A stretch of 64,000 nucleotides of DNA from an uncultured Clostridia bacterium (GTDB taxonomy: Bacteria > CAYTYR01 > UBA6262): assembly GCA_964441745.1 (NCBI GenBank), contig CAYTYR010000002.1:62001-126000 (forward strand), read 5' to 3'. The notes under the pieces are model-generated. The model ran no database searches. It worked only from the letters and a program-made list of their open reading frames with translations, and was not told the DNA's origin. How positions within the stretch are numbered: the stretch's first letter is position 1; the number at the start of each line of letters is the position of its first letter. Shown in pieces: positions 1 to 64,000 of this stretch. A program made the position numbers and the translations under genes.

Positions 1-1830
1 ATCGTTTTTATCAAAACGCCTTTTAAAAATTCCCTGGCTGTAGTTGATGAGTTTACCCGCTTGATTTATTATACCGGCATCTACCTGGCGGCCAGTGATT
101 ATTTCAGCCAGGACCGGAAAATGAAGGTGATGGCAAACTTCTTACTCGTGACCGTTACCTGCGCTATCTTCTATGGCTTGATGCAGTTTTTCGGCCTGGA
201 TCCTTTCGGCTGGAGCCGCGCGTTCAGTACCCGGATTTTTTCTACATTTGGCAATCCTAATTTTTATGCCGCTTTCCTGGTCTTAACCGGTCCCTTGATC
301 CTCAGTTATTTTTTTACCGCTAATAATAAAACAGCGAAAATAATGTCTGGACTGCTTTTTGCCGCTAATACCGCCAGCCTTTTTATTACCACCAGCAAGG
401 GTGGTTGGCTGGGGATAGCTGGTTCCATTTCCTTTTTTACTATACTCATGGTGAAGTATGTCGTCCATAGCCGCCGGTTAAAAATGTATCTAATTACCTT
501 TACCCTGGCGGCTATCCTGATCAGCGCTTTTGGGGTCTATCAGTATTCTCTGCAGAGAAAAGATTCCCTCCGTTTTCGTCTCCTGACCTGGCGCAGTACC
601 ATCCAGATGATCAAGCTTAATCCTGTTACCGGTAATGGACTGGGTACCTTTAGGCTGATCTATCCGGCGTATCGTGACCGGGAAATATTCCGCATCGAGG
701 GCAAACATCAGACCGAGACTCAGCACCCGGAAAATGAATATCTGGAAATCGTCAATGACCAGGGGCTTATTGGTATCGGATTATATCTCTGGCTGCTTTT
801 TACGATCTTTTCCCGGGGGCTGAAACGCATCAAAGGATACCTGGCTCAGACCGCCGTTATTAAGAATAAAGACAAGACTATATACCAGATCAAACCAGAG
901 GTCTATTACCTGATCGGATATATGGCCGGGCTGGCCGGATTACTGGCGCATAATCTTTTCTGCGTCAATTTAAGATTCGTTTCCAGTGGTTTTTATTTAT
1001 GGTTGTTTTTAGGACTTATTGGCGGGGCCTATCTCCCTGTGCCGGATAAAAATCAGTCTCCCCCGTCTCAGGATAAAAAAGGATTATCCGCTCCGTTTCT
1101 GCTTCCCTTAAAGGTCTTGATCGCTGGTATTACTATCTTCTCGATCATTATCTACAGCCGCTTCCTGCTGGCTGATGTACATCACAATATCGGGATCGCT
1201 TATTCAAAAATGCGTTCCTGGGAGGAAGCGATAAAAGAATTTCAAACCAGTATTGACCTTAATCCATTTTTCGTGATGAGCCGCTATTTTTTGGGAAATG
1301 TCTATAATGACCGCTGGCAAGAGGGCGATGACCAGCGCGCTCTGCAATGCTATGACGAAGTGATGTCCCGGGCGCCGCATTACGTCATGGTAAATTACCA
1401 GCGCGGGATTGTTTATATGAAAATGAAAAATTATCAGGAAAGCTTGCGGGAATTTAATGAAGCCCTGCAGCTGGATCCGGTTTATCCTTTAACTTATTAT
1501 CGGATCGGTATGGTTTATCTTCAATTAAATCAACTAGATAACGCCCTGGAATCTTTTGAGCAAGCCGCCCAGATCAATCCTCAGGCGTCTGATATTTATG
1601 TTAATATCGGCAATATTTATCTGATGAAAGGGCTAGCTTCAGTGGCCGAAAATAATTATCGTCATGCGCTCAAGCTTGATCCGGCAAACTTGAATGCCCA
1701 TCGTAACCTTTCGATCGTGCTGTTACGGCAAAACAGGAGAGCAGAGGCGTTGCAGGAATTGCAGATACTGCGGCAAGCTATGCCTAATGATCCGGAGATC
1801 AATAAAGCGATCAAAAGCCTTGTCCCATGA
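1..1830 (+). CDS. O-antigen ligase (Wzy_C) family membrane protein with C-terminal TPR repeats, 5' truncated by window edge
   Basis: Frame open from base 1; STFGNPNF, RLLTW..G.GLGTF and H.ENEYL motifs; multiple TM helices; TPR-like C-terminus. Confidence 0.85.
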   Translation: MVFIKTPFKNSLAVVDEFTRLIYYTGIYLAASDYFSQDRKMKVMANFLLVTVTCAIFYGLMQFFGLDPFGWSRAFSTRIFSTFGNPNFYAAFLVLTGPLILSYFFTANNKTAKIMSGLLFAANTASLFITTSKGGWLGIAGSISFFTILMVKYVVHSRRLKMYLITFTLAAILISAFGVYQYSLQRKDSLRFRLLTWRSTIQMIKLNPVTGNGLGTFRLIYPAYRDREIFRIEGKHQTETQHPENEYLEIVNDQGLIGIGLYLWLLFTIFSRGLKRIKGYLAQTAVIKNKDKTIYQIKPEVYYLIGYMAGLAGLLAHNLFCVNLRFVSSGFYLWLFLGLIGGAYLPVPDKNQSPPSQDKKGLSAPFLLPLKVLIAGITIFSIIIYSRFLLADVHHNIGIAYSKMRSWEEAIKEFQTSIDLNPFFVMSRYFLGNVYNDRWQEGDDQRALQCYDEVMSRAPHYVMVNYQRGIVYMKMKNYQESLREFNEALQLDPVYPLTYYRIGMVYLQLNQLDNALESFEQAAQINPQASDIYVNIGNIYLMKGLASVAENNYRHALKLDPANLNAHRNLSIVLLRQNRRAEALQELQILRQAMPNDPEINKAIKSLVP

Positions 1831-3611
1831 AGACCAAAAAGATTGTTGCCATTCTCTTTTTAGCAATTTTGCTTTTCACCCCGCTGATCTTCCTGACCAA
1901 CAAAACTAAAAATCCTTTTTTGGTGCAGAGTGTTTTTTTGAATTTTGGCATAGCTCTGATCCTGCTTATTGTGCTGATTCGTTCCTGCCTTAAGGGTGTG
2001 GTTTTTCCCCGTTCTCCTTTTGATCGCTTCTGGGTCGGCTGGCTGGCCTTGGCCGTGGTATCTTTTTTAGTGGCTTTGTTCCAGAATCAAGGCAGAACAA
2101 CAGCGATCATGGTCATGGGACTGCAAAACATTGTCTTCCTGGCGCTGAATTGCCTGGCCGTCTATTATCTGGCTTTTGTTCTTTCCCCGCGTAAGGATTT
2201 TTTGCGCGCAGCCGTCTATGTCTTAATAACAGTTGCGATCATCGCTTGTAGTTATGGGCTGGTGCAATATTTTGGGTTTGAACCATTATGGCCCAAACAG
2301 GTGCAATATTTTGAGGGGAGGATCGTCTCCACCTTTGGCAATCCGGCTTTCCTGGCCAGTTTTCTGGTAATGATCATCCCTTTAGTGGCCGCTCTTTGGC
2401 TTAACGCGAAAACCAAAGCCAGTAAGGTCATTTTGTCGCTGTTATTCTTGTTGGTGTTCACCACCTTATTAGCTACGTCTGCCCGGAGCGCCCTGGCCGG
2501 TCTGGCGGTGGCTTTTCTTATTTTTATCCTCTACCTGTATAAACTCGGCTATCGGCGCGAGATTAAAGTGTTAAGCGTCTCTTTGCTGGCGCTGGTCATT
2601 CTGGCTGGTTCTATCGTGTACTTTTCCAGCCAAAAAGACCTTTTGCGCTCCAGGATAGAAGGAGTCATCAAGCCACAGGCTTTAGGTACTTCCTTGCAGC
2701 AGCGTTTTCTTATTTGGTGTTGTTCCCTGGAAATGTTTTATCAACATCCTTTCACTGGGCAAGGGTGGGGATTATTTGAGCTTTTTTATCCTTATTACCA
2801 GTTTTCGTATCTTAAAAATCCGGCCTTTGCCTCATATCGAACGCATGCTAACCATGCCCACAATGAACTACTGCAAATCGCGGCCGAATTGGGCACCGCT
2901 GGTATCTTATTAAGCTTGTATTTTATTTCTTTGCTCACCAGGCAGGCGAAGAGACTGTTAACCAGCAAGATAACCCGTGAACAGCAACTGATCGCCCTGG
3001 GAATATTTTCCGGGATCATTGGCCTGATCGTTGACAGTATGTTTAACGTATCTTTCCATATAACTGCGCCAGCAATGGTTTTTTGGTGCCTGGCCGGGCT
3101 TCTCTCCGGCTTTAATACAATAACCGTGACCGGCCAGCCGGCAGTTTCTGGTTTTTGGCGCTTTGGGGCTTTATTACTTATTCCCGTAATTTTTCTGGTT
3201 GCCGGACTGAGCATTCTTCAACTAGCGGCAGCGGCACATCATTTCACTGGTATCAATTATGTAGCCGCCAGCGAAAAAATGACCTCAGCCGAACAACCGC
3301 AAAAATCTTCCCTCTTAGCCCTGGGTGAAAAGGAACTAGTGCAGTCTTTACAGCTCTTTCCCTGGAATAAAGAGGTGGCCTATGATCTGGGATGCATCTA
3401 TTTCCGCCTGGGTGAAAAAGACCAGGCCATCGCGGCCTATACCCGCGCGATCGAGCTGGACTTTAGCTATGAGGAAATGTTTTATATGCTGGGAGTATCA
3501 CTGCTGCAAGGCGGGCGTACCGTCGAAGCAGAGAAGTCTTTGCGGCAGGCTTTAACCTTGAATCCTTCTTCCGAACCAGTTAAGGCCGCTTTGGCTGGAT
3601 TCGTAAAATAA
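1827..3611 (+). CDS. O-antigen ligase family membrane protein with TPR repeats (paralog of upstream gene)
   Basis: STFGNPAF, RFLIW..GQGWG.F and HAHNELLQ motifs; C-terminal TPRs; ATGA overlap with upstream gene. Confidence 0.85.
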   Translation: MKTKKIVAILFLAILLFTPLIFLTNKTKNPFLVQSVFLNFGIALILLIVLIRSCLKGVVFPRSPFDRFWVGWLALAVVSFLVALFQNQGRTTAIMVMGLQNIVFLALNCLAVYYLAFVLSPRKDFLRAAVYVLITVAIIACSYGLVQYFGFEPLWPKQVQYFEGRIVSTFGNPAFLASFLVMIIPLVAALWLNAKTKASKVILSLLFLLVFTTLLATSARSALAGLAVAFLIFILYLYKLGYRREIKVLSVSLLALVILAGSIVYFSSQKDLLRSRIEGVIKPQALGTSLQQRFLIWCCSLEMFYQHPFTGQGWGLFELFYPYYQFSYLKNPAFASYRTHANHAHNELLQIAAELGTAGILLSLYFISLLTRQAKRLLTSKITREQQLIALGIFSGIIGLIVDSMFNVSFHITAPAMVFWCLAGLLSGFNTITVTGQPAVSGFWRFGALLLIPVIFLVAGLSILQLAAAAHHFTGINYVAASEKMTSAEQPQKSSLLALGEKELVQSLQLFPWNKEVAYDLGCIYFRLGEKDQAIAAYTRAIELDFSYEEMFYMLGVSLLQGGRTVEAEKSLRQALTLNPSSEPVKAALAGFVK

Positions 3612-3618
3612 ATAGCGC

Positions 3619-3648
3619 TTGACAATGCCGTCCTGATTTCTATATCAT
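3619..3648 (+). promoter_or_regulatory. Putative sigma70 promoter for galT-glgA operon
   Basis: TTGACA-18 bp-TATCAT. Confidence 0.5.
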
Positions 3649-3666
3649 TAATACAATAAAGTATAT

Positions 3667-3765
3667 GGGTGATGGTTGTAGAAGTAGGTATAGAAGTAGG
3701 AAGTAGGTCTTAGGGTTTTAAGCCAAACTTCCTTAGACTTATGCTTACTTCCAAAACTTACACCC
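3667..3765 (+). repeat. Family A ~100 bp imperfect hairpin repeat, empty copy 1
   Basis: GGGTGATGGTTGTAGAAGTAGGTAT...CTTACTTCCAAAACTTACACCC. Confidence 0.9.
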
Positions 3766-3794
3766 TTTAACCTACTAAATAAATAGGAGCAAAA

Positions 3795-4793
3795 ATGCCA
3801 GAACTAAGAAAAGACCCGATTATCGGGCGCTGGGTTATTATTGCTACAGAACGATCAAAAAGACCAATGGAGTTTGAAAAAGAGGAAACGCAGGCTGATT
3901 TCAAGCATTGCCCCTTCTGCCCCGGCAATGAAAGCAAAACACCGCCGGAAATCCTCGCCTACCGGGCCAATGGCTCTAAACCGAATGAGACTGGCTGGTG
4001 GGTCAGGGTAGTTCCCAATAAGTATCCAGCCCTGCAGATTGAAGGAGCGCTGAACCGCACCGGCGAGGGTATGTATGATAAGATGAACGGATTGGGAGCC
4101 CACGAAGTCATTATCGAAACCCCGGACCATGCTAAATCGCTGGCCCAATTGGAGAATAATCATATTGAAGAGATCCTCTGGGTTTATCGCGACCGGATCG
4201 TTGACCTGAAAAAAGATTCCCGGTTTGAATATATCCTGATCTTTAAGAATCATGGCTTTTCGGCCGGAGCCACATTGCTGCATTCACATTCCCAGTTGAT
4301 TGCCACACCGATCATCCCCAAGAGAGTCAACGAGGAAGTTGCCGGCAGTAAAAAGTATTATGATTATAAAGAACGGTGCGTCTATTGCGACATTGTCAAA
4401 CAGGAAATTAGTTCTAAAGTACGGCTAGTCGGCGAGAATGACGCGCATATTGCCATTGCTCCTTTTGCCTCGCGGTTCCCTTTTGAGACCTGGATCATGC
4501 CTAAGAAACACTCTTGTTGTTTTGAAGACATCCAGAAAAAGGAAGTTTCTTCCCTGGCCGCGATCCTGAAAGATATACTGCTGCGGATGGATAAAGTACT
4601 GGTTAATCCATCTTATAATTTTATTTTACACAACTCACCCTGCAACATGAATAATTTGCCTTATTATCACTGGCACATCGAGATTATTCCTAAATTGACC
4701 AAGGTTGCCGGTTTTGAATGGGGTACCGGGTTCCATATTAATCCGACTCTGCCGGAAGATGCTACTAAATATTTGCGAGAAGCAGAGATCTAA
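3795..4793 (+). CDS. galT: Galactose-1-phosphate uridylyltransferase (GalT/HIT family)
   Basis: MPELRKDP..GRWVIIA.ER..RP, CPFCPGNE, GAHEVIIE and HSHSQ motifs. Confidence 0.9.
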   Translation: MPELRKDPIIGRWVIIATERSKRPMEFEKEETQADFKHCPFCPGNESKTPPEILAYRANGSKPNETGWWVRVVPNKYPALQIEGALNRTGEGMYDKMNGLGAHEVIIETPDHAKSLAQLENNHIEEILWVYRDRIVDLKKDSRFEYILIFKNHGFSAGATLLHSHSQLIATPIIPKRVNEEVAGSKKYYDYKERCVYCDIVKQEISSKVRLVGENDAHIAIAPFASRFPFETWIMPKKHSCCFEDIQKKEVSSLAAILKDILLRMDKVLVNPSYNFILHNSPCNMNNLPYYHWHIEIIPKLTKVAGFEWGTGFHINPTLPEDATKYLREAEI

Positions 4794-4813
4794 ATACCTC
4801 GGGAGGAAAGAAA

Positions 4814-6274
4814 ATGAAAATTGTTATTACCGCTTCGGAATGCGTGCCTTTTGTCAAGACTGGCGGACTGGCCGACGTGGCCGGGGCTTTGGCCAAGATC
4901 CTGAAAAAAGAAGGGCACAAAGTAGTTGTATTTTTACCTAAGTACAAAAAAGTTGACGCTAAAGCCTACGCCCTGAAAACTGTTTATAAAAATCTCCAGG
5001 TCCCGGTTGGGGAAAAAATAGAAAAAGCGGATATTCAGGTTTCCACTAAAGTGGATGGTATCCCGGTCTATTTTATTGATCATCCCGGCTATTTTGACCG
5101 TGATGAACTATATCGTACCGCTAACGGCGATTATGAGGATAACGGCGAAAGATTTATCTTTTTCTCCCATGCCGTGCTGGAAGGACTGAAAGCGATCGAT
5201 TTCCAGCCGGATATCATCCATGCTCATGACTGGCAGGCAGGGATGATTCCGGCCTATCTGAAAACCAGCTATAAATATGATTCTTTTTTCGCTCATACCC
5301 GGACTGTTTTCACTATTCACAACCTGGCCTACCAGGGTACCTATCCGCGCGAGGCTTTGTTCCTCAGCGGTATTTCCTATGAAGAATTTACTCCTGAAAA
5401 ACTGGAATTCTATGGCAGTTTGTGTATCCTCAAAGGCGGCATAGTCTTCAGTGATATAGTTACTACCGTCAGTAAAAAATATGCTAAAGAAATTCTGACC
5501 GAGGAATTTGGCCGCGGCTTGGATGGCGTGCTCCTAAACCGGCAATCAGACTTGTATGGCATTATTAATGGCATTGACTATGACGAATGGGACCCTCAGA
5601 CTGATAAATACCTGCCGGTGAATTACGACTTAAAGACCCTGGCCAAAAAAGAAGAAGGCAAAAAGATATTTTTGGAAAGTTGCAAATTGTCCTATAACAG
5701 CAAAACCCCGGTGATTGGCATTGTTTCCCGTCTCGATCCGCAAAAAGGATTTGATATTTTGGGCGAAGCCATGGAAGAATTAATGAAACTGGATTTTCAG
5801 TTTGCGCTGCTGGGCAAAGGCGATGCTAATTTACAGGAATTATTTATTTCTATTGGTAAAAAATATCCCAAGAAAACCAGCATTAATATCGGTTTTGACA
5901 ATAAAGTGGCGCACCAGATCTATGCCGGTTGCGATATGTTCATGATGCCGTCCTATTTTGAGCCCTGCGGCCTGGGCCAGCTGATATCGCTTAAGTACGG
6001 GACCGTGCCGATCGTCCATGAGACCGGCGGTTTGGCTGATACGATCAAGGAATTCAGTCCATCTACTGGTAAAGGCAATGGTATTTCCTTTAAGGATTAC
6101 AATGCGGTAAGCTTGATCCAGGCGGTCAAAAGGGCCTTGGCGCTGTACCAGAAAAAGGCTGACTGGAATAAAGTGGTCACGAACGGATTGAAGAGCGATT
6201 TCTCCTGGGGAAAAGTCATCCCTGAATACATTGACCTGTATAAAAAAGCTGCGGCCAAAAAGGAACTTTCCTAA
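4814..6274 (+). CDS. glgA: Glycogen synthase
   Basis: KTGGLADV, HAHDWQ, TIHNLAYQG and PSYFEPCGL motifs. Confidence 0.95.
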   Translation: MKIVITASECVPFVKTGGLADVAGALAKILKKEGHKVVVFLPKYKKVDAKAYALKTVYKNLQVPVGEKIEKADIQVSTKVDGIPVYFIDHPGYFDRDELYRTANGDYEDNGERFIFFSHAVLEGLKAIDFQPDIIHAHDWQAGMIPAYLKTSYKYDSFFAHTRTVFTIHNLAYQGTYPREALFLSGISYEEFTPEKLEFYGSLCILKGGIVFSDIVTTVSKKYAKEILTEEFGRGLDGVLLNRQSDLYGIINGIDYDEWDPQTDKYLPVNYDLKTLAKKEEGKKIFLESCKLSYNSKTPVIGIVSRLDPQKGFDILGEAMEELMKLDFQFALLGKGDANLQELFISIGKKYPKKTSINIGFDNKVAHQIYAGCDMFMMPSYFEPCGLGQLISLKYGTVPIVHETGGLADTIKEFSPSTGKGNGISFKDYNAVSLIQAVKRALALYQKKADWNKVVTNGLKSDFSWGKVIPEYIDLYKKAAAKKELS

Positions 6275-8188
6275 TTGTCCAAGAAAAATATTCTTTTTCT
6301 TCTTATAGCCATTAGCTTGCTCTGGGCTTTGCTCTTGGTGGCCCGGCGGTATGCCTGGGAAAAAAACAATAAAAGCGTAGCCATAGCCATTGACGCTGAC
6401 GGATTATACGCTATGGCTCTGAGCCAAGGATTGACTTTTGAGCAAACGCTGGCCGCGGTCAAAACAGCGGGCGGGACTGCTCTGGGAATAACGGAAGATA
6501 CTCTCTCTTCATTGCAGCGGCGTGGGCTGATCAAGATAGAATATGGCAATAAGAATGAACGGGTCTATGCCAGCCCGCGTTGCGCCTACGTGGTTTGTCC
6601 TGAAAAAAATCTGGCCGGTAATATTGCCGCCAGATTTTCTCTCTTCCTGGGGGCTGAGCAGGTTAAACTTTTTTCAGATTCCGGCCATTGGATCGTCAGG
6701 TTAACCGTCATTGATCCGGAACTGGAAGAAAGTTTTGGCCTGGGTTTTTCCCCGGAACTTATGAAAAGCGCGCAACAGCATGGTTTTTATATAGTTTTAC
6801 GGCCTTATGGCCTAAATGGTTTGGGACAGATTAAAGATTGGTCAAATGTCCTGGCTGTAGTTTTCGCCGGCAAAAAAGTTAGCGGTTATCCGCAAGATAT
6901 TTCTAAAACTGTAGCTGTGCTTTCCGCTCTACCTGCCAAGATCGGCCAGATCGAATTTACCAGCCAGGCTGGTATGGACCTTCTGACCGCCGTAGCCGGA
7001 TTGCAGCATAAAGTGGTGCGGGTACACAGCCTTAGTGAAAAAGAGATCAGGGATATTGTAGACGAAAGACGTAAAATAACAGCAGGGGCCCTGATTGAGC
7101 GCTGGGCCCGTGCCGTCAAGGAACGTAACGTCCGACTGCTTTATATTCAACTATTTCCCCGTAATTTTAATGGGGTCAGTGAGACACTCTTTGATTTTAA
7201 TCTTTCCTATATCCGGCGCATTGCCACACGCCTGGTAGGAGCTGGTTACCAGCTTAATGGCTTGTCCGGATTAACAAATGTGACTACGAATAAAATGAAT
7301 GTCGGGCTGGTTGGCTTGGGAATATGGGCTCTGGCTGCGCTCATTGTTTTAACTTTGTGGCCGGTTACCGGTTTGACCTATACTTATAGTTTCCCTGTTT
7401 TTATAGTTTTACATGGATTATTAACTTTCGTAACTCCGACTCTGTGGTATGCCCAGAGGCTGGCTCTGGCCGCCAGTATGTTATTTCCATTTGGGGCCTA
7501 TCTCTGGATGCAAAATGAAATAGGGCATAACCTGGGTCCAGGTTATTTAAAGACCGCCAGGATCTTTAGTACTGCCACTTTGATCAGTTTGGGTGGAGCG
7601 GTTTGCATTGTGGCTCTTTTGTATGGCAGTTACTTTTGGCAAAAAATCGGTTCTTTCTCTGGCATTAAACTAGCCCTTACTGTACCGTTGCTGATGATAC
7701 TATGGCATAGCTTGCGCGGGGATCGGGATTACCCCTGGGCAAAATTCTGGGAACAAGCAGTTACCTATAAGCAGCTATTATTAATAGCTCTGATTGCTGC
7801 TGGTCTGGCCCTTTATTTATGGCGCAGCGGCAATAATGGCGCTTTTTTTGTTACCGCGGCGGAAGAAAAACTACGTCTGCTGCTGGACCAGTTACTGTTA
7901 GTCAGGCCCCGGACAAAAGAAATATTTTTTGGGCATCCCTTCCTGATGCTAGGCATTTACCTGGGCTTGAAAAAAGGCCGTAATTCTCTAGCCTTAGTTG
8001 CTGGCTTTGTCGGACAACTTTCCCTGGTGAATACTTTTTGTCATATGCATACACCGCTTAGTGTTTCTTTCTGGCGGGTATTTAACGGCTGGTGGCTGGG
8101 AGTCGTGATTGGCTGGGGCCTGCTTTGGTGTTACCAGGCGTACTTGAAAACTGACAAAAAAGGTGAACAACTGTGCCTAAAGTTTTAA
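6275..8188 (+). CDS. DUF5693-like membrane protein (commonly upstream of csaB)
   Basis: RAVKERNVR, RPRTKEI..GHP and NTFCHMHTP motifs; multi-TM C-terminal half. Confidence 0.7.
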   Translation: MSKKNILFLLIAISLLWALLLVARRYAWEKNNKSVAIAIDADGLYAMALSQGLTFEQTLAAVKTAGGTALGITEDTLSSLQRRGLIKIEYGNKNERVYASPRCAYVVCPEKNLAGNIAARFSLFLGAEQVKLFSDSGHWIVRLTVIDPELEESFGLGFSPELMKSAQQHGFYIVLRPYGLNGLGQIKDWSNVLAVVFAGKKVSGYPQDISKTVAVLSALPAKIGQIEFTSQAGMDLLTAVAGLQHKVVRVHSLSEKEIRDIVDERRKITAGALIERWARAVKERNVRLLYIQLFPRNFNGVSETLFDFNLSYIRRIATRLVGAGYQLNGLSGLTNVTTNKMNVGLVGLGIWALAALIVLTLWPVTGLTYTYSFPVFIVLHGLLTFVTPTLWYAQRLALAASMLFPFGAYLWMQNEIGHNLGPGYLKTARIFSTATLISLGGAVCIVALLYGSYFWQKIGSFSGIKLALTVPLLMILWHSLRGDRDYPWAKFWEQAVTYKQLLLIALIAAGLALYLWRSGNNGAFFVTAAEEKLRLLLDQLLLVRPRTKEIFFGHPFLMLGIYLGLKKGRNSLALVAGFVGQLSLVNTFCHMHTPLSVSFWRVFNGWWLGVVIGWGLLWCYQAYLKTDKKGEQLCLKF

Positions 8189-9234
8189 TTTCTGGTTACT
8201 ATGGTTATGATAATCTCGGTGACGAGCTTATTTTAAAAGCTATTATTGAACATCTCCGGGCTATTGATCCATCTTTAGATATTACCGTAATTTCCCACAG
8301 TCCCTGGCGTACGGTTAACTTGCATCCTTCGATCGAGGCAGTATCACGGAGAGATGTCTTTGGCATTTTTAAGGCCTTGCGGCAGTGCCAGCTTTTTATC
8401 AGCGGCGGCGGCGGGTTATTACAGGATACTACTGGCCAGGGTAGCGTCTTATACTATCTGGGGTGGGGGATCATAGCCAAAAAAATATTCCGTAAAAAAG
8501 TCATGCTCTATGCCCAGGGGATCGGCCCTTTGCACAGAAGTCTCTCCCGTTCTTTGGTAGGCGCTTGGATCGGTAAAATGGACCTGATCACTTTGCGCGA
8601 AGAGAGGTCGCGGCAAATACTGCAAGATCTGCGGGTACCAGATTCTATGATTAAAGTAACCGCTGATCCAGCGCTGGGGATGACGGTAAAAAATAGCGGG
8701 TCTTTGAGCGAGAAACATCCCTTATGCATCGGCGTAGTTTTGCGGCAGGGGCCGGATAAACTGCAGGCGGTACAGCCCTGGTGCGAGATCTTGACTAATG
8801 TTAAGAATATGTATAACGCCCGGATCCTGCTTCTTCCTTTCCAGGATCCTCATGATGTGAAATTAAACCGGTCTATCAAAGAAACCATGAAAGATAAAGT
8901 GGATCTTAAATACTGGGACAACCTGGGGGATATTTTTACTTTTTATGAAAGTGTGGATATTCTTGTCTCCATGAGGCTGCATGCTTTGATCCTGGCCGCA
9001 GTTTACGGTAAGCCGATGCTGGGTATTAATTATGACCCTAAGATAGATAATTTTTTGCGCTTATTTAACCAGCAGGCTGTAACCAGGGAAAAAGTAGTGA
9101 AAACGCTGGAAAATCTTGTCTATAAACAGAAAATAATTGCGGCAGAACAGAGTGCCGTATTGCAGCAATTGCAGGCACGCGCGAGGGAGAACGCAAAATT
9201 AGCGATGGCGCTAATTAACAGTAATAAAGGGTGA
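8173..9234 (+). CDS. csaB: Polysaccharide pyruvyl transferase CsaB
   Basis: ISGYYGYDNLGDE, SGGGGLLQD and MRLHALI motifs. Confidence 0.88.
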   Translation: MPKVLISGYYGYDNLGDELILKAIIEHLRAIDPSLDITVISHSPWRTVNLHPSIEAVSRRDVFGIFKALRQCQLFISGGGGLLQDTTGQGSVLYYLGWGIIAKKIFRKKVMLYAQGIGPLHRSLSRSLVGAWIGKMDLITLREERSRQILQDLRVPDSMIKVTADPALGMTVKNSGSLSEKHPLCIGVVLRQGPDKLQAVQPWCEILTNVKNMYNARILLLPFQDPHDVKLNRSIKETMKDKVDLKYWDNLGDIFTFYESVDILVSMRLHALILAAVYGKPMLGINYDPKIDNFLRLFNQQAVTREKVVKTLENLVYKQKIIAAEQSAVLQQLQARARENAKLAMALINSNKG

Positions 9235-9331
9235 AGGTTGTAGAAGTAGGTATGGAAGCAGGTCTAATGTTTGTGGTTAGAACCTAACACCCATAGACCT
9301 CAGACCAAACTTACTTCCAAAACATACACCT
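9229..9331 (+). repeat. Family A hairpin repeat, empty copy 2 (supplies the csaB TGA stop)
   Basis: GGGTGAAGGTTGTAGAAGTAGGTATGG...CTTACTTCCAAAACATACACCT. Confidence 0.9.
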
Positions 9332-9351
9332 AGTTATTCTTAGGAGAAAAC

Positions 9352-10104
9352 ATGTTTAACAAATGGATCACTGGTTTAGTTTTTATTATCATCGGCTTAT
9401 TTCTGTTGGGAGCCGCCAACCTGAATAATATTATTACCCGTTTGGAAAAGAAGCTATCAGTAGTGATCTTCTTAAAGGCTGATTTTCCCGCCGATCAGGT
9501 TATTCCTTTACAAGAACAGATCAAACTGCTGGCCAATATTGAAACCATCGAATATATTTCTCCTGACCAGGCGCTCGCTAATTTTGCCCAGGATGCAACT
9601 ATTGCCCAGCAGGTGCAAGTAGTAGGGGAAAATCCTTTACCCGGATCTTTTACCATTAAAGTAAAAGATCCTGATTTGGGGCGAGTCAGGGCGCTGGTGA
9701 CCCGCATCCAGGAAATGCCCGGCATTGATGAAATTAAGTTCGGTGAACAGGAAGCAGCCAAGATCCAGGGGATTATCACCAACCTGACCCAGGTTAAGAA
9801 CATTACCGGCGGAATCATTTTACTTTGCTGTTTCCTGCTCCTATTCTATGTCTATAGTTTTGACCTGGCTACTGCGCTATCCCCTATTTGGGAGAAGATA
9901 TTCAAGGAAAGTTTATGGCTGTACCTGGCTAGTTGTGCCGGAGCATATTTAATCCTGCTGGGCGTATTTAAACTGGCTTTTGACCGGATTGGCCGGTTTG
10001 CCTTTTTTAATCTTGAACAAGGTTTATATTTTGCTCTCTGGTGCCTGGCCTTGCAAACAGCCAGTCTCTTAGCGGCCACGAAACACCCCAAAGTCCAAAG
10101 ATAA
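9352..10104 (+). CDS. ftsX: FtsX-like cell division permease (divergent)
   Basis: TM helix, extracellular domain with YIS.DQAL and ENPLPGSF.IK motifs; position upstream of envC. Confidence 0.7.
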   Translation: MFNKWITGLVFIIIGLFLLGAANLNNIITRLEKKLSVVIFLKADFPADQVIPLQEQIKLLANIETIEYISPDQALANFAQDATIAQQVQVVGENPLPGSFTIKVKDPDLGRVRALVTRIQEMPGIDEIKFGEQEAAKIQGIITNLTQVKNITGGIILLCCFLLLFYVYSFDLATALSPIWEKIFKESLWLYLASCAGAYLILLGVFKLAFDRIGRFAFFNLEQGLYFALWCLALQTASLLAATKHPKVQR

Positions 10105-10110
10105 GGGCTC

Positions 10111-11319
10111 ATGAAGAAGAGAATATTTATTTTTTACAGTATACTGATCATGTTTATTTTTGCTGGCCGGTCCGGGTCAGCTGCGAATGTTGATGAAAAC
10201 CTTAACCAGGCCAAAAAAGAAGTACAGGAGAACAATAAAAATCTCGACAAAATTAAAAGCAAAATTAAAGAAAAAAGCGTTTTCTCCAACAAGCTAAAAG
10301 GCAAGGAAATTGATCTTGCCGCGGAACTGAAGCGGATCAACCAGGAGCTGGGAAAGATCCAGGCGGAGATCAACCGTCTGAACAAAAAGATCAAGCTAAC
10401 CCAGCAAAAGATAAATATTACCCAGTCGAAGATAGTGGAAAAACGGTCAGCCGCTGACCAGACCCGAAAACTGCTTAGTAAGCATCTCCGGGTACTTTAT
10501 AAATACCAGCAGAGTAATCTGGAGTATCTGCCGGCAGTGTTGGCTAATATCCCCTATGACCAATTGGTAAAAAGCGAAAAATATTTACGCGCTGTTGCCC
10601 AAAAAAACCTGCAGTTACATCAGCAGCTCAAAGGCCAGGAAGCTGAGATCAGCGCGATCAAAAAGGAGCTGGAAATACAGGAAAAACAGCTGGAGAAACT
10701 GCAAGCCGAAGTGAAAGGACAGGAAGAAGTAGCCATTAAACAGAAAAACCTGAAAAATGAATTGCTGGCTAAGACCAAAAAACAAAGGAAAAATACAGAC
10801 GAAGAAATTGCCCAGTTAAAAAAAGAAGCGGTTGACCTGCAAAATCTGGTTGATAAATTCCGTTCCCGGATCAGTAAACTGGAAAAAGAAAAGATCAAGC
10901 AGAGGCAAAGGCTCTTAGCTGCTAAAAAAGGTTCTTATGACTGGCCAGTAAAGGGTACAGTGGTCAGTAAATTTGGCAAACAAAAACATAGTACTTTGAA
11001 TACGATTGTAGTTAATAACGGGATCGAGATTAAAGCCGATGAAGGTACCGCCGTTTTAGTTATTGAAAAAGGAACAGTATTGTACGCGGGAGATTTTAAA
11101 GGATATGGGCAAATGGTCATTGTTGACCATGGAGATGATTTCTATACCGTTTATGCCCATTTGCGCAAGGTTTTGGTTAAAGAAGGGGATGCCGCGATCA
11201 AAGGGCAGGCTATCGGTGAAACTGGCTATAGCAAAAACAGCCGTAATAATGAGGCTAATGTATATTTTGAAATACGCCGGGACGGCAAGCCGGAAGATCC
11301 AATGCTCTGGCTGAAATGA
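10111..11319 (+). CDS. envC: Murein hydrolase activator EnvC family (coiled coil + M23 domain)
   Basis: Long coiled coil; WPVKG..VSKFG and GYGQMVIVDHG..YTVYAHL motifs. Confidence 0.85.
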   Translation: MKKRIFIFYSILIMFIFAGRSGSAANVDENLNQAKKEVQENNKNLDKIKSKIKEKSVFSNKLKGKEIDLAAELKRINQELGKIQAEINRLNKKIKLTQQKINITQSKIVEKRSAADQTRKLLSKHLRVLYKYQQSNLEYLPAVLANIPYDQLVKSEKYLRAVAQKNLQLHQQLKGQEAEISAIKKELEIQEKQLEKLQAEVKGQEEVAIKQKNLKNELLAKTKKQRKNTDEEIAQLKKEAVDLQNLVDKFRSRISKLEKEKIKQRQRLLAAKKGSYDWPVKGTVVSKFGKQKHSTLNTIVVNNGIEIKADEGTAVLVIEKGTVLYAGDFKGYGQMVIVDHGDDFYTVYAHLRKVLVKEGDAAIKGQAIGETGYSKNSRNNEANVYFEIRRDGKPEDPMLWLK

Positions 11320-11347
11320 AAATAGTCCCGGGAGGAGAACTGAAATA

Positions 11348-11451
11348 AGGTGAAGGTTGGAGAAGTAGGTATGGAAGTAGGTTTGAGGTTTGTGGTTTAG
11401 AGCCTAATTCCCATAGACTTAAAACTAAACTTACTTCCAAAACTTACACCT
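11348..11451 (+). repeat. Family A hairpin repeat, empty copy 3
   Basis: AGGTGAAGGTTGGAGAAGTAGGTATGG...CTTACTTCCAAAACTTACACCT. Confidence 0.9.
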
Positions 11452-11501
11452 AATAACTATTTTAACTCGCGACTCGAGACAGTATTAAAACAGGAGGCAG
11501 C

Positions 11502-12722
11502 ATGCGTAACTTGAGCAAAAGATACATTTTCATGGTTTTATTCATTGTGGTATTTGGCCTGATCAGTTTCACCGGTACCACCACCAAGATGTATGATGAG
11601 TTGAAGCTATTTAGCGAGGGCTTGGAACGGATCCAGAGTAATTATGTCGAAGAAGTTGATCCTAAGAAGCTGATCTATGGCGCTCTCAGCGGCATGGCCA
11701 GGTCTCTTGACCCATATTCACAGTTTATGGAACCGGATATGTATAATGAGACCAAAGTGGAGACTGAAGGAGAGTTTGGCGGCCTGGGTATCAGGATCGA
11801 GATCAAGGATGAAATTCTCACCGTGGTGGCGCCGATAGAAGGGACTCCGGCTTATAAACAGGGTGTCCTGCCCGGTGATCGGATTACTAAAATTGACGGT
11901 AAAGAAACTAAAGGATTAAGCCTGCTGGAAGCGGTGAAGCGGCTGCGCGGCGCTAAAGGGACCAAGGTAGCTATTACTATTTACCGGGAAGGCGCCAAGG
12001 ACCTGCTTGAATTTACCATTGTCCGGGATATGATCAAGATCGAAAGCGTAAAATATAAGATGCTCAATGAAAAAATAGGCTACATTAAGATCAATGAATT
12101 TACCGAAAAAACAGCCTTGGACCTGGATAAGGCGCTCACCGCGCTGGAAAAATCTAACGCTGAAAAGCTGATCTTGGACCTCCGCAATAATCCTGGCGGA
12201 TTGCTCAATACCTGTATCGAAGTATGCAAGCAATTTATTGGCGACAATAAACTCCTGCTTTCGATCCGGGGCCGGGATACCAAAATGAACCAGCAGTTTA
12301 TTGCTGACAAGACGGCGAAACATAAGAAGTGGCCAATGGTGGTGCTGGTAAATAAGGGCAGCGCCAGTGCCAGCGAAATATTATCCGGCGTGGTCCAGGA
12401 TTATAAACGGGGAACGATCTTGGGCGCCAAGACTTTTGGCAAAGGAAGTGTCCAAACCGTGATGCCGATGAGTGATGGCAGCGGACTGCGTTTAACTACG
12501 GCCAAGTATTACCTCCCCAGCGGGCGCTCGATCCATGAGATCGGCGTGACTCCGGATATAATTGTGGAAATACCCCGCGAAGATGAAGTCAAGCTGATGA
12601 TGCAAATTGAAGGGATCCCGCTGAAATCAGGCGAAAAACCGGTTAAAGATCTTATTTTGGAAAAGGCGATAGAAATACTGCAGCCAGTGAAAGATGCTAA
12701 CACCGCGAAAAAGGGTAAATAG
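11502..12722 (+). CDS. ctpA: Carboxyl-terminal processing protease (S41, PDZ)
   Basis: LDPYS, FGGLGI, DLRNNPGG, SASASEI and TFGKGSVQ motifs. Confidence 0.93.
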   Translation: MRNLSKRYIFMVLFIVVFGLISFTGTTTKMYDELKLFSEGLERIQSNYVEEVDPKKLIYGALSGMARSLDPYSQFMEPDMYNETKVETEGEFGGLGIRIEIKDEILTVVAPIEGTPAYKQGVLPGDRITKIDGKETKGLSLLEAVKRLRGAKGTKVAITIYREGAKDLLEFTIVRDMIKIESVKYKMLNEKIGYIKINEFTEKTALDLDKALTALEKSNAEKLILDLRNNPGGLLNTCIEVCKQFIGDNKLLLSIRGRDTKMNQQFIADKTAKHKKWPMVVLVNKGSASASEILSGVVQDYKRGTILGAKTFGKGSVQTVMPMSDGSGLRLTTAKYYLPSGRSIHEIGVTPDIIVEIPREDEVKLMMQIEGIPLKSGEKPVKDLILEKAIEILQPVKDANTAKKGK

Positions 12723-13822
12723 TGAAGAAAAAAGCTAAAGCTTTATTAAGGGCGTTGATCATCCTATCTATTCTGGGATTGGGTGTTTATTATGTTTACT
12801 TGACGTATATCAATCCTCCGGTTGTGGATTATGACCGGATCAGTAATAAGGTGGATCAGGCGATCGACCAGGTGTTGGTGTCTTATGGGGCCAGCAACTT
12901 AAATATTATTAAAGTTTATAAGGAAGAAAAAGCACTGGCCAAAATTACCTGGATCCAGACGACCAAAGAGATCAGGTTAGCGGAAACTATTGATTTAAGC
13001 GAAGCGGGGAAAGCTTTAAAAAAAGCCATTGAAGACGAGGGAGCCAGGGTGATATCAATGAACCTGAACTCCGCTGAAAACACCTTAGTCTTGAAAGCTG
13101 GAATCAAAAATGTTGTTTTAGAAATACTGATCTTGCGCCGCCAGGCTGCCGCGCCAAAATACCGGGCTGCCATTATTATTGATGACCTGGGATATGACCG
13201 GAAAGTAGTTGGTCCACTGCTGGCGTTACAGGAGCAATTAACCTTTGCCATTATGCCGGGGGAGCGTTATTCGAAAATTATTGCTGAACAGGTGGCTAAA
13301 GCCGGCTGTGAGGTAATCCTGCACCAGCCAATGGAGCCAATGGGCTATCCTGGCATCAATGTGGGTAAGCGCGCTCTCCTGATGAAAATGGACACTCAAC
13401 AAATGCGGCAAATGCTGGAAAAGAATATCAGTGATGTGCCTTATCTAAGCGGGGTAAACAACCACATGGGCTCGCGCCTGACTGAAGATGCGGAAAAAAT
13501 GCAGGAAGTAATGAGTATCCTGAAAAAACACCGCTTGTTCTTTGTTGACAGTAAAACCAGCGCTAAATCCCTGGCCAACCAGACTGCCAAAAAAACTGGC
13601 ATCAAATCAGCCTCAAACCAGGTCTTCCTGGATAACCAGGATGACTTGGAGTACATCAAAAAACAATTGGATACAGTGGCCGCCTTGGCGGTAAAAAATA
13701 AAAAAGTAATAGCGATCGGTCATTGCGAAAGGAAAGAAACACTGCTAGCCCTGCAGGAAAAACTGCCTGAATTCAAAAAAATGGGCATTGCCATCGTGCC
13801 GGTATCGCAGCTCGTAGAATAG
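12722..13822 (+). CDS. Divergent polysaccharide deacetylase family protein (YibQ-like)
   Basis: AIIIDDLG, HQPMEP, GVNNHMGS, FFVDSKT, VFLDN and IAIGH motifs. Confidence 0.9.
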   Translation: MKKKAKALLRALIILSILGLGVYYVYLTYINPPVVDYDRISNKVDQAIDQVLVSYGASNLNIIKVYKEEKALAKITWIQTTKEIRLAETIDLSEAGKALKKAIEDEGARVISMNLNSAENTLVLKAGIKNVVLEILILRRQAAAPKYRAAIIIDDLGYDRKVVGPLLALQEQLTFAIMPGERYSKIIAEQVAKAGCEVILHQPMEPMGYPGINVGKRALLMKMDTQQMRQMLEKNISDVPYLSGVNNHMGSRLTEDAEKMQEVMSILKKHRLFFVDSKTSAKSLANQTAKKTGIKSASNQVFLDNQDDLEYIKKQLDTVAALAVKNKKVIAIGHCERKETLLALQEKLPEFKKMGIAIVPVSQLVE

Positions 13823-13823
13823 A

Positions 13824-13887
13824 AAATTCTAAATTACAAATTACATCTCCCGATGTTCCATCGGGATTATGCTAAATTAAGGATTTT
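13824..13887 (+). repeat. Family B left arm (AAATTAC-type heptamers, with inserted TCCCGATG/CATCGGGA mini-hairpin)
   Basis: AAATTCT AAATTAC AAATTAC ... AAATTAAGGATTTT; reverse complement of the arm at 14244-14294. Confidence 0.75.
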
Positions 13888-13889
13888 GA

Positions 13890-14282
13890 TTGAAAAAAAA
13901 TATAATTAAAGATAAAGCGTATCTTTTTGCTTTGAGCGTTATTAAATTAATTAAAAAAATGGGATTTGATCCTGCATCAAAAGTTTTAGGAAAGCAATTA
14001 GTAAGAGCAGCGACATCTATTGGGGCAAATATAGAAGAAGCTCAATCTGCCAGTAGCAGGAAAGATTTTATTAATAAAATTTATATAGCCAAAAAGGAAG
14101 CAAGAGAAGCTAATTATTGGTTAAGACTTATACGGGATGCTAGTTTATCTGATAATGATGAAATAAAGAAAATAATCAAAGATGGTGATGAAATCTACTA
14201 CATACTAACAGCAATTACTAAAACAGCAGAAAATAATAGTGTGAAATCCTTAATTTGTAATAAGCGCAGCGATAAAATTTAG
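13890..14282 (+). CDS. Four-helix bundle protein (TIGR02436 / 23S rRNA IVP family)
   Basis: QLVRAATSIGANIEEAQ.A.SRKDF..K..IA.KEA.E..YWL signature; visibly AT-rich. Confidence 0.9.
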   Translation: MKKNIIKDKAYLFALSVIKLIKKMGFDPASKVLGKQLVRAATSIGANIEEAQSASSRKDFINKIYIAKKEAREANYWLRLIRDASLSDNDEIKKIIKDGDEIYYILTAITKTAENNSVKSLICNKRSDKI

Positions 14283-14294
14283 AATTTGGAATTT
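14244..14294 (+). repeat. Family B right arm
   Basis: AAATCCTTAATTTGTAAT...AATTTAGAATTTGGAATTT. Confidence 0.75.
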
Positions 14295-14297
14295 AAA

Positions 14298-15329
14298 ATG
14301 AACATACTAGCCATTGAAACTTCTTGTGATGAGACCAGTGCCAGCGTCGTTAAAAACGGCAAGGTCATCCTTGCCAATGTTATTTCTTCCCAGATTCACA
14401 TTCACAGTAAATATGGCGGAGTAGTGCCGGAGCTGGCTTCCCGGCATCACCTGGAAAATATTAATTTTGTGATTTCCTCTGCCCTGAAAAAAGCGCGTCT
14501 GCAGATGACGGATATTGACGCATTGGCAGTGACGCAAGGCCCGGGCTTGGTCGGCTCCTTGCTGGCCGGCATCATGGCGGCTAAAACCTTAGCCCTGATC
14601 TACCGGTTGCCTTTACTGCCGGTTAATCATATCGAAGGACACATCTATGCCAATTTTATTGAGCAGCAGCTTAAACCGCCATTTCTGGCCCTGGTTGTTT
14701 CCGGCGGGCATACGGAATTGATCGTCCAGCGGGATTTTAGTCATTATAAAATACTGGGTCGTACCCGTGACGACGCGGTCGGCGAAGCTTATGATAAAGT
14801 GGCTAAATTGCTGGGCCTTGGTTATCCTGGCGGCCCGGTCATCGACCGGTTAGCCAAGCAGGGGAATCCGAATTTTGTTAAGTTCCCCCGGCCGTATTTA
14901 CCCGGCTCGTACGATTTCAGTTTCTCTGGTTTGAAAACTTCTGTCGTTAATTATGTCAGCGGTCAGCGGTCAGCGGTCCCGCCGCTAAAGCGCCGGCGGG
15001 CAGGCAGTGGACAGGTTAAAGATATCGTAGCTAGTTTTCAACAAGCGGTGATAGAAGTGCTTGTTAATAAAACGATCGATACGGCGCAAAAACTGAAGAT
15101 GAAAAAGATCGTTCTCGCTGGCGGGGTGGCGGCGAACTCTGCTTTGCGCAGTCTTTTTGACACAAAAACAAAAAAGGCCGGGATAAAAATATATTATCCC
15201 AGTCCTGTCTTATGTACTGATAATGCCGCCATGATCGGCAGTGCGGCTTATTACCGGTTAAAAAACAAGAAATTAAAATATCACCAGAAAATGCTGACTT
15301 TCAAAGCCGAGCCTAATTTACAGTTGTAA
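14298..15329 (+). CDS. tsaD: tRNA N6-threonylcarbamoyltransferase TsaD
   Basis: ILAIETSCDETS, HIEGH, VSGGHT, DDAVGEAYDK and CTDNAAMI motifs. Confidence 0.96.
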   Translation: MNILAIETSCDETSASVVKNGKVILANVISSQIHIHSKYGGVVPELASRHHLENINFVISSALKKARLQMTDIDALAVTQGPGLVGSLLAGIMAAKTLALIYRLPLLPVNHIEGHIYANFIEQQLKPPFLALVVSGGHTELIVQRDFSHYKILGRTRDDAVGEAYDKVAKLLGLGYPGGPVIDRLAKQGNPNFVKFPRPYLPGSYDFSFSGLKTSVVNYVSGQRSAVPPLKRRRAGSGQVKDIVASFQQAVIEVLVNKTIDTAQKLKMKKIVLAGGVAANSALRSLFDTKTKKAGIKIYYPSPVLCTDNAAMIGSAAYYRLKNKKLKYHQKMLTFKAEPNLQL

Positions 15330-17255
15330 TTTTGGATGTATTTCCAGGAAGGCATTTACTACCTCCGGGTCGAATTGTGTCCCGGAGCATTTTCTTATCT
15401 CAGCGAGAGCTAACTCCGTAGCCAGGGCTGGCCGGTACGGCCTTTGGCTGGTCATGGCATCATAAGTATCAGCTACCGCAATGATCCTGGAGAGGAAAGG
15501 GATTTGGTCGCTTTTGATCTTATCCGGGTAGCCGCTGCCATCGTATCGTTCATGATGATGCCGGATAATGGGTTTAATATTTTCCAGGAACGCCACCGGG
15601 GAAATAATTTCTTCTCCCAGGGCCGGATGCTTTTTAATCTCTTCAAATTCGGCCGGGGTCAACTGGCCGGGTTTATTCAAGACTTCTTTCAAGATACCTA
15701 TTTTACCGATGTCATGTAAAATACAGGCGTATTTCAGCGTGTCGATATCAGCCCGGCTTAATTTTAATCTTTTGGCAATTTCCATGGCGATGTAGGTTAC
15801 CCGGTCTGAATGGCCGCGGGTATATTTATCGCTGGCTTCAATCGCCTGCGCCAATGCCTGGACAGTTTCAAAGTAGGTCCGTTTTAAATCACCGTACAAC
15901 CTGGCGTTTTCAATAGCGATCCCGGCCTCATCAGCCAGCGTTTGCAGTAAATTGACATCTTCCCGGTTATAAATTTCCCCGGACAATTTCGGCCCCAGTG
16001 ATAATATGCCATGCAAGTCACCCTTGATAAAGATCGGGATAGAGATCGCGGCCTGGAGAGAGCTCATTTCCTCCCTGATGATCTTAGAGGAAGAAGGTTC
16101 TGACAATTTTTCGATTTCTTCCCTGATAACCACCCCTTTGGTTGTTTTCAGCAGGTTGACCAGGTCGCTTTCCTGGTCAAATTCCAGGGCTTTGGTGAGG
16201 TCATCAAGGTTAACGGATGACTTGATCTTGAAATTACTCGTTTCTTCGTCGAACAGCATGATCGATATCTGTTTGGCGCCGAGAATGCCGCTCATCGAGA
16301 CGATCAGGTTCAGCAATTCCCTCAAATCCAGGATCGAGATCAGGGTGCGGGTAAATTCAGCCAGGGCTTCCTGGTAATCATATCTTCCCCGGAAAAATAT
16401 CTTATCGACGAACATTTCCACCTTATGCTTGAGCGGCTGGAAGGTAATAGTGATGGTGACCGCGGCTATACCCGCGGTTAAGAGCGAGGCATAGCCGGTA
16501 TATATCCGCAGGGTCCGTTCTATGGCCACCACGATGATGACCCAGAGCGCGGTAATCGCGCCGCTCAAGATCGCATGGATAAATCCTTTTCTCAAAGCGA
16601 TCTTAATATCCATGAGCTGGTAGCGGAAAATAGCTACGACCATGGCGCCAACAAAGAACAGGGAAAACGGGCTGGACAGCGCTACATAGTTAGTGATCTT
16701 GAATAAAGGCAGGACAATAGCGAGTATAAAGAAAGCAGTGGTAAAAATGAACGCGCCCCAGAAGAGATAATAACTTCTCTTTTTTTCCGATAAGTCAGTG
16801 GTTTTCCGGTAATGGCGGAATATTTTGAAGATCAGGAAGATAAATAAGGCCGCGATATAAAAACCATAAATGCCGATCAGGATGCGCCCCAGTCCGGTCC
16901 TGGCGAAATTATTGTTCAGCAGGTCACTGCGGTAACAGAGCACGGTAAAAAGCAAACCCAGCCCGCCAAAAATAAAAATATCCTTTTTATGGATGGTCCG
17001 TTCGGCAAATCCGGAAACCCAGATCAAGGCCGCGGCCATGACCAGGGCGCCCAGGGCATAAGAGGTTTGGAACCAGAAAAGGGAGGGAAACCTGGACAGG
17101 AAGTAGTTGCTGAAGCACCAGGCTGAGGTCAGGAAAGTAAAAAATTCCAGCGCCCGGTTGAAAGATCCAGGCCTGGCCTGGTAATGAATAAAGAAACCAA
17201 GCACAAAATTAATTACGCCAGCTATGATAATTGCTGTGGGCAGCATAATAAGCAT
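15318..17255 (-). CDS. Membrane-bound GAF + HD-GYP cyclic dinucleotide phosphodiesterase
   Basis: N-terminal multi-TM sensor, GAF region, then YTRGHS.RV, LHDIGK, HHERYDGSGYP and RIIAVAD.YDAM. Confidence 0.9.
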   Translation of the reverse strand: MLIMLPTAIIIAGVINFVLGFFIHYQARPGSFNRALEFFTFLTSAWCFSNYFLSRFPSLFWFQTSYALGALVMAAALIWVSGFAERTIHKKDIFIFGGLGLLFTVLCYRSDLLNNNFARTGLGRILIGIYGFYIAALFIFLIFKIFRHYRKTTDLSEKKRSYYLFWGAFIFTTAFFILAIVLPLFKITNYVALSSPFSLFFVGAMVVAIFRYQLMDIKIALRKGFIHAILSGAITALWVIIVVAIERTLRIYTGYASLLTAGIAAVTITITFQPLKHKVEMFVDKIFFRGRYDYQEALAEFTRTLISILDLRELLNLIVSMSGILGAKQISIMLFDEETSNFKIKSSVNLDDLTKALEFDQESDLVNLLKTTKGVVIREEIEKLSEPSSSKIIREEMSSLQAAISIPIFIKGDLHGILSLGPKLSGEIYNREDVNLLQTLADEAGIAIENARLYGDLKRTYFETVQALAQAIEASDKYTRGHSDRVTYIAMEIAKRLKLSRADIDTLKYACILHDIGKIGILKEVLNKPGQLTPAEFEEIKKHPALGEEIISPVAFLENIKPIIRHHHERYDGSGYPDKIKSDQIPFLSRIIAVADTYDAMTSQRPYRPALATELALAEIRKCSGTQFDPEVVNAFLEIHPKLQL

Positions 17256-17321
17256 AGGCAGGATAAGTATACCCTAAAAACAGCTAACTGGCAAGGTAAA
17301 AAAACCGGTAAAAAAAACCGC

Positions 17322-17349
17322 TTGACAACATGCCAGGCCGTGCTATGTT
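17322..17349 (+). promoter_or_regulatory. Putative sigma70 promoter upstream of riboswitch leader
   Basis: TTGACA-16 bp-TATGTT with TG extension. Confidence 0.5.
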
Positions 17350-17403
17350 TATACTGGGGTAGTTGAAGTACATTTGTTACGGTTCTTTCAAAACTAATGC
17401 CAA

Positions 17404-17505
17404 CATATCCGAAAACGCAAAGCAAGCGAAAGCTTGTGACGCAAAGCCAAAGGGGCTAAGAATAAGCCAAGCTTATTTAAGCCAGCCGTATGCCGCCGAA
17501 GTATG
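17404..17505 (+). ncRNA. c-di-GMP-I (GEMM) riboswitch, copy 1 (variant)
   Basis: GCAAA-GCAAGC-GAAA-GCTTGT-GACGCAAAGCC...GGCTAA...AGCCAGCC...GCCGAA matches GEMM architecture. Confidence 0.75.
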
Positions 17506-17518
17506 AATAGGACTTATC

Positions 17519-17570
17519 AATGCCAGCCGAGCTGTCGGATATTTATGAGACAGGTCGGCATTAGTTTTTT
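17519..17570 (+). terminator. Intrinsic terminator of riboswitch 1
   Basis: GCCGA.CTGTC...GACAG.TCGGC stem followed by ATTAGTTTTTT. Confidence 0.7.
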
Positions 17571-17623
17571 AGAAGTAAAAATTTAAGAGTAAGGGAGGAA
17601 AACCGAGCGATACAACTGAATAG

Positions 17624-17715
17624 GATCCGATAAAGGCAAACCCGCCGAAAGACGGGGACGCAAAGCCAAAGGGGCTAAAGACAGTATTCTAAGCCAGCCG
17701 TTGCTACCGAAGATC
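17624..17715 (+). ncRNA. c-di-GMP-I (GEMM) riboswitch, copy 2
   Basis: GGCAAACCCGCC-GAAA-GACGGG-GACGCAAAGCC...GGCTAA...AGCCAGCCGTTGCTACCGAA. Confidence 0.88.
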
Positions 17716-17740
17716 GAATGTTATACCTCTGTTCAAGCTA

Positions 17741-17788
17741 GCCGGGCTTTCGGATCGAAGATCCAGGAAAGCTCGGTTTTTCATTTTT
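17741..17788 (+). terminator. Intrinsic terminator of riboswitch 2
   Basis: CCGGGCTTTC...GAAAGCTCGG stem followed by TTTTTCATTTTT. Confidence 0.75.
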
Positions 17789-17803
17789 AGAAAGAAGGAA
17801 ACA

Positions 17804-20314
17804 GTGATGAGCGGCTTGAAGAGAGGACTGATAGGAATAGCGATCATAATGGGACTGGTAAACAGTCCGCTGTTCTCTATCGCCGCTGATGAAGGATTGA
17901 ATGAACCACCGCGGAAAGCAGGGGAGATTCTGGTCAAATTAAGAGCTAGTGGTTCCAGCCACAGGCAAAATGTTTCTTCCAGTATTGATTCCATAAGTGC
18001 AATGATACTCAAGGAAATGCAACCGGTTTTCTCCGCCGCCCCCCAAAGTAGCGGTTCAAGCCAAAAGCAATTGAGTCCCCAGAAATCCCCTCTGGATGAA
18101 GGACTTTCGCGGTGGTTCACTGTTTCTGTTCAGGATGGCCAGGATTTGCAGGCTGCCTTAGACGCTTGCGCTGGCAGCAGTCTGGTGGAATATGCAGAAC
18201 CGATCTATATCTATAGTATAGCTACCGCTCCTAATGACCCTTACTACAATGCTTCCGGTACCTGGGGCCAGCAGTATGATGACCAGTGGGGCTTAAAGAA
18301 TATCCAGGCGGAAAAAGCCTGGAACATTTCCCGCGGTAATAATAATACTATTGTCGCGGTAATAGATACCGGTGTGGACTATACTCACCCTGACCTGAAC
18401 GCCAATATCTGGTCCAATCCTGAGGAAATACCTGGCAACGGGCTTGATGATGATCGCAATGGTTATATTGATGATACTATCGGTTGGGATTTTATTGATG
18501 ATAATAATGATCCGATGGATACGCATGGTCATGGCACTCATCTCAGCGGTATCGTCGCTGCCGTCGGTAATAACGGGCAGGGTATTACCGGAGTATGCTG
18601 GCAGGCCAAGATCATGGCTCTGAAGGGATTGACGGATAGCGGCGCCGGCGCTTCTGACAAGCTGGCCCAGGCGATCAAGTACGCGGTTGATAATGGAGCC
18701 AGGGTCATTAATCTTAGCTGGGGTGGATACGGCACCGCCAAGGTGATCAAAGATGCTCTTGAATATGCTAATAATCACAATTGTGTCATAGTTGCAGCCG
18801 CCGGAAACAACAACACCAATGCTGACAGGTTCTTCCCCGGCAATTACAGTCCAGCGATCACAGTCGCAGCTTGCAATGCCAGCGATGTCCGGGCCTCTTT
18901 TTCCAATTACGGCGCTAATGTGGATGTTACCGCCCCCGGCGTAGACATCCTTTCCCTTAAGGCGAAAGGGACGGATATGAGCCGTAAAGAGACCAATATT
19001 GTTGGCGGCGAGTATTATCGTGCCAGCGGGACCAGCATGGCTACCCCATTTGTTTCCGGTTTGGCTGCTTTAATTATAGCCAGTGACCGCAGTCTGACCA
19101 ACCTGGAAGTGGCAGAAAAGATCATTACTTCTTGTGAGGATCTGGGCACAATCGGTAAAGATGACTATTACGGCTATGGACGGATCAATGCTTCCCAAGC
19201 CCTGGTCCTGGGCCGGGGAGAACAGGTCAGGATAGCTGATTTTAAAGCCATTGACACTCCCAGCGATGATGGCGACAGTATCGATGTTTCCTGGACTAGC
19301 GCTATCAGCGCCAACGTCAAAGGGTTTTCCGTCTATTATTCTGCCTCCTCTTTTTCCAGCATTACTGATGACGGAGTCCAGGTTGCGTTAGGTTCACCGG
19401 TGGACGATCCCCAGGCAGCCAGCTGTACTATTTCTGGGTTGCAGGAAGGTACTGGCTATTATCTAGCGGTGGTAGCTACTTTGGTTTCTGGCAATAATAG
19501 CTCTTTTGTGCCGGCAGATTCCCCGGCGAATTTGCTTTCCACTGACCAGCCGGTATATCCGGCACACAATATTATTAACAGCGATATTAGTGATGATGCG
19601 ATTGCCTGGGGCCAGGATTTCCAGACCAGGGCTATTATTCCGCGGAGTCCTGAAAATCACAATAAAATACTGAATATCACCATCCCGCAGCAGGAAAAAA
19701 CTTCCCTGGTCAGCGCCGCTGATACCAAATTATACAGCGCGATGAAGCTGGCGGCAGTGGAAGAACTTGATTCCAGCACTGTTGAATTCAAGACTAACGC
19801 TGTAATCAGCGGTCTGATCACCATCCAGCTGAGTTATCCCGGCGATATTACTGGCTGGCATGAATCCAATTTGCGGATCTACCAGCTGAATGAAAGCTCT
19901 GCCAACTGGGAAGAAGTTCAGGGCAGCCAATTGGTCCATCGTAATAGCCATACCATAGCTGTAGAAATAGCTGGCAGTGAATTAGCGGAAGGCCGGATCT
20001 ATCGTCTTTTCGCGCCAGCCGGCGCCCTGGAAAATCTCGAAGAAGTGAAAGTCTATCCGAATCCCTACAAGCCCAATAGCGGTCTGGGCCACACCCGGAT
20101 CACCTTTACCAATATTATGAATGAATCAACGGTCAAAATCTACACCTTGACTGGCGAGCTGGTGCGCACTTTGCATGACGATCTGGCCCTGGGTGAAGTC
20201 AGTTGGGACGCAGCCAATGAAGATGGCCAGAAAGCAGCCAGCGGCCTGTATATATTCCTGGTGGAAAGCAATGACAGCAAGCATAAGACCGGCAAATTAG
20301 CAATTATCAAGTAA
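17804..20314 (+). CDS. Secreted S8 subtilase with FN3-like region and T9SS-type/FlgD-Ig C-terminal domain
   Basis: VAVIDTG, HGHGTH and SGTSMATP catalytic motifs; C-terminal VYPNPY...IYTLTGELVR...WD...ASGLY...GKLAIIK. Confidence 0.9.
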   Translation: MMSGLKRGLIGIAIIMGLVNSPLFSIAADEGLNEPPRKAGEILVKLRASGSSHRQNVSSSIDSISAMILKEMQPVFSAAPQSSGSSQKQLSPQKSPLDEGLSRWFTVSVQDGQDLQAALDACAGSSLVEYAEPIYIYSIATAPNDPYYNASGTWGQQYDDQWGLKNIQAEKAWNISRGNNNTIVAVIDTGVDYTHPDLNANIWSNPEEIPGNGLDDDRNGYIDDTIGWDFIDDNNDPMDTHGHGTHLSGIVAAVGNNGQGITGVCWQAKIMALKGLTDSGAGASDKLAQAIKYAVDNGARVINLSWGGYGTAKVIKDALEYANNHNCVIVAAAGNNNTNADRFFPGNYSPAITVAACNASDVRASFSNYGANVDVTAPGVDILSLKAKGTDMSRKETNIVGGEYYRASGTSMATPFVSGLAALIIASDRSLTNLEVAEKIITSCEDLGTIGKDDYYGYGRINASQALVLGRGEQVRIADFKAIDTPSDDGDSIDVSWTSAISANVKGFSVYYSASSFSSITDDGVQVALGSPVDDPQAASCTISGLQEGTGYYLAVVATLVSGNNSSFVPADSPANLLSTDQPVYPAHNIINSDISDDAIAWGQDFQTRAIIPRSPENHNKILNITIPQQEKTSLVSAADTKLYSAMKLAAVEELDSSTVEFKTNAVISGLITIQLSYPGDITGWHESNLRIYQLNESSANWEEVQGSQLVHRNSHTIAVEIAGSELAEGRIYRLFAPAGALENLEEVKVYPNPYKPNSGLGHTRITFTNIMNESTVKIYTLTGELVRTLHDDLALGEVSWDAANEDGQKAASGLYIFLVESNDSKHKTGKLAIIK

Positions 20315-20325
20315 GAGGGGAATCT

Positions 20326-21285
20326 ATGAAGAGCAATTTTAAATTACAAATTACAAATGCCAAATTAAGGATAATGCTCTTGATCCTTTCATTAGTCATT
20401 TGTAATTTGGCATTTAGCATTTCCACTTGCGTAGCTAGCGGTACCGGCACGACCGGCGCACAGTTCCTGCGGTTGGGAGCCGGGGCCCGTCCGGTAGCGA
20501 TGGGCGGCGCTTACACCGCGATTGCTGATGATGCCAGCGGGCCGCAGTATAATCCGGCCGGGATTGCCTTTGCTGAGCACAAAGAAGCTGTCGCCAGTTA
20601 TATTGATTACCTGGAAGGTATTAGTTATGGTTATATTGGCTATATTCATCCCTTTCAGAATGGCAGTGCCCTGGGCCTGGCCCTGGCTTATCTTGATTCA
20701 GGGGCAATTGATCAGACTGACCTGGCGGGCAGTGCGATCGGTACTTTTTCCAGTACCCAGAGCCTGCTCTTATTGACGTACGCCAGGACTATTGGCTCAA
20801 AAATGTCCTTAGGCGCCAACCTGAAAGTGTTCCAGCAGAAGATCGAGCAGGAAAAGACTAATGGTTACGCCCTGGATTTTGGCGCCAGCTATAAATTATG
20901 GCCAAGCTTCTCGGCCGGAGTTAACGTTCAGAACCTGGGCCCGGGAGTAAAGTTTGTGCAGGAAAAAGATCCCTTACCGTTAACGATCAAAGCCGGCGTT
21001 GCCTATATTTTTATCGAAGACAGATTAACCTTGGCCAGTGACGCGAAATACCAGCCCAAGGAAGACAGTAAAATTAGCGAGAATGTCGGGGTCGAATACT
21101 GGGTCAATCAAAACCTGGCTCTGCGGGTCGGTTACGATACAGCTAACCTTTCTGATATTGAAAACTTTAACGGCATCACTGCCGGCCTGGGTTTCCAAAT
21201 CGCTGGTTTTAATTTGCATTATGCCTGGATGCCTTACGGCATTCTCGGCGATACACACCGCATTTCTGTGGGTTATAAATGGTGA
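20326..21285 (+). CDS. PorV/PorQ (UPF0164)-family outer-membrane beta-barrel
   Basis: GAQFLRLGAGARPVAMGGAY.AIADDA...YNPAG; terminal THRISVGYKW. Confidence 0.85.
   Translation: MKSNFKLQITNAKLRIMLLILSLVICNLAFSISTCVASGTGTTGAQFLRLGAGARPVAMGGAYTAIADDASGPQYNPAGIAFAEHKEAVASYIDYLEGISYGYIGYIHPFQNGSALGLALAYLDSGAIDQTDLAGSAIGTFSSTQSLLLLTYARTIGSKMSLGANLKVFQQKIEQEKTNGYALDFGASYKLWPSFSAGVNVQNLGPGVKFVQEKDPLPLTIKAGVAYIFIEDRLTLASDAKYQPKEDSKISENVGVEYWVNQNLALRVGYDTANLSDIENFNGITAGLGFQIAGFNLHYAWMPYGILGDTHRISVGYKW
20341..20422 (+). repeat. Family B empty hairpin lying in frame in the signal-peptide region
   Basis: AAATTAC AAATTAC AAATGCC AAATTAAGGAT-10 nt loop-ATCCTT...TGTAATT TGGCATT TAGCATT. Confidence 0.75.
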
Positions 21286-22802
21286 ATAAAAGAAAATATC
21301 TGATAATAATGATGATGTCCTGGCTGATTCTGTCCCTAAGGCCGGTTCAGGGACAGGAGACCAAGCTTGTCTTTAATCACTTAAAAGGCGAGACCAGGGA
21401 AAATGGGTATTTAAAGTCAGTGGCTGACCTGAATCAGGCAGTGCTGGCTCATTTACAAAAAAGCACTAATAAGGTGACCGGATTAGTGGAAAGCTATATT
21501 GGTACCAGCGGCTGTTATTTTGATGAAGCCAGCAAACAATATTATACCCATCAGCAAGGCCTGCTCGACCAGCAGGCTTTTACCTATGACCAGGCTTTGG
21601 CGGTGATGATGTATTCCATGAATAACCGGAAGGGCAAGGCCGAACAGATCCTGCGGGTCTTGAAAAACAATTTTTATGCGCAAAAAAATGGTTATACCGG
21701 ATTGCTGACTTCCTATCGCACTGCGGAGTTCGATATTTGGGGAGAAGACATGCTTTTAGCCGGTATTGACGGTGACCGGATACATGTCGGGCCGAATATG
21801 TGGGTCGCCCTGGCCGCGCTGCATCATGACCGGATCAATCATTCCGAGAAACATCTCGGGTTTGCCATTGATATTGCCAAATGGGCCTATGACCTGCCTC
21901 ATTTTAAATTCAGCGACGGCAGCCGCGGGGCGGTCAGTATGGGCAGCGGGTGGGGCCCGGACTGGAGCAAGGTCTATTCTACGGAGAATGTGATCGACTA
22001 TTATGCTGTTCTAAAAATACTGGAGCAGATCTATCATCGGGACAATGGTAAATACCGTCAGTTGTTTTTAAAGCATGAATTTGGCTTAGCCAAGATCAAG
22101 CAGGAAATAGCCTGCATTAAGAAATGGCTGTTGGAAGTTGCCTATAACCGGAAAACTCATATCTTTAACTGCGGGTATAACGAATCAGGAGTGGACGAGA
22201 CCAAAGCTCTGGATGTCATCAGTTGGAGCATTGTGGCTATTGGGCCGGAGGAAATAGTGCGCTGGGGCCTGGATCCGGTTAAAATGATTGAAACTGCCGA
22301 AGAGATATTTTTAATCCAGCAGGCGGTTAATGATATCTCCATTTTCGGTTTTGATTTTACCGATGACCAAGGCAAGGATCCTAAACGTTCCCGTTTGATC
22401 TGGTGGGAAGGAACCGGGCAGATGATCGTGGCCTATCAGGTGATGGCGAAATTCTGCCGGAAAAACCAAGCCCCGGGTAAAGCGAAAGAATACGAGGGGA
22501 AAGCTATCCGCTATCTGGCGGAAATGAATAAGATGACTGTCTTAGCCAAATTGCCAAAAGGAGTGTTGCCTTATACCAGCGTGCAGCCGGGAGACCAGGA
22601 AATAGTCAATGCCTTTTTCTTTGGCTGGGAGATTCCCCGCGGCAAAGAGGGCCGCTGGGTGGCCGCTCTCTCCAGCACGATCTGGGGATTTTTTGGCTTA
22701 AGCGGTTTTAATCCTCTGGCGCTGGAACAGAAAACCATCGGCGCGCTACGCCAGTCGCCGCACGAGATGAGCGCCAGTATGGGCAAAGTCTTAAATAATT
22801 AA
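21279..22802 (+). CDS. Secreted hypothetical protein, possibly an (alpha/alpha)6 glycoside hydrolase-like fold
   Basis: Signal peptide; FTYDQAL, HVGPNMW, STEN..D and IWWEGTGQM motifs; family not certain. Confidence 0.5.
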   Translation: MVNKRKYLIIMMMSWLILSLRPVQGQETKLVFNHLKGETRENGYLKSVADLNQAVLAHLQKSTNKVTGLVESYIGTSGCYFDEASKQYYTHQQGLLDQQAFTYDQALAVMMYSMNNRKGKAEQILRVLKNNFYAQKNGYTGLLTSYRTAEFDIWGEDMLLAGIDGDRIHVGPNMWVALAALHHDRINHSEKHLGFAIDIAKWAYDLPHFKFSDGSRGAVSMGSGWGPDWSKVYSTENVIDYYAVLKILEQIYHRDNGKYRQLFLKHEFGLAKIKQEIACIKKWLLEVAYNRKTHIFNCGYNESGVDETKALDVISWSIVAIGPEEIVRWGLDPVKMIETAEEIFLIQQAVNDISIFGFDFTDDQGKDPKRSRLIWWEGTGQMIVAYQVMAKFCRKNQAPGKAKEYEGKAIRYLAEMNKMTVLAKLPKGVLPYTSVQPGDQEIVNAFFFGWEIPRGKEGRWVAALSSTIWGFFGLSGFNPLALEQKTIGALRQSPHEMSASMGKVLNN

Positions 22803-22973
22803 TAAAGGGGGAAGAGAAGAAGATGAACCGTAAGCTAACCTATTTTTTTGCGTTTTTCTGGCCTGGCTGTGTTCGGTTGAGTATCTGGTCTTAGAGGAAG
22901 CGCGTTTGGCCGTTCCAGAGAGCGGTTATCACCTGTATGATGATTCCATCCCTTAAGTAATCCCCATGTTTGA

Positions 22974-23068
22974 AGTTGAAGGTTGTAGAAGTAGGTATAG
23001 AAATAGGTTGTAAGTCTTAGGTTTAAACTTAAGACCTTAGACTAAACTTACTTCCAAAACCTATACCT
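22974..23068 (+). repeat. Family A hairpin repeat, empty copy 4
   Basis: TTGAAGGTTGTAGAAGTAGGTATAG...CTTACTTCCAAAACCTATACCT. Confidence 0.9.
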
Positions 23069-23101
23069 GATTACTGTTCTTCGTATTGACTATCTTTCGC
23101 A

Positions 23102-23186
23102 TTGACTGGCAAGTTCTTCTGTGATAGAATACTTAAGTCCCTCCTTCCGTAATAATCCTTGACAAAAACAGTAAATGTGGTATATT
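23102..23186 (+). promoter_or_regulatory. Two tandem sigma70-like promoters
   Basis: TTGACT-17-TAGAAT (23102-23130) and TTGACA-16-TATATT (23159-23186). Confidence 0.55.
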
Positions 23187-23198
23187 CGTATTACCAAT

Positions 23199-23214
23199 AT
23201 GTTACCGGTACCAT
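23199..23214. promoter_or_regulatory. LacI-family operator
   Basis: ATGTTACCGGTACCAT, near-perfect palindrome with central CG, between promoter and the LacI gene. Confidence 0.7.
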
Positions 23215-23226
23215 AAAAGGTGGCGT

Positions 23227-24264
23227 ATGAACAAACCGGAAAATATTACCATCAATACGATTGCCGAGAAAGCCGGGACTTCCAAGATGACAGTCTCCCG
23301 GGTTCTCAATAACCATCCGTATGTCAAATCGAAAACCCGTTCTAAAATACTCAACCTGATCAAAAAATTCAAATATCATCCGAATATGACCGCGGTTAAT
23401 CTTTCCCGTAAGTCTCCCCAAACTATTGCCTTAGTCATTCAATATGAACATCTGTTCACTACCTGCTATTTTACCGAGATCCTGCAGGGTATCGAAAAAG
23501 TAGCGGATGAATATTCTTATAGCCTGGTTATTCTTAATGTCACTTCCCAGCAGGAAGAAGACGTGGAAAAGATCACTAGCTGGTATTTCGGCAAGTTCGT
23601 CAAGGGCTTCCTGATCCTGGCGCCGCCGCAAAATTCGGCGCTGGTCAAAAAAATGAGGGAAGCTAATGTGCCTTTTGTCCTGATCGGCGCCAGCGGGGGT
23701 TTCAAAGGCAGTAATTTTGTCGATGTGGAAAATTATACCGGCGCCTATAAGGCGGCTAAATACCTGGTCAATTTAGGGCATCAGCACTTCGGTATTATTA
23801 CCGGTCCGCCGGAGCGCGGTGATGCCCGTGAACGGGAAGCCGGATTCCGCCAGGCCCTGGCTGATCAAAAGATATCCATTGCCGAAAATATGATCGTTTG
23901 CGGTCATTTTAAGGAAGACCTTGGCTACCAGGCGATGCTGCAATTACTGATTCAGCCGAACCGGCCTACCGCCGTGTTTGCCGCTAACGACCTCATGGCT
24001 AAGGGCGCGATGATGGCGATCAAGGAAAGCAACCTTCAGGTTCCTCAAGATATTTCCCTGGTCGGTTTTGATGATATTGATATCGCCGCCCAGCTGGTTC
24101 CTCCTTTGACGACAGTGAAACAGCCGATGTTCAGGCTGGGAACGGAGGCTGCCGCTTTCCTGATCAAACATAGCTCTGATGATGACAAACCTCTGCATTT
24201 GGTCTTGCCGACGGAATTAATTATAAGAGAGTCGAGCTCAAGGATATGGCATTTTCAAAAATAA
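23227..24264 (+). CDS. LacI family transcriptional regulator
   Basis: TI..IAEKAGTSKMTVSRVLN HTH; VPQDISLVGFDD and PPLTTV motifs. Confidence 0.95.
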   Translation: MNKPENITINTIAEKAGTSKMTVSRVLNNHPYVKSKTRSKILNLIKKFKYHPNMTAVNLSRKSPQTIALVIQYEHLFTTCYFTEILQGIEKVADEYSYSLVILNVTSQQEEDVEKITSWYFGKFVKGFLILAPPQNSALVKKMREANVPFVLIGASGGFKGSNFVDVENYTGAYKAAKYLVNLGHQHFGIITGPPERGDAREREAGFRQALADQKISIAENMIVCGHFKEDLGYQAMLQLLIQPNRPTAVFAANDLMAKGAMMAIKESNLQVPQDISLVGFDDIDIAAQLVPPLTTVKQPMFRLGTEAAAFLIKHSSDDDKPLHLVLPTELIIRESSSRIWHFQK

Positions 24265-24791
24265 TCAAAAGAACAGGATTTACCTTAGTGGAGTTGATGA
24301 TCGTGGTCGCCATTATCGGCATACTGGCGGGTATTGCCATACCCCGTTATATGAATTTCGTGCAACGTTCCAGAGAAGGAGCTACTAAAGGCAGCTTAGG
24401 CGCCATTCGGTCAGCGATAGGTATTTACTATGCAGATAACGAGCATTACCCCCTGGCTCTGTCCTACGATCCCCGGACTGGCAATGAACTGCACGTGTAC
24501 TCTGATGACGGTTTTAGCTGGAACATAGATCCTGATTTTAAGCAGTATCTGGATGAAATTCCTCAGTGCGAGATTGGCCCGGCGCCAACCTTCGTTGATA
24601 ACCCGCATCGTTCTGATATTTGGCACCAGGGACTACACTGGTCCACACCAATCCCTTCTCCCGGGGCCGATGCTGTGGGCTGGTGGTATTTCCGCTCGAC
24701 CGACACTGTATCCGGGTTAGCTGTAGTTGGCAGGCTTCATGTTAATGTCCTGGGGAATGATTACAAAGGAACTCCCTATATTTCATGGTAA
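24246..24791 (+). CDS. Type IV pilin / type II secretion pseudopilin-like protein
   Basis: Prepilin motif G|FTLVELMIVVAIIGILAGIAIP. Confidence 0.85.
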   Translation: MAFSKIIKRTGFTLVELMIVVAIIGILAGIAIPRYMNFVQRSREGATKGSLGAIRSAIGIYYADNEHYPLALSYDPRTGNELHVYSDDGFSWNIDPDFKQYLDEIPQCEIGPAPTFVDNPHRSDIWHQGLHWSTPIPSPGADAVGWWYFRSTDTVSGLAVVGRLHVNVLGNDYKGTPYISW

Positions 24792-24801
24792 AGGAGAATT
24801 T

Positions 24802-27800
24802 ATGAAGCACAGATGGGCAGGGATTTTTACCCTGGCAGCAGTATGCTGGACGCTGCCAGTCTTAGCTGGAGAATTACAGCCGCCTACTTTCGAGCTCAAA
24901 ACGATCAATAATGTTACTGTCCCGTTCCAGAACGATTTGCCTTTGCCAGGTTTTGAAAAGCAGGACCGGGTACAGCTAAATCTGGCTGGTACCTGGAAAA
25001 AAGAACGGCTGGTCATGAACCAGGAATTAACCCTGCAAAAAAGAACTGCCGAGACCATCGCCGAGTTGGAGAAAGAGAGCAATGGCCGGCATTTGGCCGC
25101 TTATGATGATAGCGCCTGGGAAAAGAAAGAGATTCCCGGGGTAGAAAATCCTTCACCTGACCGGTATGAAAGCGGTGTCTGGTACCGGCGGAATTTTGAA
25201 ATAAGCAAGGAAAACGAAGGAAAATACCTGAAACTGGTTTTCCTGGCCGCCAATTACTTCACCGATGTCTGGGTCAACGGTGCCTGGATCGGCTGTCATG
25301 AAGGCGGCTATACGCCTTTTGTCCTGGATCTTACCCCGTATGTCAAATTCGGGGAGAAAAATTCCCTGGCCGTCCGGGTGGATAATATTCCCTGGGTGCC
25401 ATCCGGCAACCGTGACCAGCGCAACCTGACGGTGCCTTGTTATATTGGCGACTGGTGGAATTATGGCGGCATTAAGAGAGATGTCTTTATTGAAATATGC
25501 CCAGCCATCAACATCGTGCGCGCTGATGTTAAAACAAAACCAGCCGGCCCGGATAAGGCGCAGATCAACGCCGCCGTGGTGATCGACAACCGCAGTGAAA
25601 TTGACACGACGCTGAAGGTAGAAGTGTTTGTCTACAAGGCGAAACTGACTGACAAGAATATTCTGGCGGAAAATGCCAAAGAGATCATGGACCTGTCCAA
25701 ACCCTTGACCGTGTGGGGAGAAAGGGCTGCTGAATTGACTGTTTTGGGCAAAGATACGGTGGCCTATAATTTTAGCCTGCCTGCTGATTGGCCTGAACTC
25801 TGGACCCCGGCCCAGCCAAACTTATATGTCCTGCAAGTTAAGGTTTATGACCTTAAGAATAAACAGCTGATCGATAAATATTATACCCAATTCGGGATCA
25901 GGGAATTTACCATTGATAAAAGCAAGGCAGCTATCCTGCTGAACGGGGAGCAGATAAAACTGCGCGGTTTGGCCCGGCATGAAGTTTATCCCGGCAGCAA
26001 CGAAGTCCCCGGAAAAAAGTCACCCCTGCAGATCATTTATGACGATTTTAAGCTGATCAAAGAAGCGAACTGCAATTTTATCCGTACCGCGCATTATCCC
26101 AATCATCCTTTTACTCAGGTCATGGCAGACCGTTTAGGACTCGTGGTCTGGGAAGAAATACCGGTTTACTGGTTTGGCGGGCCGGAGTTTGATCTCCAGC
26201 GCAAGGAGCGGGGTATTGCCCGGCAGATGTGGCAGGAGATGATCTATCAGGATTATAACCGCGCCTCTGTGGCTATCTGGAGCGCTTGTAATGAATGCAG
26301 CTGGCAGACAGAGCGGGCCTTGTTCGTCAAGGAACTGCGCGATATCGCTTACCAGATCGACGGGACCAGGTTCGTCGCCCAATCTGCTTCTGGCAGTGAC
26401 GCCAAGGATCCCAGCCAGAAAGATATGGACTTGCTTGGGTTTACCATGTATTACGGCGTATTCTACGGCGATGATTATTATGAAGACACCCTGGAAGCCC
26501 TGGAAGTCATGCATAAGACTTTCCCGGAGAAACCGATCATTGCCACTGAATTCGGTATCTGGGCGCCCTATCAAGAAGATACTCAGCAGTTGAAGCAGGT
26601 GCAGTTATTCAAGGAAACCATGAATGCTTTCAACAAAGCGCCTGCCGTCGCTGGCACAGTTTGGTGGACTGCTTTTGACTGGCATACCATGATCAACGAT
26701 CCAGGGACCATGGGGATCATGACCATGGACCGGAAATTATATAAGAAAATATTTTCCACATTACAGCGGGAATTTGGCAATACTACGGGTAATATCCAGG
26801 TCGTCAGTCCCAAACAGGATGAAAAACTCACCGGCAAAGTTACCATCAAAGCCTCTTATATGGTCGGCAAGGATTGGCCGGTCAAAGAGATTGTCATTGA
26901 TAATGAGAAAAAATATGCCATGAAAGCTTTAGGCAATAGCTATTATAGCTACGACCTGGATACCAAACTGCTGAGTGAGGGGGATCATTCCCTGGTTTTC
27001 AAAGCCTGGAGCTCATCCGGCACTGCTGTCTCCGAGGCTTTCAATGTAGTAATAGATAATGTTGACGAACCGCCGCTGGTGCAGTTTAGTCCCAAAGACG
27101 GCTCATATGTAATGAATAATGTGCTTTTAAGCGTCAAAGCTGAAGATGACCGCGGTATTGTCTCAGTCAAATATGCTATCGATGACGGCCAGTTTATCGA
27201 TATGGCTGATAAAAGCAAAGGGAACTATCAAGCCCAGTGGGATGCTTCCGCTCTGGGTGACGGCTCCGTGCATGGCATTAAATTCCGTATCGAGGATACA
27301 GGCAAGAACGTAGTTGAAAAACCGGCCAAAGTTATTATTGATAATGTACCTGGCCTCTATCTGGACCTGCCCTTTGATACAGACATGATCTCTACCGCAG
27401 CCAATCTCGCTGATGGCGCCGGTTGGGATTTTCCGGCTGAAGAATTGCCTGATTCCAACCGCGATTTTATCTTCATGGGCCAGGCCAAGATAAAATATAA
27501 ATTTGGCCCCAAGGAAGACGGACAAAATAATAATGTCGAATGTATTGGCCAAACCTTGAAGATCCCTAATGGCCGGTATACTAAAATGCATATCCTGGCA
27601 GCGATGCATAACGGCAGCAGCAAAGTCGACTTCACTCTGCGCTATACTGACGGCACCTCTGAATCTGTCAAGACTGCCTATTCTGACTGGTGGGGAGGCA
27701 AGCCTGTTTTTAATGATGAGCCGGCTATTGTGACTTCTTATCATCATGAAAAAGCCGGTATCCGCCAGCCGGGAGTAGCGATCTTTTCCCAAACCATTAC

Positions 27801-29274
27801 TGTTGATCCCAAGAGGATATTAAATGGTTTAGTTACGCCTAATGATCCCAGGCTGCATCTTTTTGCTATTTCCCTGGAAGGCGAAAAGATCGATTTTAAT
27901 GTCCCGGAGATTACTTTCCAAAGTCCGGCCGGCAGCGTCTATGGAGGGAAAGAAACACTGGAATTCACTATTAAAGGTGAGACGATCACTAAAGCCGAGT
28001 ATTCGCTGGATGCCAATACCTGGATCAATTTGAAATCTGCCGGGAATGACGACTATATCGGCAACCTGAACACTGCCGAGCTCAAAGACGGGCCATATAC
28101 TTTTTCCGTCCGGGCCTTTGATAAATATGAGCAGATCGGCGCTGCGGAAAAAAAGATCTATATCTTCAATAAGGTGAACATTATCGGTCCCGTCCCTAAC
28201 GCTCCGGTCTATAAAATATGTAAAATAGCAGCCATTCCCAAGGCGCATATACAAGTCGATAAAATGCTGTACAGTATTGATAAGGCCAAAGAAGCGCCGT
28301 TGGCGGTCACGGATAAAGGTTTTTACGAGGCAGTATGGCTCGTCCCAGAAAAATTCAAGCCTGGTTCTGTGCATACTATTACCGTGACTCAAGTGGACAA
28401 AAAGGGTAAAAAAGAATTATGCTCCATTCCGGTGACCATTGGTACTCCTTTACGCGGGCATAACATTAAAGTGAACAAGGAAGTCAGGGATTGGGTCGGC
28501 ACAGCTCCTGCTGAGAACAGCTGGGCCATTAGCGCCGATGAGCTGATCTGGACTGATGAGAAAAATGACGAAACCGGGTCCGGCACGTACACCTATCCGA
28601 CCAATAAAGTCTTTAACAAATCTTCTGACTTGCGGGAATTCCGGGTTACCTATGATGACCAGAATCTGTATTTCCTGATCAAATGCTCCCGCCCTGGTGA
28701 CTGGTGGGCGCCATTCCGCCTGATCGGCATTGATACTAACGGGGTGGAGGGCGGATTGGATAATCAGGGTACAGCTACTCTACCGGGCTTGGGAGAGATC
28801 AATGTTGCTCCGGGCCTGGCCTGTGAATATGCGGTGGGTATTTCCAGTACCTATAAAGGATTTGTCTGGGATGCAGACGGCAAGATCCTGGCCAGGAAAG
28901 AAGGCAAAGATAATGATACTGCCGGCTTCTTGATCGATGACTATAACTGGAACAATGTGGAAGCAGCCGTCCCCTGGCAGATGCTGGGTGGCAAGCCAGC
29001 GTCAGGCAAGACCTGGCGGTTTATTGTCGGTATTGGCCAGCAAGACAATGACCACTTCCGGGAGGTGAATGAAGTTGCCGCCGAATGGCATGGCGGCGGC
29101 GGTGAAGGCGCGGAAGGTGATACTGGTCCGGATCCGGATGTTTATGACCTGGCCAGCCCAGCCATTGAAATTCAGCAGAAAGAATTAAGCAGTTATCAGG
29201 CCAAGGGACTAAAAAACGACGCTTCCAGCTATGCCACTATTGAAAAGTCTTTCGTCCCAGTAACCTTTGAGTAA
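24802..29274 (+). CDS. Secreted multidomain GH2 glycoside hydrolase with Ig-like domains and C-terminal glucodextranase DOMON-like domain
   Basis: HEGGYTPF, NFIRTAHYP, WS.CNE and TEFG GH2 motifs; start moved to ATG after AAGGAG. Confidence 0.88.
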   Translation: MKHRWAGIFTLAAVCWTLPVLAGELQPPTFELKTINNVTVPFQNDLPLPGFEKQDRVQLNLAGTWKKERLVMNQELTLQKRTAETIAELEKESNGRHLAAYDDSAWEKKEIPGVENPSPDRYESGVWYRRNFEISKENEGKYLKLVFLAANYFTDVWVNGAWIGCHEGGYTPFVLDLTPYVKFGEKNSLAVRVDNIPWVPSGNRDQRNLTVPCYIGDWWNYGGIKRDVFIEICPAINIVRADVKTKPAGPDKAQINAAVVIDNRSEIDTTLKVEVFVYKAKLTDKNILAENAKEIMDLSKPLTVWGERAAELTVLGKDTVAYNFSLPADWPELWTPAQPNLYVLQVKVYDLKNKQLIDKYYTQFGIREFTIDKSKAAILLNGEQIKLRGLARHEVYPGSNEVPGKKSPLQIIYDDFKLIKEANCNFIRTAHYPNHPFTQVMADRLGLVVWEEIPVYWFGGPEFDLQRKERGIARQMWQEMIYQDYNRASVAIWSACNECSWQTERALFVKELRDIAYQIDGTRFVAQSASGSDAKDPSQKDMDLLGFTMYYGVFYGDDYYEDTLEALEVMHKTFPEKPIIATEFGIWAPYQEDTQQLKQVQLFKETMNAFNKAPAVAGTVWWTAFDWHTMINDPGTMGIMTMDRKLYKKIFSTLQREFGNTTGNIQVVSPKQDEKLTGKVTIKASYMVGKDWPVKEIVIDNEKKYAMKALGNSYYSYDLDTKLLSEGDHSLVFKAWSSSGTAVSEAFNVVIDNVDEPPLVQFSPKDGSYVMNNVLLSVKAEDDRGIVSVKYAIDDGQFIDMADKSKGNYQAQWDASALGDGSVHGIKFRIEDTGKNVVEKPAKVIIDNVPGLYLDLPFDTDMISTAANLADGAGWDFPAEELPDSNRDFIFMGQAKIKYKFGPKEDGQNNNVECIGQTLKIPNGRYTKMHILAAMHNGSSKVDFTLRYTDGTSESVKTAYSDWWGGKPVFNDEPAIVTSYHHEKAGIRQPGVAIFSQTITVDPKRILNGLVTPNDPRLHLFAISLEGEKIDFNVPEITFQSPAGSVYGGKETLEFTIKGETITKAEYSLDANTWINLKSAGNDDYIGNLNTAELKDGPYTFSVRAFDKYEQIGAAEKKIYIFNKVNIIGPVPNAPVYKICKIAAIPKAHIQVDKMLYSIDKAKEAPLAVTDKGFYEAVWLVPEKFKPGSVHTITVTQVDKKGKKELCSIPVTIGTPLRGHNIKVNKEVRDWVGTAPAENSWAISADELIWTDEKNDETGSGTYTYPTNKVFNKSSDLREFRVTYDDQNLYFLIKCSRPGDWWAPFRLIGIDTNGVEGGLDNQGTATLPGLGEINVAPGLACEYAVGISSTYKGFVWDADGKILARKEGKDNDTAGFLIDDYNWNNVEAAVPWQMLGGKPASGKTWRFIVGIGQQDNDHFREVNEVAAEWHGGGGEGAEGDTGPDPDVYDLASPAIEIQQKELSSYQAKGLKNDASSYATIEKSFVPVTFE

Positions 29275-29277
29275 AGC

Positions 29278-29390
29278 GATTACCCGCCAAAGAGCCTCGG
29301 CGGGCGCGGCACAGATTAGATCAAAAGCTTGTAATCGGTGTAATCATCTTGATCTAATCTGTGTAATCTCTCTTAGAAATCTGTGTAATC
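29278..29390 (+). repeat. Family D (GATTACACAGATT / AATCTGTGTAATC) hairpin repeat with 27 bp mini-insertion
   Basis: ACAGATTAGATCAA pairs with TTGATCTAATCTGT; repeated AATCTGTGTAATC. Confidence 0.75.
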
Positions 29391-29422
29391 GTATTTAAAT
29401 TAAAAGGAGGGGGTACAGAGTC

Positions 29423-30346
29423 ATGAGATTTAGAATCATGTTGGTAACACTGGCTGTCTTATTAACGGCCACCAGTGTAGTTTTTGCAGCAGAGGGGTTG
29501 AAAGGTCATTCGATCAAAGTTGACAAGAATGACAATGACTGGATCGGGACTCCGTCTGAGCAGGAAAATGCCGTTATTATCTCCAGCGGTGAATTTATCT
29601 GGAAAGATGCTAAAGGTGATGATACCGGTACTGGTAAATATACCTATCCTTCCAGCAAAGATGTGGCTAAGGGCGGTGACTTGAGAGAGTTCCGGGTCAC
29701 CTGGGACAAGTATAATGTATATTTTCTCATCAAATGCGCCCGGCCGGGGAATTGGTGGGCGCCATATCGCGTCATCGGCATATCCAAAGAAGGGGAAAAA
29801 GAGGGGATGACAGTGTTGGCTCAGGGTGATGCGGATGAGATGGATCCTGAGGGCGGCTGTTTCGGCGAGATCAAAGTCGATGAATCATTGGCTTGCCAGT
29901 ATGTTATTGGTATAGGCAGTACCTACAAAATGTGGATGTGGGATGTCAAGGGAAAAACCATTGCCCGGTCCACTGGTGAAAAGAGCACCGATACTCCTGG
30001 TTTTTTAGTAGCAGATGATAACTGGAACTCTGTGGAAATAGCTGTCCCGATAGAATTGATCGGCAATCCAGCCGGGCAAACCTGGAAATTTGTGGTTGGT
30101 ACGGGCCTGCAAGATGCTGATCATTTCCGCGAAATATACGAAGAAGGCAATGAATGGCACGGCGGCGGCGGCGAAGGCGATGAAGATGAGAGCGGCGCTG
30201 ACCCGGATATTTATGACCTGGCCAGCCCGAGCATGGAAATACAGGAAAAAGAATTAAGCAGTTATAAAGAGTCGGCGCATGCCGGTGATCCTGACGGCTT
30301 TTGCACCATTAAGGATTCTTTTGTGACCGTGACGTTCGCGAAGTAG
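29423..30346 (+). CDS. Secreted glucodextranase DOMON-like domain protein
   Basis: D.KGDD.G.G.Y.YP...DLREF.V motif; paralog of the GH2 C-terminus. Confidence 0.7.
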   Translation: MRFRIMLVTLAVLLTATSVVFAAEGLKGHSIKVDKNDNDWIGTPSEQENAVIISSGEFIWKDAKGDDTGTGKYTYPSSKDVAKGGDLREFRVTWDKYNVYFLIKCARPGNWWAPYRVIGISKEGEKEGMTVLAQGDADEMDPEGGCFGEIKVDESLACQYVIGIGSTYKMWMWDVKGKTIARSTGEKSTDTPGFLVADDNWNSVEIAVPIELIGNPAGQTWKFVVGTGLQDADHFREIYEEGNEWHGGGGEGDEDESGADPDIYDLASPSMEIQEKELSSYKESAHAGDPDGFCTIKDSFVTVTFAK

Positions 30347-30350
30347 TAAA

Positions 30351-30457
30351 AGGGTGAAAGGTTGTAGAAGTAGGTATGGAAGTAGGAAGGAAGTCTGAGG
30401 GTTTAAGCCCAACCTCCTAAGACTTCAGACTAAACTTACTTCCAAAACCTAAACCCT
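30351..30457 (+). repeat. Family A hairpin repeat, empty copy 5
   Basis: AGGGTGAAAGGTTGTAGAAGTAGG...CTTACTTCCAAAACCTAAACCCT. Confidence 0.9.
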
Positions 30458-30492
30458 CTAACTGGTTTTAACAAAAGGATAAGAGGTTACGC

Positions 30493-31707
30493 TTGAGACA
30501 AGTATTAACCGTAATTACACTGGGATTGTTGCTGTTAACAGCGTGCGGGAGCAAACAGCCGGCAGAAAGAGAGATCACTTTCTGGGCCTATGCTCCCGGC
30601 GACCAGGTCAGGATACAGCTGATCGAAGGTCTGGTAAATAAATATAATCAGGAGCATCCTGGCACACGGGTCAAATTATTCTTTGTGCCGAAAGGTGATT
30701 TTAACACTAAGATCAATACTTCTATTGCCGTGGGCGCCAATCCTGACTGTTCTTACCTGGACAGCGGATTGGTGTCCCGTTTTGCCAAGGACAATATTTT
30801 GTTATGCCTGGATGATTTTGTCAATGCCGGCGATCTTGACCTGAAAGATTTTTATCCCGGCGCCATGAAGATGGTCAAATATGACCAGAAATATTACGGC
30901 ATTCCCCTAAACCAGACTTGCATTGCCCTGTTTTATAATAAGGAGCTGATCAAAAAAGTTCCTACTACCTGGGATGAACTCCTGCAAACAGCCAAGGAAG
31001 TGTATGTTCCGGGTAAAATAGCGGCTTTCGATGTGCCCAAAGGAGATGGCTACGGCAGTTGGATGTTCCCGGCATTTGTCGCCAGCGCCGGCGGTACTAT
31101 GCTCAATGATACTGAGACCAAAGCCACATTTAACCAGCCGGCAGGGTTGTCGGCCATGGATCTCTGGGTCCAGTTACTACAGTATTCCCCGCGCCTGATC
31201 ACGGATAGCGCTAATGCTTTTGAACTGGGCCGGGTGGCTATGGCGCTGAACGGGCCTTGGTCCATTGAAGGCATTAAGACCAATTTTCCTAAATTAAAAT
31301 ACGGCATTGCGCTGATCCCGAAAAAAGAGCAGTATGCTACCAACATCGGCGGCGAAAGCCTGGTTATTTACCAGAATGCCAAGGATCCTCCGGCGGCCTG
31401 GGATTTTATCCGCTATCTGCTGCTCGATGAAAATCAGGTAGTGATGAGTGAAGTCTCCGGTAATTTCCCGGTAAAGAAAGCGCTCATCGACCATCCTGTA
31501 TTTAAAGATGACCCGGACAAGAGAATATTCATGGAACAGATCCAGTATGCGGTCAGCAAACCGACAGTTGAATCCTGGACCAAAATAAACGATGAAATTA
31601 TTGCCAAAGCTATTGACGAATCTTTAAATAAGCGGCTGAGCGTAGCAGAGGCTTTTAATAAAGCAGCTACAGATTGCGACGCGGTCTTAGCTGAAGAAAA
31701 ACAATAG
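30493..31707 (+). CDS. Sugar ABC transporter substrate-binding lipoprotein
   Basis: Lipobox LTAC; YYGIP...LFYNKEL..P.TWDEL. Confidence 0.9.
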   Translation: MRQVLTVITLGLLLLTACGSKQPAEREITFWAYAPGDQVRIQLIEGLVNKYNQEHPGTRVKLFFVPKGDFNTKINTSIAVGANPDCSYLDSGLVSRFAKDNILLCLDDFVNAGDLDLKDFYPGAMKMVKYDQKYYGIPLNQTCIALFYNKELIKKVPTTWDELLQTAKEVYVPGKIAAFDVPKGDGYGSWMFPAFVASAGGTMLNDTETKATFNQPAGLSAMDLWVQLLQYSPRLITDSANAFELGRVAMALNGPWSIEGIKTNFPKLKYGIALIPKKEQYATNIGGESLVIYQNAKDPPAAWDFIRYLLLDENQVVMSEVSGNFPVKKALIDHPVFKDDPDKRIFMEQIQYAVSKPTVESWTKINDEIIAKAIDESLNKRLSVAEAFNKAATDCDAVLAEEKQ

Positions 31708-31711
31708 TAGT

Positions 31712-31817
31712 AGGGTGAAGGTTGTAGAAGTAGGTATGGAGGTAGGAAGTAAGTCTTAGGGTTTTTAGCCCAACTTCCTCAGACCACAGACTAAACTTAC
31801 TTCCAAACCCAACACCT
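31712..31817 (+). repeat. Family A hairpin repeat, empty copy 6
   Basis: AGGGTGAAGGTTGTAGAAGTAGG...CTTACTTCCAAACCCAACACCT. Confidence 0.9.
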
Positions 31818-31845
31818 ATTAACAGTTATTTTAAAGGGGGTTAAC

Positions 31846-32769
31846 ATGAAAAGCAAGCTGCAACTGTTGATTGTCGTAATAGCGGTTCTACTCGTAACCA
31901 GCACTGTATTTGGGTTTGACTTGGTCAAGCCAAAAACAATTCAAGTTGATAAGACTATCAATGACTGGACCGGCACTCCGCCGTCAGAAGAAAACACCTC
32001 GTGTGTTTCCAATAGCGAGTTTATCTGGAAAGATGCCAAGGGCGACGACACTGGCAACGGCAAATACTACTATCCGGCGAATCAAGAACTGGCGCGGGGA
32101 GCAGACTTGATGGAATTCAGGGTAACGTATGATGCCAAGAATGTCTATTTTCTGATCAAATCTACCCGTCCGGGTGTCTGGTGGGCCCCCTTTAAACTGA
32201 TCGGTATCCATAAGGCAGGGCAAAAAGGCGGTTCGTCATTTTTCCCGCAAGGAGATAGCGATTCGCTGGAGGCAACTACCGGGGTTTTTGGTGAATTGCG
32301 TGTTTCTGAGGATTTAGGTCTCCATTGCACGATAGCTATCGCTGGCACTTATAAAGGATTTATCTGGGATGAGAGCGGCAAGCTGGTAGCCAGGAAACTT
32401 GGTGAAAATACAGATACCAAAGGATTTTTGATCGATGACGATAAATGGACCGCGATTGAAGTAGCCGTTCCTATTGCTATTATCGGCAATCCGGCCGGGC
32501 AGACCTGGAAAGTAATTGTCGGCATCGGCCAGGAGGAAAACGGCCACTTGCGGGAAATATACGAAGAAGGTAATGAATGGCACGGCGGCGGCGGGGAAGG
32601 CAAAGACAACGAAGATGGGGTAGATCCGGATATTTATGACCTGGCCAGCCCGTCCCAGGAAATACAGGAAAAAGAATTAGCCAGTTACACCGATAACGGG
32701 ACACCGGGTGATGTCGCTGGTTTTGCCAATATCAGCGAATCCTTTATGACGATATATTTCGCGAAATAG
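31846..32769 (+). CDS. Secreted glucodextranase DOMON-like domain protein (paralog of 29423-30346)
   Basis: Same length (307 aa) and shared motifs EFIWKDAKGDDTG, EWHGGGGEG, DPDIYDLASP. Confidence 0.7.
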   Translation: MKSKLQLLIVVIAVLLVTSTVFGFDLVKPKTIQVDKTINDWTGTPPSEENTSCVSNSEFIWKDAKGDDTGNGKYYYPANQELARGADLMEFRVTYDAKNVYFLIKSTRPGVWWAPFKLIGIHKAGQKGGSSFFPQGDSDSLEATTGVFGELRVSEDLGLHCTIAIAGTYKGFIWDESGKLVARKLGENTDTKGFLIDDDKWTAIEVAVPIAIIGNPAGQTWKVIVGIGQEENGHLREIYEEGNEWHGGGGEGKDNEDGVDPDIYDLASPSQEIQEKELASYTDNGTPGDVAGFANISESFMTIYFAK

Positions 32770-32774
32770 TAGTA

Positions 32775-32878
32775 GGGTGAAGGTTGTAGAAGTAGGTATG
32801 GAAGTAAGTCTGAAGTCTTTGGATTAGAGCCTTACACCCATAGACCTCAGACCAAACTTACTTCCAAAACTTACACCC
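32775..32878 (+). repeat. Family A hairpin repeat, empty copy 7
   Basis: GGGTGAAGGTTGTAGAAGTAGG...CTTACTTCCAAAACTTACACCC. Confidence 0.9.
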
Positions 32879-32901
32879 AATGACATTATTAGAAGAAGAC
32901 T

Positions 32902-33810
32902 ATGAAAACACCAAAATTTATGGCTAATAAAAAATTCAAGGATGGAATAACAGGCTATCTCTTTATTATGCCCTTGTTGATCTATTTTACAATTTTTGTG
33001 CTGATCCCGATCGTAATTTCTTTCTACTATAGTTTTACTGACTGGAACATGCGGTCCGTGCCGCATTGGACCGGGCTGAAAAACTACGCGGAACTGCTGT
33101 TTAATACACAGAAACAGCCATATTTCTGGCCGTCATTACTGGTGACGGTGAAATATATTGTTTTGCGTGTGCCGGCGGGATTGGCGTTGTCCTTGTTCTT
33201 GGCCCTGTTGCTGAACAGCCGCATCAAGGGAGAAAATTTTTTTAAGCTGTGTTATTTCATTCCCATGATCACCTCAGCCATTGCCGTAGCTGTGTTATGG
33301 AAGTGGCTCTATGATCCGATCATTGGTTTTGTTAACCAGTTCCTGGCTGGTTTTTCCCTGCCGCCTAAAAACTGGCTCAATGATGTCAGTACGGCTTTGC
33401 CGTCTATTGCGGTGATGAGCATCTGGCAGGGCGCAGGGTATGGCATGATCATCTTCCTGGCCGGGTTAAAAGGCATACCCGAAGAACTTTACGAAGCCGC
33501 CAGGATTGACGGCGCTAATGCCTGGCAGCAATTCTGGAATATTACCCTGCCCTTGCTCCGTCCGGTGACCTTTTTTCTATTGATCACGACGGTCATTGGT
33601 TCGTTCCAGGTGTTTGACCAGATCTATGTCCTGACCAGCGGACTGGGCGGACCGGAACATTCCACCTTTGTCTATATCCTGAATTTGTATAACCAGGCAT
33701 TTCGCTACTACCGGATGGGTTTAGCGTGCGCCATGAGCTATATTTTATTTGTGATCATACTCGTGATCACCTGGGTGCAGTTTAAGTATATTCCGCAGAA
33801 TGTAGATTAA
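32902..33810 (+). CDS. Carbohydrate ABC transporter permease (MalF-type)
   Basis: EAA loop ELYEAARIDGANAWQQFWNITLPLL. Confidence 0.93.
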   Translation: MKTPKFMANKKFKDGITGYLFIMPLLIYFTIFVLIPIVISFYYSFTDWNMRSVPHWTGLKNYAELLFNTQKQPYFWPSLLVTVKYIVLRVPAGLALSLFLALLLNSRIKGENFFKLCYFIPMITSAIAVAVLWKWLYDPIIGFVNQFLAGFSLPPKNWLNDVSTALPSIAVMSIWQGAGYGMIIFLAGLKGIPEELYEAARIDGANAWQQFWNITLPLLRPVTFFLLITTVIGSFQVFDQIYVLTSGLGGPEHSTFVYILNLYNQAFRYYRMGLACAMSYILFVIILVITWVQFKYIPQNVD

Positions 33811-33818
33811 AAGTAAAA

Positions 33819-33922
33819 GGGTGAAGGTTGTAGAAGTAGGTATGGAAGTAGGAAGTAAGTCTTAGGATTCAAGCCCAATTTCTATAGACCTTAGACCATA
33901 CTTACTTCCAAACCCAACACCC
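33819..33922 (+). repeat. Family A hairpin repeat, empty copy 8
   Basis: GGGTGAAGGTTGTAGAAGTAGG...CTTACTTCCAAACCCAACACCC. Confidence 0.9.
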
Positions 33923-33945
33923 AATAACTGTTTTTAAGAGGGCAC

Positions 33946-34785
33946 ATGGACCGTATTTCAAAATTCTTTATCTACCTAGTACTGTCTATCTTTGCCGCGG
34001 TGATGGTCCTGCCGTTTATCTGGATGTTGAGCGCTTCTCTGCGGCCGCCGCAGGATATTTATACCAGTGGCGTAAAATTGTTGCCAGTTGACCAGGCAAC
34101 TGGTAAAATAAATGCGACGCTGGATAACTACCGGGAAGTAACTACCCAGCTGCCATTTGTTCGGATGTTTCTCAATAGTCTTTTTGTAGCTGTGGTGGCG
34201 ACGGCCTGTAATCTTTTCTTTAATGCCCTGGCGGCCTATGCTTTTGCCAGGATCAAATTTCCTTTTAAGGATAAGATCTTTGGTTTTATGCTGGCTTCTT
34301 TAATGATCCCGTTTTACGTCATCATGATCCCGCTGGTGTTCATCACCAAGAATCTCGGCATGTATGATTCATTGTGGGGCTTGATCATTCCGGTCAGCAT
34401 GTCTGTCTATAACGTTTTTCTGATCCGGCAATTTATAGTCGGCATACCCCTAGAACTGGAAGAGGCGGCAACTATTGATGGTTGTTCGCGTTTCCGTATC
34501 TTCTGGAGCATTATCATGCCGCTGTCCAAGCCGGTACTGGCAGTGGTAGGCATTTTTACTTTTATGTTCAACTGGAATAATTTTACCTGGCCGCTGGTGC
34601 TGATCATCAGCCGCAATAATTTCACCCTCCCGCTGGGCTTGGGCGCTTTAATGACCCAATCCGGCAGTAAATATCATCTCCTGCTGGCTGGGGCGACAAT
34701 TACGATCATTCCAATGGTTATCATTTTCCTGATCATGCAAAAATACATCATAAAAGGAATCACTATGGGGGCAGTCAAAGGATGA
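33946..34785 (+). CDS. Carbohydrate ABC transporter permease (MalG-type)
   Basis: EAA loop ELEEAATIDGCSRFRIFW.I.MPL; terminal GAVKG. Confidence 0.93.
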   Translation: MDRISKFFIYLVLSIFAAVMVLPFIWMLSASLRPPQDIYTSGVKLLPVDQATGKINATLDNYREVTTQLPFVRMFLNSLFVAVVATACNLFFNALAAYAFARIKFPFKDKIFGFMLASLMIPFYVIMIPLVFITKNLGMYDSLWGLIIPVSMSVYNVFLIRQFIVGIPLELEEAATIDGCSRFRIFWSIIMPLSKPVLAVVGIFTFMFNWNNFTWPLVLIISRNNFTLPLGLGALMTQSGSKYHLLLAGATITIIPMVIIFLIMQKYIIKGITMGAVKG

Positions 34786-37322
34786 ATAAACGCGCCAAAA
34801 AAATTATGGCCAAAGACGGAGTATTGTATATAGATGGGAAACCGGATTTTTGCTTGAGCGCGGATTATCCATATTACCGTGATTACCGGGCAGACTGGGC
34901 GGTCAAACTAAGCGGCATCCGGAAATTGGGGATCAAATATGTATCTTTCTATATCCCCTGGCGGCATCACCTGCCGTTGGATCCATTCACGAAAAAAGTG
35001 AAAGCTGATTTTACCGGTGAAGATCAAGGCAGTACTGATCTCAAATACCTTTTGCACATTTGCCAGAAAATGGACCTGCGGGTCATTGCCAAGCCTGGGC
35101 CGTTTGTCCACGCGGAATTGAATTTTGGCGGTTTGCCGGAATATGTCCGTGCCGGAAAAGGGACTGATCTTGAACCAATGCTCAGCGCAGACGGCAAAGC
35201 GCGTACCTGGAGCGGTAAATGGGAAAATCCCTTGCCCACGCCGCTGGACCGAAACTATCTGCGCTATGTGCAATACTGGCTGGAGACAGTGACCAGGGAG
35301 ATCCTGGCGCCATGGCAATATCCACGCGGTCCTATTGTCGCGGTGCAGATATTGAATGAAGGAATTTACTCTGATGCCGGCCATGGGATCGATAGCTATG
35401 ATTATTCCGGCGCCGCGATCGAACAATACCAGATATTCCTGAAACATAAATATAAATCTCTGGCCCAGCTCAACAAAATATACGGTATGTCCTATAAATC
35501 CTGGGAGAGCATTGACCCGCCACGCCAGTGGGCAGGGGTGAAGCGGATCAAAGAGCTTATCTGGTACCGGGATTGGGCCGAATTTTCCGGACTGTATCTG
35601 CCCTTGGTCATCACTGAATATAAGAAGTTCATGAAAGGGATCAAGGTTCCTTTCCTGACCAACTACAACCCGCCCGGGCCGACCGCGACCCTGAAAGAAG
35701 CTTATTTTGCCAGGAATAATCCGCGGACGCTGGCTCCTTTAGCCGAGTATGGATTTACCAACTGGCTCGGAGTGATCTATAAAAATCACGAAGACTACTG
35801 CCGCTACCGTCTCATGGCCAAGAAAGCTCGCGGTATTTGCCTGGAGGAGAATTGGGGCTTCAGCCGGATCTATAATCCAGCCTATGAATATTGCCAGCCC
35901 AGCTATTTCCAATCCATGGCCTATATCGCCTTTGGCGCTGCCGGCCTGAATATTTATACAGCTGCCGCCACTGACCACTGGACCAAGGAACTGGATGCCA
36001 ATCACTTACCGCCGTATCCGCATCATCCCCCGATCAAACCCAGCGGACTGTTCCGCCAAAAATATTGGACCCTGTACCAGATGACTACTTTCTTTAATCA
36101 GGAAGGGCCTTCATTGGTCAGGGAACAGGAGAAACCAGCCCTGGCCTGGGGCTTATACACACCCTATTGCCAGGAAGGCGCCTGGCATGGGGGAGTGAGT
36201 TCAGTGCATTATGGCTGGGATTCATTCCTGCGCCTGTTATCCCGGAACAATACTGAAAGCGGAGTAGTTTACCTTAAAGAAGACAGTCTGGAGTCATTGT
36301 TAAAATATAAAATTATTTTTGCCAATGGCTATGAATGGATGGACCGCGCCACCCAGCGCACCTTGTCTGCTTATATTAAAAAAGGCGGCATCCTGGTACT
36401 CACCGGTACGCTCCCGGTCCTCGATGAGAAGATGGAACCTTATACGGTATTAAGGCAAGCTTTTGGTTCGCCGCGCACAGAAAGGATTGCCCTGGCTGAA
36501 TCCACCCGGGTGCTGCTGGATAAAAATAAGTTTACCTGCCGGGCGCACAAAGCCCTGGTCCATGTTTTGGTCAAAGATAATTGCGATTTGCTCGCGCAGG
36601 CTGTCTACCGCGGCCGGAAAATTAATTGCGGCTATATCATCAAAAACGGCCAAGGCCAAGGCGTCTATCTCGGCTATATTCCCTGGCTGGCCAATGATAA
36701 TATTTGGACCAATGAAGGATTAGTGGAATATCTCCTGGACCGGCTCAAGATCAAGCCCTTCAGCCGGGCGATCAATTGCAGTTACCAGCCGCGGGTGGAA
36801 GTGATGCAATATGACCATCAGGACGAAGAAAAGCAGGTCTTCTTTGTCATTAATCGGGCCAGGACCAGCAAAATGCAAACTATCCGCTATACCAATGAAC
36901 GCCGGCAGTTCCGCTATTTTGACATAAATATGTGCAGTAATTCTGTGTCTGCCGTCACCATTAAGAAAGGCCGGATTGCTTCGGCTTTGCTCAAATGCAC
37001 CAATGATCATGAAAAAACCAGTATCAAACCGTTCCTGTCTGTCCAACAGCAAGCCTTAGGCGCTGATCGCAACTGTGACTTGGCTTTAGTTGACCATGGT
37101 GATTATTTAGAAGTGACGGTCACTAATATTATCGGCAGGGATTGTACTGAAGTGACTGTCCCGGTAGCAGTCGGCAGTATCAAGAAAGTATTTGTCCTGG
37201 ATAACAACGGGGTCAGGGAACCGGTCCTGTTCGTGGCCCACGAAGAACATATTACCTTTATCGCTGAAGATATCAGTGATAATTTCAAACGCTATTTCAT
37301 TATCTTGAAGAAACGTGCCTAA
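34782..37322 (+). CDS. Beta-galactosidase-like glycoside hydrolase (GH35/GH42 clan), no signal peptide
   Basis: YIPW..H, KPGPF.HAE..GGLP and GPIVAVQILNE motifs. Confidence 0.75.
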   Translation: MNKRAKKIMAKDGVLYIDGKPDFCLSADYPYYRDYRADWAVKLSGIRKLGIKYVSFYIPWRHHLPLDPFTKKVKADFTGEDQGSTDLKYLLHICQKMDLRVIAKPGPFVHAELNFGGLPEYVRAGKGTDLEPMLSADGKARTWSGKWENPLPTPLDRNYLRYVQYWLETVTREILAPWQYPRGPIVAVQILNEGIYSDAGHGIDSYDYSGAAIEQYQIFLKHKYKSLAQLNKIYGMSYKSWESIDPPRQWAGVKRIKELIWYRDWAEFSGLYLPLVITEYKKFMKGIKVPFLTNYNPPGPTATLKEAYFARNNPRTLAPLAEYGFTNWLGVIYKNHEDYCRYRLMAKKARGICLEENWGFSRIYNPAYEYCQPSYFQSMAYIAFGAAGLNIYTAAATDHWTKELDANHLPPYPHHPPIKPSGLFRQKYWTLYQMTTFFNQEGPSLVREQEKPALAWGLYTPYCQEGAWHGGVSSVHYGWDSFLRLLSRNNTESGVVYLKEDSLESLLKYKIIFANGYEWMDRATQRTLSAYIKKGGILVLTGTLPVLDEKMEPYTVLRQAFGSPRTERIALAESTRVLLDKNKFTCRAHKALVHVLVKDNCDLLAQAVYRGRKINCGYIIKNGQGQGVYLGYIPWLANDNIWTNEGLVEYLLDRLKIKPFSRAINCSYQPRVEVMQYDHQDEEKQVFFVINRARTSKMQTIRYTNERRQFRYFDINMCSNSVSAVTIKKGRIASALLKCTNDHEKTSIKPFLSVQQQALGADRNCDLALVDHGDYLEVTVTNIIGRDCTEVTVPVAVGSIKKVFVLDNNGVREPVLFVAHEEHITFIAEDISDNFKRYFIILKKRA

Positions 37323-37336
37323 TAAGCGGAGGGACT

Positions 37337-39661
37337 ATGAAATTTAAAACAATAAAATTTCTCTTACTGCTGTTTGCCTTAATGAACCTGCCTGGTTTGG
37401 CAGCGGCCGCGGTCATCGACAGTATGGAGGCGGTGGCCAACTGGAACAGCCAGACCGGTGACGGCAGTACGGTCACGGTGAGTACAACGACGGGGCACTC
37501 CAGCCTGGCTTTACAGCTGGATTATTCTTTAGGGGCCAGCGCCTGGGCGCAAGCCTATAAAAATTACCAGTATCTTGATCTTTCCGCTGAATACGCTCTC
37601 CGGTTCCGTTACCGCGGTACCGGCACGGCGGAAGAATTAGTCATGAAAGTCAAGGATGCGGATGATGATATGTTCCAATATTCATTAGGCCAGGTTACCA
37701 ATACTGCGAACTGGACCACGGCGACGATCAATTTAGCTGATTTTACCTGCGAGACCGCGCATTCTACCGGGAATCAGACCATGGATTGGAGCCAGGTGAA
37801 GTCACTGGAATTTGTCATCAACGATCAAGGCGATACTGGCGGCAGCGGCACCGTGGAAATTGACCAGATCGAAAAAATGGTCCAAAGCTCTGCCCAGATC
37901 CTGGTTTTACCGGTAGGCAACCTGCAGAATTTCGAGGCGGATAACAGCACAGTCATCTCCACTAAAACCGTTTTCAATTCCATCCAGGATTTCGAATCTG
38001 CTAATGGTACAACCGGTAGTTATTACTGGAGCGTCTGGAATTCTACGCCTACTTTCAGCGCCGGTACTGTCCACCGCGGCGCCCGGGCCGTAACCATGAA
38101 TGCCAATGGCACGATTGGGATATACCCTGTTACTGCCGGGGCTAATGCGGCTAATGCCGATACCTTTTCTGTCTGGGTCTATGACACCGAAGGAGCCAAT
38201 ACCTGTGAGATGCGGCTCACTGATACCAATGGCGGCACCAAGACAGTCTGGTCCAGTAATGCCGCCGTGCAGAACCAGTGGACTGAACTGACCTGGCCGG
38301 CCGGCAGTTTCACCGGTGTGGACCTGGGTAATATCAATGATGTCCAGTTGTATGAAGCCAATAACGGCACCTATTATTTTGACGACGTCGGTTTTTACCG
38401 CCAGGAACAGAAAGAAAGCGTCGCTGATTATGCCTGGAGCATTTATCTTTCTACGCCTACCTTGGAAACCGGTACCATTCATACCGGGACACGTGCCCTC
38501 AAGGCTAACGCCGGCGGTACAGTTGGTGTCAACATCGTTAATTACACCAGCGCCGGCATCAATATTGCCGCACGCCAGAACCTTTATTTATATGTTTATG
38601 ATACAGTCGGTAACAACAGCGTAGAATTAAGGCTGACTGATATTAATGGCGGCGCTAAGGCTCTCTGGTCCAATGGTACCGCTACCCAGAATGAGTGGTC
38701 TTTTATTACCTGGAACTTGAGCGATTTTGCCAGCTCAGTAGACTTAACCAAGATTAAAAATATCCAATTGTATGAATATAATCCCGGCACGTATTATTTC
38801 GATGATATCGGAGTAGAGAGCAGTTTAACCGTAGCTCTGAACAGTAATGGCTATATTGATGAAATGGAAACAGCAGCAGACGAGTCGAGCTGGTCAGCCA
38901 GCGGCGCCAGCAGTACCAACACTGCTTTGCATACAGTCACTGGAGCTGTCGGCCACGCTATCCAGCTTGATTACAATCTGGCCCAGGGCGCTTGGGTGCT
39001 CCTGTCCCGGAAATTCTCCCTCACTTTGATCGACGGTAACCAGTGTAAATTCTGGCTCAAACAGACTGGTGACAAAAATTATATCGAAGTGAAATTGAAA
39101 GATTCAGACGGTACGGTATTTTATCACAAACGCACCTACGATACTTTCAATAGCTGGATGGAGATAGTCATTCCCTACAAGAATTTTATCTGGTTTGAAA
39201 GCGGGACTGATGAAAACCTGAACCTCAGCGAGATCACCTCTATCTATTTTACGATATCCAAAAAAGACGGGACTACCGGCACGGTCCTGGTGGACGAATT
39301 GCAGTATGAACAAAAGCCAGCCATTACCCAGAATTTAGGCGAAGACAAAGTGTTACAGCAGTTAATAGTCACAGGCAATCCTTTCTCGCCCAGCGGCGAA
39401 GGCGGCAAAAATACCGTCAAGCTCAATATGCTCCTGACTGAACCGGCGTCTATCCGCCTGCGTGTCTATAACCTGGCCGGTGATGTGCTTTATGAAAAAG
39501 AACAGGATTTCACTGCCGGCAGCCAACAGGTGAACTGGGATGGCCGGGACAGCAATGGGGAAGTGCAACGCAGCGGACTTTATTTCTATCATCTTAAAGT
39601 GACCGGCCATACCAGCAGTAAAGAAGAGACTTTCAAACACATCATCGGGATAGCGAAGTGA
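37337..39661 (+). CDS. Secreted multi-CBM (CBM11-like) protein with T9SS-type/FlgD-Ig C-terminal domain
   Basis: Signal peptide; galactose-binding-like repeats; NPFSP...VYNLAG...WDGRD..G....SGLY.Y. Confidence 0.7.
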   Translation: MKFKTIKFLLLLFALMNLPGLAAAAVIDSMEAVANWNSQTGDGSTVTVSTTTGHSSLALQLDYSLGASAWAQAYKNYQYLDLSAEYALRFRYRGTGTAEELVMKVKDADDDMFQYSLGQVTNTANWTTATINLADFTCETAHSTGNQTMDWSQVKSLEFVINDQGDTGGSGTVEIDQIEKMVQSSAQILVLPVGNLQNFEADNSTVISTKTVFNSIQDFESANGTTGSYYWSVWNSTPTFSAGTVHRGARAVTMNANGTIGIYPVTAGANAANADTFSVWVYDTEGANTCEMRLTDTNGGTKTVWSSNAAVQNQWTELTWPAGSFTGVDLGNINDVQLYEANNGTYYFDDVGFYRQEQKESVADYAWSIYLSTPTLETGTIHTGTRALKANAGGTVGVNIVNYTSAGINIAARQNLYLYVYDTVGNNSVELRLTDINGGAKALWSNGTATQNEWSFITWNLSDFASSVDLTKIKNIQLYEYNPGTYYFDDIGVESSLTVALNSNGYIDEMETAADESSWSASGASSTNTALHTVTGAVGHAIQLDYNLAQGAWVLLSRKFSLTLIDGNQCKFWLKQTGDKNYIEVKLKDSDGTVFYHKRTYDTFNSWMEIVIPYKNFIWFESGTDENLNLSEITSIYFTISKKDGTTGTVLVDELQYEQKPAITQNLGEDKVLQQLIVTGNPFSPSGEGGKNTVKLNMLLTEPASIRLRVYNLAGDVLYEKEQDFTAGSQQVNWDGRDSNGEVQRSGLYFYHLKVTGHTSSKEETFKHIIGIAK

Positions 39662-39722
39662 TTACCCGCCAAAGAGCGCCGGCGGGCGCAGCACAGATTA
39701 CGAAGAGAGATTACACAGATTT
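39660..39722 (+). repeat. Family D repeat arm with 27 bp mini-insertion
   Basis: GATTAC[27 bp]ACAGATT...GATTACACAGATT. Confidence 0.75.
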
Positions 39723-39735
39723 CAAAGAGGTAAAA

Positions 39736-40596
39736 ATGAAAAAAGCACTGCTTTTGTTATTTTTATTACTGCTGACCGCTGTCCTCTGTCCGCTGACCGC
39801 TGTAAATGCCGGGATGTTCGAACCGCTCGGCCTGGGCGCGCGGCCGCTGGCTATGGGCAAGTCTTTCACCGCCCTGGCCAATGATGCTTCCTGTATTTAC
39901 TGGAATCCGGCTGGCTTGACCCAGTTGGATAAAGATGAGATTATCACCATGTACAGCGACCTGTACAATATGGGGCTTATTTCTTACCAGGGAGTGTGTT
40001 ACGCTCATCCCGGCATTGGCGGCGGGGCCATTGGTTTTGGCTATACCCGGCTGGCTACTTCAGAAAAAGTGGATTTTCTTGATTTTCAGGAAAGCACTTT
40101 TATGTTTTCGTATGCCCTGAGTCTGCTGAGATATACCTCGGTCGGAATAAATTTAAAATACTACCTGGCTGATTTTGAAACCAGCGGCACCGGCGCTGGC
40201 ATCGATGCCGGTATCCTGTTCAACTATAACAATATTGTGTCAGTAGGATTTACTGCCCAGGACCTTAATGAACCAGAAGTACAGTTCCAGAGCGGCGGCG
40301 CAGATAAATTACCCATGAACTTGAAAGCCGGCCTGGCCATAGCGCCGATCCAGGACCTGGTAGTCGCTTTAGATATGGATAATATCAATGAAGATGCCAA
40401 ATTACACTTAGGAGCCGAGTACTGGCTGGGCAAGCATTTTGCCGTGCGGGCAGGCGGTATCAACCAGTACGAAAGCAACTGGACCTATTCCGGCGGCCTG
40501 GGTATTGTTTATAAAGCTATCAAGCTGGATTATGCCTACCAACGGCATTTTGACCTGGAAGATACGCATTTTGTATCCCTGGGATTTGTATTCTAA
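39736..40596 (+). CDS. PorV/PorQ-family outer-membrane beta-barrel
   Basis: GARPLAMG..FTALANDAS.IYWNPAG; terminal THFVSLGFVF; start moved to ATG after GAGG. Confidence 0.82.
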   Translation: MKKALLLLFLLLLTAVLCPLTAVNAGMFEPLGLGARPLAMGKSFTALANDASCIYWNPAGLTQLDKDEIITMYSDLYNMGLISYQGVCYAHPGIGGGAIGFGYTRLATSEKVDFLDFQESTFMFSYALSLLRYTSVGINLKYYLADFETSGTGAGIDAGILFNYNNIVSVGFTAQDLNEPEVQFQSGGADKLPMNLKAGLAIAPIQDLVVALDMDNINEDAKLHLGAEYWLGKHFAVRAGGINQYESNWTYSGGLGIVYKAIKLDYAYQRHFDLEDTHFVSLGFVF

Positions 40597-40700
40597 GGTG
40601 AAGGTTGTAGAAGTAGGTATGGAAGTAGGAAGTAAGTCTTAGAGCTTTAAGCCCAACTTCCTCAGACCTTAGACCATACTTACTTCCAAAACTTACACCT
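40596..40700 (+). repeat. Family A hairpin repeat, empty copy 9
   Basis: AGGTGAAGGTTGTAGAAGTAGG...CTTACTTCCAAAACTTACACCT. Confidence 0.9.
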
Positions 40701-40737
40701 GATAACTGCTTTTAGATTATACTTAAAGGATGGGAAA

Positions 40738-42753
40738 ATGACCAAACACACTAAGCTGATCTATTTTACACTGGCAATGCTAATACTACCAGGACCATTG
40801 CTGGCGGAACTTAATCCCAAGACTATCGATGATTTTGAACGGCCTAACCAGGGAACAGTGTACCGCGTAGAAACGCAAGATGAATCCACCCTCACCATCA
40901 GTTCTACCCATCGGGCCAAAGTGGGTATCAATGCCCTCCAACTGGAATACAACCTCAAGACTAGCCGGGCCAATGGTTCTACCGTCCTGGTGCGCTGTGA
41001 ACCAGAGCTTAACGATTGGCGCAAATATGACCAGCTCTGGATCTGGGTCAAAGGCGATGGCAGCGGCAATATTTTTAGTATTTTCTTTACCGACGGCAGC
41101 GATCAGGTCTGGGAATACCAGGACCGCAATATTCTCTTAAGCCAGAAGTGGCAGCTCTTGAAAGTTGATTTTAATGAATTTACCTTAGCTGCCAAAGGCG
41201 ATGCTAATAACCGCGAAATGAAAAAAAACGATATTAAAGATTATGGCTTTGGTATTATCGGCCGGACTCCGGATTCTTCCAGCGGCCTTATTGCCCTGGA
41301 TGAATTTGCCGGAGCAGGAGAAGGGATCACTGCTACCAGGGTGAGGCCGGAAATGCCGAAAGTGGAAATGACCTATGGCTTCACTGGTGAATCCAATTGG
41401 CGGCGCACTCCGGAAAATGGCGAAGAAATGTACCATAGTTTTAATTTCAAGATCAACGGCAATATTGGCGATTTCAGCGCATTAGCTGAGATCAGCCCGG
41501 TATTCCAGGAATTCGGCGAATCTGCCGCTGCTGACCGGTTGGACAACCGCAGTGGTACCTGGACACCGACCGGCGCTACCTCCTCCCAGTTTATGAGAGT
41601 GGAAATACCGAATTTCCAGATGGTTGCGAGGAATATGGGATTTCTGGACTCAGTCCAGATAGGCAACCAGTGGCTCGATTACAGTAAATACACCTATGCC
41701 CCGGAATGGGGCTACAAGGGTATCTCGGTTGACAGCGCCGGCAAGGGCTATGGTTACAATGTCTTTTACCTGAAACACCGCTATGGTTCTTACACCTCCG
41801 GGACCAGGATAGATTATGATCTCTGGGGATTCAAAAACCGGGGTATTGCGGTCTATAGCTACGATTCAGCCAAAATAAATACCGATGTGTCTGCTACTGC
41901 TATTGATTCCAGTCCCACCGACCTGCAGGAAGAAAAGATTGGCCAGGATCTTGTCCTGACCTATGAAGTCACCAGGGAACTATGGAAAAAATTTATCCTG
42001 CGCGGCCGGATCGGCGCGGATCTGTACAAGGCTCTCGCCGAAGTCGACCGGACCGATCCTTACAATCCAATCTACCTCCGGGCCAAAGATTCACCGCTCT
42101 CGGAGCAAGGAAATTTATGGACCGGCGGAGTGGATCTTAACGGTCTCTGGAAAGGGTCTAATATCAATTTTGAATATCGCCATGTTTATGAAAAATTCCT
42201 GCCGCGGTGGCGTTTTGACCGCATTAATTTCGATAACGACAATGGTAACCAGGAAAGCTACAATGTCAATGCCAGCCAGGAACTGTTTGATTTTATCATC
42301 TCGGGTGGATACGTGGACCTGCAACGGCTGGCTAATCCTGAATATTACCGCTATTCCAGCCGCTGGGAGATCGGGCATAGGGGTTTTGAAGGGATAGAGA
42401 TATATTTCGGCAAAGAATATTTGAATGATTATAACTACCATACTGATAGCCGGTATGGTTTTAGTACCTACCGCAATTATAAGGTTACGATCACCAATCT
42501 CTATCTGACCAGCCATCTCTCTAAAAATACCAATATCTATACTAAATACAGCCAGTGGAACGGCTGGGACCGCGGCTTGGAAGAAACCATCAATAACCAT
42601 TCCCTGTCTTGGCGCGGCGAACATTATTTCCTGAAAAATATAGTCTTAACCATGGAATATACGCACACCCAATACTCGCATCCAGGCGACGAACCTACCG
42701 GCACACCTTATGATGACAACCGGACCCTGGCCACATTGAAAATGTATTTCTAG
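40738..42753 (+). CDS. N-terminal CBM11-like domain fused to a probable outer-membrane beta-barrel
   Basis: DW..YD.L.IWVKGDGSGN motif; aromatic-rich strands; C-terminal LKMYF. Confidence 0.55.
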   Translation: MTKHTKLIYFTLAMLILPGPLLAELNPKTIDDFERPNQGTVYRVETQDESTLTISSTHRAKVGINALQLEYNLKTSRANGSTVLVRCEPELNDWRKYDQLWIWVKGDGSGNIFSIFFTDGSDQVWEYQDRNILLSQKWQLLKVDFNEFTLAAKGDANNREMKKNDIKDYGFGIIGRTPDSSSGLIALDEFAGAGEGITATRVRPEMPKVEMTYGFTGESNWRRTPENGEEMYHSFNFKINGNIGDFSALAEISPVFQEFGESAAADRLDNRSGTWTPTGATSSQFMRVEIPNFQMVARNMGFLDSVQIGNQWLDYSKYTYAPEWGYKGISVDSAGKGYGYNVFYLKHRYGSYTSGTRIDYDLWGFKNRGIAVYSYDSAKINTDVSATAIDSSPTDLQEEKIGQDLVLTYEVTRELWKKFILRGRIGADLYKALAEVDRTDPYNPIYLRAKDSPLSEQGNLWTGGVDLNGLWKGSNINFEYRHVYEKFLPRWRFDRINFDNDNGNQESYNVNASQELFDFIISGGYVDLQRLANPEYYRYSSRWEIGHRGFEGIEIYFGKEYLNDYNYHTDSRYGFSTYRNYKVTITNLYLTSHLSKNTNIYTKYSQWNGWDRGLEETINNHSLSWRGEHYFLKNIVLTMEYTHTQYSHPGDEPTGTPYDDNRTLATLKMYF

Positions 42754-42759
42754 GCAAAG

Positions 42760-42817
42760 ACAGATTACACCGATTTTTAAAAGATCCGCCAGAGGCGGAC
42801 AGGGATTACACAGATTA
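42760..42817 (+). repeat. Family D repeat arm with TCCGCCAGAGGCGGA mini-hairpin
   Basis: ACAGATTACACCGATT...GGATTACACAGATT. Confidence 0.7.
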
Positions 42818-42834
42818 AAGCATAAGGAGGATGT

Positions 42835-44676
42835 ATGAGAAGAAAATTAATTGTGTTAATTTTATTTATTTTATGCGGGGGATTGCTTTTGCCGCTTGGA
42901 TTGTGGGCTTTAACGTCTAACAAAGATATCACTGTTGATGACAATACCGGTGATTCGCCGCAAATTATCATGCTGGACCAGGATGAAAAAACCCTAACCC
43001 TGCAAAAACTTGATACCGGGGAAGGAAATATTATCAATAACGAAGGGGTGATCAATATCCAGCCTTCTACTGATACAGTTCATTATCTATCCCTGTCCAC
43101 GGCGAGTAACCTGACGGGAATCTATTGGAAGGGCCACTATACCAATGATCCGGCGATCCGTATCAACAGTTCCGGTGAACTGGAATATCGCGATGAGGAT
43201 GAGGCGACCTGGACCACCTTGGACAGCTTGGCTGGCGGTGGCAGTGGCTCCGGCGATGTAACGGGGCCGGGTTCTTCTTCAGACACCGCGATTGTCAGAT
43301 TTGACGGTACCACTGGAAAGATCCTGCAGGATTCGGGCGTGGTCATTAGCGACGCGCGCGAGCTTATGGGTGTGGCAAAGATAGGATTCGCTTATACTTC
43401 TACCAGTGTAGCCTTGGCCCAAATCTATCAGCCTTCTGATGATTATGTTTTGCGCACTACAGCGAACAAACTCGATCGTGATGTGCAAAATAGTTATTTC
43501 AAAATTGTAGCCGGGACTGAAAATTCCCAGGATGCCAGCCTGGAACTGTATGGCAGTACTGCTGCCGGCAATGAAGCCAGAGCCAGAATTATTTTGCCTC
43601 CGGTAACCAGTGCCAAAGGATTTGATATTATCCAGGGCGGCGGCAGTTGGCCGACCTTGATGAGTATCGCGTCTACTGGTGAAGCGGTATTTAATAATAT
43701 GACTACAGGTAATATCGCCACATTCCACAATACAGTCCAGAACCGAACCACTAACATTGACCAATGGGGCAATTTGAACATAGATACTGCTGCGTCTCTT
43801 TATGCAACCAAAATACGGATACTGGGTGGAACTTCTCCTGACAAATACACCATTTTCCAGGGTGGGACCCAAGCAGGCGATGTTACCTACACTTTGCCGG
43901 TGGATGATGGTGGTGTTGGCCAGGTACTGAGATCAGATGGCAGCGGTGTTTTGAGCTGGATCGATAATTATAATCCCGGCGGGACAGATGTCGCTGTCGC
44001 CGACGGCGGCACCGGCACCAGTAATGGCTCGATCACTGGGACTGGAGATTTGACGTTTACTACCGGAGCAGTAGATAATAAGATTTATTTTGCGACTAAG
44101 GGTTCAACTGCCTTTCCTGGAGCCCACTCTGCTTATGTAAATGAATACGGAGATTTTTATACTGATTCTGGCGCAGCTCTTTATACTAATACTATTAAAT
44201 CCCAAGCTTCAGGTAATGACCTAACAATTGATACTACGGGAACAGGAGACTTGGCCTTACAGGTAACTGCGTCTGGTGGCGTGGGCATTGGTACTAATAC
44301 TCCGGGAGTAAAGTTTGATATCGTAGGAGGTAGTGGACGTGTGGAAACCGGGCAGAATTGGTTGACGAATTCAGATGCCCGATATAAAACCAATATAACC
44401 ACTCTTGAAGGAGCCCTGCCTAAAATATTATCATTACGCGGTGTTAGATATGACATGAAAACAGAAAAGAATATTATTCCAGGTAAAGGCAAGCAAATTG
44501 GTTTTATTGCCCAAGAGCTGGAGCAACAGTTTCCGGAATTCGTAGTTACAGACAATAAAGGCTATAAAGCAGTGGCATATGATAAACTTACAGCTATTTT
44601 AGTAAATGCTATAAAAGAACAACAAGCCCAGATCGAAGATCTGAAGAAACAAGTAGCTGAATTGTCGAAAAAATAA
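42835..44676 (+). CDS. Signal-peptide-bearing tail-fibre-like protein with C-terminal peptidase S74 intramolecular chaperone
   Basis: GDVTGP.SS.D.AI.RFDGTTGK; NSDARYKTNI...GFIAQELE..FPE.V...V.YDKL..IL.NAIKEQQ.QIE.L. Confidence 0.8.
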   Translation: MRRKLIVLILFILCGGLLLPLGLWALTSNKDITVDDNTGDSPQIIMLDQDEKTLTLQKLDTGEGNIINNEGVINIQPSTDTVHYLSLSTASNLTGIYWKGHYTNDPAIRINSSGELEYRDEDEATWTTLDSLAGGGSGSGDVTGPGSSSDTAIVRFDGTTGKILQDSGVVISDARELMGVAKIGFAYTSTSVALAQIYQPSDDYVLRTTANKLDRDVQNSYFKIVAGTENSQDASLELYGSTAAGNEARARIILPPVTSAKGFDIIQGGGSWPTLMSIASTGEAVFNNMTTGNIATFHNTVQNRTTNIDQWGNLNIDTAASLYATKIRILGGTSPDKYTIFQGGTQAGDVTYTLPVDDGGVGQVLRSDGSGVLSWIDNYNPGGTDVAVADGGTGTSNGSITGTGDLTFTTGAVDNKIYFATKGSTAFPGAHSAYVNEYGDFYTDSGAALYTNTIKSQASGNDLTIDTTGTGDLALQVTASGGVGIGTNTPGVKFDIVGGSGRVETGQNWLTNSDARYKTNITTLEGALPKILSLRGVRYDMKTEKNIIPGKGKQIGFIAQELEQQFPEFVVTDNKGYKAVAYDKLTAILVNAIKEQQAQIEDLKKQVAELSKK

Positions 44677-44688
44677 GTGGAGCTATTA

Positions 44689-46467
44689 ATGAAGTTCTTT
44701 AATTTAAAACTGGTTGTGCTCCTGTCTATTCTATCAACTATCAACTATCAACCATCAACTGTCTCCGCCAGTGTGACTCTTGACTCTGGTGAAACAGTTA
44801 TCCTGGCGTTGAGTGAGGAAATAAATATTTCCGGTAGTTTGACTATTGCCAACACTGCTACGCTGGATACCTCAGCCGGCGACATCGGCATCACCTTGAG
44901 CGGCAGTTGGCTCAACTCCGGCGCCTATCTCCCGGGCACGACGGATATTACTTTTACCGGGACGGGAAATTCAGCGATCACCGGGAGTAACACCTTTTGT
45001 AACTTTACCTGTACTGCGCCTGGCAAACAATTCACTTTTGAATCCGGCAAAGAACAAATTATCACCGGCAAGCTTACTTTAGCCGGCTCCGCCGCCAATA
45101 AGATCCTTTTACGCGCCTTAACTGCCGGGTCCCGCTGGTCTTTCCAGATGCAAAATAATACCCAGCAGATCGATTATGTGGATGTCCAAGACAGTAATGC
45201 GCCAGCCAAGATCATTAATTGTTATCATTCTCTTGATTCCGGCAACAATACCGGTGAATGGGAATTTGTTTCCCTGACTATTGACGATCCTGTCTCCGGA
45301 GCCACGGTTAATACTACCCCGGCCGTTTTCGGCAAAGCCGGCGCGAATGCCACAGTCAGCCTCAAAGACCAAGCTGGCCTAAAAGTAGCCACTGCTGGGG
45401 CAGATAGTTCTGGCAATTACTTTACTTTTGTTTCTACTCCCATCTCTGCCGGCGCCAACACCCTGACCGCGTATGTAGATACCATTCAGGGGCAATCTAT
45501 TGATCTGACCGTCACTACCGCGCTGGCCGGGGGGCAGGTCCCGGAGATCCTTTCCCTGGCTACGGGTGACACCATTAGAGGAACGGTGCCAGATATTTCC
45601 GGTAAAAGCACTCCTGGGGCTTCAGTTAATCTTTTAAAAGTAACAGCCTTGCTTACAGCATCCCTGGTTCCCAGTTTCAGTGATGCTGAATATAGATATG
45701 ACCTGATCGCGGCGGCGATAGCTGATGCCAATGGCAATTTTACTTTTGCCGCGGCTGTTTATCAAGATTATCTTATCCCCGGTGTCAATAATTTCATGGT
45801 TACGGCCAATGGCGCCCGTTCCAGTATCCTGGCGGTCAAGGTTGCCACTCCCTTAGGCATAGTTTTTGATGCTAAGACCAATCATGCCCTGTCTGGGGCG
45901 AGTGTTTCTTTATATCGGTCAAATGGCACCTTGGCTCAGCCTGGGGTTGATCTCCCGGCGGCTGACACTAATCCGCAGACAGTCGCTGCCGATGGCTCAT
46001 ATGGTTTTGTTTGCAACAGCGGGGATTATTATTGCACTGTCAGTTATTCAACATATCGCTACCCGTCAATCCGGAGTATCTTTGATGCTTCCAGAAAGAT
46101 CATCATTGGTTCCAAAATGGATACCTTTACAGTCGGCAGCCGTATTTTCCAGATGGACCTGCCGCTTGATCCAAGTGAAGCCTTCTTCTGCTATCCCAAT
46201 CCATTCAATCCCAATCAACAAGACCTGGCTATTCAATACTATTTGGAAAATGACGCTAATGTCTCTATCGCTATCTATAATCTGGCTGGGGAAATGGTCA
46301 GGAGCTGGGAGATACCAGCCGGCGGGCAATATGCCCAGGCCGGGATGAACCGGATTTACTGGAATGGCCGTAACGATGCCGATGCCAAATCAGCCTCTGG
46401 AATCTACTTTATTTTAGTGAATTGCGGCGGGTCTAAAAAGACCTTTAAAGTGGCCTTGGTCAAATAA
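44689..46467 (+). CDS. Secreted Ig-like repeat protein with T9SS-type/FlgD-Ig C-terminal domain
   Basis: CYPNPFNP...IYNLAGEMVR...WNGRND....ASGIY...FKVALVK; start moved to ATG after GGAG. Confidence 0.7.
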   Translation: MKFFNLKLVVLLSILSTINYQPSTVSASVTLDSGETVILALSEEINISGSLTIANTATLDTSAGDIGITLSGSWLNSGAYLPGTTDITFTGTGNSAITGSNTFCNFTCTAPGKQFTFESGKEQIITGKLTLAGSAANKILLRALTAGSRWSFQMQNNTQQIDYVDVQDSNAPAKIINCYHSLDSGNNTGEWEFVSLTIDDPVSGATVNTTPAVFGKAGANATVSLKDQAGLKVATAGADSSGNYFTFVSTPISAGANTLTAYVDTIQGQSIDLTVTTALAGGQVPEILSLATGDTIRGTVPDISGKSTPGASVNLLKVTALLTASLVPSFSDAEYRYDLIAAAIADANGNFTFAAAVYQDYLIPGVNNFMVTANGARSSILAVKVATPLGIVFDAKTNHALSGASVSLYRSNGTLAQPGVDLPAADTNPQTVAADGSYGFVCNSGDYYCTVSYSTYRYPSIRSIFDASRKIIIGSKMDTFTVGSRIFQMDLPLDPSEAFFCYPNPFNPNQQDLAIQYYLENDANVSIAIYNLAGEMVRSWEIPAGGQYAQAGMNRIYWNGRNDADAKSASGIYFILVNCGGSKKTFKVALVK

Positions 46468-46491
46468 TCAGGTATTTTGCGAAAAAACCCC

Positions 46492-46520
46492 TTGACAGAA
46501 CATGCAATATAATGTATATT
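46492..46520 (+). promoter_or_regulatory. Putative sigma70 promoter of the AbiE module
   Basis: TTGACA-17-TATATT. Confidence 0.6.
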
Positions 46521-46557
46521 TATTTCAGAAACTCCTAATTTAATAGGATAAGCTGAA

Positions 46558-47190
46558 ATGAATTACTTAGTATTAATAAAAAATCTACAAAAACGTAAAT
46601 ATTTCCTTTTTTCACTGCAGGATTTGATCGTTCTTTTCCCAAATGCCGGTAAAAAGACGCTTCAAAACCAACTTACAGCCTGGGTTGGCAAAGGCTATAT
46701 CAGGCATCTCAAACAAAATCTATATGAATTAATAGACAAAGGAGATCCGGATCAGGTAATTCCTGATCTCTATATCGCTAATAGGCTTTATTCGCCTTCA
46801 TACGTTTCTTTGGAGACCGCTCTTTCTATTTACAATATTATCCCGGAAGTTGCTTTTGGTGTAACCGCGGTAACGACCAAGCCTACCCGTGTTTTCAAAA
46901 ACCAGTACGGTCAATTTAGATATTTTTCTTGTCAGCCAAACGCCTATATCGGATATGTCATAAAAGAATATTCCGGGTATAAAGTTTTTATGGCGGAACC
47001 AGAGAAAGCGATCATTGATTTCCTGTACTTTCGGTTCAGGGGAAATGATCTTCCCAATTTTGCCGCTGAAAGAATGAATATTGCCTTACTCCAGAAATTA
47101 GATTGGCGCAAAATTTCCAAATATTGCGGGTTATATAATAAACGAATGCGTAAACATGTCCGGAAGCTAAAGGAGTACGCAGGATGCTGA
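46558..47190 (+). CDS. Type IV TA antitoxin, AbiEi family
   Basis: N-terminal wHTH; PSYVSLETALS.Y.IIPE and A.PEKA.ID motifs. Confidence 0.85.
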   Translation: MNYLVLIKNLQKRKYFLFSLQDLIVLFPNAGKKTLQNQLTAWVGKGYIRHLKQNLYELIDKGDPDQVIPDLYIANRLYSPSYVSLETALSIYNIIPEVAFGVTAVTTKPTRVFKNQYGQFRYFSCQPNAYIGYVIKEYSGYKVFMAEPEKAIIDFLYFRFRGNDLPNFAAERMNIALLQKLDWRKISKYCGLYNKRMRKHVRKLKEYAGC

Positions 47191-47969
47191 CCAGAGAAGG
47201 ATTGCGAGCCCAAGCCAAGCTGTTAGGCTTGCCTTTAAATAAAGAAAGAGCGATCATCAGGGAGTATGCGCAGACTATTGTTTTGAAAGCTATTTATCAG
47301 AGTGAATTTGGCCGGAAATTGTTATTCAAGGGCGGTACAGCTCTGAGATTTGCTTATAACTTGGGGCGTTTTTCCGAAGATCTGGATTTTACCGGTCAGG
47401 ATTTCCCGGCGGATGATTTTTCAGCCGTGATCGCTTTATGCCGGAAGGCTTTGAACCAGGAAGGATTTAAATGCGTAACCTCGGAAAAGAACAAGGAAAA
47501 TATAAAAGCCGGATGGATAAAATTAACCAATATCCTGCAAGAATATAAAATTACCAATATTAAAAGTGAAAAGCTGATGATCAAGCTGGAAGTGAGTCTT
47601 CCCGAGCGCCCTCTACAAAGAGAACCGGCAGTCATAGATAAATATGGTTATTTGTTTACGGTTTCTTTGCTGGAGCAGGGCGGTATTTTTGCAGAAAAGA
47701 TTGATGCTTTACTGCGTCGTTGCCGCGGCCGGGATATTTATGACTTGATTTTCCTGCTTAGAAATAAATTCTTGATCAATGAACAGGTTTTCCAGGCAAA
47801 AGGCTGGAAGATAGCGCCGCGCCAGGCAATCCTTGAAAGAATGGAGAAATTAACTCCTAAAGAATTGAACCGTTTAGCGGCGCAATTAGAACCTTTTCTG
47901 TTAAAGGAAGAAGAAACAGAGTATATAATCAATGCTAAAACATATGTGAAAGCTTTGAACATAACTTGA
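47184..47969 (+). CDS. Type IV TA toxin, AbiEii nucleotidyltransferase
   Basis: FKGGTAL...RFSEDLDF; EK..A...R...RDIYD. Confidence 0.9.
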   Translation: MLTREGLRAQAKLLGLPLNKERAIIREYAQTIVLKAIYQSEFGRKLLFKGGTALRFAYNLGRFSEDLDFTGQDFPADDFSAVIALCRKALNQEGFKCVTSEKNKENIKAGWIKLTNILQEYKITNIKSEKLMIKLEVSLPERPLQREPAVIDKYGYLFTVSLLEQGGIFAEKIDALLRRCRGRDIYDLIFLLRNKFLINEQVFQAKGWKIAPRQAILERMEKLTPKELNRLAAQLEPFLLKEEETEYIINAKTYVKALNIT

Positions 47970-48024
47970 CAAAACAGGATTTTCTGCTATATTTAATAAA
48001 AGTAATCATAAAGTTAATAGTCAC

Positions 48025-48123
48025 AGGTTGAAGGTTGTAGAAGTAGGTATGGAAGTAGGAAGTAAGGCTTTAAGCCCAACTTCCTCAGACCTAAGACTAA
48101 ACCTACTTCCAAAACCAATACCC
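48025..48123 (+). repeat. Family A hairpin repeat, empty copy 10
   Basis: AGGTTGAAGGTTGTAGAAGTAGG...CCTACTTCCAAAACCAATACCC. Confidence 0.9.
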
Positions 48124-48155
48124 TTTAACTGTTTTTAGTATTAATAGGAGATCTC

Positions 48156-49103
48156 ATGTCAAAGTTTTTAGTTACCGGCGGGGCTGGCTTCATCGGCTCC
48201 AATATCACCGAAGCCCTGCTGCAGAAAAAGCACAAAGTCCGTATCCTGGACAATTTCGCTACCGGCAAGCTTTCCAATCTTGCCGGCTTCCGCTCCAAAA
48301 TTGACATCATCAAGGGCGATGTCCGCGATGTCAAGACGGTCAACCGGGCAGTCCAAGGGGTGGATTATGTTCTCCACCAGGCCGCTTTGCCTTCAGTGGC
48401 CCGTTCCGTAGCTGATCCTGCTCTTAGCAATGCGGTCAATATTGACGGCACCCTGAATGTCCTGATTGCGGCCCGTGACCACAAGGTCAAAAGGGTAGTC
48501 TATGCCGCCTCCAGCTCTGCTTATGGCGATACGCCAGTCTTGCCCAAGGTGGAGACGATGGCTTCCAATCCGCTCTCTCCCTATGCGACTACTAAACTAG
48601 CCGGAGAATTATACTGCCGCAATTTTGCCAGGATCTTCGGCCTGGAAACAGTCTGCCTGCGCTATTTCAACGTCTTTGGCCCCAAGCAGGACCCGGCTAG
48701 TTTTTACAGCGCGGTCATTCCCAAGTTTATCAGTGCTATGCTCATGGGAGAATCCCCGCGTATCAATGGTGACGGCCGGCAAAGCCGTGACTTTACCTAT
48801 ATCGAAAATGTAGTTTCAGCTAATATCCTGGCTTGTACCGCGCCCAAGGCCTCCGGCGAAGTATTTAATGTCGCCTGCGGCCGGCGTTATACTGTGCTGG
48901 AATTAGCAGAAAAAATAGCCCGCATCCTGCGGATGGCCCTGAAACCGGAATTCGGTCCGGCCGCGCCCGGTGATGTGAAACATTCCCTGGCAGATATCCG
49001 CAAAGCCAAAAAAATATTAAAATATACCGTGAAAGTGAACTTTGACGAAGGTCTGCGCCGCACTATTCACTGGTTTATTACCGGAGGAAAACAAGATGCA
49101 TGA
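48156..49103 (+). CDS. NAD-dependent nucleotide-sugar epimerase/dehydratase (WbpP-like SDR)
   Basis: VTGGAGFIGS, SPYATTK and LRYFNVFGP motifs. Confidence 0.92.
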   Translation: MSKFLVTGGAGFIGSNITEALLQKKHKVRILDNFATGKLSNLAGFRSKIDIIKGDVRDVKTVNRAVQGVDYVLHQAALPSVARSVADPALSNAVNIDGTLNVLIAARDHKVKRVVYAASSSAYGDTPVLPKVETMASNPLSPYATTKLAGELYCRNFARIFGLETVCLRYFNVFGPKQDPASFYSAVIPKFISAMLMGESPRINGDGRQSRDFTYIENVVSANILACTAPKASGEVFNVACGRRYTVLELAEKIARILRMALKPEFGPAAPGDVKHSLADIRKAKKILKYTVKVNFDEGLRRTIHWFITGGKQDA

Positions 49104-50943
49104 GGAAAGACTAAAAAAGATCGTGGAGAAAAAGGCTAAAGCCGCTATTATCGGTCTCGGCTATGTCGGACTGCCCCTGGCGGTAGAATTGGCCAAGGCT
49201 GGCTTTGATGTGACAGGCATAGATGTGGATAAGCGTAAGACAGATGCTATCAACAAAGGTCTTTCTTACATCCAGGATGTACCTTCAGCCGAAGTCAAAG
49301 AGCTGGTCAAAGCCGGCAAACTCCGGGCGACCACTGACTTTAGCGTCCTCAGGCATATCGACACTATCAATATCTGCGTCCCGACGCCTTTGCGCAAATC
49401 AAAAGACCCGGATATTTCCTATATTCTCTCGGCTACTGCAGAAATAGCCAAATACCTGCACAAGGGCCAGCTCATTATCCTGGAAAGCACCACCTATCCT
49501 GGCACCACCGAAGAAGTCATGCAGCCGATGCTGGAAAAGAAGGGGCTCAAAGCCGGCCGTGATTTCCACCTGGCTTTTTCACCGGAGCGCGTGGACCCGG
49601 GCAATCCCCAGTTTAAGACCAAGAATATTACCAAAGTTGTCGGCGGCTATACTCCCCACTGCACCGAGTTGGCCGTGGCTCTTTACAGCCAGGCCATTGA
49701 TAACGTCTTGCCAGTCAGCTCCACCCGGGTAGCCGAGACAGTCAAGCTGTTGGAAAATACCTTCCGCTCGATCAATATCGGCATGGTCAATGAAATGGCC
49801 ATTATCTGTGACAAGCTCGGTATCGATGTCTGGGAAGTGATCGATGCGGCTGCGACCAAGCCATTCGGCTTTATGCCATTCTATCCTGGCCCTGGCATTG
49901 GGGGGCATTGTCTTGCCGCTGATGAATACATCTTCGTAAAAAATGATATGGGTGTACAGACTATTAAAATCGGAGATTATGTAAATAATTTAAGCAATTC
50001 TGATTCCACTTTAAAGCATCAACTAAGGGATATTACCTTAGTTAAACCTCAAAATGCCCAAACCCTTTCTTTTGATATGCAAAGCAAGACCTTCTCTTAT
50101 AAAGATATTAATATTATGTCCAAAAGAGCATATAACGGGGAAATGAAAAGGATCAGCACTACTGATGGCCGTAAGATCACCGTCACAGATAAGCATCCCA
50201 TGCTGGTTCATGATGCTGAAGGCACTATACAGATCAAATTGGCTCAAGATATTCAGCCGGGAGATAGACTGCCACTTTGTTCTTTTTGGAAAGAAACAAC
50301 AGAAAATATCAGTAAAAAGTTCAAAAGACACGATTCTTTTGCTACCGTAGAAGTAAAAGCTGTTGACACCATGCCTGGGCAGGATGTTTATTCTATGGAA
50401 GTGGATGATACTAACACTTTTGTATCGTCTTATGGCATTGTTACCCATAATTGCATTCCATTAGACCCGCATTACCTGTCCTGGCGGGTACGGCTGGAAG
50501 GGTATGAAGCCAGGTTCATCGAACTGGCTGGACAGATCAACCGCTCCATGCCAGAATATGTCATCAACAAGCTCAACGATGCTCTCAATGACAAGGGTAA
50601 GTCAGTGAAAAATGCCAAGATCCTGGTCCTGGGAGTGGCTTACAAGAATGACATTGATGATGTCCGCGAATCGCCGGCTATTGATTTCATCAAGCTCCTG
50701 CAGAAAAAAGGCGCCAAAGTTAACTACCACGACCCGTTTATTCCAAACCTGGGACATGAAGGCATTAATTTAAAGTCTGTGCCCCTGACTGAGAGCACGG
50801 TCAAGTCTGTGGATGCGGTAGTCATCATCACCAGGCACAAGGCTATCGACTACAAATGGCTGGTTTCCAAGGCTAAATTGGTCATCGATACCCGTAATGC
50901 CACCAAATCCCTTGGTAAACGGGCTAATGTGGTGAAACTATAA
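49096..50943 (+). CDS. UDP-glucose/UDP-GlcNAc 6-dehydrogenase family protein interrupted by an intein
   Basis: IGLGYVGLP, ICVPTP, ESTTYPG and FSPER motifs; GPGIGGH|intein|CIPLDP. Confidence 0.92.
   Translation: MHEERLKKIVEKKAKAAIIGLGYVGLPLAVELAKAGFDVTGIDVDKRKTDAINKGLSYIQDVPSAEVKELVKAGKLRATTDFSVLRHIDTINICVPTPLRKSKDPDISYILSATAEIAKYLHKGQLIILESTTYPGTTEEVMQPMLEKKGLKAGRDFHLAFSPERVDPGNPQFKTKNITKVVGGYTPHCTELAVALYSQAIDNVLPVSSTRVAETVKLLENTFRSINIGMVNEMAIICDKLGIDVWEVIDAAATKPFGFMPFYPGPGIGGHCLAADEYIFVKNDMGVQTIKIGDYVNNLSNSDSTLKHQLRDITLVKPQNAQTLSFDMQSKTFSYKDINIMSKRAYNGEMKRISTTDGRKITVTDKHPMLVHDAEGTIQIKLAQDIQPGDRLPLCSFWKETTENISKKFKRHDSFATVEVKAVDTMPGQDVYSMEVDDTNTFVSSYGIVTHNCIPLDPHYLSWRVRLEGYEARFIELAGQINRSMPEYVINKLNDALNDKGKSVKNAKILVLGVAYKNDIDDVRESPAIDFIKLLQKKGAKVNYHDPFIPNLGHEGINLKSVPLTESTVKSVDAVVIITRHKAIDYKWLVSKAKLVIDTRNATKSLGKRANVVKL
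49909..50451 (+). mobile_element. Mini-intein (181 aa, no homing endonuclease)
   Basis: Starts CLAADE, block B ITVTDKHP, ends GIVTHN before +1 Cys. Confidence 0.92.
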
Positions 50944-50953
50944 TGAATCTGCG

Positions 50954-51262
50954 TTGATTTATTCTTTAACTGCTAAAGGTAATTTTTCTAAAGACTGGGG
51001 CCTAAAGGAACAGATACAAAGAGCCTCGGTTTCCATAATGAGTAATATTGCTGAGGGATTTGACTGTAGTTCTAGTATAGAATTTGCCAGGTTTCTTGGA
51101 ATAGCACGAAGGTCAGTTTCAGAGGTTCAAAACCAGCTTTATATTGCTCAAGATTTAGACTATATTAGTGTGGCTGAATTTAAACTCTTATATAATAACC
51201 TAGAAGAAACAAGAAGACTAATAACTGCCTTTATCAAGTATCTTAAAAGCCATAAGTCTTAA
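50954..51262 (+). pseudogene. Four-helix bundle protein (23S rRNA IVP family), 5'-truncated
   Basis: QIQRASVSIMSNIAEGF...EF.RFL.IA..S..EV..QL signature; N-terminal helix missing, in-frame TGA at 50933, no RBS. Confidence 0.75.
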
Positions 51263-51320
51263 CTCGCAACTCGCAACTCGCAACTCGCAACTCGCAACTC
51301 GCAACTTGGAACTCGTAACT
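51261..51320 (+). repeat. Heptamer tandem repeat (AACTCGC)x6 plus 2 degenerate units
   Basis: Direct reading; overlaps the stop codon of the four-helix-bundle remnant. Confidence 0.95.
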
Positions 51321-51465
51321 GTATTATGCATTTCGCTTGACAAACCCGATTTTGTCTGCTATGTATCTATATATCTTTAAAACCCGCCTGCCCTCGCATC
51401 TTTGATTTGCAGGCAAATCAGCAGAGGGTAACCTTATTTTAATGTAGTTTAGTAGATTCCCTACA

Positions 51466-51503
51466 GGCTACAAAAGTGTATCACTACACTTATGTAGCTT
51501 TTT
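51466..51503 (+). terminator. Terminator-like hairpin in leader upstream of polysaccharide export genes
   Basis: GCTACA.AAGTGTA-TCAC-TACACTT.TGTAGC followed by a T run. Confidence 0.55.
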
Positions 51504-51569
51504 ATTTTCAAAATAGTTGGTATAACCTGGTATAACCAAATCGTACAATTTCAATAAAATATGTTTAAA

Positions 51570-51673
51570 GTTTGAGGTTGTAGAAGTAGGTATGGAAGTA
51601 AGAAGTAGGTCTTAAGGCTTAAAGCCCAACTTCCAAAGACCTCAAACCAAACCTACTTCCAAAACCAACACCC
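51570..51673 (+). repeat. Family A hairpin repeat, empty copy 11
   Basis: GAGGTTGTAGAAGTAGGTATGG...CCTACTTCCAAAACCAACACCC. Confidence 0.9.
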
Positions 51674-51723
51674 AATAACAGTATTTATCTCTGTAATCGT
51701 TTTTAAGAGGAGGTTACTTAAGT

Positions 51724-51900
51724 ATGAATGGTCATCTGACAGTATGTCAAGTTTGCCAAAGACTCCATTGCCATCCCAATACTCTCAAGAGATGGGAGAA
51801 ACGGTTGAGCCTGCGTGTCAAACGGGATTACCGTAACTATCGTATTTACACCGAAGACGACATCAAGAGGATCGAATCCTATATTACCCAGGAAAAATAA
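51724..51900 (+). CDS. Small MerR-family HTH protein (58 aa, absent from ORF track)
   Basis: Hand translation MNGHLTVCQVCQRLHCHPNTLKRWEKRLSLRVKRDYRNYRIYTEDDIKRIESYITQEK; RBS GAGGAGG. Confidence 0.8.
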   Translation: MNGHLTVCQVCQRLHCHPNTLKRWEKRLSLRVKRDYRNYRIYTEDDIKRIESYITQEK

Positions 51901-51921
51901 TTTTCCCGAAAAGGACCCCCC

Positions 51922-53538
51922 ATGAAAAGTAGAATTTTTTTAATTATTTTTACTCTAACTGTAATCTGTCCGCTGTCCGCTGTCCGCTGTGTTTGCGCTG
52001 CTAACTTCGACGAACAGCATCCCACTGCCCGTACTGCCGGCATGGGTGGCGCTTTTACCGGCCAGGCAGATGATATCGGTGCTCTCTGGTTCAACCCCGC
52101 TGGTACAACCCAGCTGACCCAGACCCAGGCTATCTATACCAATCTATCCCCATATATCACCCGGGAGAATGTCCCCTATTATCTGTCCCAATCCTTTAGT
52201 ATGGCTTTCCCTTTAACCACAAATAATGCTTTGGGCTTTGGCTGGAACAATTATCGGGTCAATTATACCTACCAGGAAAATACACTGCTGATGAATTATT
52301 CCCAGAAAATCAATCCATTTATCCCTTGGGAAATCAATGACCTGTCTTTTGGCTTGAACCTCAAAGGCCTCTTCTATGCGCCCAGTGGAGCTGGAGAGGA
52401 TATTTTTGATTCCCTTTCTGGCGGTGACAAGGCCAGGAACGCTTTAGGAATTGATGCTGGTGTGCGCTATAAGATCAACACGGCGCTTAATTTTGGCCTT
52501 TCTTCTATGAATATCAATGAACCTGCGGTGCATATCACTGATCAGTATCAGCGTCTGCCCATCCAAACCAGGATAGGTCTTTCCTATAAAGTGCCCATGC
52601 CCGAAGCTCTCAAGAACATCGGTATCGAGCAAATCACTGCCAATCTCGATGGGATCCTGGCCCAGGCTGAATGGGAGTCCAATATCGGAACGGAATTATC
52701 CCTGTTCAATAATGCCATTGCCTTGCGCGGAGGAGCTAATTCAACTGAAGCGTCTGCCGGGCTTGGCCTGGGGAGCATACAAACAAAGAAATTTGCCTTT
52801 GCGTTGGATTACGCATTTATCTATGGCTACGGCCGGGACTTGCGTGACCGCCAGCATATAATATCCATCAATGTCAGCCGCCTGCTCACCAAGAAACCAG
52901 AAACAGTAGAGACGCCGGAAGAAGAAGTATCACCTTACCGTTTAGGGCCGGATGACGTCCTGCAGATCATTACCCGCAATCATGATGAATTTAGCGGCAA
53001 ATTCGCAGTCGATCCCTATGGCAAGATCTTGATCCCGATGATCGGCGAGATCAAAGCCGAGGATCTGACCCGTGAAGAATTCACTGATGTCTTGAGAGAA
53101 GAAATCGGCAAATATGTCGAAGAAGCCAATGTCATAGTCTCTATTATCCAATACCGCAGTAAGGTGGTATATATCCTGGGTGAAGTGCGCACCCCTGGCA
53201 AATACCCGGTGGAAGGCGATTCTATCGCCCTGCGCGACGCTATTGCCGCCGCCGGTTTCCCGACTGGCCTGGCTGCCACCTGGAGAGTCTACATTATTAA
53301 GCCCAGGACTGTCCGCCCCAGCTACAAAATAGTGAACTTATACAAAATACTTTATCGCGGCAAGATGAAAAATAACATCATGATCACTCCTGGTGACATT
53401 GTCTATGTGCCGTCTACCATGCTGGGCAAGCTGGCTAACAGCCTGAGCCATTTGCTTGATCCATTCTATAAGACCAGGAGCCTGGTTACGCCATTATCAA
53501 CACCGACGCCATTAGTCGATGAGGATACAACGAACTAA
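51922..53538 (+). CDS. Fusion of PorV-like barrel with Wza-type polysaccharide export (Poly_export + SLBB) domains
   Basis: N-terminal ARTAGMGGAFTGQADD..ALWFNPAG; C-terminal YRLGPDDVLQI...VDPYGKI..PMIGEI...VYILGEV..PGKY. Confidence 0.8.
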   Translation: MKSRIFLIIFTLTVICPLSAVRCVCAANFDEQHPTARTAGMGGAFTGQADDIGALWFNPAGTTQLTQTQAIYTNLSPYITRENVPYYLSQSFSMAFPLTTNNALGFGWNNYRVNYTYQENTLLMNYSQKINPFIPWEINDLSFGLNLKGLFYAPSGAGEDIFDSLSGGDKARNALGIDAGVRYKINTALNFGLSSMNINEPAVHITDQYQRLPIQTRIGLSYKVPMPEALKNIGIEQITANLDGILAQAEWESNIGTELSLFNNAIALRGGANSTEASAGLGLGSIQTKKFAFALDYAFIYGYGRDLRDRQHIISINVSRLLTKKPETVETPEEEVSPYRLGPDDVLQIITRNHDEFSGKFAVDPYGKILIPMIGEIKAEDLTREEFTDVLREEIGKYVEEANVIVSIIQYRSKVVYILGEVRTPGKYPVEGDSIALRDAIAAAGFPTGLAATWRVYIIKPRTVRPSYKIVNLYKILYRGKMKNNIMITPGDIVYVPSTMLGKLANSLSHLLDPFYKTRSLVTPLSTPTPLVDEDTTN

Positions 53539-53550
53539 TTGATAGTTAAA

Positions 53551-54084
53551 GGGTGAAGGTTGTGGAAGTAGGTATGGAAGTAGGTCTAAAGTTTTTAGGT
53601 TTAAAATAATTTGAAAGGTAAATAATGGAAACTAAGAAAATCATCAGGAGTTTTTACGATTTAGATGTGTATCAAAGTACATATAATGCAAGCATAAAAG
53701 TAATGACTAAGATACTTCCAACACTACCAGAAAGTGAGAAATTTGATCTAAGAGATCAATTATCCAGATCCAGCAAAGCGATACCAAGATTAATAGCAGA
53801 AGGGTATGCGAAAAAGCATCAAAAAATGGGATTCCAGAAATATCTGGATGATGCTATGGCAGAAAATAATGAAACAATCGTAAGCTTAAGTCACTGCAGA
53901 GATATTTATTCTGATAAAATTGATATTGATTTATGTAAAGAGCTTATAAACTTGTATGACATCGCCGGGAAACAGTTATATAGGCTTTCACTGGCTTGGA
54001 CGACATTTAAACGGAAGGAAAGTTAGTAAGTAGTAGCCTAACACCCTACACCTTACTTCCATACTTACTTCCAAAACTTTCAAC
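53551..54084 (+). mobile_element. Family A hairpin element in filled form, carrying a four-helix-bundle gene between its arms
   Basis: Left arm 53551-~53602 (GGGTGAAGGTTGTGGAAGTAGGTATGGAAGTAGG); right arm ~54035-54084 (CCTTACTTCCATACTTACTTCCAAAACTTTCAAC); mobility inferred, not shown. Confidence 0.7.
53625..54026 (+). CDS. Four-helix bundle protein (23S rRNA IVP family)
   Basis: SFYDLDVYQ...LP.SEKFDL.DQL.RSSKAIP.LIAEG signature. Confidence 0.9.
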   Translation: METKKIIRSFYDLDVYQSTYNASIKVMTKILPTLPESEKFDLRDQLSRSSKAIPRLIAEGYAKKHQKMGFQKYLDDAMAENNETIVSLSHCRDIYSDKIDIDLCKELINLYDIAGKQLYRLSLAWTTFKRKES

Positions 54085-54121
54085 AATTAACCATATTTTA
54101 AAAAGGGGAATTAAAACAACT

Positions 54122-55495
54122 ATGGACCAAATCACCTTCAGCATCCGCGATTACTTAATGATTTTCTTCCGCCGCAAATGGATCTTTATCGTGGCTTTGT
54201 CTCTTTGCCTCATCGGCGGGATCATCTATGCCCTTACTGCTCCCAAGGTATATAATTCCGCATCTATTATCTATATCCAGAAAGCGGACATTCTTAATCC
54301 CCTGATGGATAAGATGGCCATCACCAGCCAATATACTGAGACTGTCAAGACCATGAGAGAACGTGTCTTGAGCTGGCCCCGGCTGGTCACTATGAGTGAA
54401 AGCATTAAACTGGCCAAGAATATCAAGACGCCGCTGGAATTCGAAAAGTACATTATTAACCTCAGGAAAAGGATCAATATTGAAATGTTTAACCAGGACT
54501 TGGTGCGCATATCCTTTGAAGACCAGGATCCTTATATTGCAAAACAAGTCGTTGAATATCTCACTAATAACTTTATCGACGAAACCATCCAGCTCAAAAG
54601 CGAAGAAGCAGTCAAGGCTATTGAATTCATTAGGGACCAGTTGAATGTCTATCGCGACAGATTGGAAGCCTCTGAAAAAGACCTGGGTGAATTAAAAGTT
54701 AAAGCGGAAATTGAAAATATTGATAAACTGAAAGGGCTGATTAAAGACCAACTTTCCAGGCAAGACAAGGTGGTAATATCAGAAGTCAAAAAAGAACAGA
54801 ACCCGGTCGTTAGGCAACTGAATGACCACTTGGCGAAATTAGAGAGAGAGCTCAGCGGTTTGCTCATTGACTCTACTGAACAGCATCCCCGGGTCCAGGA
54901 ATTGCGCAAGGAAATCTCCAAAACCAAGGCCAAATTATCCTCGGAGCTGGAAAATACCACTTCGGTCAGTGTGGAAGAGAAATCAGCTTCTAATCCGATT
55001 TACTCTGAACTGGACCAGAGACTTAAGGCCCTGGAATTAAAACGGGAAGAATTACTGCAAAAGCAGGAAGAAATAAAAAAGAAAAGCAGTAAATATAAAC
55101 TGTCTAATGTGAGCGATGCCGAGCTTTCAGCCATGGACCGCGATGCCAAAGTCAACGAAGCTCTCTACACTTCGCTCTTATCCAAGATGGAGAGCGCGCG
55201 TATCTCGCAACAGATGGAAACCCTGGACAAAGGCACCAGGTTTAAAGTGATTGACCCGGCTCGTATGCCCTTAAAGCCATCCAAGCCGAACATTTTTAAA
55301 TCGCTGCTCATGAGTATTGCTTTGGGACTTGGTTTGGGCTTTGCCGGTATCTACCTATTGGAATATCTGGACCATTCCTTGAGAAATATTGAAGACGCCA
55401 AGGCCTTCTTCGATAAACCGATACTTGGCGCTATCTCCAAGATTTCCCTGGAAGAAGACGCCAATAAAAATCTCAATCGAGTCATCCGTTCATAG
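54122..55495 (+). CDS. Polysaccharide co-polymerase (Wzz/GumC, Wzc N-terminal part)
   Basis: Two TM helices flanking a coiled coil; HPRV motif; VIDPA.MP.KP.KPN. Confidence 0.88.
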   Translation: MDQITFSIRDYLMIFFRRKWIFIVALSLCLIGGIIYALTAPKVYNSASIIYIQKADILNPLMDKMAITSQYTETVKTMRERVLSWPRLVTMSESIKLAKNIKTPLEFEKYIINLRKRINIEMFNQDLVRISFEDQDPYIAKQVVEYLTNNFIDETIQLKSEEAVKAIEFIRDQLNVYRDRLEASEKDLGELKVKAEIENIDKLKGLIKDQLSRQDKVVISEVKKEQNPVVRQLNDHLAKLERELSGLLIDSTEQHPRVQELRKEISKTKAKLSSELENTTSVSVEEKSASNPIYSELDQRLKALELKREELLQKQEEIKKKSSKYKLSNVSDAELSAMDRDAKVNEALYTSLLSKMESARISQQMETLDKGTRFKVIDPARMPLKPSKPNIFKSLLMSIALGLGLGFAGIYLLEYLDHSLRNIEDAKAFFDKPILGAISKISLEEDANKNLNRVIRS

Positions 55496-55539
55496 CTCTT
55501 GTTCTAATTGATGTAATCATTTCCAGAAAGGAAATTTAA

Positions 55540-56286
55540 ATGGAAAACGACAATATTCACTTAGGCAAATCCAGGACTGCGGCTGTTGATGAAAAAGTCA
55601 TCGTCCCCAGTACATCTTCCGGCATAGACAAAAGTATCCTGACCTATTACCAGCCCAAAGGAGCCATTGCCGAGCAATACCGCACTTTGCGCACCAATCT
55701 CAAGAGGATTAACAAAGAAAATCCAGTCAAGACCATCGTCTTGACCAGCTCAGTGCATAATGAAGGTAAATCTACTACTGCGGTCAATCTGGCCATAGCT
55801 ATGTCCTATGAAAAAGAGCGTAAGATACTATTAATCGATGGTGATTTGCGCAAGAGCAAGATTCATCTTCTGCTGGGCATGACAAATACCAAAGGCCTTT
55901 CTGAACTGCTTAAGTCACGGGCTACTGCTGAAGAAGTGATACGCAACACCCAAATCCCTGGCTTGGATATCATCACCTCCGGCACAGTGCCATCGGATCC
56001 CAGTGAATTATTGGAGTCCCAGAAAATGAAGGATTTCCTCTTATCTATGAAATTACAGTACGATTTCATTATTGTTGATACTCCGCCGATCATCCCGCTC
56101 ACTGATGCCGCCGCTTTAGGGGTCAATGTGGATGGGGTAGTGATGGTCGTGCAGACCAACCGGACCAAAAAGGAAGTAGTCACCCAGGCCGAGAACCTTT
56201 TACAGCAGGCAGGATGCAATCTCCTGGGCTTCATCCTGACCAATGTCGAATACTACATCCCCAGCTACTATTACAAGTATGTTTAG
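55540..56286 (+). CDS. CpsD/CapB family bacterial tyrosine kinase
   Basis: EQYR.LRTN, EGKST, LLIDGDLR and IVDTPP motifs; Tyr-rich tail YYIPSYYYKY. Confidence 0.92.
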   Translation: MENDNIHLGKSRTAAVDEKVIVPSTSSGIDKSILTYYQPKGAIAEQYRTLRTNLKRINKENPVKTIVLTSSVHNEGKSTTAVNLAIAMSYEKERKILLIDGDLRKSKIHLLLGMTNTKGLSELLKSRATAEEVIRNTQIPGLDIITSGTVPSDPSELLESQKMKDFLLSMKLQYDFIIVDTPPIIPLTDAAALGVNVDGVVMVVQTNRTKKEVVTQAENLLQQAGCNLLGFILTNVEYYIPSYYYKYV

Positions 56287-56288
56287 TA

Positions 56289-56336
56289 TTGACAAATAGT
56301 CTACTCATGAGTATACTAATCGTAAGTAGACTATTT
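56289..56336 (+). promoter_or_regulatory. Sigma70 promoter overlapped by an inverted-repeat operator
   Basis: TTGACA-17-TATACT; AAATAGTCTACT (56294) / AGTAGACTATTT (56325). Confidence 0.75.
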
Positions 56337-56349
56337 AGGGAAAGGCAAT

Positions 56350-57741
56350 ATGACATTCATAAACAGAAAGAAAGAATTAGCCAGCTTAAGCTCAATGTGG
56401 AAAGAACGCCGGAGCCATTTTGTGGTCATTTACGGCAAAAGGCGGGTCGGTAAGACCGAGCTTATCAAGCAATTCATGAAGAAGAAGCCGGGTATCTATT
56501 TCTTATCCGATAAAAGATCCAATCACGATCAACTGCGTGAATTAAGCAGGATGTTCGGGGAATACTTTAACGATCCTTTATTGACCAAACAAGGATTTGG
56601 TGATTGGCTGGATGTTTTCCGTTACCTTAAAAGAAATGTCCGGAAGCCATTTGTTTTCGCAATTGACGAATACCCCTATCTGGTGGAGGTGGATAAAGCT
56701 ATAAGCTCGGTATTTCAGAAGGGGTGGGATGAATATCTGAAAACCAGCCAAGTCTTTCTTATCTTATCCGGCTCAAGTATCTCTATGATGGAATCAGAAG
56801 CTTTGATATATACCTCGCCCTTATTCGGACGCCGGACAGGACAATATTTGATCGAGCCAATGCCATTTCAGGCCAGCCGGAAGTTTTTCCCGAAATTAGG
56901 GTTTAAGGAGTCCTTGAGAATATATACGATAACTGGCGGTATGCCAGCCTATCTCTTGCAATTTGAGAAAAATCTTTCTCTGGAAGAAAATATTAAGCGA
57001 AGTATAATCAATAAAACCAGCTATCTCTATAATGAAATTGAGTTTATCATCAAAGAGGAGTTAAGGGAGCCGAAGAACTATCTGTCCATATTGAGCGCTA
57101 TTGCCTGGGGTAAGGCGAAATTCGGGGAAATCGTCAATGATACCGGCCTGGAGAAAAACGTACTGAACAAATACCTGGACACTTTAGTCAAACTGCATTT
57201 GATAGAGAAAGAGGTCCCGATCACTGAAGATAAACCGCATAAATCCCGTAAAGGGATATACAAAATCGCCGACAATTATTTCCGGTTCTGGTTCCATTAT
57301 ATTTTCCCCTATAAGAGTGTCCTGGAGATTAACGACAGCGATCAGGTCCTGCGGGCTATAAAAGATAGTTTTACCGGTTTAGAAGCTCTTACCTATGAAA
57401 AAATATGCCGGGAAATGCTTTGGCAGTTCAAAGTAAAGATTTTTCCCTTTGAACAAGTAGGCAGGTGGTGGGATAAAGAGCAGGAGATAGATATGATAGG
57501 GATCAATGAGAACACAAAAGAAATAGTCTTCGGGGAAGTCAAGTGGTCAAAGAATGAAGTAGGGACTGATATATATGAAAAATTAAAAGAAAAAGCCGGG
57601 AAAGTAGCCTGGAATTCCGGTAACCGGAAGGAATATTATATTTTATTCAGCAAAAGCGGCTTTACGAAAAACATGAAAGACCTGGCCAAAAAAGAAAATG
57701 TTTTCTTAGTTCGCCAGGATAGATTGCTATCATTAAACTAA
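56350..57741 (+). CDS. Archaeal-type AAA ATPase with wHTH and DUF234-like nuclease-fold C-terminus
   Basis: FINRKKEL, YGKRRVGKT, IDEYPY, TGGMPAYL and EID....GEVKW motifs. Confidence 0.85.
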   Translation: MTFINRKKELASLSSMWKERRSHFVVIYGKRRVGKTELIKQFMKKKPGIYFLSDKRSNHDQLRELSRMFGEYFNDPLLTKQGFGDWLDVFRYLKRNVRKPFVFAIDEYPYLVEVDKAISSVFQKGWDEYLKTSQVFLILSGSSISMMESEALIYTSPLFGRRTGQYLIEPMPFQASRKFFPKLGFKESLRIYTITGGMPAYLLQFEKNLSLEENIKRSIINKTSYLYNEIEFIIKEELREPKNYLSILSAIAWGKAKFGEIVNDTGLEKNVLNKYLDTLVKLHLIEKEVPITEDKPHKSRKGIYKIADNYFRFWFHYIFPYKSVLEINDSDQVLRAIKDSFTGLEALTYEKICREMLWQFKVKIFPFEQVGRWWDKEQEIDMIGINENTKEIVFGEVKWSKNEVGTDIYEKLKEKAGKVAWNSGNRKEYYILFSKSGFTKNMKDLAKKENVFLVRQDRLLSLN

Positions 57742-57752
57742 AGGAGCCCAAA

Positions 57753-58112
57753 ATGAAAAAAGTTATATTGCTATTAAGTCTTTTACTGCTGACTGCCGTC
57801 TGCCATCTGCCGTCCAGCCACGCCGCGTTAAAAGACAATCTCTCCGAATCCTATCTCTACCCCAATCCTGTCCGCACCTCCTTGGGACATGATAAGGTGA
57901 CTTTTGAAAACCTGACCAATAATGTCATTATCAGGATATTCAAAACTAATGGCAATTTAGTCCGGGAGATCAATGCCACTGACACCACTGGCGCCGTCAC
58001 CTGGGACCTGAACAACGATAACGGCAAAAAGATCGCCAGCGGCATGTATCTTTATCTTATCACCAATGACCGTGGCCACAAACTCAAAGGCAAACTCGCC
58101 ATCATCCGGTAA
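57753..58112 (+). CDS. Small secreted protein consisting essentially of a T9SS-type C-terminal domain
   Basis: Signal peptide, then YPNPV...IF...GNLVR...WDL.N..G..IASGMY.Y...GKLAIIR. Confidence 0.75.
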   Translation: MKKVILLLSLLLLTAVCHLPSSHAALKDNLSESYLYPNPVRTSLGHDKVTFENLTNNVIIRIFKTNGNLVREINATDTTGAVTWDLNNDNGKKIASGMYLYLITNDRGHKLKGKLAIIR

Positions 58113-58114
58113 AT

Positions 58115-58190
58115 ACAGTTTTCCCCTGCTGATTTGTCTTAAAGGACAAATCAAAGACGCGGGGACAGGGGAGTTTTGAATTTAGGTAAA
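58115..58190 (+). repeat. Family C left arm (AGTTTTG-type) interrupted by a GC-rich hairpin
   Basis: ACAGTTTT[CCCCTG...CAGGG]GAGTTTTGAATTTAGGTAAA; complements 58600-58642. Confidence 0.65.
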
Positions 58191-58203
58191 TTAATTTTAC
58201 AGG

Positions 58204-58575
58204 ATGGATCTATTGATAAAAAACGACATTGAGAAAAGGACGCGTAACTACGCTATACAAGCAATTAAATTAGCAAAGAGTATTGAAAAAGACGATATAA
58301 ATCGAATACTGATTAGACAATATGTTAGATCAGCCACATCGCTTGGAGCTAATGTAGCTGAAGCCCAAGCAGCTTCAAGCAGAAAAGATTTCGTTAATAA
58401 GATGCAAATAGCAAGTAAGGAGGCTCGTGAAACAAAGTATTGGCTAAGCATAATGCGCGATATAGAAGTTTGCACTAAGGCTAAAATAGCAGAGAACATC
58501 CAGGAAGCAGGTCAAATTATCAATATAATAACAGCTATAGTAAAAAATACTCAAAAAAATGAAGCCTATTTTTAG
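58204..58575 (+). CDS. Four-helix bundle protein (TIGR02436 family)
   Basis: RQYVRSATSLGANVAEAQAASSRKDF..K..IA.KEARET.YWL. Confidence 0.9.
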   Translation: MDLLIKNDIEKRTRNYAIQAIKLAKSIEKDDINRILIRQYVRSATSLGANVAEAQAASSRKDFVNKMQIASKEARETKYWLSIMRDIEVCTKAKIAENIQEAGQIINIITAIVKNTQKNEAYF

Positions 58576-58593
58576 GCCAGGGAGGAAATAATA

Positions 58594-59601
58594 ATGTTGT
58601 TTAACCTTAACTCAAAACTCAAAACTTATGACTCAAAACTGTTTTTAACATTGCTGCTTCTATGCGCCGTAATCCAACCACGAACTCTCTTGGCCCAAAG
58701 CCATAAAAACTCCGGCGCCAACGGCGCCCAAATATTGGAATTAAAAACCGGCGCTCGCCCCTCCGCCATGGGCGGCGCGTTTGTGAGTATCAGCGATGAT
58801 TCTAATGCTGTCGCCTACAATCCAGCCGGCTTGGCTTATTTGACCAAAACAGAGCTTCAGCTCAACCAGAACAAATTATTTTCTGAAGCTACTTCCAACT
58901 ACATTGGCTGGGTCTATCCCTTGGATGAAATGCATGCCCGCAATGTTTTTGACCTGGGTACTTTAGCTGGCAACCTGAACTTTGTTGATTATGGCAAGAT
59001 AGCCGGTCGCGATAATTTGGGCAATGACACCGGAGAATTCGGAGCCAGGGACAGAGTCATCTCTCTGGCCTATGGCAAGGCCTTTACTACTAACTTTGCC
59101 GTTGGCTTAACTGCCAGGCAAATTCGGGAAGAGATTGCCGCTGTCACTGCCAATGGTTACAGCTTTGATGCCGGTATGCTCTTCACCAATATTATGGATA
59201 CCTTTAATATCGGCATTGCTGCCCAAAACTTGGGAGACAAGATCACCTTTGAGCAGGAAGCCAATCCTCTGCCCGCCAATTATGTCATCGGTACCTCCTT
59301 AAACCTCTTTGATAACAGCTTGACCTTAGCCGCTGACCTGAACAAGCCAGTCCATGACTACTACCATTGGAACTTTGGCAGTGAATATTGGCTCACCAGT
59401 GTCTTAGCTCTGCGTCTGGGCTATGATACCAAGCATGATATCGGCAACGGGCTCTCAACAGGAATCGGCGTTAGTTTGCAGGATTTTGAATTTTCCTTTG
59501 TCCCGCTCTCTGAACTGGCGATCAACTATGCCTATGTTTCCCGCGGTGACCTTGGTGTCATCCACCAGATAGAGTTGGTGCTAAAGATAGGTATTGAGTA
59601 A
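58594..59601 (+). CDS. PorV/PorQ-family outer-membrane beta-barrel
   Basis: GAQILEL..GARPSAMGGAF....DD....YNPAG; DLGVIHQI near C-terminus. Confidence 0.82.
   Translation: MLFNLNSKLKTYDSKLFLTLLLLCAVIQPRTLLAQSHKNSGANGAQILELKTGARPSAMGGAFVSISDDSNAVAYNPAGLAYLTKTELQLNQNKLFSEATSNYIGWVYPLDEMHARNVFDLGTLAGNLNFVDYGKIAGRDNLGNDTGEFGARDRVISLAYGKAFTTNFAVGLTARQIREEIAAVTANGYSFDAGMLFTNIMDTFNIGIAAQNLGDKITFEQEANPLPANYVIGTSLNLFDNSLTLAADLNKPVHDYYHWNFGSEYWLTSVLALRLGYDTKHDIGNGLSTGIGVSLQDFEFSFVPLSELAINYAYVSRGDLGVIHQIELVLKIGIE
58600..58642 (+). repeat. Family C right arm (AAAACTC heptamers), in frame in the N-terminus of the downstream gene
   Basis: TTTAACC TTAACTC AAAACTC AAAACTT ATGACTC AAAACTG. Confidence 0.75.
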
Positions 59602-59625
59602 AGGAGAAGTTTTAGAAAATACATA

Positions 59626-59711
59626 TTCCGGTTTTAGAGTGCGGCCAACGGGAGTCTCCGCCAACAAGCTTTGGCGGACGCAGCGCAGAAGCCTTAGTGG
59701 AGGAGAAGAGT
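59626..59711 (+). repeat. Family E spacer repeat, copy 1 (5' shortened)
   Basis: TTCCGGTTTTAGAGTGCGGCCAA.GGGAGTCTCCGCCAA...TTAGTGGAGGAGAAGAGT. Confidence 0.9.
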
Positions 59712-59878
59712 TTCCTGGTTATTAGATAGAGATAGTCATCAAGATTAGCATGGAATAAAGCCACTGTAAATAGCATAATTAGTATATTATACTTGACAAT
59801 TTATTAGTATATATAGTATATTAATATTAGTAATTACTAAAGTAATGCACCTGCAAAACAGAAGGGGCGCTCTAAACA

Positions 59879-61168
59879 ATGCCTGAGAATTTTAGAAGAA
59901 AAATATTTACAAATCTTAAGAGTTTTATTAAAGATAAAGAAATTATTGTTATCCATGGTTCCCGCCAAGTTGGGAAGACATGGCTTATGCGTTATATTAC
60001 AGACCAACATCTTAAAGATCTGGTGCCGAATAATAACATATTCTATTTTGACCTTGAAGATTTTCGCTTATTGGAGCTATGTAATTCATCCGCCGAAGAG
60101 GTCGTTTCCTACCTCAAAGCAAAGGGGGCAGATTTTCAACAAAAAATCTTTTTACTCATAGATGAGATCCAATATCTCAACAATCCCTCTAGTTTTCTCA
60201 AATATTTTTATGATCACTACCAGGATAATGTAAAATTAATAGTATCCGGCTCTTCCAGTTTATTAATAAAGAGAAAATTTCAGGATAGCCTGGTAGGAAG
60301 AACAATGGAATTTGAGTTGTTTACTTTGGATTTTGAGGAATTCCTGAAGTTTAAGAAATATAATTACGATCTTGAAGGAGATCTGCCCAAAAAACTGCAT
60401 GAAGAGTTAAAAGTACTTTACCATGAGTTTGTGCTTTTTGGCGGATATCCGGCTGTTGTATTGGAGAATGAAACAGACAAAAAAGAGTTAAAGCTGAAAC
60501 AAATAATAAATACTTATATTAAAAAAGATATTCGGGACTTGGCCGAGATCAGGGATATAGATAAATTTAACAATTTGGTAAAGATGGTTTCCGCGCAAAC
60601 AGGAAGTCTAATGAATGTTTTAGAGTTGGCTACTACGCTTGGCTTAGCTAAGCAAACAGTACAGGGATACCTGTTTCTTCTGGAAAACACTTACATTATC
60701 AGGAGAATTAAACCCTTTCACCGCAATATAAGAAGCGAACTTAGCAAAATGCCAAAGGTTTTCCTGGAAGATACCGGCTTGGCAAATGTTTTAATCAATA
60801 AAACATTTTCTTTTAATATGGATGGTAATTTACTGGAAAACAGCGTTTATTCCCAAATTCGCAAGAATATTCCGGTAGAAAATATTAATTATTGGAGAAC
60901 CATTAAAAAACAGGAAGTTGATTTTGTAATTGATTACATCGATCGAGAAGGCAAAAAGGTGTTATTGGCTGTAGAAGTGAAAAACATGTTTCTGAATAAA
61001 TATAGTTCTAATCTCCGCTACTTCAAACAGCAATATAAGCAAGCCGAGATATATTTTTGTTGCCTGGATAAAAAGGAAACATCAAAAGATAGCCAGGTTA
61101 AGATTATTTATCCCTGGGAATTATTAAAAACCCTGAATCTCAAGGTTAAGCCAGGGATTCCTTACTAA
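59879..61168 (+). CDS. AAA+ ATPase with DUF4143-type C-terminus
   Basis: GSRQVGKT, LIDEIQY, SGSSS, FGGYP, KVFLEDTGL and EVDFV...EVK motifs. Confidence 0.88.
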   Translation: MPENFRRKIFTNLKSFIKDKEIIVIHGSRQVGKTWLMRYITDQHLKDLVPNNNIFYFDLEDFRLLELCNSSAEEVVSYLKAKGADFQQKIFLLIDEIQYLNNPSSFLKYFYDHYQDNVKLIVSGSSSLLIKRKFQDSLVGRTMEFELFTLDFEEFLKFKKYNYDLEGDLPKKLHEELKVLYHEFVLFGGYPAVVLENETDKKELKLKQIINTYIKKDIRDLAEIRDIDKFNNLVKMVSAQTGSLMNVLELATTLGLAKQTVQGYLFLLENTYIIRRIKPFHRNIRSELSKMPKVFLEDTGLANVLINKTFSFNMDGNLLENSVYSQIRKNIPVENINYWRTIKKQEVDFVIDYIDREGKKVLLAVEVKNMFLNKYSSNLRYFKQQYKQAEIYFCCLDKKETSKDSQVKIIYPWELLKTLNLKVKPGIPY

Positions 61169-61170
61169 TG

Positions 61171-61294
61171 ACTCCGCCACTGCCGGTTTTAGAGTGCGGC
61201 CAATGGGAGTCTCCGCCAACATCCTCCAATAAGCTTTGGCGGACTAAAGAGCTTTGGCGGACGCAGCGCAGAAGCCTTAGTGGAGGAGAAGAGT
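61171..61294 (+). repeat. Family E spacer repeat, copy 2 (with nested internal expansion)
   Basis: ACTCCGCCACT...AGTGGAGGAG; AGCTTTGGCGGAC occurs twice. Confidence 0.9.
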
Positions 61295-61365
61295 GGGTAA
61301 AATAGGCAGCTTTCACGATTCAGTGCCTGCCCTTGCAGTTTTATATTAAGGTTATTGATAAATCC

Positions 61366-61409
61366 TTGACACTTAGTAGTAAATATGTTATTCTTACAGT
61401 AGTAAATAT
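61366..61409 (+). promoter_or_regulatory. Sigma70 promoter with direct-repeat operator
   Basis: TTGACA-17-TATTCT with TG extension; AGTAGTAAATAT at 61375 and 61398. Confidence 0.7.
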
Positions 61410-61427
61410 TACCAGGAGGTGATAAAT

Positions 61428-61700
61428 ATGCTCGCCAAAGTCAGTATTAAACACCAGATTACGATTCCCAAAAACATCGCGGTTGCTTTTAATCTCAAAA
61501 AAGGGGACTTTCTGGAAATTGAGAGAAAGGGAAATAAGATTATTATGATTCCAAAAGAAGTTATTCTTGAAGATAAATATCCACAGGAAAGCCTGGCGGC
61601 CGCGGAAAAAATCCTGGCCAAAGGCCTGCCTAAAGAAGAAATCACCTTTAACTCAGGGGTAGCCGTGGTAGACTTTTTTAAAAAAAGGGTTAAAAAATGA
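61428..61700 (+). CDS. AbrB/MazE/SpoVT-family antitoxin
   Basis: KVS.K.QITIPK.I...FNLKKGD.LEI. Confidence 0.85.
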   Translation: MLAKVSIKHQITIPKNIAVAFNLKKGDFLEIERKGNKIIMIPKEVILEDKYPQESLAAAEKILAKGLPKEEITFNSGVAVVDFFKKRVKK

Positions 61701-61984
61701 GATATTTTGTTCTGCGTTCGTTTGTCAAAAAATTTGATAGCTGCACAAAAACAGAACAGGAAGCAATTAATCTTGTCATAGAGCAAATCAAAAATTATTT
61801 GGAAACCAATCAGGAGCCTTATGGATTGAGAATTAAAAGTCTTTCCTTAAGGATTTATGAAGCCAGAGTTAATATTCACCTGCGGATTGTTTATTTTCGC
61901 CAAAAGGACATAGTAAAATTCTTTTGTTTAGGCGATCATGACGATATCAAAAGGTTTCTTAAAAACGTAAAGAAATTTCTGTAA
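61697..61984 (+). CDS. RelE/ParE-like type II toxin
   Basis: F.KKF...GLRIKSL...IYEARVN..LRI......GDHDDI; ATGA overlap with the antitoxin. Confidence 0.75.
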   Translation: MRYFVLRSFVKKFDSCTKTEQEAINLVIEQIKNYLETNQEPYGLRIKSLSLRIYEARVNIHLRIVYFRQKDIVKFFCLGDHDDIKRFLKNVKKFL

Positions 61985-62074
61985 AACTCCGCCACTTCCG
62001 GTTTTAGAGCGCGGCCAATGGGAGTCTCCGCCAAGAAGATAGGCGGACACAGCGCCGAGTATTAGTGGAGGAGT
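61981..62074 (+). repeat. Family E spacer repeat, copy 3
   Basis: GTAAAACTCCGCCACTTCCGGTTTTAGAG...TTAGTGGAGGAGT. Confidence 0.9.
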
Positions 62075-62097
62075 AAAGTGATTAAATGAGTAGTATT

Positions 62098-62151
62098 TAT
62101 ACGATACAATCGTATATTTTCTTGACAATATATACGATATTATCGTATAAT
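62098..62151 (+). promoter_or_regulatory. Sigma70 promoter with two TATACGAT-N3-ATCGTATA palindromes
   Basis: TTGACA-18-TATAAT; palindromes at 62098-62116 and 62131-62149. Confidence 0.75.
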
Positions 62152-62167
62152 TAGCTAGGAGGGATAA

Positions 62168-63346
62168 ATGGAAACTCTATTTTATCGCTATAACCCCTGG
62201 TGGGAAGGAAAGTTAACTTTAGAGGGCATAATAGAGCGGTCTAAGCCGTTGTCTATAATGCGCAGAAATCTCCAGACCAAGCAGATAGTTCTCTTAACTG
62301 GTTTAAGAAGGGTAGGGAAAACCACTCTTCTTAAGCTTTTTATCAAGAGTCTTATAGAAAGAGAGAACATTGACGCGAAACATATATTTTATATAAGTCT
62401 TGATGATTATTTATTAACAAAAAAATCGATAATAGAGATAGTAGATGAATTCAGATCGATCAATAAGATAAGTTTTAAGGAGAAAGTATATCTTTTCTTT
62501 GATGAGATCACTTATAAAAAAGATTTTGAGCTTCAATTAAAGAACTTGTACGATAGCCAGGAAGTAAAAATATATGCTTCTTCTTCCAGCGCGTCTGTTT
62601 TAAGGAGCCGCAAACCTTATTTAACCGGGCGGCATGTTACTTTAGAAATTATGCCATTAGACTTTCAGGAATATTTAATATTTAAGCAAATCAATATTCA
62701 AAAAAGTGACCAGCACCTGGTCGCGTCGCATTTTGAAGGTTTCCTCTTCACTGGAGGATTGCCTGAATATGTTCTTCATGGGGATATAGAGTATTTAAAG
62801 GAACTGGTTGATGACATTATATACAAAGATATCGCTTCCTTTTATAAGATCAGAAAACCTCAAATATTAAAAGATTATTTTGTTCTGCTGATGGAACGCG
62901 CCGGCAAAGTGGTAAGTATAAATAAAATAGCTCATATATTAAAGATTTCTCCGGATACCGCTAAAAGGTATCTAAAGATGTTTGCTGATACTTATCTGAT
63001 ATATTTAGTATCAAGGCACGGCAAAACAAATGATAACATCCTTGCGCCCAAGAAAATCTATGCGGCTGATCTGGGGGTAAGATGCATATTTACAGGAAAC
63101 AGGGATAAGGGGAGCCTTTTTGAAAACTATATTTATCTCAAGATCAAGGATGAAAATCCGAAATATCTATATCAGGATGGGACGGAAATAGATTATTTAA
63201 CTGAAGATAAGACTCTTATTGAAGTAAAGTATGGGAAAGATTTAAATGAAATTCAGGAGAAATTATTTAAGAAATTCAAGGCAGATAAGAAGGTTATTAT
63301 TAAAAGCAACTATGATTTGGAAAAATATCTGGAAAAAGAGTATTAG
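62168..63346 (+). CDS. AAA+ ATPase with DUF4143-type C-terminus
   Basis: YNPWW, TGLRRVGKT, FFDEI, TGGLPE, KIY..DLG and EID...EVK motifs. Confidence 0.88.
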   Translation: METLFYRYNPWWEGKLTLEGIIERSKPLSIMRRNLQTKQIVLLTGLRRVGKTTLLKLFIKSLIERENIDAKHIFYISLDDYLLTKKSIIEIVDEFRSINKISFKEKVYLFFDEITYKKDFELQLKNLYDSQEVKIYASSSSASVLRSRKPYLTGRHVTLEIMPLDFQEYLIFKQINIQKSDQHLVASHFEGFLFTGGLPEYVLHGDIEYLKELVDDIIYKDIASFYKIRKPQILKDYFVLLMERAGKVVSINKIAHILKISPDTAKRYLKMFADTYLIYLVSRHGKTNDNILAPKKIYAADLGVRCIFTGNRDKGSLFENYIYLKIKDENPKYLYQDGTEIDYLTEDKTLIEVKYGKDLNEIQEKLFKKFKADKKVIIKSNYDLEKYLEKEY

Positions 63347-63353
63347 ATTAACC

Positions 63354-63452
63354 GTAAAACTCCGCCACTTCCGGTTTTAGAGTGCGGCCAATGGGAGTCT
63401 CCACCAAGAAGATAGGCGGACACAGCGCCGAGTATTAGTGGAGGAGAAGAGT
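63354..63452 (+). repeat. Family E spacer repeat, copy 4
   Basis: Near-identical to copy 3. Confidence 0.9.
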
Positions 63453-63598
63453 TAAGGTCACCTTCAATGCGGGAATGAAGGTGGCAGCGCATGACCCAGC
63501 AGTTTTTTGTAGGATCGGTTAATAAAACTTGACAGTTTAGATGTAAAATGGTTTATTTTTAATTAAAACTGTCGCCAAACGACAGTATTAAGGATAAT

Positions 63599-64000
63599 AT
63601 GCTAAATATTATTGAAGAAATCAGAGAAAATATTCCTCAGGATATTCTAACAGATGATATCCTTATGAATCTTAGGGATGGAAGTCCGAATAAGCGTTAC
63701 GGAGTTGTTAAACGGGCGATTGCTAAAGGGGAGTTAGTCCATATTAAGCGGGGACTTTATCACTTGGCAAAAAAATATCAACGTAAAAGCCTTAATCTAT
63801 TTGAATTGGCACAATGGATTTATGGGCCTTCCTATATTAGTTTTGAATCAGCTCTTTCTTATCATGGCTGTATTCCTGAATCGGTTTATGCTGTGATTAG
63901 CGCCTGCTCTCGAAATGCCAAAGAGTTTCACACCCCAGCGGGTTATTTTATTTATAAACGGATTCCTTATCCCATGCTTTATCTGGGTGTTGAACGAGTA
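63599..64000 (+). CDS. AbiEi-family type IV antitoxin, 3' truncated by window edge (absent from ORF track)
   Basis: Hand translation MLNIIEEIRENIP...GELVHIKRGLY...IYGPSYISFESALSYHG.IPE; upstream palindrome ACTGTCG-CCAAA-CGACAGT. Confidence 0.8.
   Translation, partial: MLNIIEEIRENIPQDILTDDILMNLRDGSPNKRYGVVKRAIAKGELVHIKRGLYHLAKKYQRKSLNLFELAQWIYGPSYISFESALSYHGCIPESVYAVISACSRNAKEFHTPAGYFIYKRIPYPMLYLGVERV

What the first reader, a model, noticed from the sequence alone, without database searches (positions are those of the whole stretch)
3667..51673. Eleven strand-polarised ~100 bp intergenic hairpins (family A) punctuate operons
Seen: copies start near 3667, 9229, 11348, 22974, 30351, 31712, 32775, 33819, 40596, 48025 and 51570. 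All have the same orientation as transcription, with a G-rich 5' arm and a C-rich 3' arm. Several arm mismatches are G-T, which pair as wobbles only on the + strand. Outer arms are conserved and inner stems vary. Many copies sit just after a stop codon and shortly before the next RBS. One supplies the csaB TGA stop. Four consecutive junctions of the sugar ABC operon carry one. There is no clear target-site duplication and no consistent U-tract directly after the stem. Inference: the element acts as RNA (processing, stabilisation, stoichiometry) or inserts through a transcript-oriented route.
Basis: partly seen in the sequence, partly recalled or inferred. Interest (0 to 1): 0.8.

Follow-up and report, generated by a model that had tools for sequence, protein, structure and literature searches.

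The report
Operon-spacer hairpin repeats linked to IVS-protein genes
A roughly 115-base hairpin-forming repeat fills about sixty spacers between genes in this small uncultured bacterium, nearly always pointing the same way as the genes, and one copy carries in its loop the same small gene found inside ribosomal RNA "intervening sequences".

Summary
All 11 copies are at the stated places, and a 12th copy is split by a gene. Genome-wide there are 59 full copies in 2.07 Mb, and 54 of 59 point the same way as the adjacent gene. The family occurs only in this genus (4 of 5 sister species, 0 of 35 other genomes) and matches nothing in Rfam, plasmids or phages.

- A G-rich 5' arm with a C-rich 3' arm reads the same on both strands, so it marks no orientation.
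- Both strands fold equally well.
- There is no covariation beyond shuffles.
- No target-site duplication and no strand-specific U-tract were found.

Two new points emerged. The split copy holds a PF05635 gene (23S rRNA intervening-sequence protein) exactly in its apical loop. PF05635 genes in this genus and in other phyla are often bracketed by similar complementary arms. Orthologous operon junctions in sister species carry other hairpin families, deleted remnants, or nothing.

Best reading (about 0.5): a REP/MITE-like palindromic repeat of an "IVS-type" stem class, co-transcribed in operons and probably cut or used as an RNA-end barrier. How it moves and what it does as RNA remain untested.

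The parts
3665..3774 (+). Family A copy 1, upstream of the galT-like ORF 3795..4793
9227..9340 (+). Family A copy 2. Its TGA at 9232-9234 is the stop of the pyruvyl-transferase (CsaB-like) ORF 8173..9234.
11346..11460 (+). Family A copy 3, between the M23 peptidase and S41 peptidase genes
22972..23077 (+). Family A copy 4 (shorter inner stem), followed by a TTGACTG-type arm of another hairpin family. It is absent at the orthologous place in G003 and G004.
30351..30465 (+). Family A copy 5, sugar ABC operon junction 1. G002 and G004 also carry family A here; G001 and G003 carry other hairpin families.
31711..31826 (+). Family A copy 6, junction 2. The junction is empty in G001 (12-nt spacer), holds an internally deleted remnant in G002, and holds other families in G003 and G004.
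32773..32887 (+). Family A copy 7, junction 3. Only a 5' remnant is left in G002; G001, G003 and G004 carry other families.
33817..33931 (+). Family A copy 8, junction 4. G002 has a short family A version, G001 and G004 carry the TAGCG-type family, and G003 carries the ATCAGG-type family.
40594..40709 (+). Family A copy 9. Its first three bases (TAA) are the stop of ORF 39658..40596. The junction is empty in G001 (14-nt spacer), and the 5' arm is deleted in G002.
48024..48132 (+). Family A copy 10, between an AbiEii-type gene and an epimerase gene
51567..51682 (+). Family A copy 11, in a 659-nt spacer downstream of a 5'-truncated PF05635 gene
53550..53604 (+). 5' half of a 12th, split family A copy (profile positions 2-56)
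53625..54026 (+). 133-aa PF05635 / TIGR02436 gene (23S rRNA intervening-sequence protein, four-helix-bundle protein) sitting in the apical loop of the split copy
   Evidence: E 6.1e-16; E 2.2e-13; weak match to PDB 2gsc
54016..54095 (+). 3' half of the split family A copy (profile positions about 50-112). It pairs with the 5' half: duplex -58.5 to -62.1 kcal/mol, depending on the flank length used.
   Evidence: (D3)
13890..14282 (+). Second PF05635 gene of the window, with short AT-rich complementary flanks of another family (context)
50954..51313 (+). Third PF05635 gene (5'-truncated, 50954..51262) followed by an (AACTCGC)n 3' arm at 51254-51313 (context)
   Evidence: (D12)
58204..58633 (+). 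Fourth PF05635 gene (58204..58575), with a GAGTTTTGA-type arm upstream and a CTCAAAACT-type arm at 58602-58633 (context)
   Evidence: (D12)

Best explanation
Family A is a genus-restricted, multi-copy imperfect palindrome. Its core is about 115 nt, or about 125-135 nt with its pairing ends. It lives in the short spacers between co-directional genes.

It is one member of a wider set of hairpin families in this genus. Their arms are built from short degenerate repeats, G-rich first and C-rich second. These families replace one another at the same operon junctions between species, nest inside each other's loops, and also bracket PF05635 ('23S rRNA intervening-sequence protein') genes.

I read family A as a REP/MITE-like DNA repeat with the architecture of an rRNA intervening sequence: a long stem, sometimes with the PF05635 ORF in the loop.

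Because it lies inside operons it is co-transcribed. Its imperfect stem of about 35 bp most likely acts as a double-stranded RNA processing site (RNase III is encoded in the genome), as a barrier to 3' exonucleases, or both. That would cut or insulate segments of polycistronic mRNA, for example the binding-protein gene against the permease genes in the sugar ABC operon.

Shown: repetition, placement, orientation bias, genus restriction, turnover and decay at orthologous sites, nesting, and the PF05635 cargo.

Inferred: transcription through the element, cleavage or stabilisation, and any benefit to the host. The way it spreads is unknown.
For: - Copy number and placement: 59 full copies. Nearly all lie 0-30 nt after a stop codon and 10-45 nt before the next start.
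- Orientation: 54 of 59 are co-oriented with the adjacent gene. By my own arithmetic the one-sided binomial against 0.5 is about 1e-11. All 3 copies beside minority-strand genes follow the gene.
- Distribution: matches in 4 of 5 sister species (4, 87, 24 and 35 matches, both strands counted) and in 0 of 35 genomes outside the genus. The core motif is rare in public collections: 35 stretches in genome contigs and 22 in metagenome contigs, of which 16 are true copies.
- Turnover: at the four ABC-operon junctions in five species, 17 of 20 sites hold some hairpin, from at least four unrelated families. G001 has two empty junctions. G002 has three internally deleted family A remnants.
- Nesting: 12 of 59 copies are directly followed by the 3' arm of another family.
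- Cargo: the split copy holds a PF05635 gene exactly at the loop. Its orthologue in G002 (90% identical) also has family A arms.
- PF05635 genes are bracketed by complementary arms far more often than random genes. Flank duplex energies fall below the null 5th percentile for 2 of 7 (G000) and 10 of 18 (G001-G005), and for 13 of 21 in other phyla.
- RNase III is encoded at C7:72002-72409 and is itself followed by a family A copy.
- From the literature: IVS stems formed by terminal inverted repeats are cut by RNase III, and some IVSs carry this ORF (PMC4990558, passages read).
Against: - No RNA evidence of any kind is available.
- No covariation beyond shuffles, and RNAalifold predicted no pairs.
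- The antisense strand folds equally well, so structure alone cannot explain the orientation bias.
- 1587 of 1679 genes lie on the G>C strand. A replication-linked insertion bias would therefore give nearly the same pattern.
- Hairpins are dispensable at some junctions (empty in G001, deleted in G002).
- Antisense copies persist: 5 of 59 here, and 7 more in G002 and G004.
- Only 1 of 60 family A copies carries PF05635.
- By the strict energy test only 2 of 7 PF05635 genes of this genome stand out (a third lies at the threshold).
- No 23S rRNA is assembled in this genome, so the rRNA-IVS parallel could not be checked here.
Confidence: 0.5

Rival explanations
1. Family A is a purely selfish DNA palindrome (REPIN- or PATE-like). 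It is moved as single-stranded DNA by a strand-specific enzyme acting in trans, for example one of the genome's Y1 (IS200/IS605- or RAYT-type) transposases. On this view its orientation follows the replication fork and it has no RNA role.
For: - The genome has 8 PF01797 (Y1_Tnp) matches, 7 of them uninterrupted frames of 119-334 aa.
- No target-site duplication was found, as expected for Y1 transposition (recalled knowledge).
- Copy number varies from 0 to about 60 among sister species.
- No covariation, and both strands fold equally.
- 48 of 59 copies agree with the local G>C strand, 8 disagree, and 3 lie where the skew is near zero.
- The palindromes decay by internal deletion.
Against: - The flanks of the 6 Y1 genes whose frames my ORF caller found (of the 7 loci I examined out of the 8 hits) carry their own, different repeats (GGGGTCAG-type and CCGTCTTTCCACC-type), not family A.
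- All 3 copies beside minority-strand genes follow the gene against the skew. This model has 8 exceptions of 59, against 5 of 59 for gene co-orientation.
- At 115 nt the element is much longer than a REP, and it has no RAYT flanked by it.
Confidence: 0.25
2. The PF05635-bearing copy is the master element. The ORF-less hairpins are its non-autonomous derivatives, and the four-helix-bundle protein is needed for their spread or upkeep.
For: - The only longer version of family A in the genome is the PF05635-bearing one. The other 5'-half-only hits (C3:48671, C9:8540, C11:11922) have no matching 3' half within 800 nt.
- The boundaries at the loop are clean.
- Other arm families also have both ORF-bearing and ORF-less members.
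- In an unrelated genome (G019) the arm heptads of its single PF05635 gene give 72 matches, against 0 for the reversed control.
- The idea that the IVS ORF codes for a mobility component is an old hypothesis (PMC4990558 discussion).
Against: - G003 and G004 have family A copies (24 and 35 matches) but no PF05635 gene with family A arms was found in them. The nearest relatives of the window's protein in G003 and G005 (58-60% identical) have unrelated arms, and G004's best match is 31%.
- The family A-armed gene sits at the same orthologous locus in G000 and G002, so it looks vertically inherited.
- PF05635 has no known catalytic activity (recalled).
- In G053 the arm motif is almost confined to the gene's own locus: 11 of 14 matches.
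Confidence: 0.1
3. Family A is a host-evolved cis-regulatory RNA or terminator-like signal that was selected at each junction and is not a mobile repeat.
For: - Some hairpin occupies 17 of 20 orthologous ABC-operon junction sites.
- The hairpin is consistently placed between the stop codon and the next ribosome-binding site.
- Intergenic stem-loops are reported to set subunit stoichiometry in Clostridium cellulolyticum (PMC4423207; search listing and start of abstract only).
Against: - 59 near-identical copies at unrelated genes, confined to one genus.
- No covariation.
- No strand-specific U-tract: 24 of 59 against 23 of 59.
- No Rfam match at gathering score. The best sub-threshold hits are chance matches to a microRNA precursor model, E 0.29-0.48.
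- Some junctions are empty or hold deleted remnants in sister species.
Confidence: 0.1

Closest known systems
REP/BIME and REPIN elements of Enterobacteria and Pseudomonas, associated with RAYT (Y1) transposases
   Same: Both are multi-copy extragenic imperfect palindromes found inside operons, without target-site duplication. A REPIN is a hairpin of about 100 nt. REPs between malE and malF are known to stabilise the upstream mRNA segment in a sugar ABC operon (recalled, not read here). Y1 transposase genes are present in this genome.
   Different: No Y1 gene is flanked by family A; those genes have other flanking repeats. Family A is a single long stem of 115 nt, not two 20-40 nt REPs. It has a strong orientation bias and one copy carries a PF05635 gene.
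23S rRNA intervening sequences (IVS) with or without the S23p / PF05635 ORF (Leptospira, Coxiella, Salmonella)
   Same: Both have a long stem made by terminal inverted repeats, with the PF05635 ORF in the apical part in some members and none in others. IVSs are excised by RNase III at the stem (PMC4990558, passages read). Both occupy the tip of a pre-existing helix. Family A shows the same habit: 12 of 59 copies nest in another hairpin family.
   Different: Family A lies in spacers between protein-coding genes, not in rRNA. It has about 60 copies per genome. No rRNA is assembled here for comparison, and cleavage is untested.
   Same: These are intergenic repeats of 100-150 nt that fold as RNA and lie within transcription units. 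Some are reported to show orientation-dependent effects on mRNA.
   Different: Those elements have terminal inverted repeats with target duplications (TA for Correia). Family A shows none. There is no sequence similarity in plasmid or phage collections or in Rfam.
Oriented intergenic heptamer repeats (TAACTGA repeats of Beggiatoaceae, cyanobacteria and Bacteroidetes; STRR of cyanobacteria)
   Same: Both are short repeat units in intergenic regions with a preferred orientation towards the downstream start codon, they contain stop codons in the forward reading, and they are spread patchily across phyla (PMC4679880, passages read). The arms around PF05635 genes here and in other phyla are built from such 7-8 nt units.
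   Different: That paper describes direct repeats with no predicted structure of their own. It does not mention IVS proteins: 0 occurrences of 'intervening sequence', 'four helix' or 'S23'. Here the units form two complementary arms.
Selective RNA processing and stabilisation by intergenic stem-loops (Clostridium cellulolyticum cip-cel operon)
   Same: Stem-loops at operon junctions are proposed to set the ratios of co-transcribed genes (PMC4423207 and PMC10311766; search listing and start of abstracts only).
   Different: Those stem-loops are unique sequences, not a dispersed repeat family.

Membership tests
REP/REPIN-RAYT system | Copies flank a RAYT (Y1 transposase) gene in inverted orientation | tested here: not met
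   The genome has 8 PF01797 matches. I examined 7 loci and my ORF caller found a frame at 6. Their flanks hold other repeats, and no family A hit lies beside any of them.
REP/REPIN-RAYT system | Many extragenic copies of an imperfect palindrome | tested here: met
   59 full copies, all outside the long ORFs called. One lies in a 5' leader that my crude ORF caller read through.
REP/REPIN-RAYT system | Unit of 20-40 nt with a conserved 5' GTAG next to the hairpin foot (recalled definition) | tested here: inconclusive
   The element is one stem of about 115 nt. GTAG occurs two or three times inside the 5' arm, but its role was not tested.
MITE (non-autonomous DNA transposon) | Target-site duplication | tested here: not met
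   A k-mer scan over boundary offsets of +/-12 found no more matches than flanks paired between different copies. For example, at k=5 there were 3 of 57, against a control mean of 1.1 and maximum of 5.
MITE (non-autonomous DNA transposon) | A longer autonomous copy with the same ends that encodes a transposase | tested here: not met
   The only longer copy encodes PF05635, which is not a transposase.
23S rRNA intervening sequence (IVS) | Located in helix 9, 25 or 45 of 23S rRNA | tested here: not met
   All copies lie between protein-coding genes. No LSU rRNA is assembled in this genome.
23S rRNA intervening sequence (IVS) | Extended stem formed by terminal inverted repeats | tested here: met
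   35-pair structure with 82.1% of cells paired; z -3.6 to -4.2.
23S rRNA intervening sequence (IVS) | Some members carry the PF05635 (S23p) ORF inside the stem | tested here: met
   ORF 53625..54026 lies in the loop of the split copy. The G002 orthologue is arranged the same way.
23S rRNA intervening sequence (IVS) | Excision by RNase III | not testable with these tools
   An RNase III gene is present. No RNA data could be obtained.
Intrinsic terminator | U-tract directly after the stem on the transcribed strand | tested here: not met
   A T run of 4 or more follows 24 of 59 copies, against 23 of 59 for the other strand.
Any Rfam family | Match at the family's gathering score | tested here: not met
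   In the whole window only two c-di-GMP-I riboswitches passed. In the E-value mode run over 30300-34000, which holds four of the copies, the only hits were to the mir-284 model, E 0.29-0.48 and 24 bits against a gathering score of 60.
Structured functional RNA (general) | Compensatory base changes beyond what column composition gives | tested here: not met
   Covariation score 0.128 against a shuffled 0.128 (269 of 500 shuffles as high). 13 pairs change on both sides, against a shuffled mean of 13.1.

The most novel reading that the evidence does not exclude
PF05635 'intervening-sequence protein' cassettes and their ORF-less hairpins may form one widespread class of stem elements that settle in the apical loops of existing helices. 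In 23S rRNA they are known as IVSs. In operon spacers they appear as hairpin families such as family A.

On this reading they are processed in the same way, by RNase III, so that in some lineages they punctuate polycistronic mRNAs. The repeat-built arms may be the binding array for the Avd-like four-helix-bundle protein.

If so, this genus offers a natural series: empty site, hairpin, nested hairpin, and hairpin with the ORF. That series could be used to work out what IVSs and S23p do.
Probability: 0.3. Interest if true: 0.8.

Novelty: new variant of a known kind. Interest (0 to 1): 0.62.

Why it matters
Palindromic intergenic repeats such as REP elements and MITEs are well known. rRNA intervening sequences with their small conserved ORF have lacked a known function or origin since the early 1990s.

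Here the same stem sequence occurs about sixty times as a bare hairpin in operon spacers and once with the IVS-protein gene in its loop. Genes of that family in several phyla sit in comparable stems outside rRNA.

This links two literatures that my searches did not find connected. It gives a concrete, testable idea: IVS-type stems may act as RNase III punctuation in mRNA.

It also shows that about a third of the sizeable spacers of this genome (305 of 866) belong to one web of such repeats. Anyone predicting operons, terminators or small RNAs in these uncultured lineages needs to take that into account.

Tried and rejected
- RNA evidence: the look-up of sequencing runs for window 29400-34800, kind rna, listed no RNA holder.
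- RNAalifold on 57 copies gave no pairs. I then supplied a structure built from the commonest MFE pairs.
- Terminator idea: a T run appeared after an extended stem in several window copies, but the count is the same on both strands. Rejected.
- RAYT/REP idea: 8 Y1 transposase matches exist, but the flanks I examined carry other repeats. My first script for these flanks used wrong frames and was redone.
- Retro-mobility idea: no RVT_1 match in the genome.
- rRNA-IVS check in this genome: no LSU rRNA is assembled.
- 'G-first against C-first' motif order as an orientation test (19:0, 8:0, 2:0 and 4:0 in families B-E, 5:3 in F). I rejected it as a test of orientation because that order is unchanged by reverse complementation. 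It only shows that these families belong to the G-first class.
- A fold-based polarity index over all spacers gave a mixed picture (91 positive, 72 negative, 99 neutral in the big cluster). Other repeat families with C-first stems also exist.
- Separating replication from transcription with more copies: ten regions from G002 and G004, chosen for discordant copies, held 7 truly antisense copies between co-directional genes and no further minority-strand case.
- Plasmid and phage collections: no match.
- Metagenome scan for further cargo-bearing copies: 16 of 22 loci are ordinary or shortened copies, and none carries a new cargo.
- Literature: five searches found no paper that connects PF05635 genes with intergenic hairpin repeats. 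One search call failed on term length.


Full report
**1. Is it there?**

Yes. The sequences at three of the sites read as described.

A profile HMM built from the 11 copies finds 122 hits in the window's genome, counting both strands of each palindrome. The genome is 2,069,592 bases in 39 contigs; the window is contig C2:62001-126000. The hits collapse to 64 loci. Of these, 59 are full length, four are 5' halves only and one is a 3' half only.

Two copies tested with the folding tool give z-scores of -4.16 and -3.61 against dinucleotide shuffles.

Rfam has no match at gathering score. Only two c-di-GMP-I riboswitches pass in the whole window. In E-value mode over 30300-34000, which holds four copies, the only hits are chance matches to a microRNA precursor model, E 0.29-0.48.

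**2.

These hold:
- Four consecutive junctions of a sugar ABC operon each carry a copy. The operon codes for two SLH-like glucodextranase-C proteins, a solute-binding protein and two permeases.
- The stop of the pyruvyl-transferase (CsaB-like) ORF 8173..9234 is the TGA inside the element. At least five other copies touch or overlap the upstream stop.
- I found no target-site duplication.
- I found no strand-specific U-tract: 24 of 59 copies against 23 of 59 on the other strand.

Two arguments do not hold:
- A hairpin with a G-rich 5' arm and a C-rich 3' arm reads the same way on the complementary strand. That feature says nothing about orientation. Orientation is defined only by the asymmetric details of the arms. 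The profile separates these well, for example 115.9 against 28.3 bits for the two strands of one copy.
- The wobble argument is weak. On a 35-pair structure derived from the commonest MFE pairs, 170 cells are G-U and 111 are A-C, which would be G-U on the other strand. Pairing is 82.1% in sense against 79.1% in antisense. Mean MFE is -32.9 in sense against -33.8 kcal/mol in antisense, and sense is the more stable strand in only 27 of 59 copies. The folding tool agrees.

**3. Orientation**

I used a crude ORF caller (ORFs of at least 100 aa, greedy by length; 1808 ORFs covering 91% of the genome).
- 49 of 59 full copies lie between two genes of their own orientation.
- One lies in the 5' leader of a co-oriented gene.
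- Four lie at convergent or divergent junctions, co-oriented with the nearest gene.
- Five are antisense.

That is 54 of 59. By my own arithmetic the one-sided binomial against 0.5 is about 1e-11.

The difficulty is that 1587 of 1679 genes lie on the locally G>C strand. Gene direction and presumed replication direction therefore coincide almost everywhere. 48 of 59 copies agree with the skew, 8 disagree, and 3 lie where the skew is near zero.

The only informative cases are three copies beside genes on the minority strand: a MazG-like gene, an HD-GYP/GAF-type gene and an HMGL-like synthase. These labels come from my reading of the translations and not from a family search. All three copies follow the gene. 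This favours a link to transcription but is thin.

I fetched ten regions from two sister species, chosen because the copies in them looked discordant. They held seven truly antisense copies and no further minority-strand case. Roughly one copy in ten is therefore tolerated in antisense.

**4. Conservation and covariation**

57 of the 59 full copies were aligned. The two short variants of 73 and 82 nt were left out.
- RNAalifold predicted no consensus pairs.
- On my 35-pair structure, 82.1% of cells pair against 81.5% in shuffles (46 of 500 shuffles as high).
- The covariation score is 0.128 against 0.128.
- 13 pairs change on both sides, against a shuffled mean of 13.1.
- Sliding the partner by 1-3 columns drops pairing to 33-46%, as expected for any palindrome.

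The stem is therefore a property of the consensus. There is no sign of compensatory evolution among copies.

**5. Distribution**

A covariance model of the family matches in 4 of 5 other species of the same genus, with 4, 87, 24 and 35 matches counting both strands. One species has none. It matches in 0 of 35 genomes outside the genus, including the sister genus of the same family.

The 21-base core occurs in 35 stretches of the species-representative genome collection. Most are in MAGs titled 'bacterium isolate STB_132', 'bacterium isolate STB_115' and 'Elusimicrobia bacterium UBA6262'. It occurs in 22 metagenome stretches, 16 of which are true copies.

Plasmid and phage collections have nothing.

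**6. Orthologous junctions**

The sugar operon is conserved in four sister species. Aligning the spacers shows the following.

| Junction | G000 | G001 | G002 | G003 | G004 |
|---|---|---|---|---|---|
| 1 | family A | other hairpin | family A | other hairpin | family A |
| 2 | family A | none (12-nt spacer) | internally deleted remnant | other family | other family |
| 3 | family A | other family | a few 5' bases only | other family | other family |
| 4 | family A | TAGCG-type | family A (short) | ATCAGG-type | TAGCG-type |

At 40596, G001 again has a bare 14-nt spacer and G002 has lost the 5' arm. At 55495 this genome has no hairpin, while G002 and G003 carry a large one.

Overall, 17 of 20 sites in the operon hold some hairpin. 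The families are swapped, decayed or missing. That is the behaviour of turnover-prone repeats and not of a conserved RNA.

**7. Many families, nested**

A BLAST clustering of all 866 spacers of 45-700 nt links 305 of them into one web of repeats that includes all 59 family A sites.

Other families have arms made of 7-8 nt units (TAGCGTA-, ATCAGGA-, AACTCGC-, GAGTTTTGA- and GATTACA-like), always G-first.

12 of 59 family A copies are immediately followed by the 3' arm of another family (TTGACTG-type). Several also have that family's 5' arm upstream, so family A sits in that family's apex.

**8. The cargo**

The split copy's two halves align to profile positions 2-56 and about 50-112, in order and on the same strand. 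The ORF between them, 53625..54026, is a PF05635 protein (23S rRNA intervening-sequence protein, E 6.1e-16). It also matches TIGR02436, 'four helix bundle protein', and has a weak sequence match to PDB 2gsc. The insert begins and ends exactly where ORF-less copies have their apical loop.

The orthologous gene in G002 is 90% identical, lies between the same neighbouring genes, and has family A arms too.

The genome has 7 PF05635 genes, four of them in this window. By eye, six have complementary flanks, each from a different family. The seventh is 5'-truncated and keeps only its 3' arm.

I applied a strict test: duplex energy of the 110-nt flanks compared with 300 random genes of this genome (null mean -34.5, 5th percentile -50.8 kcal/mol).
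- This genome: 2 of 7 fall below the 5th percentile, with a third at -50.7.
- The five sister species: 10 of 18.
- 21 loci from 20 genomes of other families (G012 gave two): 13 of 21 in the run, whose null was 150 genes with a threshold of -48.9. By my recount against -50.8 it is 12 of 21.

The null is conservative because many ordinary genes here are themselves flanked by repeats.

In one unrelated genome (G019) the heptads of the arms around its single PF05635 gene give 72 matches, against 0 for the reversed control. In another (G053) the motif is almost confined to the gene's own locus: 11 of 14 matches.

**9. What does not fit a 'master copy' model**

G003 and G004 have family A copies, but no PF05635 gene with family A arms was found in them. 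The nearest relatives of the window's protein in G003 and G005 (58-60% identical) sit in unrelated arms. G004's best match is 31%. The cargo gene therefore looks like a tenant of hairpin loops and not the engine of family A.

**10. Candidate machinery**

- No reverse transcriptase was found, which argues against a transcript-mediated route.
- There are 8 Y1 transposase matches. I looked at 7 loci, and my ORF caller found a frame at 6. Their flanks carry other repeats. One of these repeat types resembles the repeats at 59626-63452 of the window.
- RNase III is encoded and is itself followed by a family A copy.

**11. Reading**

The safest statement is that family A is a REP/MITE-like palindromic repeat confined to one genus, living in operon spacers, co-oriented with genes about nine times in ten, and subject to decay and replacement.

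Its architecture, and one cargo-bearing copy, tie it to the IVS type of element. In rRNA, stems formed by terminal inverted repeats are cut by RNase III, and some carry this very ORF (PMC4990558, passages read). That paper's discussion also records the old ideas that IVSs are transposition remnants or mobile elements whose ORF aids mobility.

I therefore think the most likely consequence of family A is double-strand-specific processing or 3'-end protection of operon transcripts. This would resemble what is known for REPs in the E. coli mal operon (recalled) and for unique stem-loops in Clostridium cellulolyticum (PMC4423207, listing and start of abstract only). None of this is shown here.

**12. 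Literature**

Five full-text searches found no paper that links PF05635 genes with intergenic hairpin repeats.

The nearest is a description of oriented intergenic TAACTGA heptamer repeats in Beggiatoaceae, cyanobacteria and Bacteroidetes. It proposes a post-transcriptional role and does not mention IVS proteins (PMC4679880, passages read).

Subscription journals are not covered by these searches.

**13. Verdict**

Family A is a new variant of known kinds (REP/MITE-like repeats and IVS-type stems). Interest is moderate to high because of the IVS-protein link, which can be tested at the bench.

Noticed in passing
window 17406-17497 and 17626-17712: Two tandem c-di-GMP-I riboswitch aptamers (RF01051 at 59 bits; RF03167, the GGC variant, at 61.9 bits) lie upstream of an 836-aa subtilase/fn3 protein (ORF 17804..20314).
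   Followed up: partly
window 59626-59711, 61166-61294, 61981-62079, 63354-63452: Another repeat family (GGGAGTCTCCGCCAA...TTAGTGGAGGAG) flanks two AAA_14/DUF4143 ATPase genes. It resembles the sequences on both sides of a 217-aa Y1 transposase-like gene at G000:C8:48198-48851. This may be a REP/RAYT-type pair separate from family A.
   Followed up: partly
G000:C7:72002-72409 and C7:72676-72781: The only RNase III gene of the genome is followed, 12 nt after its ORF, by a family A copy.
   Followed up: no
window 58594-58633; G002:C24 near 1022; G003:C50 near 31989: The 3' arm of the stem around some PF05635 genes lies inside the first codons (signal-peptide region) of the called downstream ORF. 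Either the true start is further downstream or the arm is coding.
   Followed up: no
window 29274-29423 and 42753-42835: Spacers are built from GATTACA/TGTAATC-type heptads around a GC-rich hairpin (CCGCC...GGCGG). The same junction in G003 holds a different, GTGTTAAG/CTTAAAAC-type hairpin.
   Followed up: partly
G000, e.g. C13:49271-49347, C10:51414-51489, C14:26854-26938: A separate repeat family has C-first stems (CCCCCCTAG...CAGGGGGG) in co-directional spacers. The G-first rule therefore holds for the heptad families but not for every repeat in this genome.
   Followed up: no
G000:C1:182315-183262, C1:186341-187126, C8:5396-6343, C22:25815-26810: Y1 transposase-like proteins of 261-331 aa are flanked by tandem GGGGTCAG / CTGACCCC-type repeats.
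   Followed up: partly
window 46558-47969: An AbiEii-type nucleotidyltransferase gene (PF08843; ORF 47184..47969) is preceded by a 210-aa ORF with no Pfam match. This may be a type IV toxin-antitoxin pair, and it lies just upstream of family A copy 10.
   Followed up: no
G019 (handle), e.g. C29:22324-22352 (+) and C29:22843-22864 (-): In an unrelated genome the GGTAAAR heptad arms occur at many loci. At one locus, inverted arm blocks lie about 500 nt apart with no PF05635 match there, so another small cargo may sit between them.
   Followed up: no
G000 genome-wide: Gene-strand bias is extreme. 1587 of 1679 genes lie on the locally G>C strand, and 1639 of 1769 adjacent gene pairs are co-directional.
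   Followed up: partly

Follow-up and report, generated by a model that had tools for sequence, protein, structure and literature searches.

The cassette at the deacetylase-tsaD junction

Within the window, the whole 64,000-nucleotide stretch analysed here, the junction between a divergent polysaccharide deacetylase gene and tsaD is entirely occupied by a 472-bp unit at 13823-14294. We confirmed this unit as real: an intact ORF of 130 amino acids lies between two-part inverted arms made of AATT-core heptamers, which run as mirror images on either side of it (Table 1). The deacetylase stop codon (TAG, 13820-13822) leads without a gap into the left arm. The ORF starts on TTG at 13890, 6 nt after a Shine-Dalgarno motif (AAGGA, 13879-13883) that is itself part of the left inner arm. 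Its final ~13 codons are arm sequence, and the right outer array covers its stop codon (TAG, 14280-14282) before ending 3 nt from the tsaD ATG. A preliminary description had reported an upstream arm that is the reverse complement of a heptamer-based downstream arm, a position between the deacetylase gene and tsaD, and a right arm that forms the gene's last codons next to the tsaD start. The sequence reads as described on each point, with the deacetylase stop and the ATG at 14298 bracketing the unit and the inner arm falling within the last 13 codons.

Table 1. Features of the cassette, its neighbours and related elements elsewhere in the window
Feature	Position	Strand	Basis
Divergent polysaccharide deacetylase gene	12722..13822	+	Polysacc_deac_2 PF04748 8.6e-77
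Left outer array AAAATTC TAAATTA CAAATTA (heptamers 13823-13843), AATT core	13823..13845	.	Sequence; outer repeat pair 12 nt, 100%
Mini-hairpin in left spacer, TCCCGATG-TTC-CATCGGGA, 8-bp G+C-rich stem	13848..13866	.	Sequence
Left inner arm TTATGCTAAATTAAGGATTT	13867..13886	.	Inner repeat pair 20 nt, 85%; pairs with 14244-14263 in MFE and centroid
Segment of ~357 bp, extra relative to gene-less family-B hairpins (loop there 15-35 nt)	13887..14243	.	Alignment of 13 gene-less copies
Four-helix-bundle ORF, 130 aa, TTG start, SIGAN...YWL subfamily	13890..14282	+	PF05635/TIGR02436
Right inner arm AAATCCTTAATTTGTAATAA, within last 13 codons of ORF	14244..14263	.	Sequence, repeat pair, fold
Right spacer GCGCAGCGATA, common to gene-less copies, e.g. 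C26:19584-19712	14264..14274	.	Sequence comparison
Right outer array AAATTTAGAATTTGGAATTT (AAATTTA GAATTTG GAATTT)	14275..14294	.	Sequence; repeat pair
tsaD, ATG at 14298, start same as relatives' (MNIL...)	14298..15329	+	TIGR03723 TsaD equivalog 4.6e-130
Gene-less family-B hairpin, in frame in 5' end of PorV-like outer-membrane protein gene	20333..20424	.	Sequence comparison
Truncated TIGR02436 gene, 102 aa, N-terminal loss	50954..51320	+	Complementarity rank 1289
Cassette with 133-aa ORF 53625-54026, GGAAGTAGGTATGGAAGTAGGTCT-type arms; bounds approximate	53535..54095	+	Complementarity rank 4
Cassette with 123-aa ORF 58204-58575, GAGTTTT/GAATTTA arms; bounds approximate	58165..58645	+	Complementarity rank 34

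The encoded protein is a member of the PF05635/TIGR02436 family (23S rRNA intervening-sequence (IVS) protein, 'S23p'). It matches PF05635 over residues 3-107 (84.7 bits against a cut-off of 33.8, E 6e-24; 106-position model) and TIGR02436 with 98.7 bits (cut-off 24, E 2e-28). Papers from 2016 and 2024 still describe this family as functionally uncharacterised. The AlphaFold model (pLDDT 93.7) has helices at residues 5-23, 28-52, 57-83 and 89-129. A profile search of the PDB matched the five-chain S23 family structure 2rld (E 5.9e-32), and Foldseek placed 2rld (TM 0.74-0.92) and 2gsc (TM 0.74-0.87) on top, followed by Avd (4dwl) and the DGR RNP (8ub7). Both solved relatives, 2rld and 2gsc, comprise chains A-E, and PMC4990558 and bioRxiv 10.1101/2023.10.23.563531 state a pentameric form for family and Avd proteins. 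The bAvd-like model PF22296 is matched by 10 of 20 genus paralogues; the target protein gave no match to it at E <= 1. PADLOC assigned the target to no family and returned a weak match (E 0.0049) for 1 of the 20 paralogues. A link to HEPN proteins was dropped, the text of the HEPN superfamily survey (PMC3710099) mentioning neither the IVS protein nor Avd.

The family is present in 59 of 151 sampled genomes, at 1-14 copies per genome. A single scan covering the genomes of 185,579 species, made with a 4-protein subfamily alignment, gave at most 54% identity for the closest homologue of the target, and no orthologue of the target gene was found in the genus. For the genus proteins of the family, dN/dS was 0.07-0.14 in the 6 ortholog pairs, out of 8, that had a computable dS, showing that purifying selection acts on them.

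Complementarity of the two flanks exceeds what base composition provides. Chained complementarity scored 38.4, against 15.8 +/- 3.0 in dinucleotide-preserving shuffles of the right flank; the preliminary description would have fallen had the flanks been no better than shuffled AT-rich sequence, and 0 of 1000 shuffles reached the observed value. The best single complementary block was equalled by 2 of 1000 such shuffles, and the RNA duplex energy of the arms was -27.3 kcal/mol compared with -13.9 +/- 3.1 kcal/mol in shuffles (0/300). Ranked by flank complementarity, the target gene is 25th of 1799 ORF-genes (genome median 15, 99th percentile 29). An inverted-repeat search returned an 11-nt alternative register besides the outer and inner pairs of Table 1. 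When 13815-14300 was folded as RNA, both stems appeared in the MFE and centroid structures, with a whole-molecule z-score of only -2.15. With 136 G:U against 122 A:C, stem mismatches show no G:U excess that would point to folding of the sense RNA in particular. Against a null in which heptamer order was permuted, 13 loci out of 19 scored higher than the mean and 1 was at <=5%, a comparison of low power at 4-5 units per arm; since unit order barely affects complementarity, the 'stem' may be a by-product of two opposed arrays of one unit.

The GC content of the cassette gene is ~0.31, versus 0.43-0.54 in its flanks. On the plus strand, sequence scoring picked out nothing resembling a promoter ahead of the ORF or a terminator within the cassette; the mini-hairpin at 13848..13866 is terminator-like on the minus strand only.

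Arms, gene-less hairpins and relatives

The source genome (G000) has 7 TIGR02436 genes, 6 of which rank among the top 34 of 1799 genes by flank complementarity. The earlier suggestion of a gene-in-hairpin build common to this copy and family A, with an unrelated arm sequence, is upheld: the other copies have the build too, with arm units that differ from copy to copy. The truncated gene at 50954..51320 has six CTCGCAA heptamers past its stop and no left arm.

The same build recurs far beyond this genome. Across many phyla, 68 of 77 usable related loci scored >=26 for flank complementarity (decoys 15/604), and in the other subfamily 18 of 23 loci had complementary flanks, compared with 7 of 184 decoys; these counts take in related loci that are phylogenetically non-independent and so exaggerate the statistical weight. 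A lag of 7 was best in 121 of 154 flanks of the target's subfamily and in 33 of 46 of the other. Placement of the gene between inverted heptamer arrays is thus shown to be a rule for the protein family. The median cassette is 450 nt long, with arms 11 nt ahead of the start and 1.5 nt past the stop (medians), and the modal array measures 32 nt, that is, five 4-nt cores (20/85 arrays; 31/85 at 31-33 nt). The ORF shares its strand with both neighbours in 52 of 68 loci and with neither in 2, showing that cassettes sit in sense orientation between co-directional genes. The target cassette departs from the usual single unbroken ~32-nt array in having spacer-split arms with a C-rich 5' side: G exceeds C in the 5' arm of 79 of 89 loci, and here C exceeds G. 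As the AATT core is palindromic and AAATTCT fits the subfamily's unit matrix both ways, we claim no inverted polarity for this cassette.

Arm composition follows the protein rather than the host. An n-A-R-T-T-n-n core is found in 88 of 106 arrays of the target's subfamily across phyla, versus 8 of 41 of the other subfamily; letter-shuffled units carried it in a mean of 33.6 and a maximum of 46 cases. Arm GC stays at ~0.20 even in hosts of 0.6-0.7 GC (r = 0.34), whereas ORF GC tracks the host (r = 0.86). Three orthologous sites in the genus hold different four-helix-bundle genes in different species (19-36% identity), and where the gene changes its arms change too: gene and arms were exchanged together. 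Judged by sequence comparison, then, the heptamer unit type goes with the protein subfamily and swaps along with the gene.

At the target junction itself, the check proposed earlier of deacetylase-tsaD adjacency found the two genes side by side in 7 of 7 relatives, with a four-helix-bundle gene between them in none. One junction (G001) is empty, with ~1 nt from stop codon to ATG, one has a 40-nt gap, and five hold five different gene-less heptamer hairpins. Presence of the cassette among close relatives is therefore sporadic. Comparison of the filled site with the one empty site, in G001, a weak test, revealed no duplicated bases, that is, no target-site duplication.

The arm sequence of the target cassette (family B) also occurs without the gene. 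Family-B arms have 23 matches in G000 (reversed control, 0), including at least 11 gene-less hairpins of ~100-130 nt each, one of which (G000:C10:25539) matches the left outer array at 24 of 24 nt. Among sister species there are 14 matches in G003, 6 in G004, 5 in G005, 3 in G002 and 1 in G001, and G003, G004 and G005 carry these arms without a close relative of the target protein. Gene-less copies share the cassette's layout (3 units, a spacer with mini-hairpin, 2-3 units), with variants or plain spacer at the mini-hairpin position. In an alignment of 13 such copies, homology to the cassette stops at ~13880-13886 and restarts at ~14244-14248. Their loops contained only scattered short matches to the ORF, so that an origin of the gene-less copies as deletion derivatives could not be claimed.

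Heptamer arrays are abundant in the genome as a whole: period 7 accounts for 185 arrays in G000, versus 3-42 for periods 5, 6, 8 and 9. In 151 of the 185 the unit is at most 1 mismatch from the arm unit of a resident cassette; shuffled units, over 200 trials, averaged 44 such arrays and never exceeded 113. Local alignment yields 40 inverted array pairs, 34 with a loop of <100 nt; pairing on exact shared 7-mers yields 8 only. Two long-loop pairs considered as cargo (G000:C3:38077 and C9:37873) were rejected as ordinary genes beside dispersed arrays. In G006, a member of the same family that is 95% complete, neither the HMM nor the family profile detected a four-helix-bundle gene, and 25 period-7 arrays in 323 kb (7.7 per 100 kb) give about the density of G000; the hairpins' need for the protein is therefore not established. 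A class-level relative with no four-helix-bundle gene, G007, has 0.7 arrays per 100 kb.

These results divide the earlier proposal that each protein subfamily has a cognate repeat and that arms track protein clade. The A-R-T-T core and the three joint gene/arm differences speak for a cognate repeat at subfamily level, and the gene-less recurrence of the same arms in G000, G003, G004 and G005, together with the array density of G006, speaks against it. Inside the subfamily the tracking breaks down: the closest paralogue of the target (ORF 58204-58575, 43% identity) nonetheless has its unit written differently, and a more distant one (33% identity) has AAATTCT in common with the target arms.

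Proposed origin and alternatives

We lean, with some reserve, towards reading 13823-14294 as the ORF-bearing copy of a hairpin repeat family, a selfish cassette of the rRNA-IVS type residing outside rRNA. The cassette would be transcribed within the deacetylase-tsaD transcript, where its arms may pair, the inner stem hiding the ribosome-binding site of the ORF itself and the outer one extending to 3 nt ahead of the tsaD start. Such a stem would be an RNase III-type substrate, as for rRNA IVS, and its cutting would make the insert tolerable inside an operon; the genome encodes an RNase III (234 bits, cut-off 166), and a 23S rRNA gene is absent from the assembly. The protein, as a putative ring, may bind its own cassette's heptamer arrays, an idea suggested by the five cores of the modal array and the five chains of solved relatives. 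Arm pairing, RNase III cutting and protein-arm binding are thus all steps that we infer. Several observations weigh against the selfish cassette: family-B arms in sister species that lack the target gene, split and 5'-C-rich arms unlike the usual unbroken array, the lack of any homologue above 54% identity in 185,579 species' genomes, and the opinion of the Coxiella authors, in the abstract of PMC4990558, that the bacterium probably does not make S23p in vivo.

A wider generalization is possible but doubtful: PF05635 proteins might be sequence-reading rings, each a pentamer on its own five-core array, and the cassettes autonomous parents of both rRNA IVS and the excess intergenic heptamer repeats (STRR, GGGAATC, TAACTGA and similar). 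If true, this would define a transposase-free class of mobile element in most bacterial phyla, riding host transcripts.

An unlikely alternative, though the strongest of those weighed against the selfish cassette, makes the heptamer hairpins primary, self-sufficient or mobilized by the host, and the four-helix-bundle ORF a passenger, inserted or introduced by recombination at the apical loop of a family-B hairpin whose arms were already resident. The genus-wide spread of family-B arms, species without the target gene included, fits this account, as do arms laid out like the local gene-less copies instead of the subfamily's unbroken ~32-nt array, and the array density of G006, where the gene was not found. 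The lack of a genus orthologue and the low GC of the gene relative to its flanks would suit a newcomer, and random insertion among hairpins would favour abundant families, also accounting for the 151 of 185 arrays with cassette-like units. A passenger untied to its arms would not, however, predict that arms across phyla adjoin the ORF (medians 11 and 1.5 nt) or that their core tracks the protein subfamily regardless of how GC-rich the host is. Arms and gene changed jointly at three orthologous sites, and inside the family-B arms there is no trace of a second, private arm pair.

It is improbable that hairpin and RNA-binding ring protein form a domesticated module of use to the host, one that might, for instance, decouple or adjust the expression of deacetylase and tsaD or stabilize the upstream mRNA. 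The low dN/dS of genus orthologues, their long vertical persistence at syntenic sites, the sense orientation in operons, and arms that take in the ribosome-binding site of the ORF and extend to within 3 nt of the tsaD start would all suit such a role. Each of the 7 relatives nonetheless has the junction empty or otherwise filled, which means that the operon does not depend on the cassette; elsewhere cassettes occupy unrelated sites beside unrelated genes in many phyla, in 1-14 copies and in only 59 of 151 genomes.

Still less probable is a transposon origin, in which the arms would be the terminal inverted repeats of a MITE-like element, the four-helix-bundle gene its cargo, and a RAYT or IS transposase the enzyme moving it in trans. 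The genome does contain two REP-associated tyrosine transposase-like genes (by eye) with strong flanking inverted repeats and an IS-type transposase with inverted ends, and the dispersed gene-less copies look like MITEs or REPs. But the flanks of the transposase-like genes are of GACCCCATTG type, unrelated to the heptamer arrays, no target-site duplication separates the filled site from the single empty site in G001, and a single transposase would not be expected to recognize a degenerate unit that differs in nearly every cassette. Finally, a chance effect of an AT-rich region, or a DGR accessory gene (Avd) accompanied by the customary DGR components, is barely credible, since the low GC, the Avd-like fold and the 10 of 20 genus proteins matching the bAvd-like Pfam model are set against dinucleotide shuffles that never reach the observed complementarity or duplex energy, a target protein without a bAvd match, and the absence of any reverse transcriptase (PF00078) anywhere in the 98%-complete genome.

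The cassette and its gene-less siblings place the orphan S23p/IVS family and the bacterial heptamer repeats, themselves unexplained, in one system. The family is very large, reaching 14 copies in a genome. The locus offers experimental handles: a 472-bp unit with known bounds, for which a sister species provides the empty site, sites of whole-cassette exchange, a predicted protein ligand (the cassette's own AATT-core arrays) and a predicted RNase III substrate (the arm stem). For annotation, such cassettes split operons, provide stop codons and C-terminal tails, and can be translated as signal peptides.

Comparison with known systems

TRAP is a homo-oligomeric ring that binds evenly spaced (G/U)AG repeats of the trp leader RNA. 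By analogy only, its match of a ring to an equal number of repeats resembles the five cores per modal array and five chains in relatives seen here, where binding is predicted; the four-helix-bundle fold is unrelated to TRAP.

In REPtrons, a short repeat flanks a gene (RAYT) in opposite orientations, and gene-less hairpins of that repeat are scattered through intergenic DNA. The present cassette is like REPtrons and MITEs in that its flanking inverted repeat recurs gene-less as intergenic hairpins; it differs from them in an enclosed gene without transposase or nuclease signature, heptamer arms that vary by cassette, and no target-site duplication seen.

STRR are intergenic heptamer repeats of cyanobacteria. 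Other published heptamer repeats include GGGAATC and GGGGA(C/T)T in Xanthomonas and Nostoc (Rehm 2015, PMC4692102), where Xanthomonas arrays form 70-75 convergent (inverted) pairs, and TAACTGA in Beggiatoaceae, cyanobacteria and Bacteroidetes (PMC4679880). The arrays described here share with these intergenic repeats tandem 7-nt units in runs of ~4-5, frequent inverted pairs, a position mostly between co-directional genes, and gain and loss among close relatives. Unlike them, they bracket a four-helix-bundle gene, and abundant array families match resident cassettes. The main texts of PMC4692102 and PMC4679880 contain no mention of S23, intervening sequence or four helix, and the roles proposed there are G-quadruplex or translational. 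Our literature search, outside which lay most subscription journals and supplements, found nothing linking heptamer or STRR arrays to four-helix-bundle or IVS proteins; nor, again with most subscription journals outside its reach, did it find work using TIGR02436. Four papers that do use PF05635, 23S_rRNA_IVP or S23 names do not deal with heptamer arms.

Avd (4dwl; DGR RNP 8ub7) shares the four-helix-bundle fold with the target (Foldseek TM 0.71-0.85). It forms a pentameric barrel that contacts structured RNA, touching an RNA element in the DGR RNP according to bioRxiv 10.1101/2023.10.23.563531, and half of the genus paralogues match the bAvd-like model. The target, by contrast, is ~11% identical to Avd and has no bAvd match; its genome contains no reverse transcriptase and no template or variable repeats, and its neighbours are deacetylase and tsaD genes, unlike a DGR Avd locus.

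The closest counterpart is the rRNA IVS. In Coxiella burnetii, the helix-45 IVS of 23S rRNA encodes S23p and is bounded by terminal inverted repeats; around the ORF these pair into a 28-bp stem, which RNase III cuts in vitro. A Leptospira IVS is cited as another 23S rRNA intervening sequence (both from excerpts of PMC4990558). The present cassette differs in lying between two protein-coding genes instead of at a 16S/23S rRNA helix tip, and in arms that are spacer-split tandem heptamer arrays, a feature unmentioned for IVS in those excerpts. Gene-less copies of its hairpin are dispersed in intergenic DNA, and RNase III cutting is here a prediction. On the other side stand an insert of ~430-470 nt, a PF05635/S23p ORF and inverted repeats closing a stem around it, as in the Coxiella IVS. 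As far as the excerpted text of PMC4990558 goes, the cassette is also like rRNA IVS in its sporadic presence among relatives, in ORF-less versions that outnumber ORF-bearing ones, and in its sense orientation within the host transcription unit.

Anatomy and chance expectation of the cassette

On re-reading, the interval between the deacetylase gene and tsaD matched the preliminary description exactly, including its statement that the right arm supplies the last codons of the four-helix-bundle (4HB) gene and adjoins the tsaD start; the observation as a whole is confirmed.

Features of the deacetylase-tsaD interval, in window coordinates
Feature	Position	Details
Divergent polysaccharide deacetylase gene	12722-13822	Stop TAG at 13820-13822; PF04748, 9e-77
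Left outer array	13823-13843	3 tandem heptamers AAAATTC TAAATTA CAAATTA, directly after the deacetylase stop
Small G+C-rich hairpin	13848-13866	Between left outer array and left inner arm
Left inner arm	13867-13886	TTATGCTAAATTAAGGATTT; holds AAGGA, 6 nt 5' of the TTG start at 13890
4HB ORF	13890-14282	130 aa; PF05635 6e-24 and TIGR02436 2e-28, both spanning the entire domain
Right inner arm	14244-14263	Last 13 codons of the 4HB ORF
Spacer		11 nt, between right inner arm and right outer array
Right outer array	14275-14294	AAATTTA GAATTTG GAATTT; overlaps the ORF stop codon and stops 3 nt short of the tsaD ATG
tsaD	ATG at 14298	TIGR03723, 5e-130

A repeat search recovered the outer inverted pair over 12 nt at 100% and the inner pair over 20 nt at 85%. 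Shuffled sequence does not reproduce this complementarity: the chained score of the flanks is 38.4 against 15.8 ± 3.0, with 0 of 1,000 dinucleotide-preserving shuffles reaching it, and the RNA duplex energy is -27.3 versus -13.9 ± 3.1 kcal/mol, with 0 of 300 shuffles as strong. In the predicted RNA fold of 13815-14300, both stems close the molecule in the MFE and centroid structures, at a modest whole-molecule z-score of -2.15.

Scored for flank complementarity among 1,799 usable ORF-genes, chosen greedily across the genome as non-overlapping ORFs of at least 90 aa, the target gene ranks 25th. The remaining TIGR02436 genes rank 3, 4, 8, 17, 34 and 1289; the gene at rank 1289 is truncated N-terminally and has a one-sided array. 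This copy, at 50954-51320 of the window, codes for 102 aa (HMM positions 11-109), begins right behind the upstream gene, lacks a left arm and carries 6 perfect CTCGCAA repeats past its stop; it looks like a decaying cassette.

The highest scores in the genome (64 and 61) belong to two ~320-aa genes outside the window, C8:5396-6343 and C22:25815-26810, which are bordered by inverted and tandem repeats of GACCCCATTG type and by eye look like putative REP-associated tyrosine transposases whose C terminus forms a helix-turn-helix. C1:164434-165699, likewise beyond the window, codes for a transposase-like protein of 421 aa; its ends are imperfect inverted repeats of ~30 nt (AATGTCCTA...AGAAATGTCC), and it looks like a putative ordinary IS with no relation to the heptamer hairpins.

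Gene-less hairpins and the deacetylase-tsaD junction

The arms of the target are demonstrably those of a genus-wide family of gene-less hairpins. Many near-identical copies of its left arm occur elsewhere in the genome, at sites forming ~100-130-nt hairpins laid out as in the target: 3 outer heptamers, a spacer (a mini-hairpin or plain; ATCGCTTCGCTTAT / ATAAGCGCAGCGAT), 2-3 inner units and a 15-35-nt loop. A 21-nt arm pattern, allowing at most 3 mismatches, matched 23 times in this genome (G000), 14, 6, 5, 3 and 1 times in the genus relatives G003, G004, G005, G002 and G001, and 0 times in G006, of the same family; the reversed pattern, used as control, gave 0 matches in the searched genomes. 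Gene-less copies align to the cassette from 13823 to ~13880-13886 and again from ~14244-14248 to 14297, and the alignments contain no convincing match to the interior between these segments. The target is thus a hairpin of this family (family B, AATT-core heptamers) in which ~357 bp with the ORF take the place of the loop.

One gene-less family-B hairpin of the window (20333-20424) lies in frame within the 5' end of a gene for a PorV-like outer-membrane protein (20326-21285; PF19572, 1.3e-10). Its A-rich left arm codes the polar, basic start MKSNFKLQITNAKLR, and its T-rich right arm codes the hydrophobic core of an apparent signal peptide, IMLLILSLVICNLAFS. Orthologues in G003, G002, G001 and G005 carry hairpin variants; that of G004 has an ordinary signal peptide without a hairpin.

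Genome-wide, 185 arrays have period 7, compared with 3-42 for periods 5, 6, 8 and 9; the biggest clusters are of AGCGTAT type (69), AAATTCT type (26) and GAGTTTT type (18). The consensus unit lies within 1 mismatch of the arm unit of a resident cassette in 151 of the 185 (shuffled units: mean 44, max 113, 200 trials), a correspondence expected if the gene-less arrays descend from cassettes, and expected equally if genes land in the commonest hairpins. Strict dependence of arrays on the gene is argued against by G006, in which neither HMM nor genus profile detected a 4HB gene (95% complete) and a 323-kb sample holds 25 arrays, or 7.7 per 100 kb versus 8.9 in G000. The density is 0.7 per 100 kb in G007, of the same class.

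Deacetylase and tsaD, whose adjacency in relatives had been left to check, are neighbours in 7 of 7 (5 of the genus, 1 of the family, 1 of the class), with a 4HB gene between them in 0 of the 7. Stop codon and ATG are ~1 nt apart in G001, and the gap in G007 is 40 nt. Gene-less heptamer hairpins of 100-128 nt, a different one in each genome, fill the junctions of G003, G002, G004, G005 and G006; their units are GTTGCGA, GGAAGTAGGT, GCGAGTC, AAATGTC/AAATGAC and GTTACGA-type, respectively. Five different hairpins at one junction mean that this site has been occupied repeatedly and independently.

Arms and protein subfamilies

TIGR02436 has 21 more matches across G001-G005 and none in G006-G008. 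Most of these genus genes sit between inverted arrays, each with its own unit, and units are common to orthologues. A subfamily-alignment scan of species-representative genomes yielded 80 loci from many phyla, all at most 54% identical to the target; flank complementarity is at least 26 in 68 of 77 usable loci versus 15 of 604 decoy pairings drawn from the same loci, and the strongest periodicity is 7 nt in 121 of 154 flanks. Array length peaks at 32 nt, with 20 of 85 arrays at this value and 31 within 31-33 nt, which corresponds to five 4-nt cores spaced 3 nt apart; the median cassette is 450 nt, with arms 11 nt 5' of the start and 1.5 nt 3' of the stop. Stop-to-arm distances are unreliable at 7 of the 77 loci (L058, L090, L091, L096, L112, L120 and L136), where a stop codon interrupts the extended frame, either because the gene has decayed or because the tblastn match continues into arm sequence, the latter made plausible by the target's own arm-encoded tail. 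In a second sample, the best TIGR02436 matches of 23 other genomes (NIAEG-type subfamily), the threshold was reached by 18 of 23 loci and by 7 of 184 decoys, and 33 of the 46 flanks again favoured lag 7. Together with ranks of 3-34 for 6 of the 7 resident copies, these counts bear out the proposed gene-in-hairpin architecture as the norm for this protein family.

An exception to the hairpin rule is L080, from a Bacteroidales MAG, whose two flanking arrays (AATTTTG units) are directly rather than invertedly oriented to each other. The left flank of L002 (G000:C12, upstream of 24493-24813) consists of tandem ~40-nt GAAAACGCAGATAGCTAATGGCGTATGGCAGGAACAA-like units running into an N stretch, and this arm may be much longer than assembled. 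By locus coordinates, many genus cassettes lie directly upstream of PorV-like paralogues, of which each genome holds 7-11: 7 places (L039, L040, L041, L042, L044, L045 and L057; compare window 58204-58645). In L005, L040 and L045 the right arm falls among the N-terminal codons of the gene downstream.

The target's deep subfamily has the signature SIGAN..EA..SRKDF..KEA.E..YW, and within the genus the target is related to L005 (43% identity), L006 (33%) and L050 (30%). The consensus unit core n-A-R-T-T-n-n occurs in 88 of 106 arrays of this subfamily versus 8 of 41 of the other; letter-shuffled units gave a mean of 33.6 and a maximum of 46. Arm GC, with a mean of 0.20, is hardly tied to host GC (r = 0.34), one host of 0.70 GC having arms at 0.22, whereas ORF GC tracks it (r = 0.86). 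At three orthologous genus sites the cassette differs between species (L005 versus L040/L045/L057; L007/L053 versus L048; L039 versus L044/L047), with homologous flanks on both sides, proteins 19-36% identical and differing arm units. The subfamily core, the independence of arm GC from the host and these swaps support a unit of gene plus cognate arms. The idea of a cognate repeat for each subfamily therefore stands at the level of core and swaps, but the fit is loose inside the subfamily: the closest paralogue, L005, has the unit GAGTTTT/GAATTTA, and the more distant L006 shares AAATTCT. The preliminary interpretation as a whole is thus supported in part.

Expression, possible mechanism and known systems

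Both long neighbouring ORFs lie on the strand of the 4HB ORF at 52 of 68 armed loci and both opposite at 2; the others are 4 '+-', 5 '-+' and 5 with no neighbour on one side. The space between arm and ORF start is too small for a promoter, and predictions gave no plus-strand promoter-like site ahead of the target ORF and no plus-strand terminator-like site within the cassette. From these features, the cassette probably relies on host read-through, like an intervening sequence (IVS) in an rRNA operon.

Purifying selection acts on the proteins (dN/dS 0.07-0.14 in the 6 of 8 genus pairs with computable dS). The structure is predicted with high confidence as a four-helix bundle (pLDDT 93.7) that most closely resembles BT_0352 (2rld) and Xcc0516 (2gsc), both five-chain entries, followed by Avd, the accessory protein of diversity-generating retroelements. 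The Xanthomonas IVS protein S23p is described as a homopentameric ring (PMC4990558), and the Avd pentamer as touching an RNA element (bioRxiv 10.1101/2023.10.23.563531). Terminal inverted repeats of the Coxiella IVS are described as forming a 28-bp stem cut by RNase III in vitro, in a paper whose authors doubt S23p production in Coxiella (PMC4990558). The target genome encodes RNase III; no reverse transcriptase was found in it. As probes of selection for RNA pairing, stem mismatches comprised 136 G:U versus 122 A:C, and permuting the unit order left 13 of 19 loci above the null mean, 1 of them at 5% or less. We therefore infer only that the arms may pair in RNA, that RNase III would process the paired arms, that pairing could hide the ORF's ribosome-binding site and that the 4HB protein might bind the heptamer arrays. 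A correspondence between a pentamer and the five-core array is kept as a hypothesis.

Our literature search found nothing connecting the 4HB/IVS protein family with bacterial heptamer repeats; the heptamer-repeat papers PMC4692102 and PMC4679880 do not mention PF05635, and 23S_rRNA_IVP is termed functionally uncharacterised as late as 2024, in a study of rRNA insertions in CPR. What the locus contributes is that its arms belong to a hairpin family occurring gene-less across the genus, that five different hairpins have filled its junction anew in other relatives, that whole cassettes were exchanged at three orthologous sites, and that one genome, a counter-example, has arrays and no detected 4HB gene. 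On the best reading, the target is a cassette of IVS type lying outside rRNA, armed with heptamer arrays and accompanied by gene-less derivatives. Its nearest known system is the ORF-bearing rRNA IVS, from which, among defining traits, it departs solely in location.

What the first reader, a model, noticed from the sequence alone, without database searches (positions are those of the whole stretch)
53551..54084. Filled and empty forms of one hairpin element: a four-helix-bundle (IVP/Avd-like) gene sits in the loop of a repeat that occurs 11 more times without it
Seen: the ~100 bp family A repeat is split here. Its left arm (GGGTGAAGGTTGTGGAAGTAGGTATGGAAGTAGG) lies before the AT-rich gene 53625-54026 and its right arm (CCTTACTTCCATACTTACTTCCAAAACTTTCAAC) lies after it. 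The other 11 copies have only a short loop. Established: this protein family (PF05635/TIGR02436) is encoded in the loop of long RNase III-excised helices in 23S rRNA intervening sequences, and shares its fold with the nucleic-acid-binding DGR accessory protein Avd. Inference: this is an intervening-sequence-like element living in mRNA operons, with gene-bearing and gene-less members. It could be a mobile element with no canonical transposase, or a protein-plus-cognate-hairpin RNA processing/regulatory system.
Basis: partly seen in the sequence, partly recalled or inferred. Interest (0 to 1): 0.92.

Follow-up and report, generated by a model that had tools for sequence, protein, structure and literature searches.

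The report
Hairpin cassette carrying a four-helix-bundle gene
A small gene of the family known from ribosomal-RNA intervening sequences sits at the tip of a long hairpin between two capsule-export genes, the same hairpin recurs many times without the gene, and this gene-in-a-hairpin layout holds across many bacterial phyla.

Summary
Window 53549-54091 is one family-A hairpin split at its apex by a PF05635/TIGR02436 gene (53625-54026). Eleven gene-less copies lie in the window and 58 in the 2.07-Mb genome.

The pattern is general. Six of the genome's 7 PF05635 genes lie between complementary simple-repeat arms. In 73 loci from many phyla, 52 show flank complementarity above the 95th percentile of shuffles. 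Arms are 7- or 8-nt tandem repeats in 59 of 73, G-rich upstream and C-rich downstream.

The wza-wzz junction is polymorphic among congeners: no element; a gene-less hairpin of another family; A arms with the orthologous gene; or other arms with another PF05635 gene.

Best reading (confidence 0.55): an intervening-sequence-type hairpin cassette living in operon spacers, with gene-less relatives, and mobile or fast-turning-over.

Not shown: RNase III cutting, protein-hairpin binding, how it moves.

Against an RNA-level reading:
- No G-U over A-C excess in the arms.
- The hairpin folds equally well on both strands.
- Covariation is weak.

Against a protein-hairpin dependence: one genome without the gene has heptad hairpins, and one with 9 genes showed no repeat families in the part sampled.

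The parts
53549..53604 (+). Left (5') arm of the split family-A hairpin. It is G-rich and C-poor and contains GGAAGTAGG twice.
   Evidence: Aligns to positions 4-59 of the family-A profile at 33.3 bits. Exact 34-mer at 53551-53584.
53605..53624 (+). Short leader between the arm and the start codon, with a GAAAGG ribosome-binding-like motif.
   Evidence: Read. A similar GAAAGG(A/T)AAA precedes the 58-60% homologues in G003 and G005.
53625..54026 (+). PF05635 / TIGR02436 four-helix-bundle gene (133 aa), the cargo at the hairpin apex.
   Evidence: Pfam 59 bits; TIGR02436 50.4 bits. AlphaFold2 model pLDDT 92 with four helices. Best fold matches are 2GSC (TM 0.79/0.89), 2RLD, and Avd 4DWL (0.68/0.81). 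dN/dS 0.07 against the G002 orthologue.
54036..54091 (+). Right (3') arm of the split family-A hairpin, C-rich and G-poor.
   Evidence: Aligns to the profile up to position 115. Inverted repeat I2. Pairs with the left arm in the fold.
51922..53538 (+). Upstream host gene: polysaccharide export protein (Poly_export + SLBB; wza-like).
54122..55495 (+). Downstream host gene: chain-length determinant (Wzz + GNVR).
3665..3772 (+). Gene-less family-A copy
9227..9340 (+). Gene-less family-A copy
11346..11460 (+). Gene-less family-A copy
22972..23078 (+). Gene-less family-A copy
30352..30466 (+). Gene-less family-A copy
31710..31827 (+). Gene-less family-A copy
32772..32886 (+). Gene-less family-A copy
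33816..33932 (+). Gene-less family-A copy (best match to the profile)
40594..40710 (+). Gene-less family-A copy
48024..48133 (+). Gene-less family-A copy
51566..51682 (+). Gene-less family-A copy
13890..14282 (+). Second PF05635 gene of the window, between AT-rich complementary arms (TTCTAAATTACAAATTACA... / ...AAATTTAGAATTT).
50954..51313 (+). Third PF05635 gene. It is 5'-truncated (profile positions 15-105) and is followed by an (AACTCGC)n array; no left arm is present.
   Evidence: D12
58204..58575 (+). Fourth PF05635 gene, between GAGTTTTGA-type and AACTCAAAACTC-type arms.

Best explanation
This is an intervening-sequence-type hairpin cassette sitting in an operon spacer instead of an rRNA helix.

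Shown:
- A complete family-A hairpin carries a ribosome-binding-like motif plus a PF05635 four-helix-bundle ORF at its apex.
- The cassette lies between the stop codon of wza and the start of wzz, on the same strand as both.
- The protein is under purifying selection.
- The same arms occur 58 times in the genome without a gene.
- PF05635 genes across phyla are embedded in the same way, between G-rich upstream and C-rich downstream arms built of 7-8-nt tandem repeats.
- Occupancy of one orthologous site differs among species of the genus.

Inferred:
- The cassette is co-transcribed with the operon.
- The arms form a long double-stranded stem that RNase III cuts, as shown experimentally for rRNA intervening sequences. 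That would separate the flanking cistrons and release the ORF as its own RNA, so the insertion is tolerated.
- Gene plus arms travel as a unit, also between phyla, and the gene-less copies are derived or parallel forms of the same hairpin.

How copies move is unknown.
For: Anatomy: the split is at the apex, with the left arm on profile positions 4-59 and the right arm running to 115, and a long closing stem.

Family: PF05635 59 bits and TIGR02436 50.4 bits. The fold matches 2GSC, 2RLD and Avd.

Selection: dN/dS is 0.07 against the 90%-identical G002 orthologue.

Genome: 58 full gene-less copies. 48 of 58 lie between two genes co-oriented with the element, and 52 of 57 follow a co-oriented gene. 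They typically begin a few to about 20 nt after the stop codon and end about 20 nt before the next start (listing). All 7 PF05635 genes are co-oriented with both neighbours. 6 of 7 lie between complementary simple-repeat arms (read), and these arms match gene-less hairpins elsewhere in the genome.

Across phyla: of 73 loci with both flanks (from 80 fetched), 52 exceed the 95th percentile of shuffles for upstream/downstream complementarity and 27 exceed the shuffle maximum; the direct-orientation control gives 11 and 2. G exceeds C upstream in 70 of 73, and C exceeds G downstream in 59 of 73. Arms are periodic in 59 of 73 loci, almost only with period 7 or 8, against 2 of 146 shuffled arms. 54 of 73 lie between two co-oriented ORFs.

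Gene-less hairpins with the same motif as the local cassette occur in Niastella populi and in a Melioribacteraceae MAG.

Turnover at the wza-wzz junction: G004 has a 25-nt spacer only. G005 has a gene-less hairpin of another family. G000 and G002 have A arms with the orthologous gene. G003 has ATCAGG/CCTGAT arms with a 27%-identical PF05635 gene, followed by about 17 nt that resemble the 3' end of the A right arm. At 7 of the 8 G002 family-A sites where G000 has no profile match, G000 holds other simple-repeat sequence; at the eighth it holds an internally deleted A.

Unit of inheritance: protein identity correlates with shared arm 7-mers (Spearman 0.30; 0 of 500 permutations reach it), including pairs from different phyla such as L060 and L069 at 75% identity.

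Analogy: the Coxiella IVS has a 28-bp stem, tandem heptamers upstream of the S23p ORF, and RNase III cuts mapped in the stem (PMC4990558, passages). An RNase III gene is present in this genome.
Against: - No RNA evidence exists. No RNA run holds the stretch, so transcription through the element and cutting are untested.
- No RNA-strand signature in the arms: 130 G-U against 117 A-C mismatches over 62 loci (29 loci against 21; p = 0.32).
- Family A folds as well on the opposite strand (-32.6 against -33.7 kcal/mol; the element strand is the more stable in 25 of 58).
- Covariation among the 11 window copies is weak: score 0.140 against 0.116 for shuffles, reached by 19 of 500; 3 of 27 pairs show compensatory changes.
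- The orientation bias is confounded with replication direction: 50 of 58 agree with the regional gene majority and 50 of 58 with GC skew. Only 4 cases are informative, and 3 of them follow the gene.
- No target-site duplication or sharp insertion boundary was seen.
- The gene and the hairpin families are not strictly linked. G006 has no PF05635 match at 95% completeness, yet has AAGTTAT-type heptad hairpins (7 of 91 spacers share repeats). G012 has 9 PF05635 genes and 0 of 111 sampled spacers share repeats.
- The 58-60% homologues of this protein have ACGGT/ACCGT arms, not A arms.
- The protein-arm correlation includes orthologous loci in related species, whose flanks are alike by synteny.
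Confidence: 0.55

Rival explanations
1. The hairpins are host cis-elements of operon spacers: RNA stabilisers, processing sites or attenuators, like the cyanobacterial STRR hairpins or REP elements. They are kept because a hairpin is useful at those sites. The PF05635 gene is a separate selfish gene that inserts into hairpin tips, or is retained there, and contributes nothing to the hairpins.
For: - Hairpins fill the spacers between co-oriented genes.
- At 7 of the 8 G002 family-A sites where G000 has no profile match, G000 holds other simple-repeat sequence (some of it only one arm), as if the slot rather than the sequence were kept.
- G006 has heptad hairpins without any PF05635 match.
- STRR 7-bp-repeat hairpins between hupS and hupL are described, with transcript stability or translational coupling proposed (PMC2670836, passage).
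- The gene sits exactly at the apex of an otherwise complete hairpin.
Against: - The G004 wza-wzz junction works with a 25-nt spacer and no hairpin.
- Arms and gene are co-inherited across phyla.
- No other kind of gene was seen in a split hairpin among the 45 small genes listed from the 120 genes with the strongest flank pairing.
- There is no strand-specific pairing signal.
Confidence: 0.25
2. The hairpins are DNA-level miniature mobile elements of the REP/REPIN or MITE kind, moved in trans by a transposase encoded elsewhere, for example one of the genome's Y1 (IS200-like) transposase homologues. Their orientation bias reflects insertion into single-stranded DNA at the replication fork. The four-helix-bundle gene is a passenger.
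For: - 8 PF01797 matches in the genome.
- Interspersed palindromic repeats at 58 or more sites, present in 4 of 5 congeners and in none of 25 more distant genomes searched.
- Orientation agrees with GC skew in 50 of 58.
- Arms are equally complementary on both strands.
- One copy has a symmetric internal deletion.
Against: - The Y1 genes read are flanked by their own, different repeats (GGGGTCAG... / ...CTGACCCC), not by heptad hairpins.
- No target duplication or conserved flanking tetranucleotide was seen.
- A passenger reading does not explain why PF05635 genes in many phyla always have such arms.
- 3 of the 4 informative copies follow the gene, not the regional strand.
Confidence: 0.12
3. 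The hairpins are ordinary intrinsic terminators, and the gene is an unrelated small gene that happens to lie between two half-sites.
For: A stem followed by a T-rich tail is seen in some copies: TTTT within about 25 nt of the end in 27 of 58.
Against: - TTTTT occurs in only 8 of 58.
- 48 of 58 are followed, typically within about 20 nt, by the next co-oriented gene with no room for a promoter.
- The two halves align to one profile with the break at the apex.
- No Rfam family matches.
Confidence: 0.03

Closest known systems
Intervening sequences (IVS) of 23S rRNA that carry an S23p/PF05635 ORF (Coxiella burnetii; also Leptospira, Brucella and Xanthomonas as named in PMC4990558)
   Same: - The same protein family sits in the loop.
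- Long terminal complementary arms form the stem.
- The 5' arm region has tandem heptamers (GACAGAT in Coxiella).
- ORF-less and ORF-bearing forms both exist among rRNA insertions (PMC11270868, passage).
- The element is regarded as selfish, with its origin and mobility unexplained.
   Different: - The host site is a spacer between protein genes, not an rRNA helix.
- The gene-less form is a dispersed family of 58 copies.
- The ORF here is under strong purifying selection (dN/dS 0.07), whereas the Coxiella ORF is reported as decaying and probably untranslated.
- RNase III excision is shown there and untested here.
STRR (short tandemly repeated repetitive) hairpins of filamentous cyanobacteria
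   Same: 7-bp tandem repeats form hairpins between co-transcribed genes such as hupS-hupL, and their function is unknown (PMC2670836, passage). The gene-less hairpins here and in G006, G031 and G032 have the same build.
   Different: No link between STRR and PF05635 genes appeared in my searches. The organisms here are not labelled cyanobacteria. I did not examine any cyanobacterial genome.
REP/REPIN elements with their RAYT transposase
   Same: - Dispersed intergenic palindromic repeats.
- A 'filled' form in which a gene is bracketed by inverted copies of the repeat, and many 'empty' forms.
   Different: - The bracketed gene is a 133-aa four-helix bundle with no known catalytic motif, not a Y1 transposase.
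- The genome's Y1 homologues carry other repeats.
Avd, the accessory protein of diversity-generating retroelements
   Same: Same fold: TM 0.68/0.81 to 4DWL_B, with matches to the DGR ribonucleoprotein 8UBB. PF05635 is the Pfam family found for Avd-like genes (PMC10053308, passage).
   Different: - No reverse transcriptase (PF00078) is found in the genome.
- The Avd equivalog model NF033474 is not matched by this protein at E <= 0.001.
- No template or variable repeat context.
Correia/ERIC-type miniature inverted-repeat elements co-transcribed into mRNAs
   Same: About 100-150-nt hairpin-forming repeats inside transcription units.
   Different: Those have defined terminal inverted repeats and target duplications. 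None was seen here, and they carry no PF05635 gene.

Membership tests
PF05635 / TIGR02436 (23S rRNA IVS protein; four helix bundle protein) | Scores above the curated cut-offs of the family models | tested here: met
   PF05635 59 bits against 33.8. TIGR02436 50.4 bits against 24.
PF05635 / TIGR02436 (23S rRNA IVS protein; four helix bundle protein) | Up-down four-helix bundle like Xcc0516 (2GSC) and BT_0352 (2RLD) | tested here: met
   Model pLDDT 92 with helices 14-33, 36-62, 67-94 and 101-132. 2GSC_B TM 0.79/0.89 and 2RLD TM 0.69/0.81 at Foldseek E about 1e-3, with no match below 1e-3. By sequence, 2GSC at E = 0.0064.
PF05635 / TIGR02436 (23S rRNA IVS protein; four helix bundle protein) | Homopentameric ring (reported for the Xanthomonas protein; PMC4990558 passage) | not tested
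   No complex prediction was run.
rRNA intervening sequence (IVS) element | Loop or ORF closed by a long stem formed by terminal complementary arms | tested here: met
   Fold of 53538-54100. Inverted repeat I2, 58 nt, 74% complementary.
rRNA intervening sequence (IVS) element | Inserted in a helix of a 23S (or 16S) rRNA gene | tested here: not met
   It lies between a Poly_export/SLBB gene and a Wzz/GNVR gene. No rRNA is in the window, and 23S rRNA is not in the assembly.
rRNA intervening sequence (IVS) element | Cut out of the transcript by RNase III | not testable with these tools
   No RNA run holds the stretch. The genome does have an RNase III gene.
rRNA intervening sequence (IVS) element | Short tandem (heptameric) repeats in the arm region, as in Coxiella | tested here: inconclusive
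   Met for related cassettes: 59 of 73 loci are periodic, with periods 7 or 8. In this copy the arm repeats GGAAGTAGG at a 12-nt spacing by eye; its periodicity was not measured.
DGR accessory protein Avd | Matches the Avd equivalog model and lies beside a reverse transcriptase with template/variable repeats | tested here: not met
   No NF033474 match for this protein at E <= 0.001. 0 PF00078 matches in the genome at 98% completeness.
REP/REPIN-RAYT system | A Y1 transposase gene bracketed by the same repeat that is dispersed in the genome | tested here: not met
   There are 8 PF01797 matches, but those read are flanked by a different repeat. The gene bracketed by family A is PF05635.
MITE | Terminal inverted repeats plus a target-site duplication | tested here: inconclusive
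   Arms are present. No duplication was recognisable at 8 sites compared between G000 and G002, where the other genome held another repeat or a deletion form rather than an empty site.
STRR-type heptamer-repeat hairpin | Tandem 7-bp repeats and their complement forming a hairpin between co-oriented genes | tested here: met
   Gene-less examples in G006 and in G031 and G032. Periods 7 and 8 dominate. Whether these are the same family as the cyanobacterial STRR was not tested.
Intrinsic terminator | Stem directly followed by a run of U | tested here: not met
   TTTTT near the 3' end in 8 of 58 copies.

The most novel reading that the evidence does not exclude
rRNA intervening sequences, cyanobacterial-type heptamer-repeat hairpins and the widespread 'four helix bundle protein' genes are one class of element. 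A ring-forming PF05635 protein recognises the 7-8-nt tandem repeats of its own arms. This protein-repeat pair controls RNase III processing, and possibly copying, of hairpins into transcribed spacers and helix tips. That would be a mobile element with no transposase, integrase or reverse transcriptase of its own.
Probability: 0.2. Interest if true: 0.95.

Novelty: new variant of a known kind. Interest (0 to 1): 0.8.

Why it matters
PF05635/TIGR02436 is a very common family of unknown function, and rRNA intervening sequences have had no explained origin since the 1990s. This locus, with the survey around it, shows three things:
- The gene-in-a-hairpin layout is not peculiar to rRNA. It is the normal habitat of this gene family in operon spacers across phyla.
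- The arms have a fixed grammar: 7-8-nt tandem repeats, G-rich on the 5' side and C-rich on the 3' side.
- Gene-less hairpins with the same grammar form dispersed families that turn over between sister species.

This links three poorly understood things (IVS, STRR-like hairpins, four-helix-bundle or Avd-like proteins). It also gives concrete tests in cultured carriers such as Niastella populi: end-mapping in wild type and an rnc mutant, and binding of the protein to its repeats.

I found no paper describing this in the library searched. Subscription journals and supplementary files were not visible.

Tried and rejected
- The search for related loci with a 7-protein alignment found no stretch conserved enough. 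A single protein was used instead, so the cross-phylum sample covers one subfamily (48-93% identity to the C13 gene).
- RNA evidence: no RNA holder was listed.
- Read laying on 4 DNA runs gave only joints that come from paralogous gene-less copies, not alleles of this site. Contigs break at the repeat. One X3 contig bridges the left arm into the gene.
- 23S rRNA is not in the assembly, so an rRNA IVS in this organism could not be looked for.
- RNA.duplexfold energies of gene flanks did not discriminate, because the genome is full of repeats. The PF05635 genes ranked 18th, 24th and lower of 1903.
- A blastn self-search for hairpins found none even in G000 and was dropped as insensitive.
- RNAalifold on 58 copies gave no structure. 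A register-based pair count was used instead.
- Nesting of family A inside other hairpins was seen by eye in some G002 loci and in G031. For the 58 G000 copies, 0 exceed the 95th percentile of shuffles for outer-flank complementarity; a TTGACTG-like motif follows 15 of 58.
- The estimate of about 5 repeats per arm is bounded below by the window used and is not evidence.
- A second 'same site, different cassette' case upstream of an outer-membrane gene (window 58204 against G002 C24:11522-11887) was dropped. The downstream genes are only 29% identical.
- No PADLOC defence family matches the proteins.
- No Rfam family matches the hairpins.
Full report
**The observation**

The 34-nt left arm lies at 53551-53584. 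It has 8 further + strand matches at up to 3 mismatches, against none in any of 100 shuffles. The repeat finder gives 12 copies of the left half and 11 of the right half, and pairs 53542-53599 with 54037-54094 as an inverted repeat. Between the arms lies an ORF, 53625-54026 (133 aa). It scores 59 bits on PF05635 (cut-off 33.8) and 50.4 bits on TIGR02436 (cut-off 24).

An AlphaFold2 model (pLDDT 92) has four helices. Its best structural matches are Xcc0516 (2GSC, TM 0.79/0.89), BT_0352 (2RLD) and, more weakly, Avd (4DWL_B, TM 0.68/0.81). No Foldseek E-value is below 1e-3.

A profile built from the 11 gene-less window copies aligns the left arm to model positions 4-59 and the right arm up to position 115. 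So a complete hairpin is interrupted exactly at its apex by about 430 nt: a 20-nt leader, the ORF and about 9 nt more. RNAfold closes the whole 563 nt with a long outer stem. In the filled copy the right arm (CCTTACTTCCATACTTACTTCC) pairs with the left arm more continuously than in the gene-less copies.

**The genome**

The window is C2:62001-126000 of a 2.07-Mb, 39-contig assembly (98% complete). The profile finds 58 full gene-less copies and 13 partial pieces, two of which are the split arms. The other partial pieces read are truncated or shortened copies, and no second filled A copy was found.

- 48 of 58 copies lie between two genes on the element's strand.
- 52 of 57 follow a co-oriented gene, and 4 are antisense to both neighbours.
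- Copies typically begin a few to about 20 nt after the upstream stop codon and end about 20 nt before the next start (listing).
- The window holds 11 gene-less copies plus the split one, where about 1.8 would be expected from its length (my arithmetic).

The genome has 7 PF05635 matches, 4 of them in this window. Reading their flanks:
- Six lie between complementary arms made of short simple motifs, such as TAGCGTATAGCG / CGCTATACGCTA and TTTAGAATTTAGA-type arms.
- The seventh (50954-51262) is 5'-truncated and keeps only a downstream (AACTCGC)n array.

These arms match many gene-less hairpins elsewhere in the genome. 495 of 957 intergenic segments fall into one similarity cluster, with several dominant motif families. 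Among the 45 small genes (200 aa or fewer) listed from the 120 genes with the strongest flank pairing, only PF05635 genes showed a split simple-repeat hairpin.

**Relatives**

Family A is found in 4 of 5 other species of the genus and in none of 25 more distant genomes searched. PF05635 is found in all 5 congeners and in 8 of the 25 others.

The wza-wzz junction has four states:
- G004: a 25-nt spacer and nothing else.
- G005: a gene-less hairpin of another family (GCAGTAA / TTACTGGC).
- G000 and G002: A arms with orthologous genes (90% amino-acid identity; dN/dS 0.07).
- G003: ATCAGG / CCTGAT arms around a PF05635 gene only 27% identical, followed by about 17 nt that resemble the 3' end of the A right arm.

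The closest homologues of the window protein in G003 and G005 (58-60% identity) lie elsewhere, in a conserved context that I read as a glutamate synthase junction (my reading of the flanking sequence, not run against a family library). They have ACGGT / ACCGT arms, and homology to the window gene ends at the ORF boundaries.

32 family-A pieces were found in the fetched G002 loci. At 8 sites the orthologous G000 site had no profile match. Seven of these hold other simple-repeat sequence, some of it only one arm, and the eighth holds an A copy with a symmetric internal deletion.

**Beyond the genus**

A scan of one genome per species returned 80 loci encoding relatives of another PF05635 gene of this genome (48-93% identity). 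They come from Planctomycetota, Omnitrophota, Bacteroidota, Acidobacteriota, candidate phyla radiation groups, Desulfobacterota and others. 73 of them had both 110-nt flanks.

- Complementarity: 52 of 73 exceed the 95th percentile of shuffles for upstream/downstream complementarity, and 27 exceed the maximum of 146 shuffles. The same test in direct orientation gives 11 and 2.
- Polarity: G exceeds C upstream in 70 of 73, and C exceeds G downstream in 59 of 73.
- Periodicity: 51 upstream and 39 downstream arms are internally periodic (59 of 73 loci), against 2 of 146 shuffled arms. Period 7 occurs 52 times, period 8 33 times, and periods 6 or 9 5 times.
- Context: 54 of 73 lie between two co-oriented open frames.
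- Co-inheritance: protein identity correlates with shared arm 7-mers (Spearman 0.30; 0 of 500 permutations reach it). Pairs from different phyla share arms, but orthologous loci in related species inflate this.

In Niastella populi and a Melioribacteraceae MAG, the motif that flanks the local PF05635 gene also builds gene-less hairpins. It also builds hairpins whose loops hold other hairpins.

**What argues against an RNA-level, protein-dependent system**

- No RNA run holds the stretch.
- The arms show no excess of G-U over A-C mismatches: 130 against 117; 29 loci against 21; p = 0.32.
- Family A folds equally well on either strand.
- Covariation in the 11 window copies is weak: 3 of 27 pairs are compensatory, and the score is reached by 19 of 500 shuffles. 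Over 58 copies some pairs vary both ways, but A-C cells are common.
- The orientation bias cannot be separated from replication direction.
- G006, with no PF05635 match, has heptad hairpins. G012, with 9 PF05635 genes, has none of 111 sampled spacers sharing repeats.
- There is no reverse transcriptase in the genome.
- There are 8 Y1-transposase homologues, but those read carry their own, different repeats.
- Only 8 of 58 copies are followed by TTTTT, so the hairpins are not plain terminators.

**What is known**

Passages of PMC4990558 describe the Coxiella IVS:
- a 428-nt selfish element in helix 45;
- a 28-bp terminal stem;
- tandem GACAGAT heptamers upstream of the S23p ORF, varying in number between strains;
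- RNase III cuts mapped in the stem;
- an origin still unexplained.

Passages of PMC11270868 call the protein uncharacterised and report it in 16S and 23S insertions of candidate phyla radiation bacteria. A passage of PMC10053308 links PF05635 to Avd. A passage of PMC2670836 describes cyanobacterial STRR hairpins of 7-bp repeats between co-transcribed genes.

Six library searches found no description of PF05635 genes in hairpins outside rRNA, or of their gene-less counterparts.

**Verdict**

It is one instance of a general, apparently undescribed rule: PF05635 genes live at the tips of polar, 7-8-nt-repeat hairpins in operon spacers, beside gene-less hairpins of the same build, and occupancy turns over between sister species.

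The most likely reading is an IVS-type cassette that is tolerated because its stem is processed in the transcript. That step, the role of the protein and the way copies spread are inferences. Several tests here failed to give the RNA-level signature that this reading would predict.

Noticed in passing
window 49042-50943 (+): The UDP-glucose/GDP-mannose dehydrogenase gene carries an intein: an Intein_splicing domain at residues 333-470, between the central and C-terminal dehydrogenase domains. The 5'-truncated PF05635 gene starts 10 nt after its stop codon.
   Followed up: no
window 17406-17497 and 17626-17712 (+): Two c-di-GMP-I riboswitch aptamers in tandem (59 and 61.9 bits, both above the gathering scores) inside the polysaccharide gene cluster. 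They are the D19 repeat.
   Followed up: no
whole window: The window is a hot spot. It holds 4 of the genome's 7 PF05635 genes and 12 of 59 family-A elements in 3% of the genome. All are on the + strand, in a long run of co-oriented polysaccharide genes.
   Followed up: partly
window 59626-63452, also 29274-29318 and 39656-39700: Another dispersed repeat family with a GC-rich core (CCGCCAA...GGCGG; families D8-D11, D16). It is unlike the heptad hairpins. Similar sequences follow several genes elsewhere in the genome.
   Followed up: no
G000 C8:5396-6343, C1:182315-183262, C22:25815-26810 and others (outside the window): Eight matches to the Y1 (IS200-like) transposase family. Several are ORFs of about 315 aa. 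Some are bracketed by their own GGGGTCAG... / ...CTGACCCCATTG repeats.
   Followed up: partly
G000 C7:72002-72409 and C7:72674-72782 (outside the window): The genome's RNase III gene is followed by a family-A hairpin on the same strand.
   Followed up: no
L010 (G000 C12:24200-25300): The left arm of this PF05635 cassette is expanded into several tandem copies of a unit of about 37 nt and runs into a 100-N assembly gap. The right arm is single.
   Followed up: no
L179, L180 (G031 C10:300-850, C7:300-1250): Hairpins with GTGAATA-repeat arms enclose one to three copies of a different palindromic repeat (core CCCCTCTCTTA...AGAGAGGGG). These are hairpins nested in hairpin loops in a distant phylum.
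   Followed up: partly
window 51724-51900 (+): A 58-aa MerR-type helix-turn-helix ORF sits just upstream of the wza-like gene.
   Followed up: no
L001 11380-12100 and window 58576-58640: The right arms of two PF05635 cassettes overlap the annotated 5' end of the next ORF, an outer-membrane-type protein. Either the arm is translated or the true start lies further downstream.
   Followed up: no
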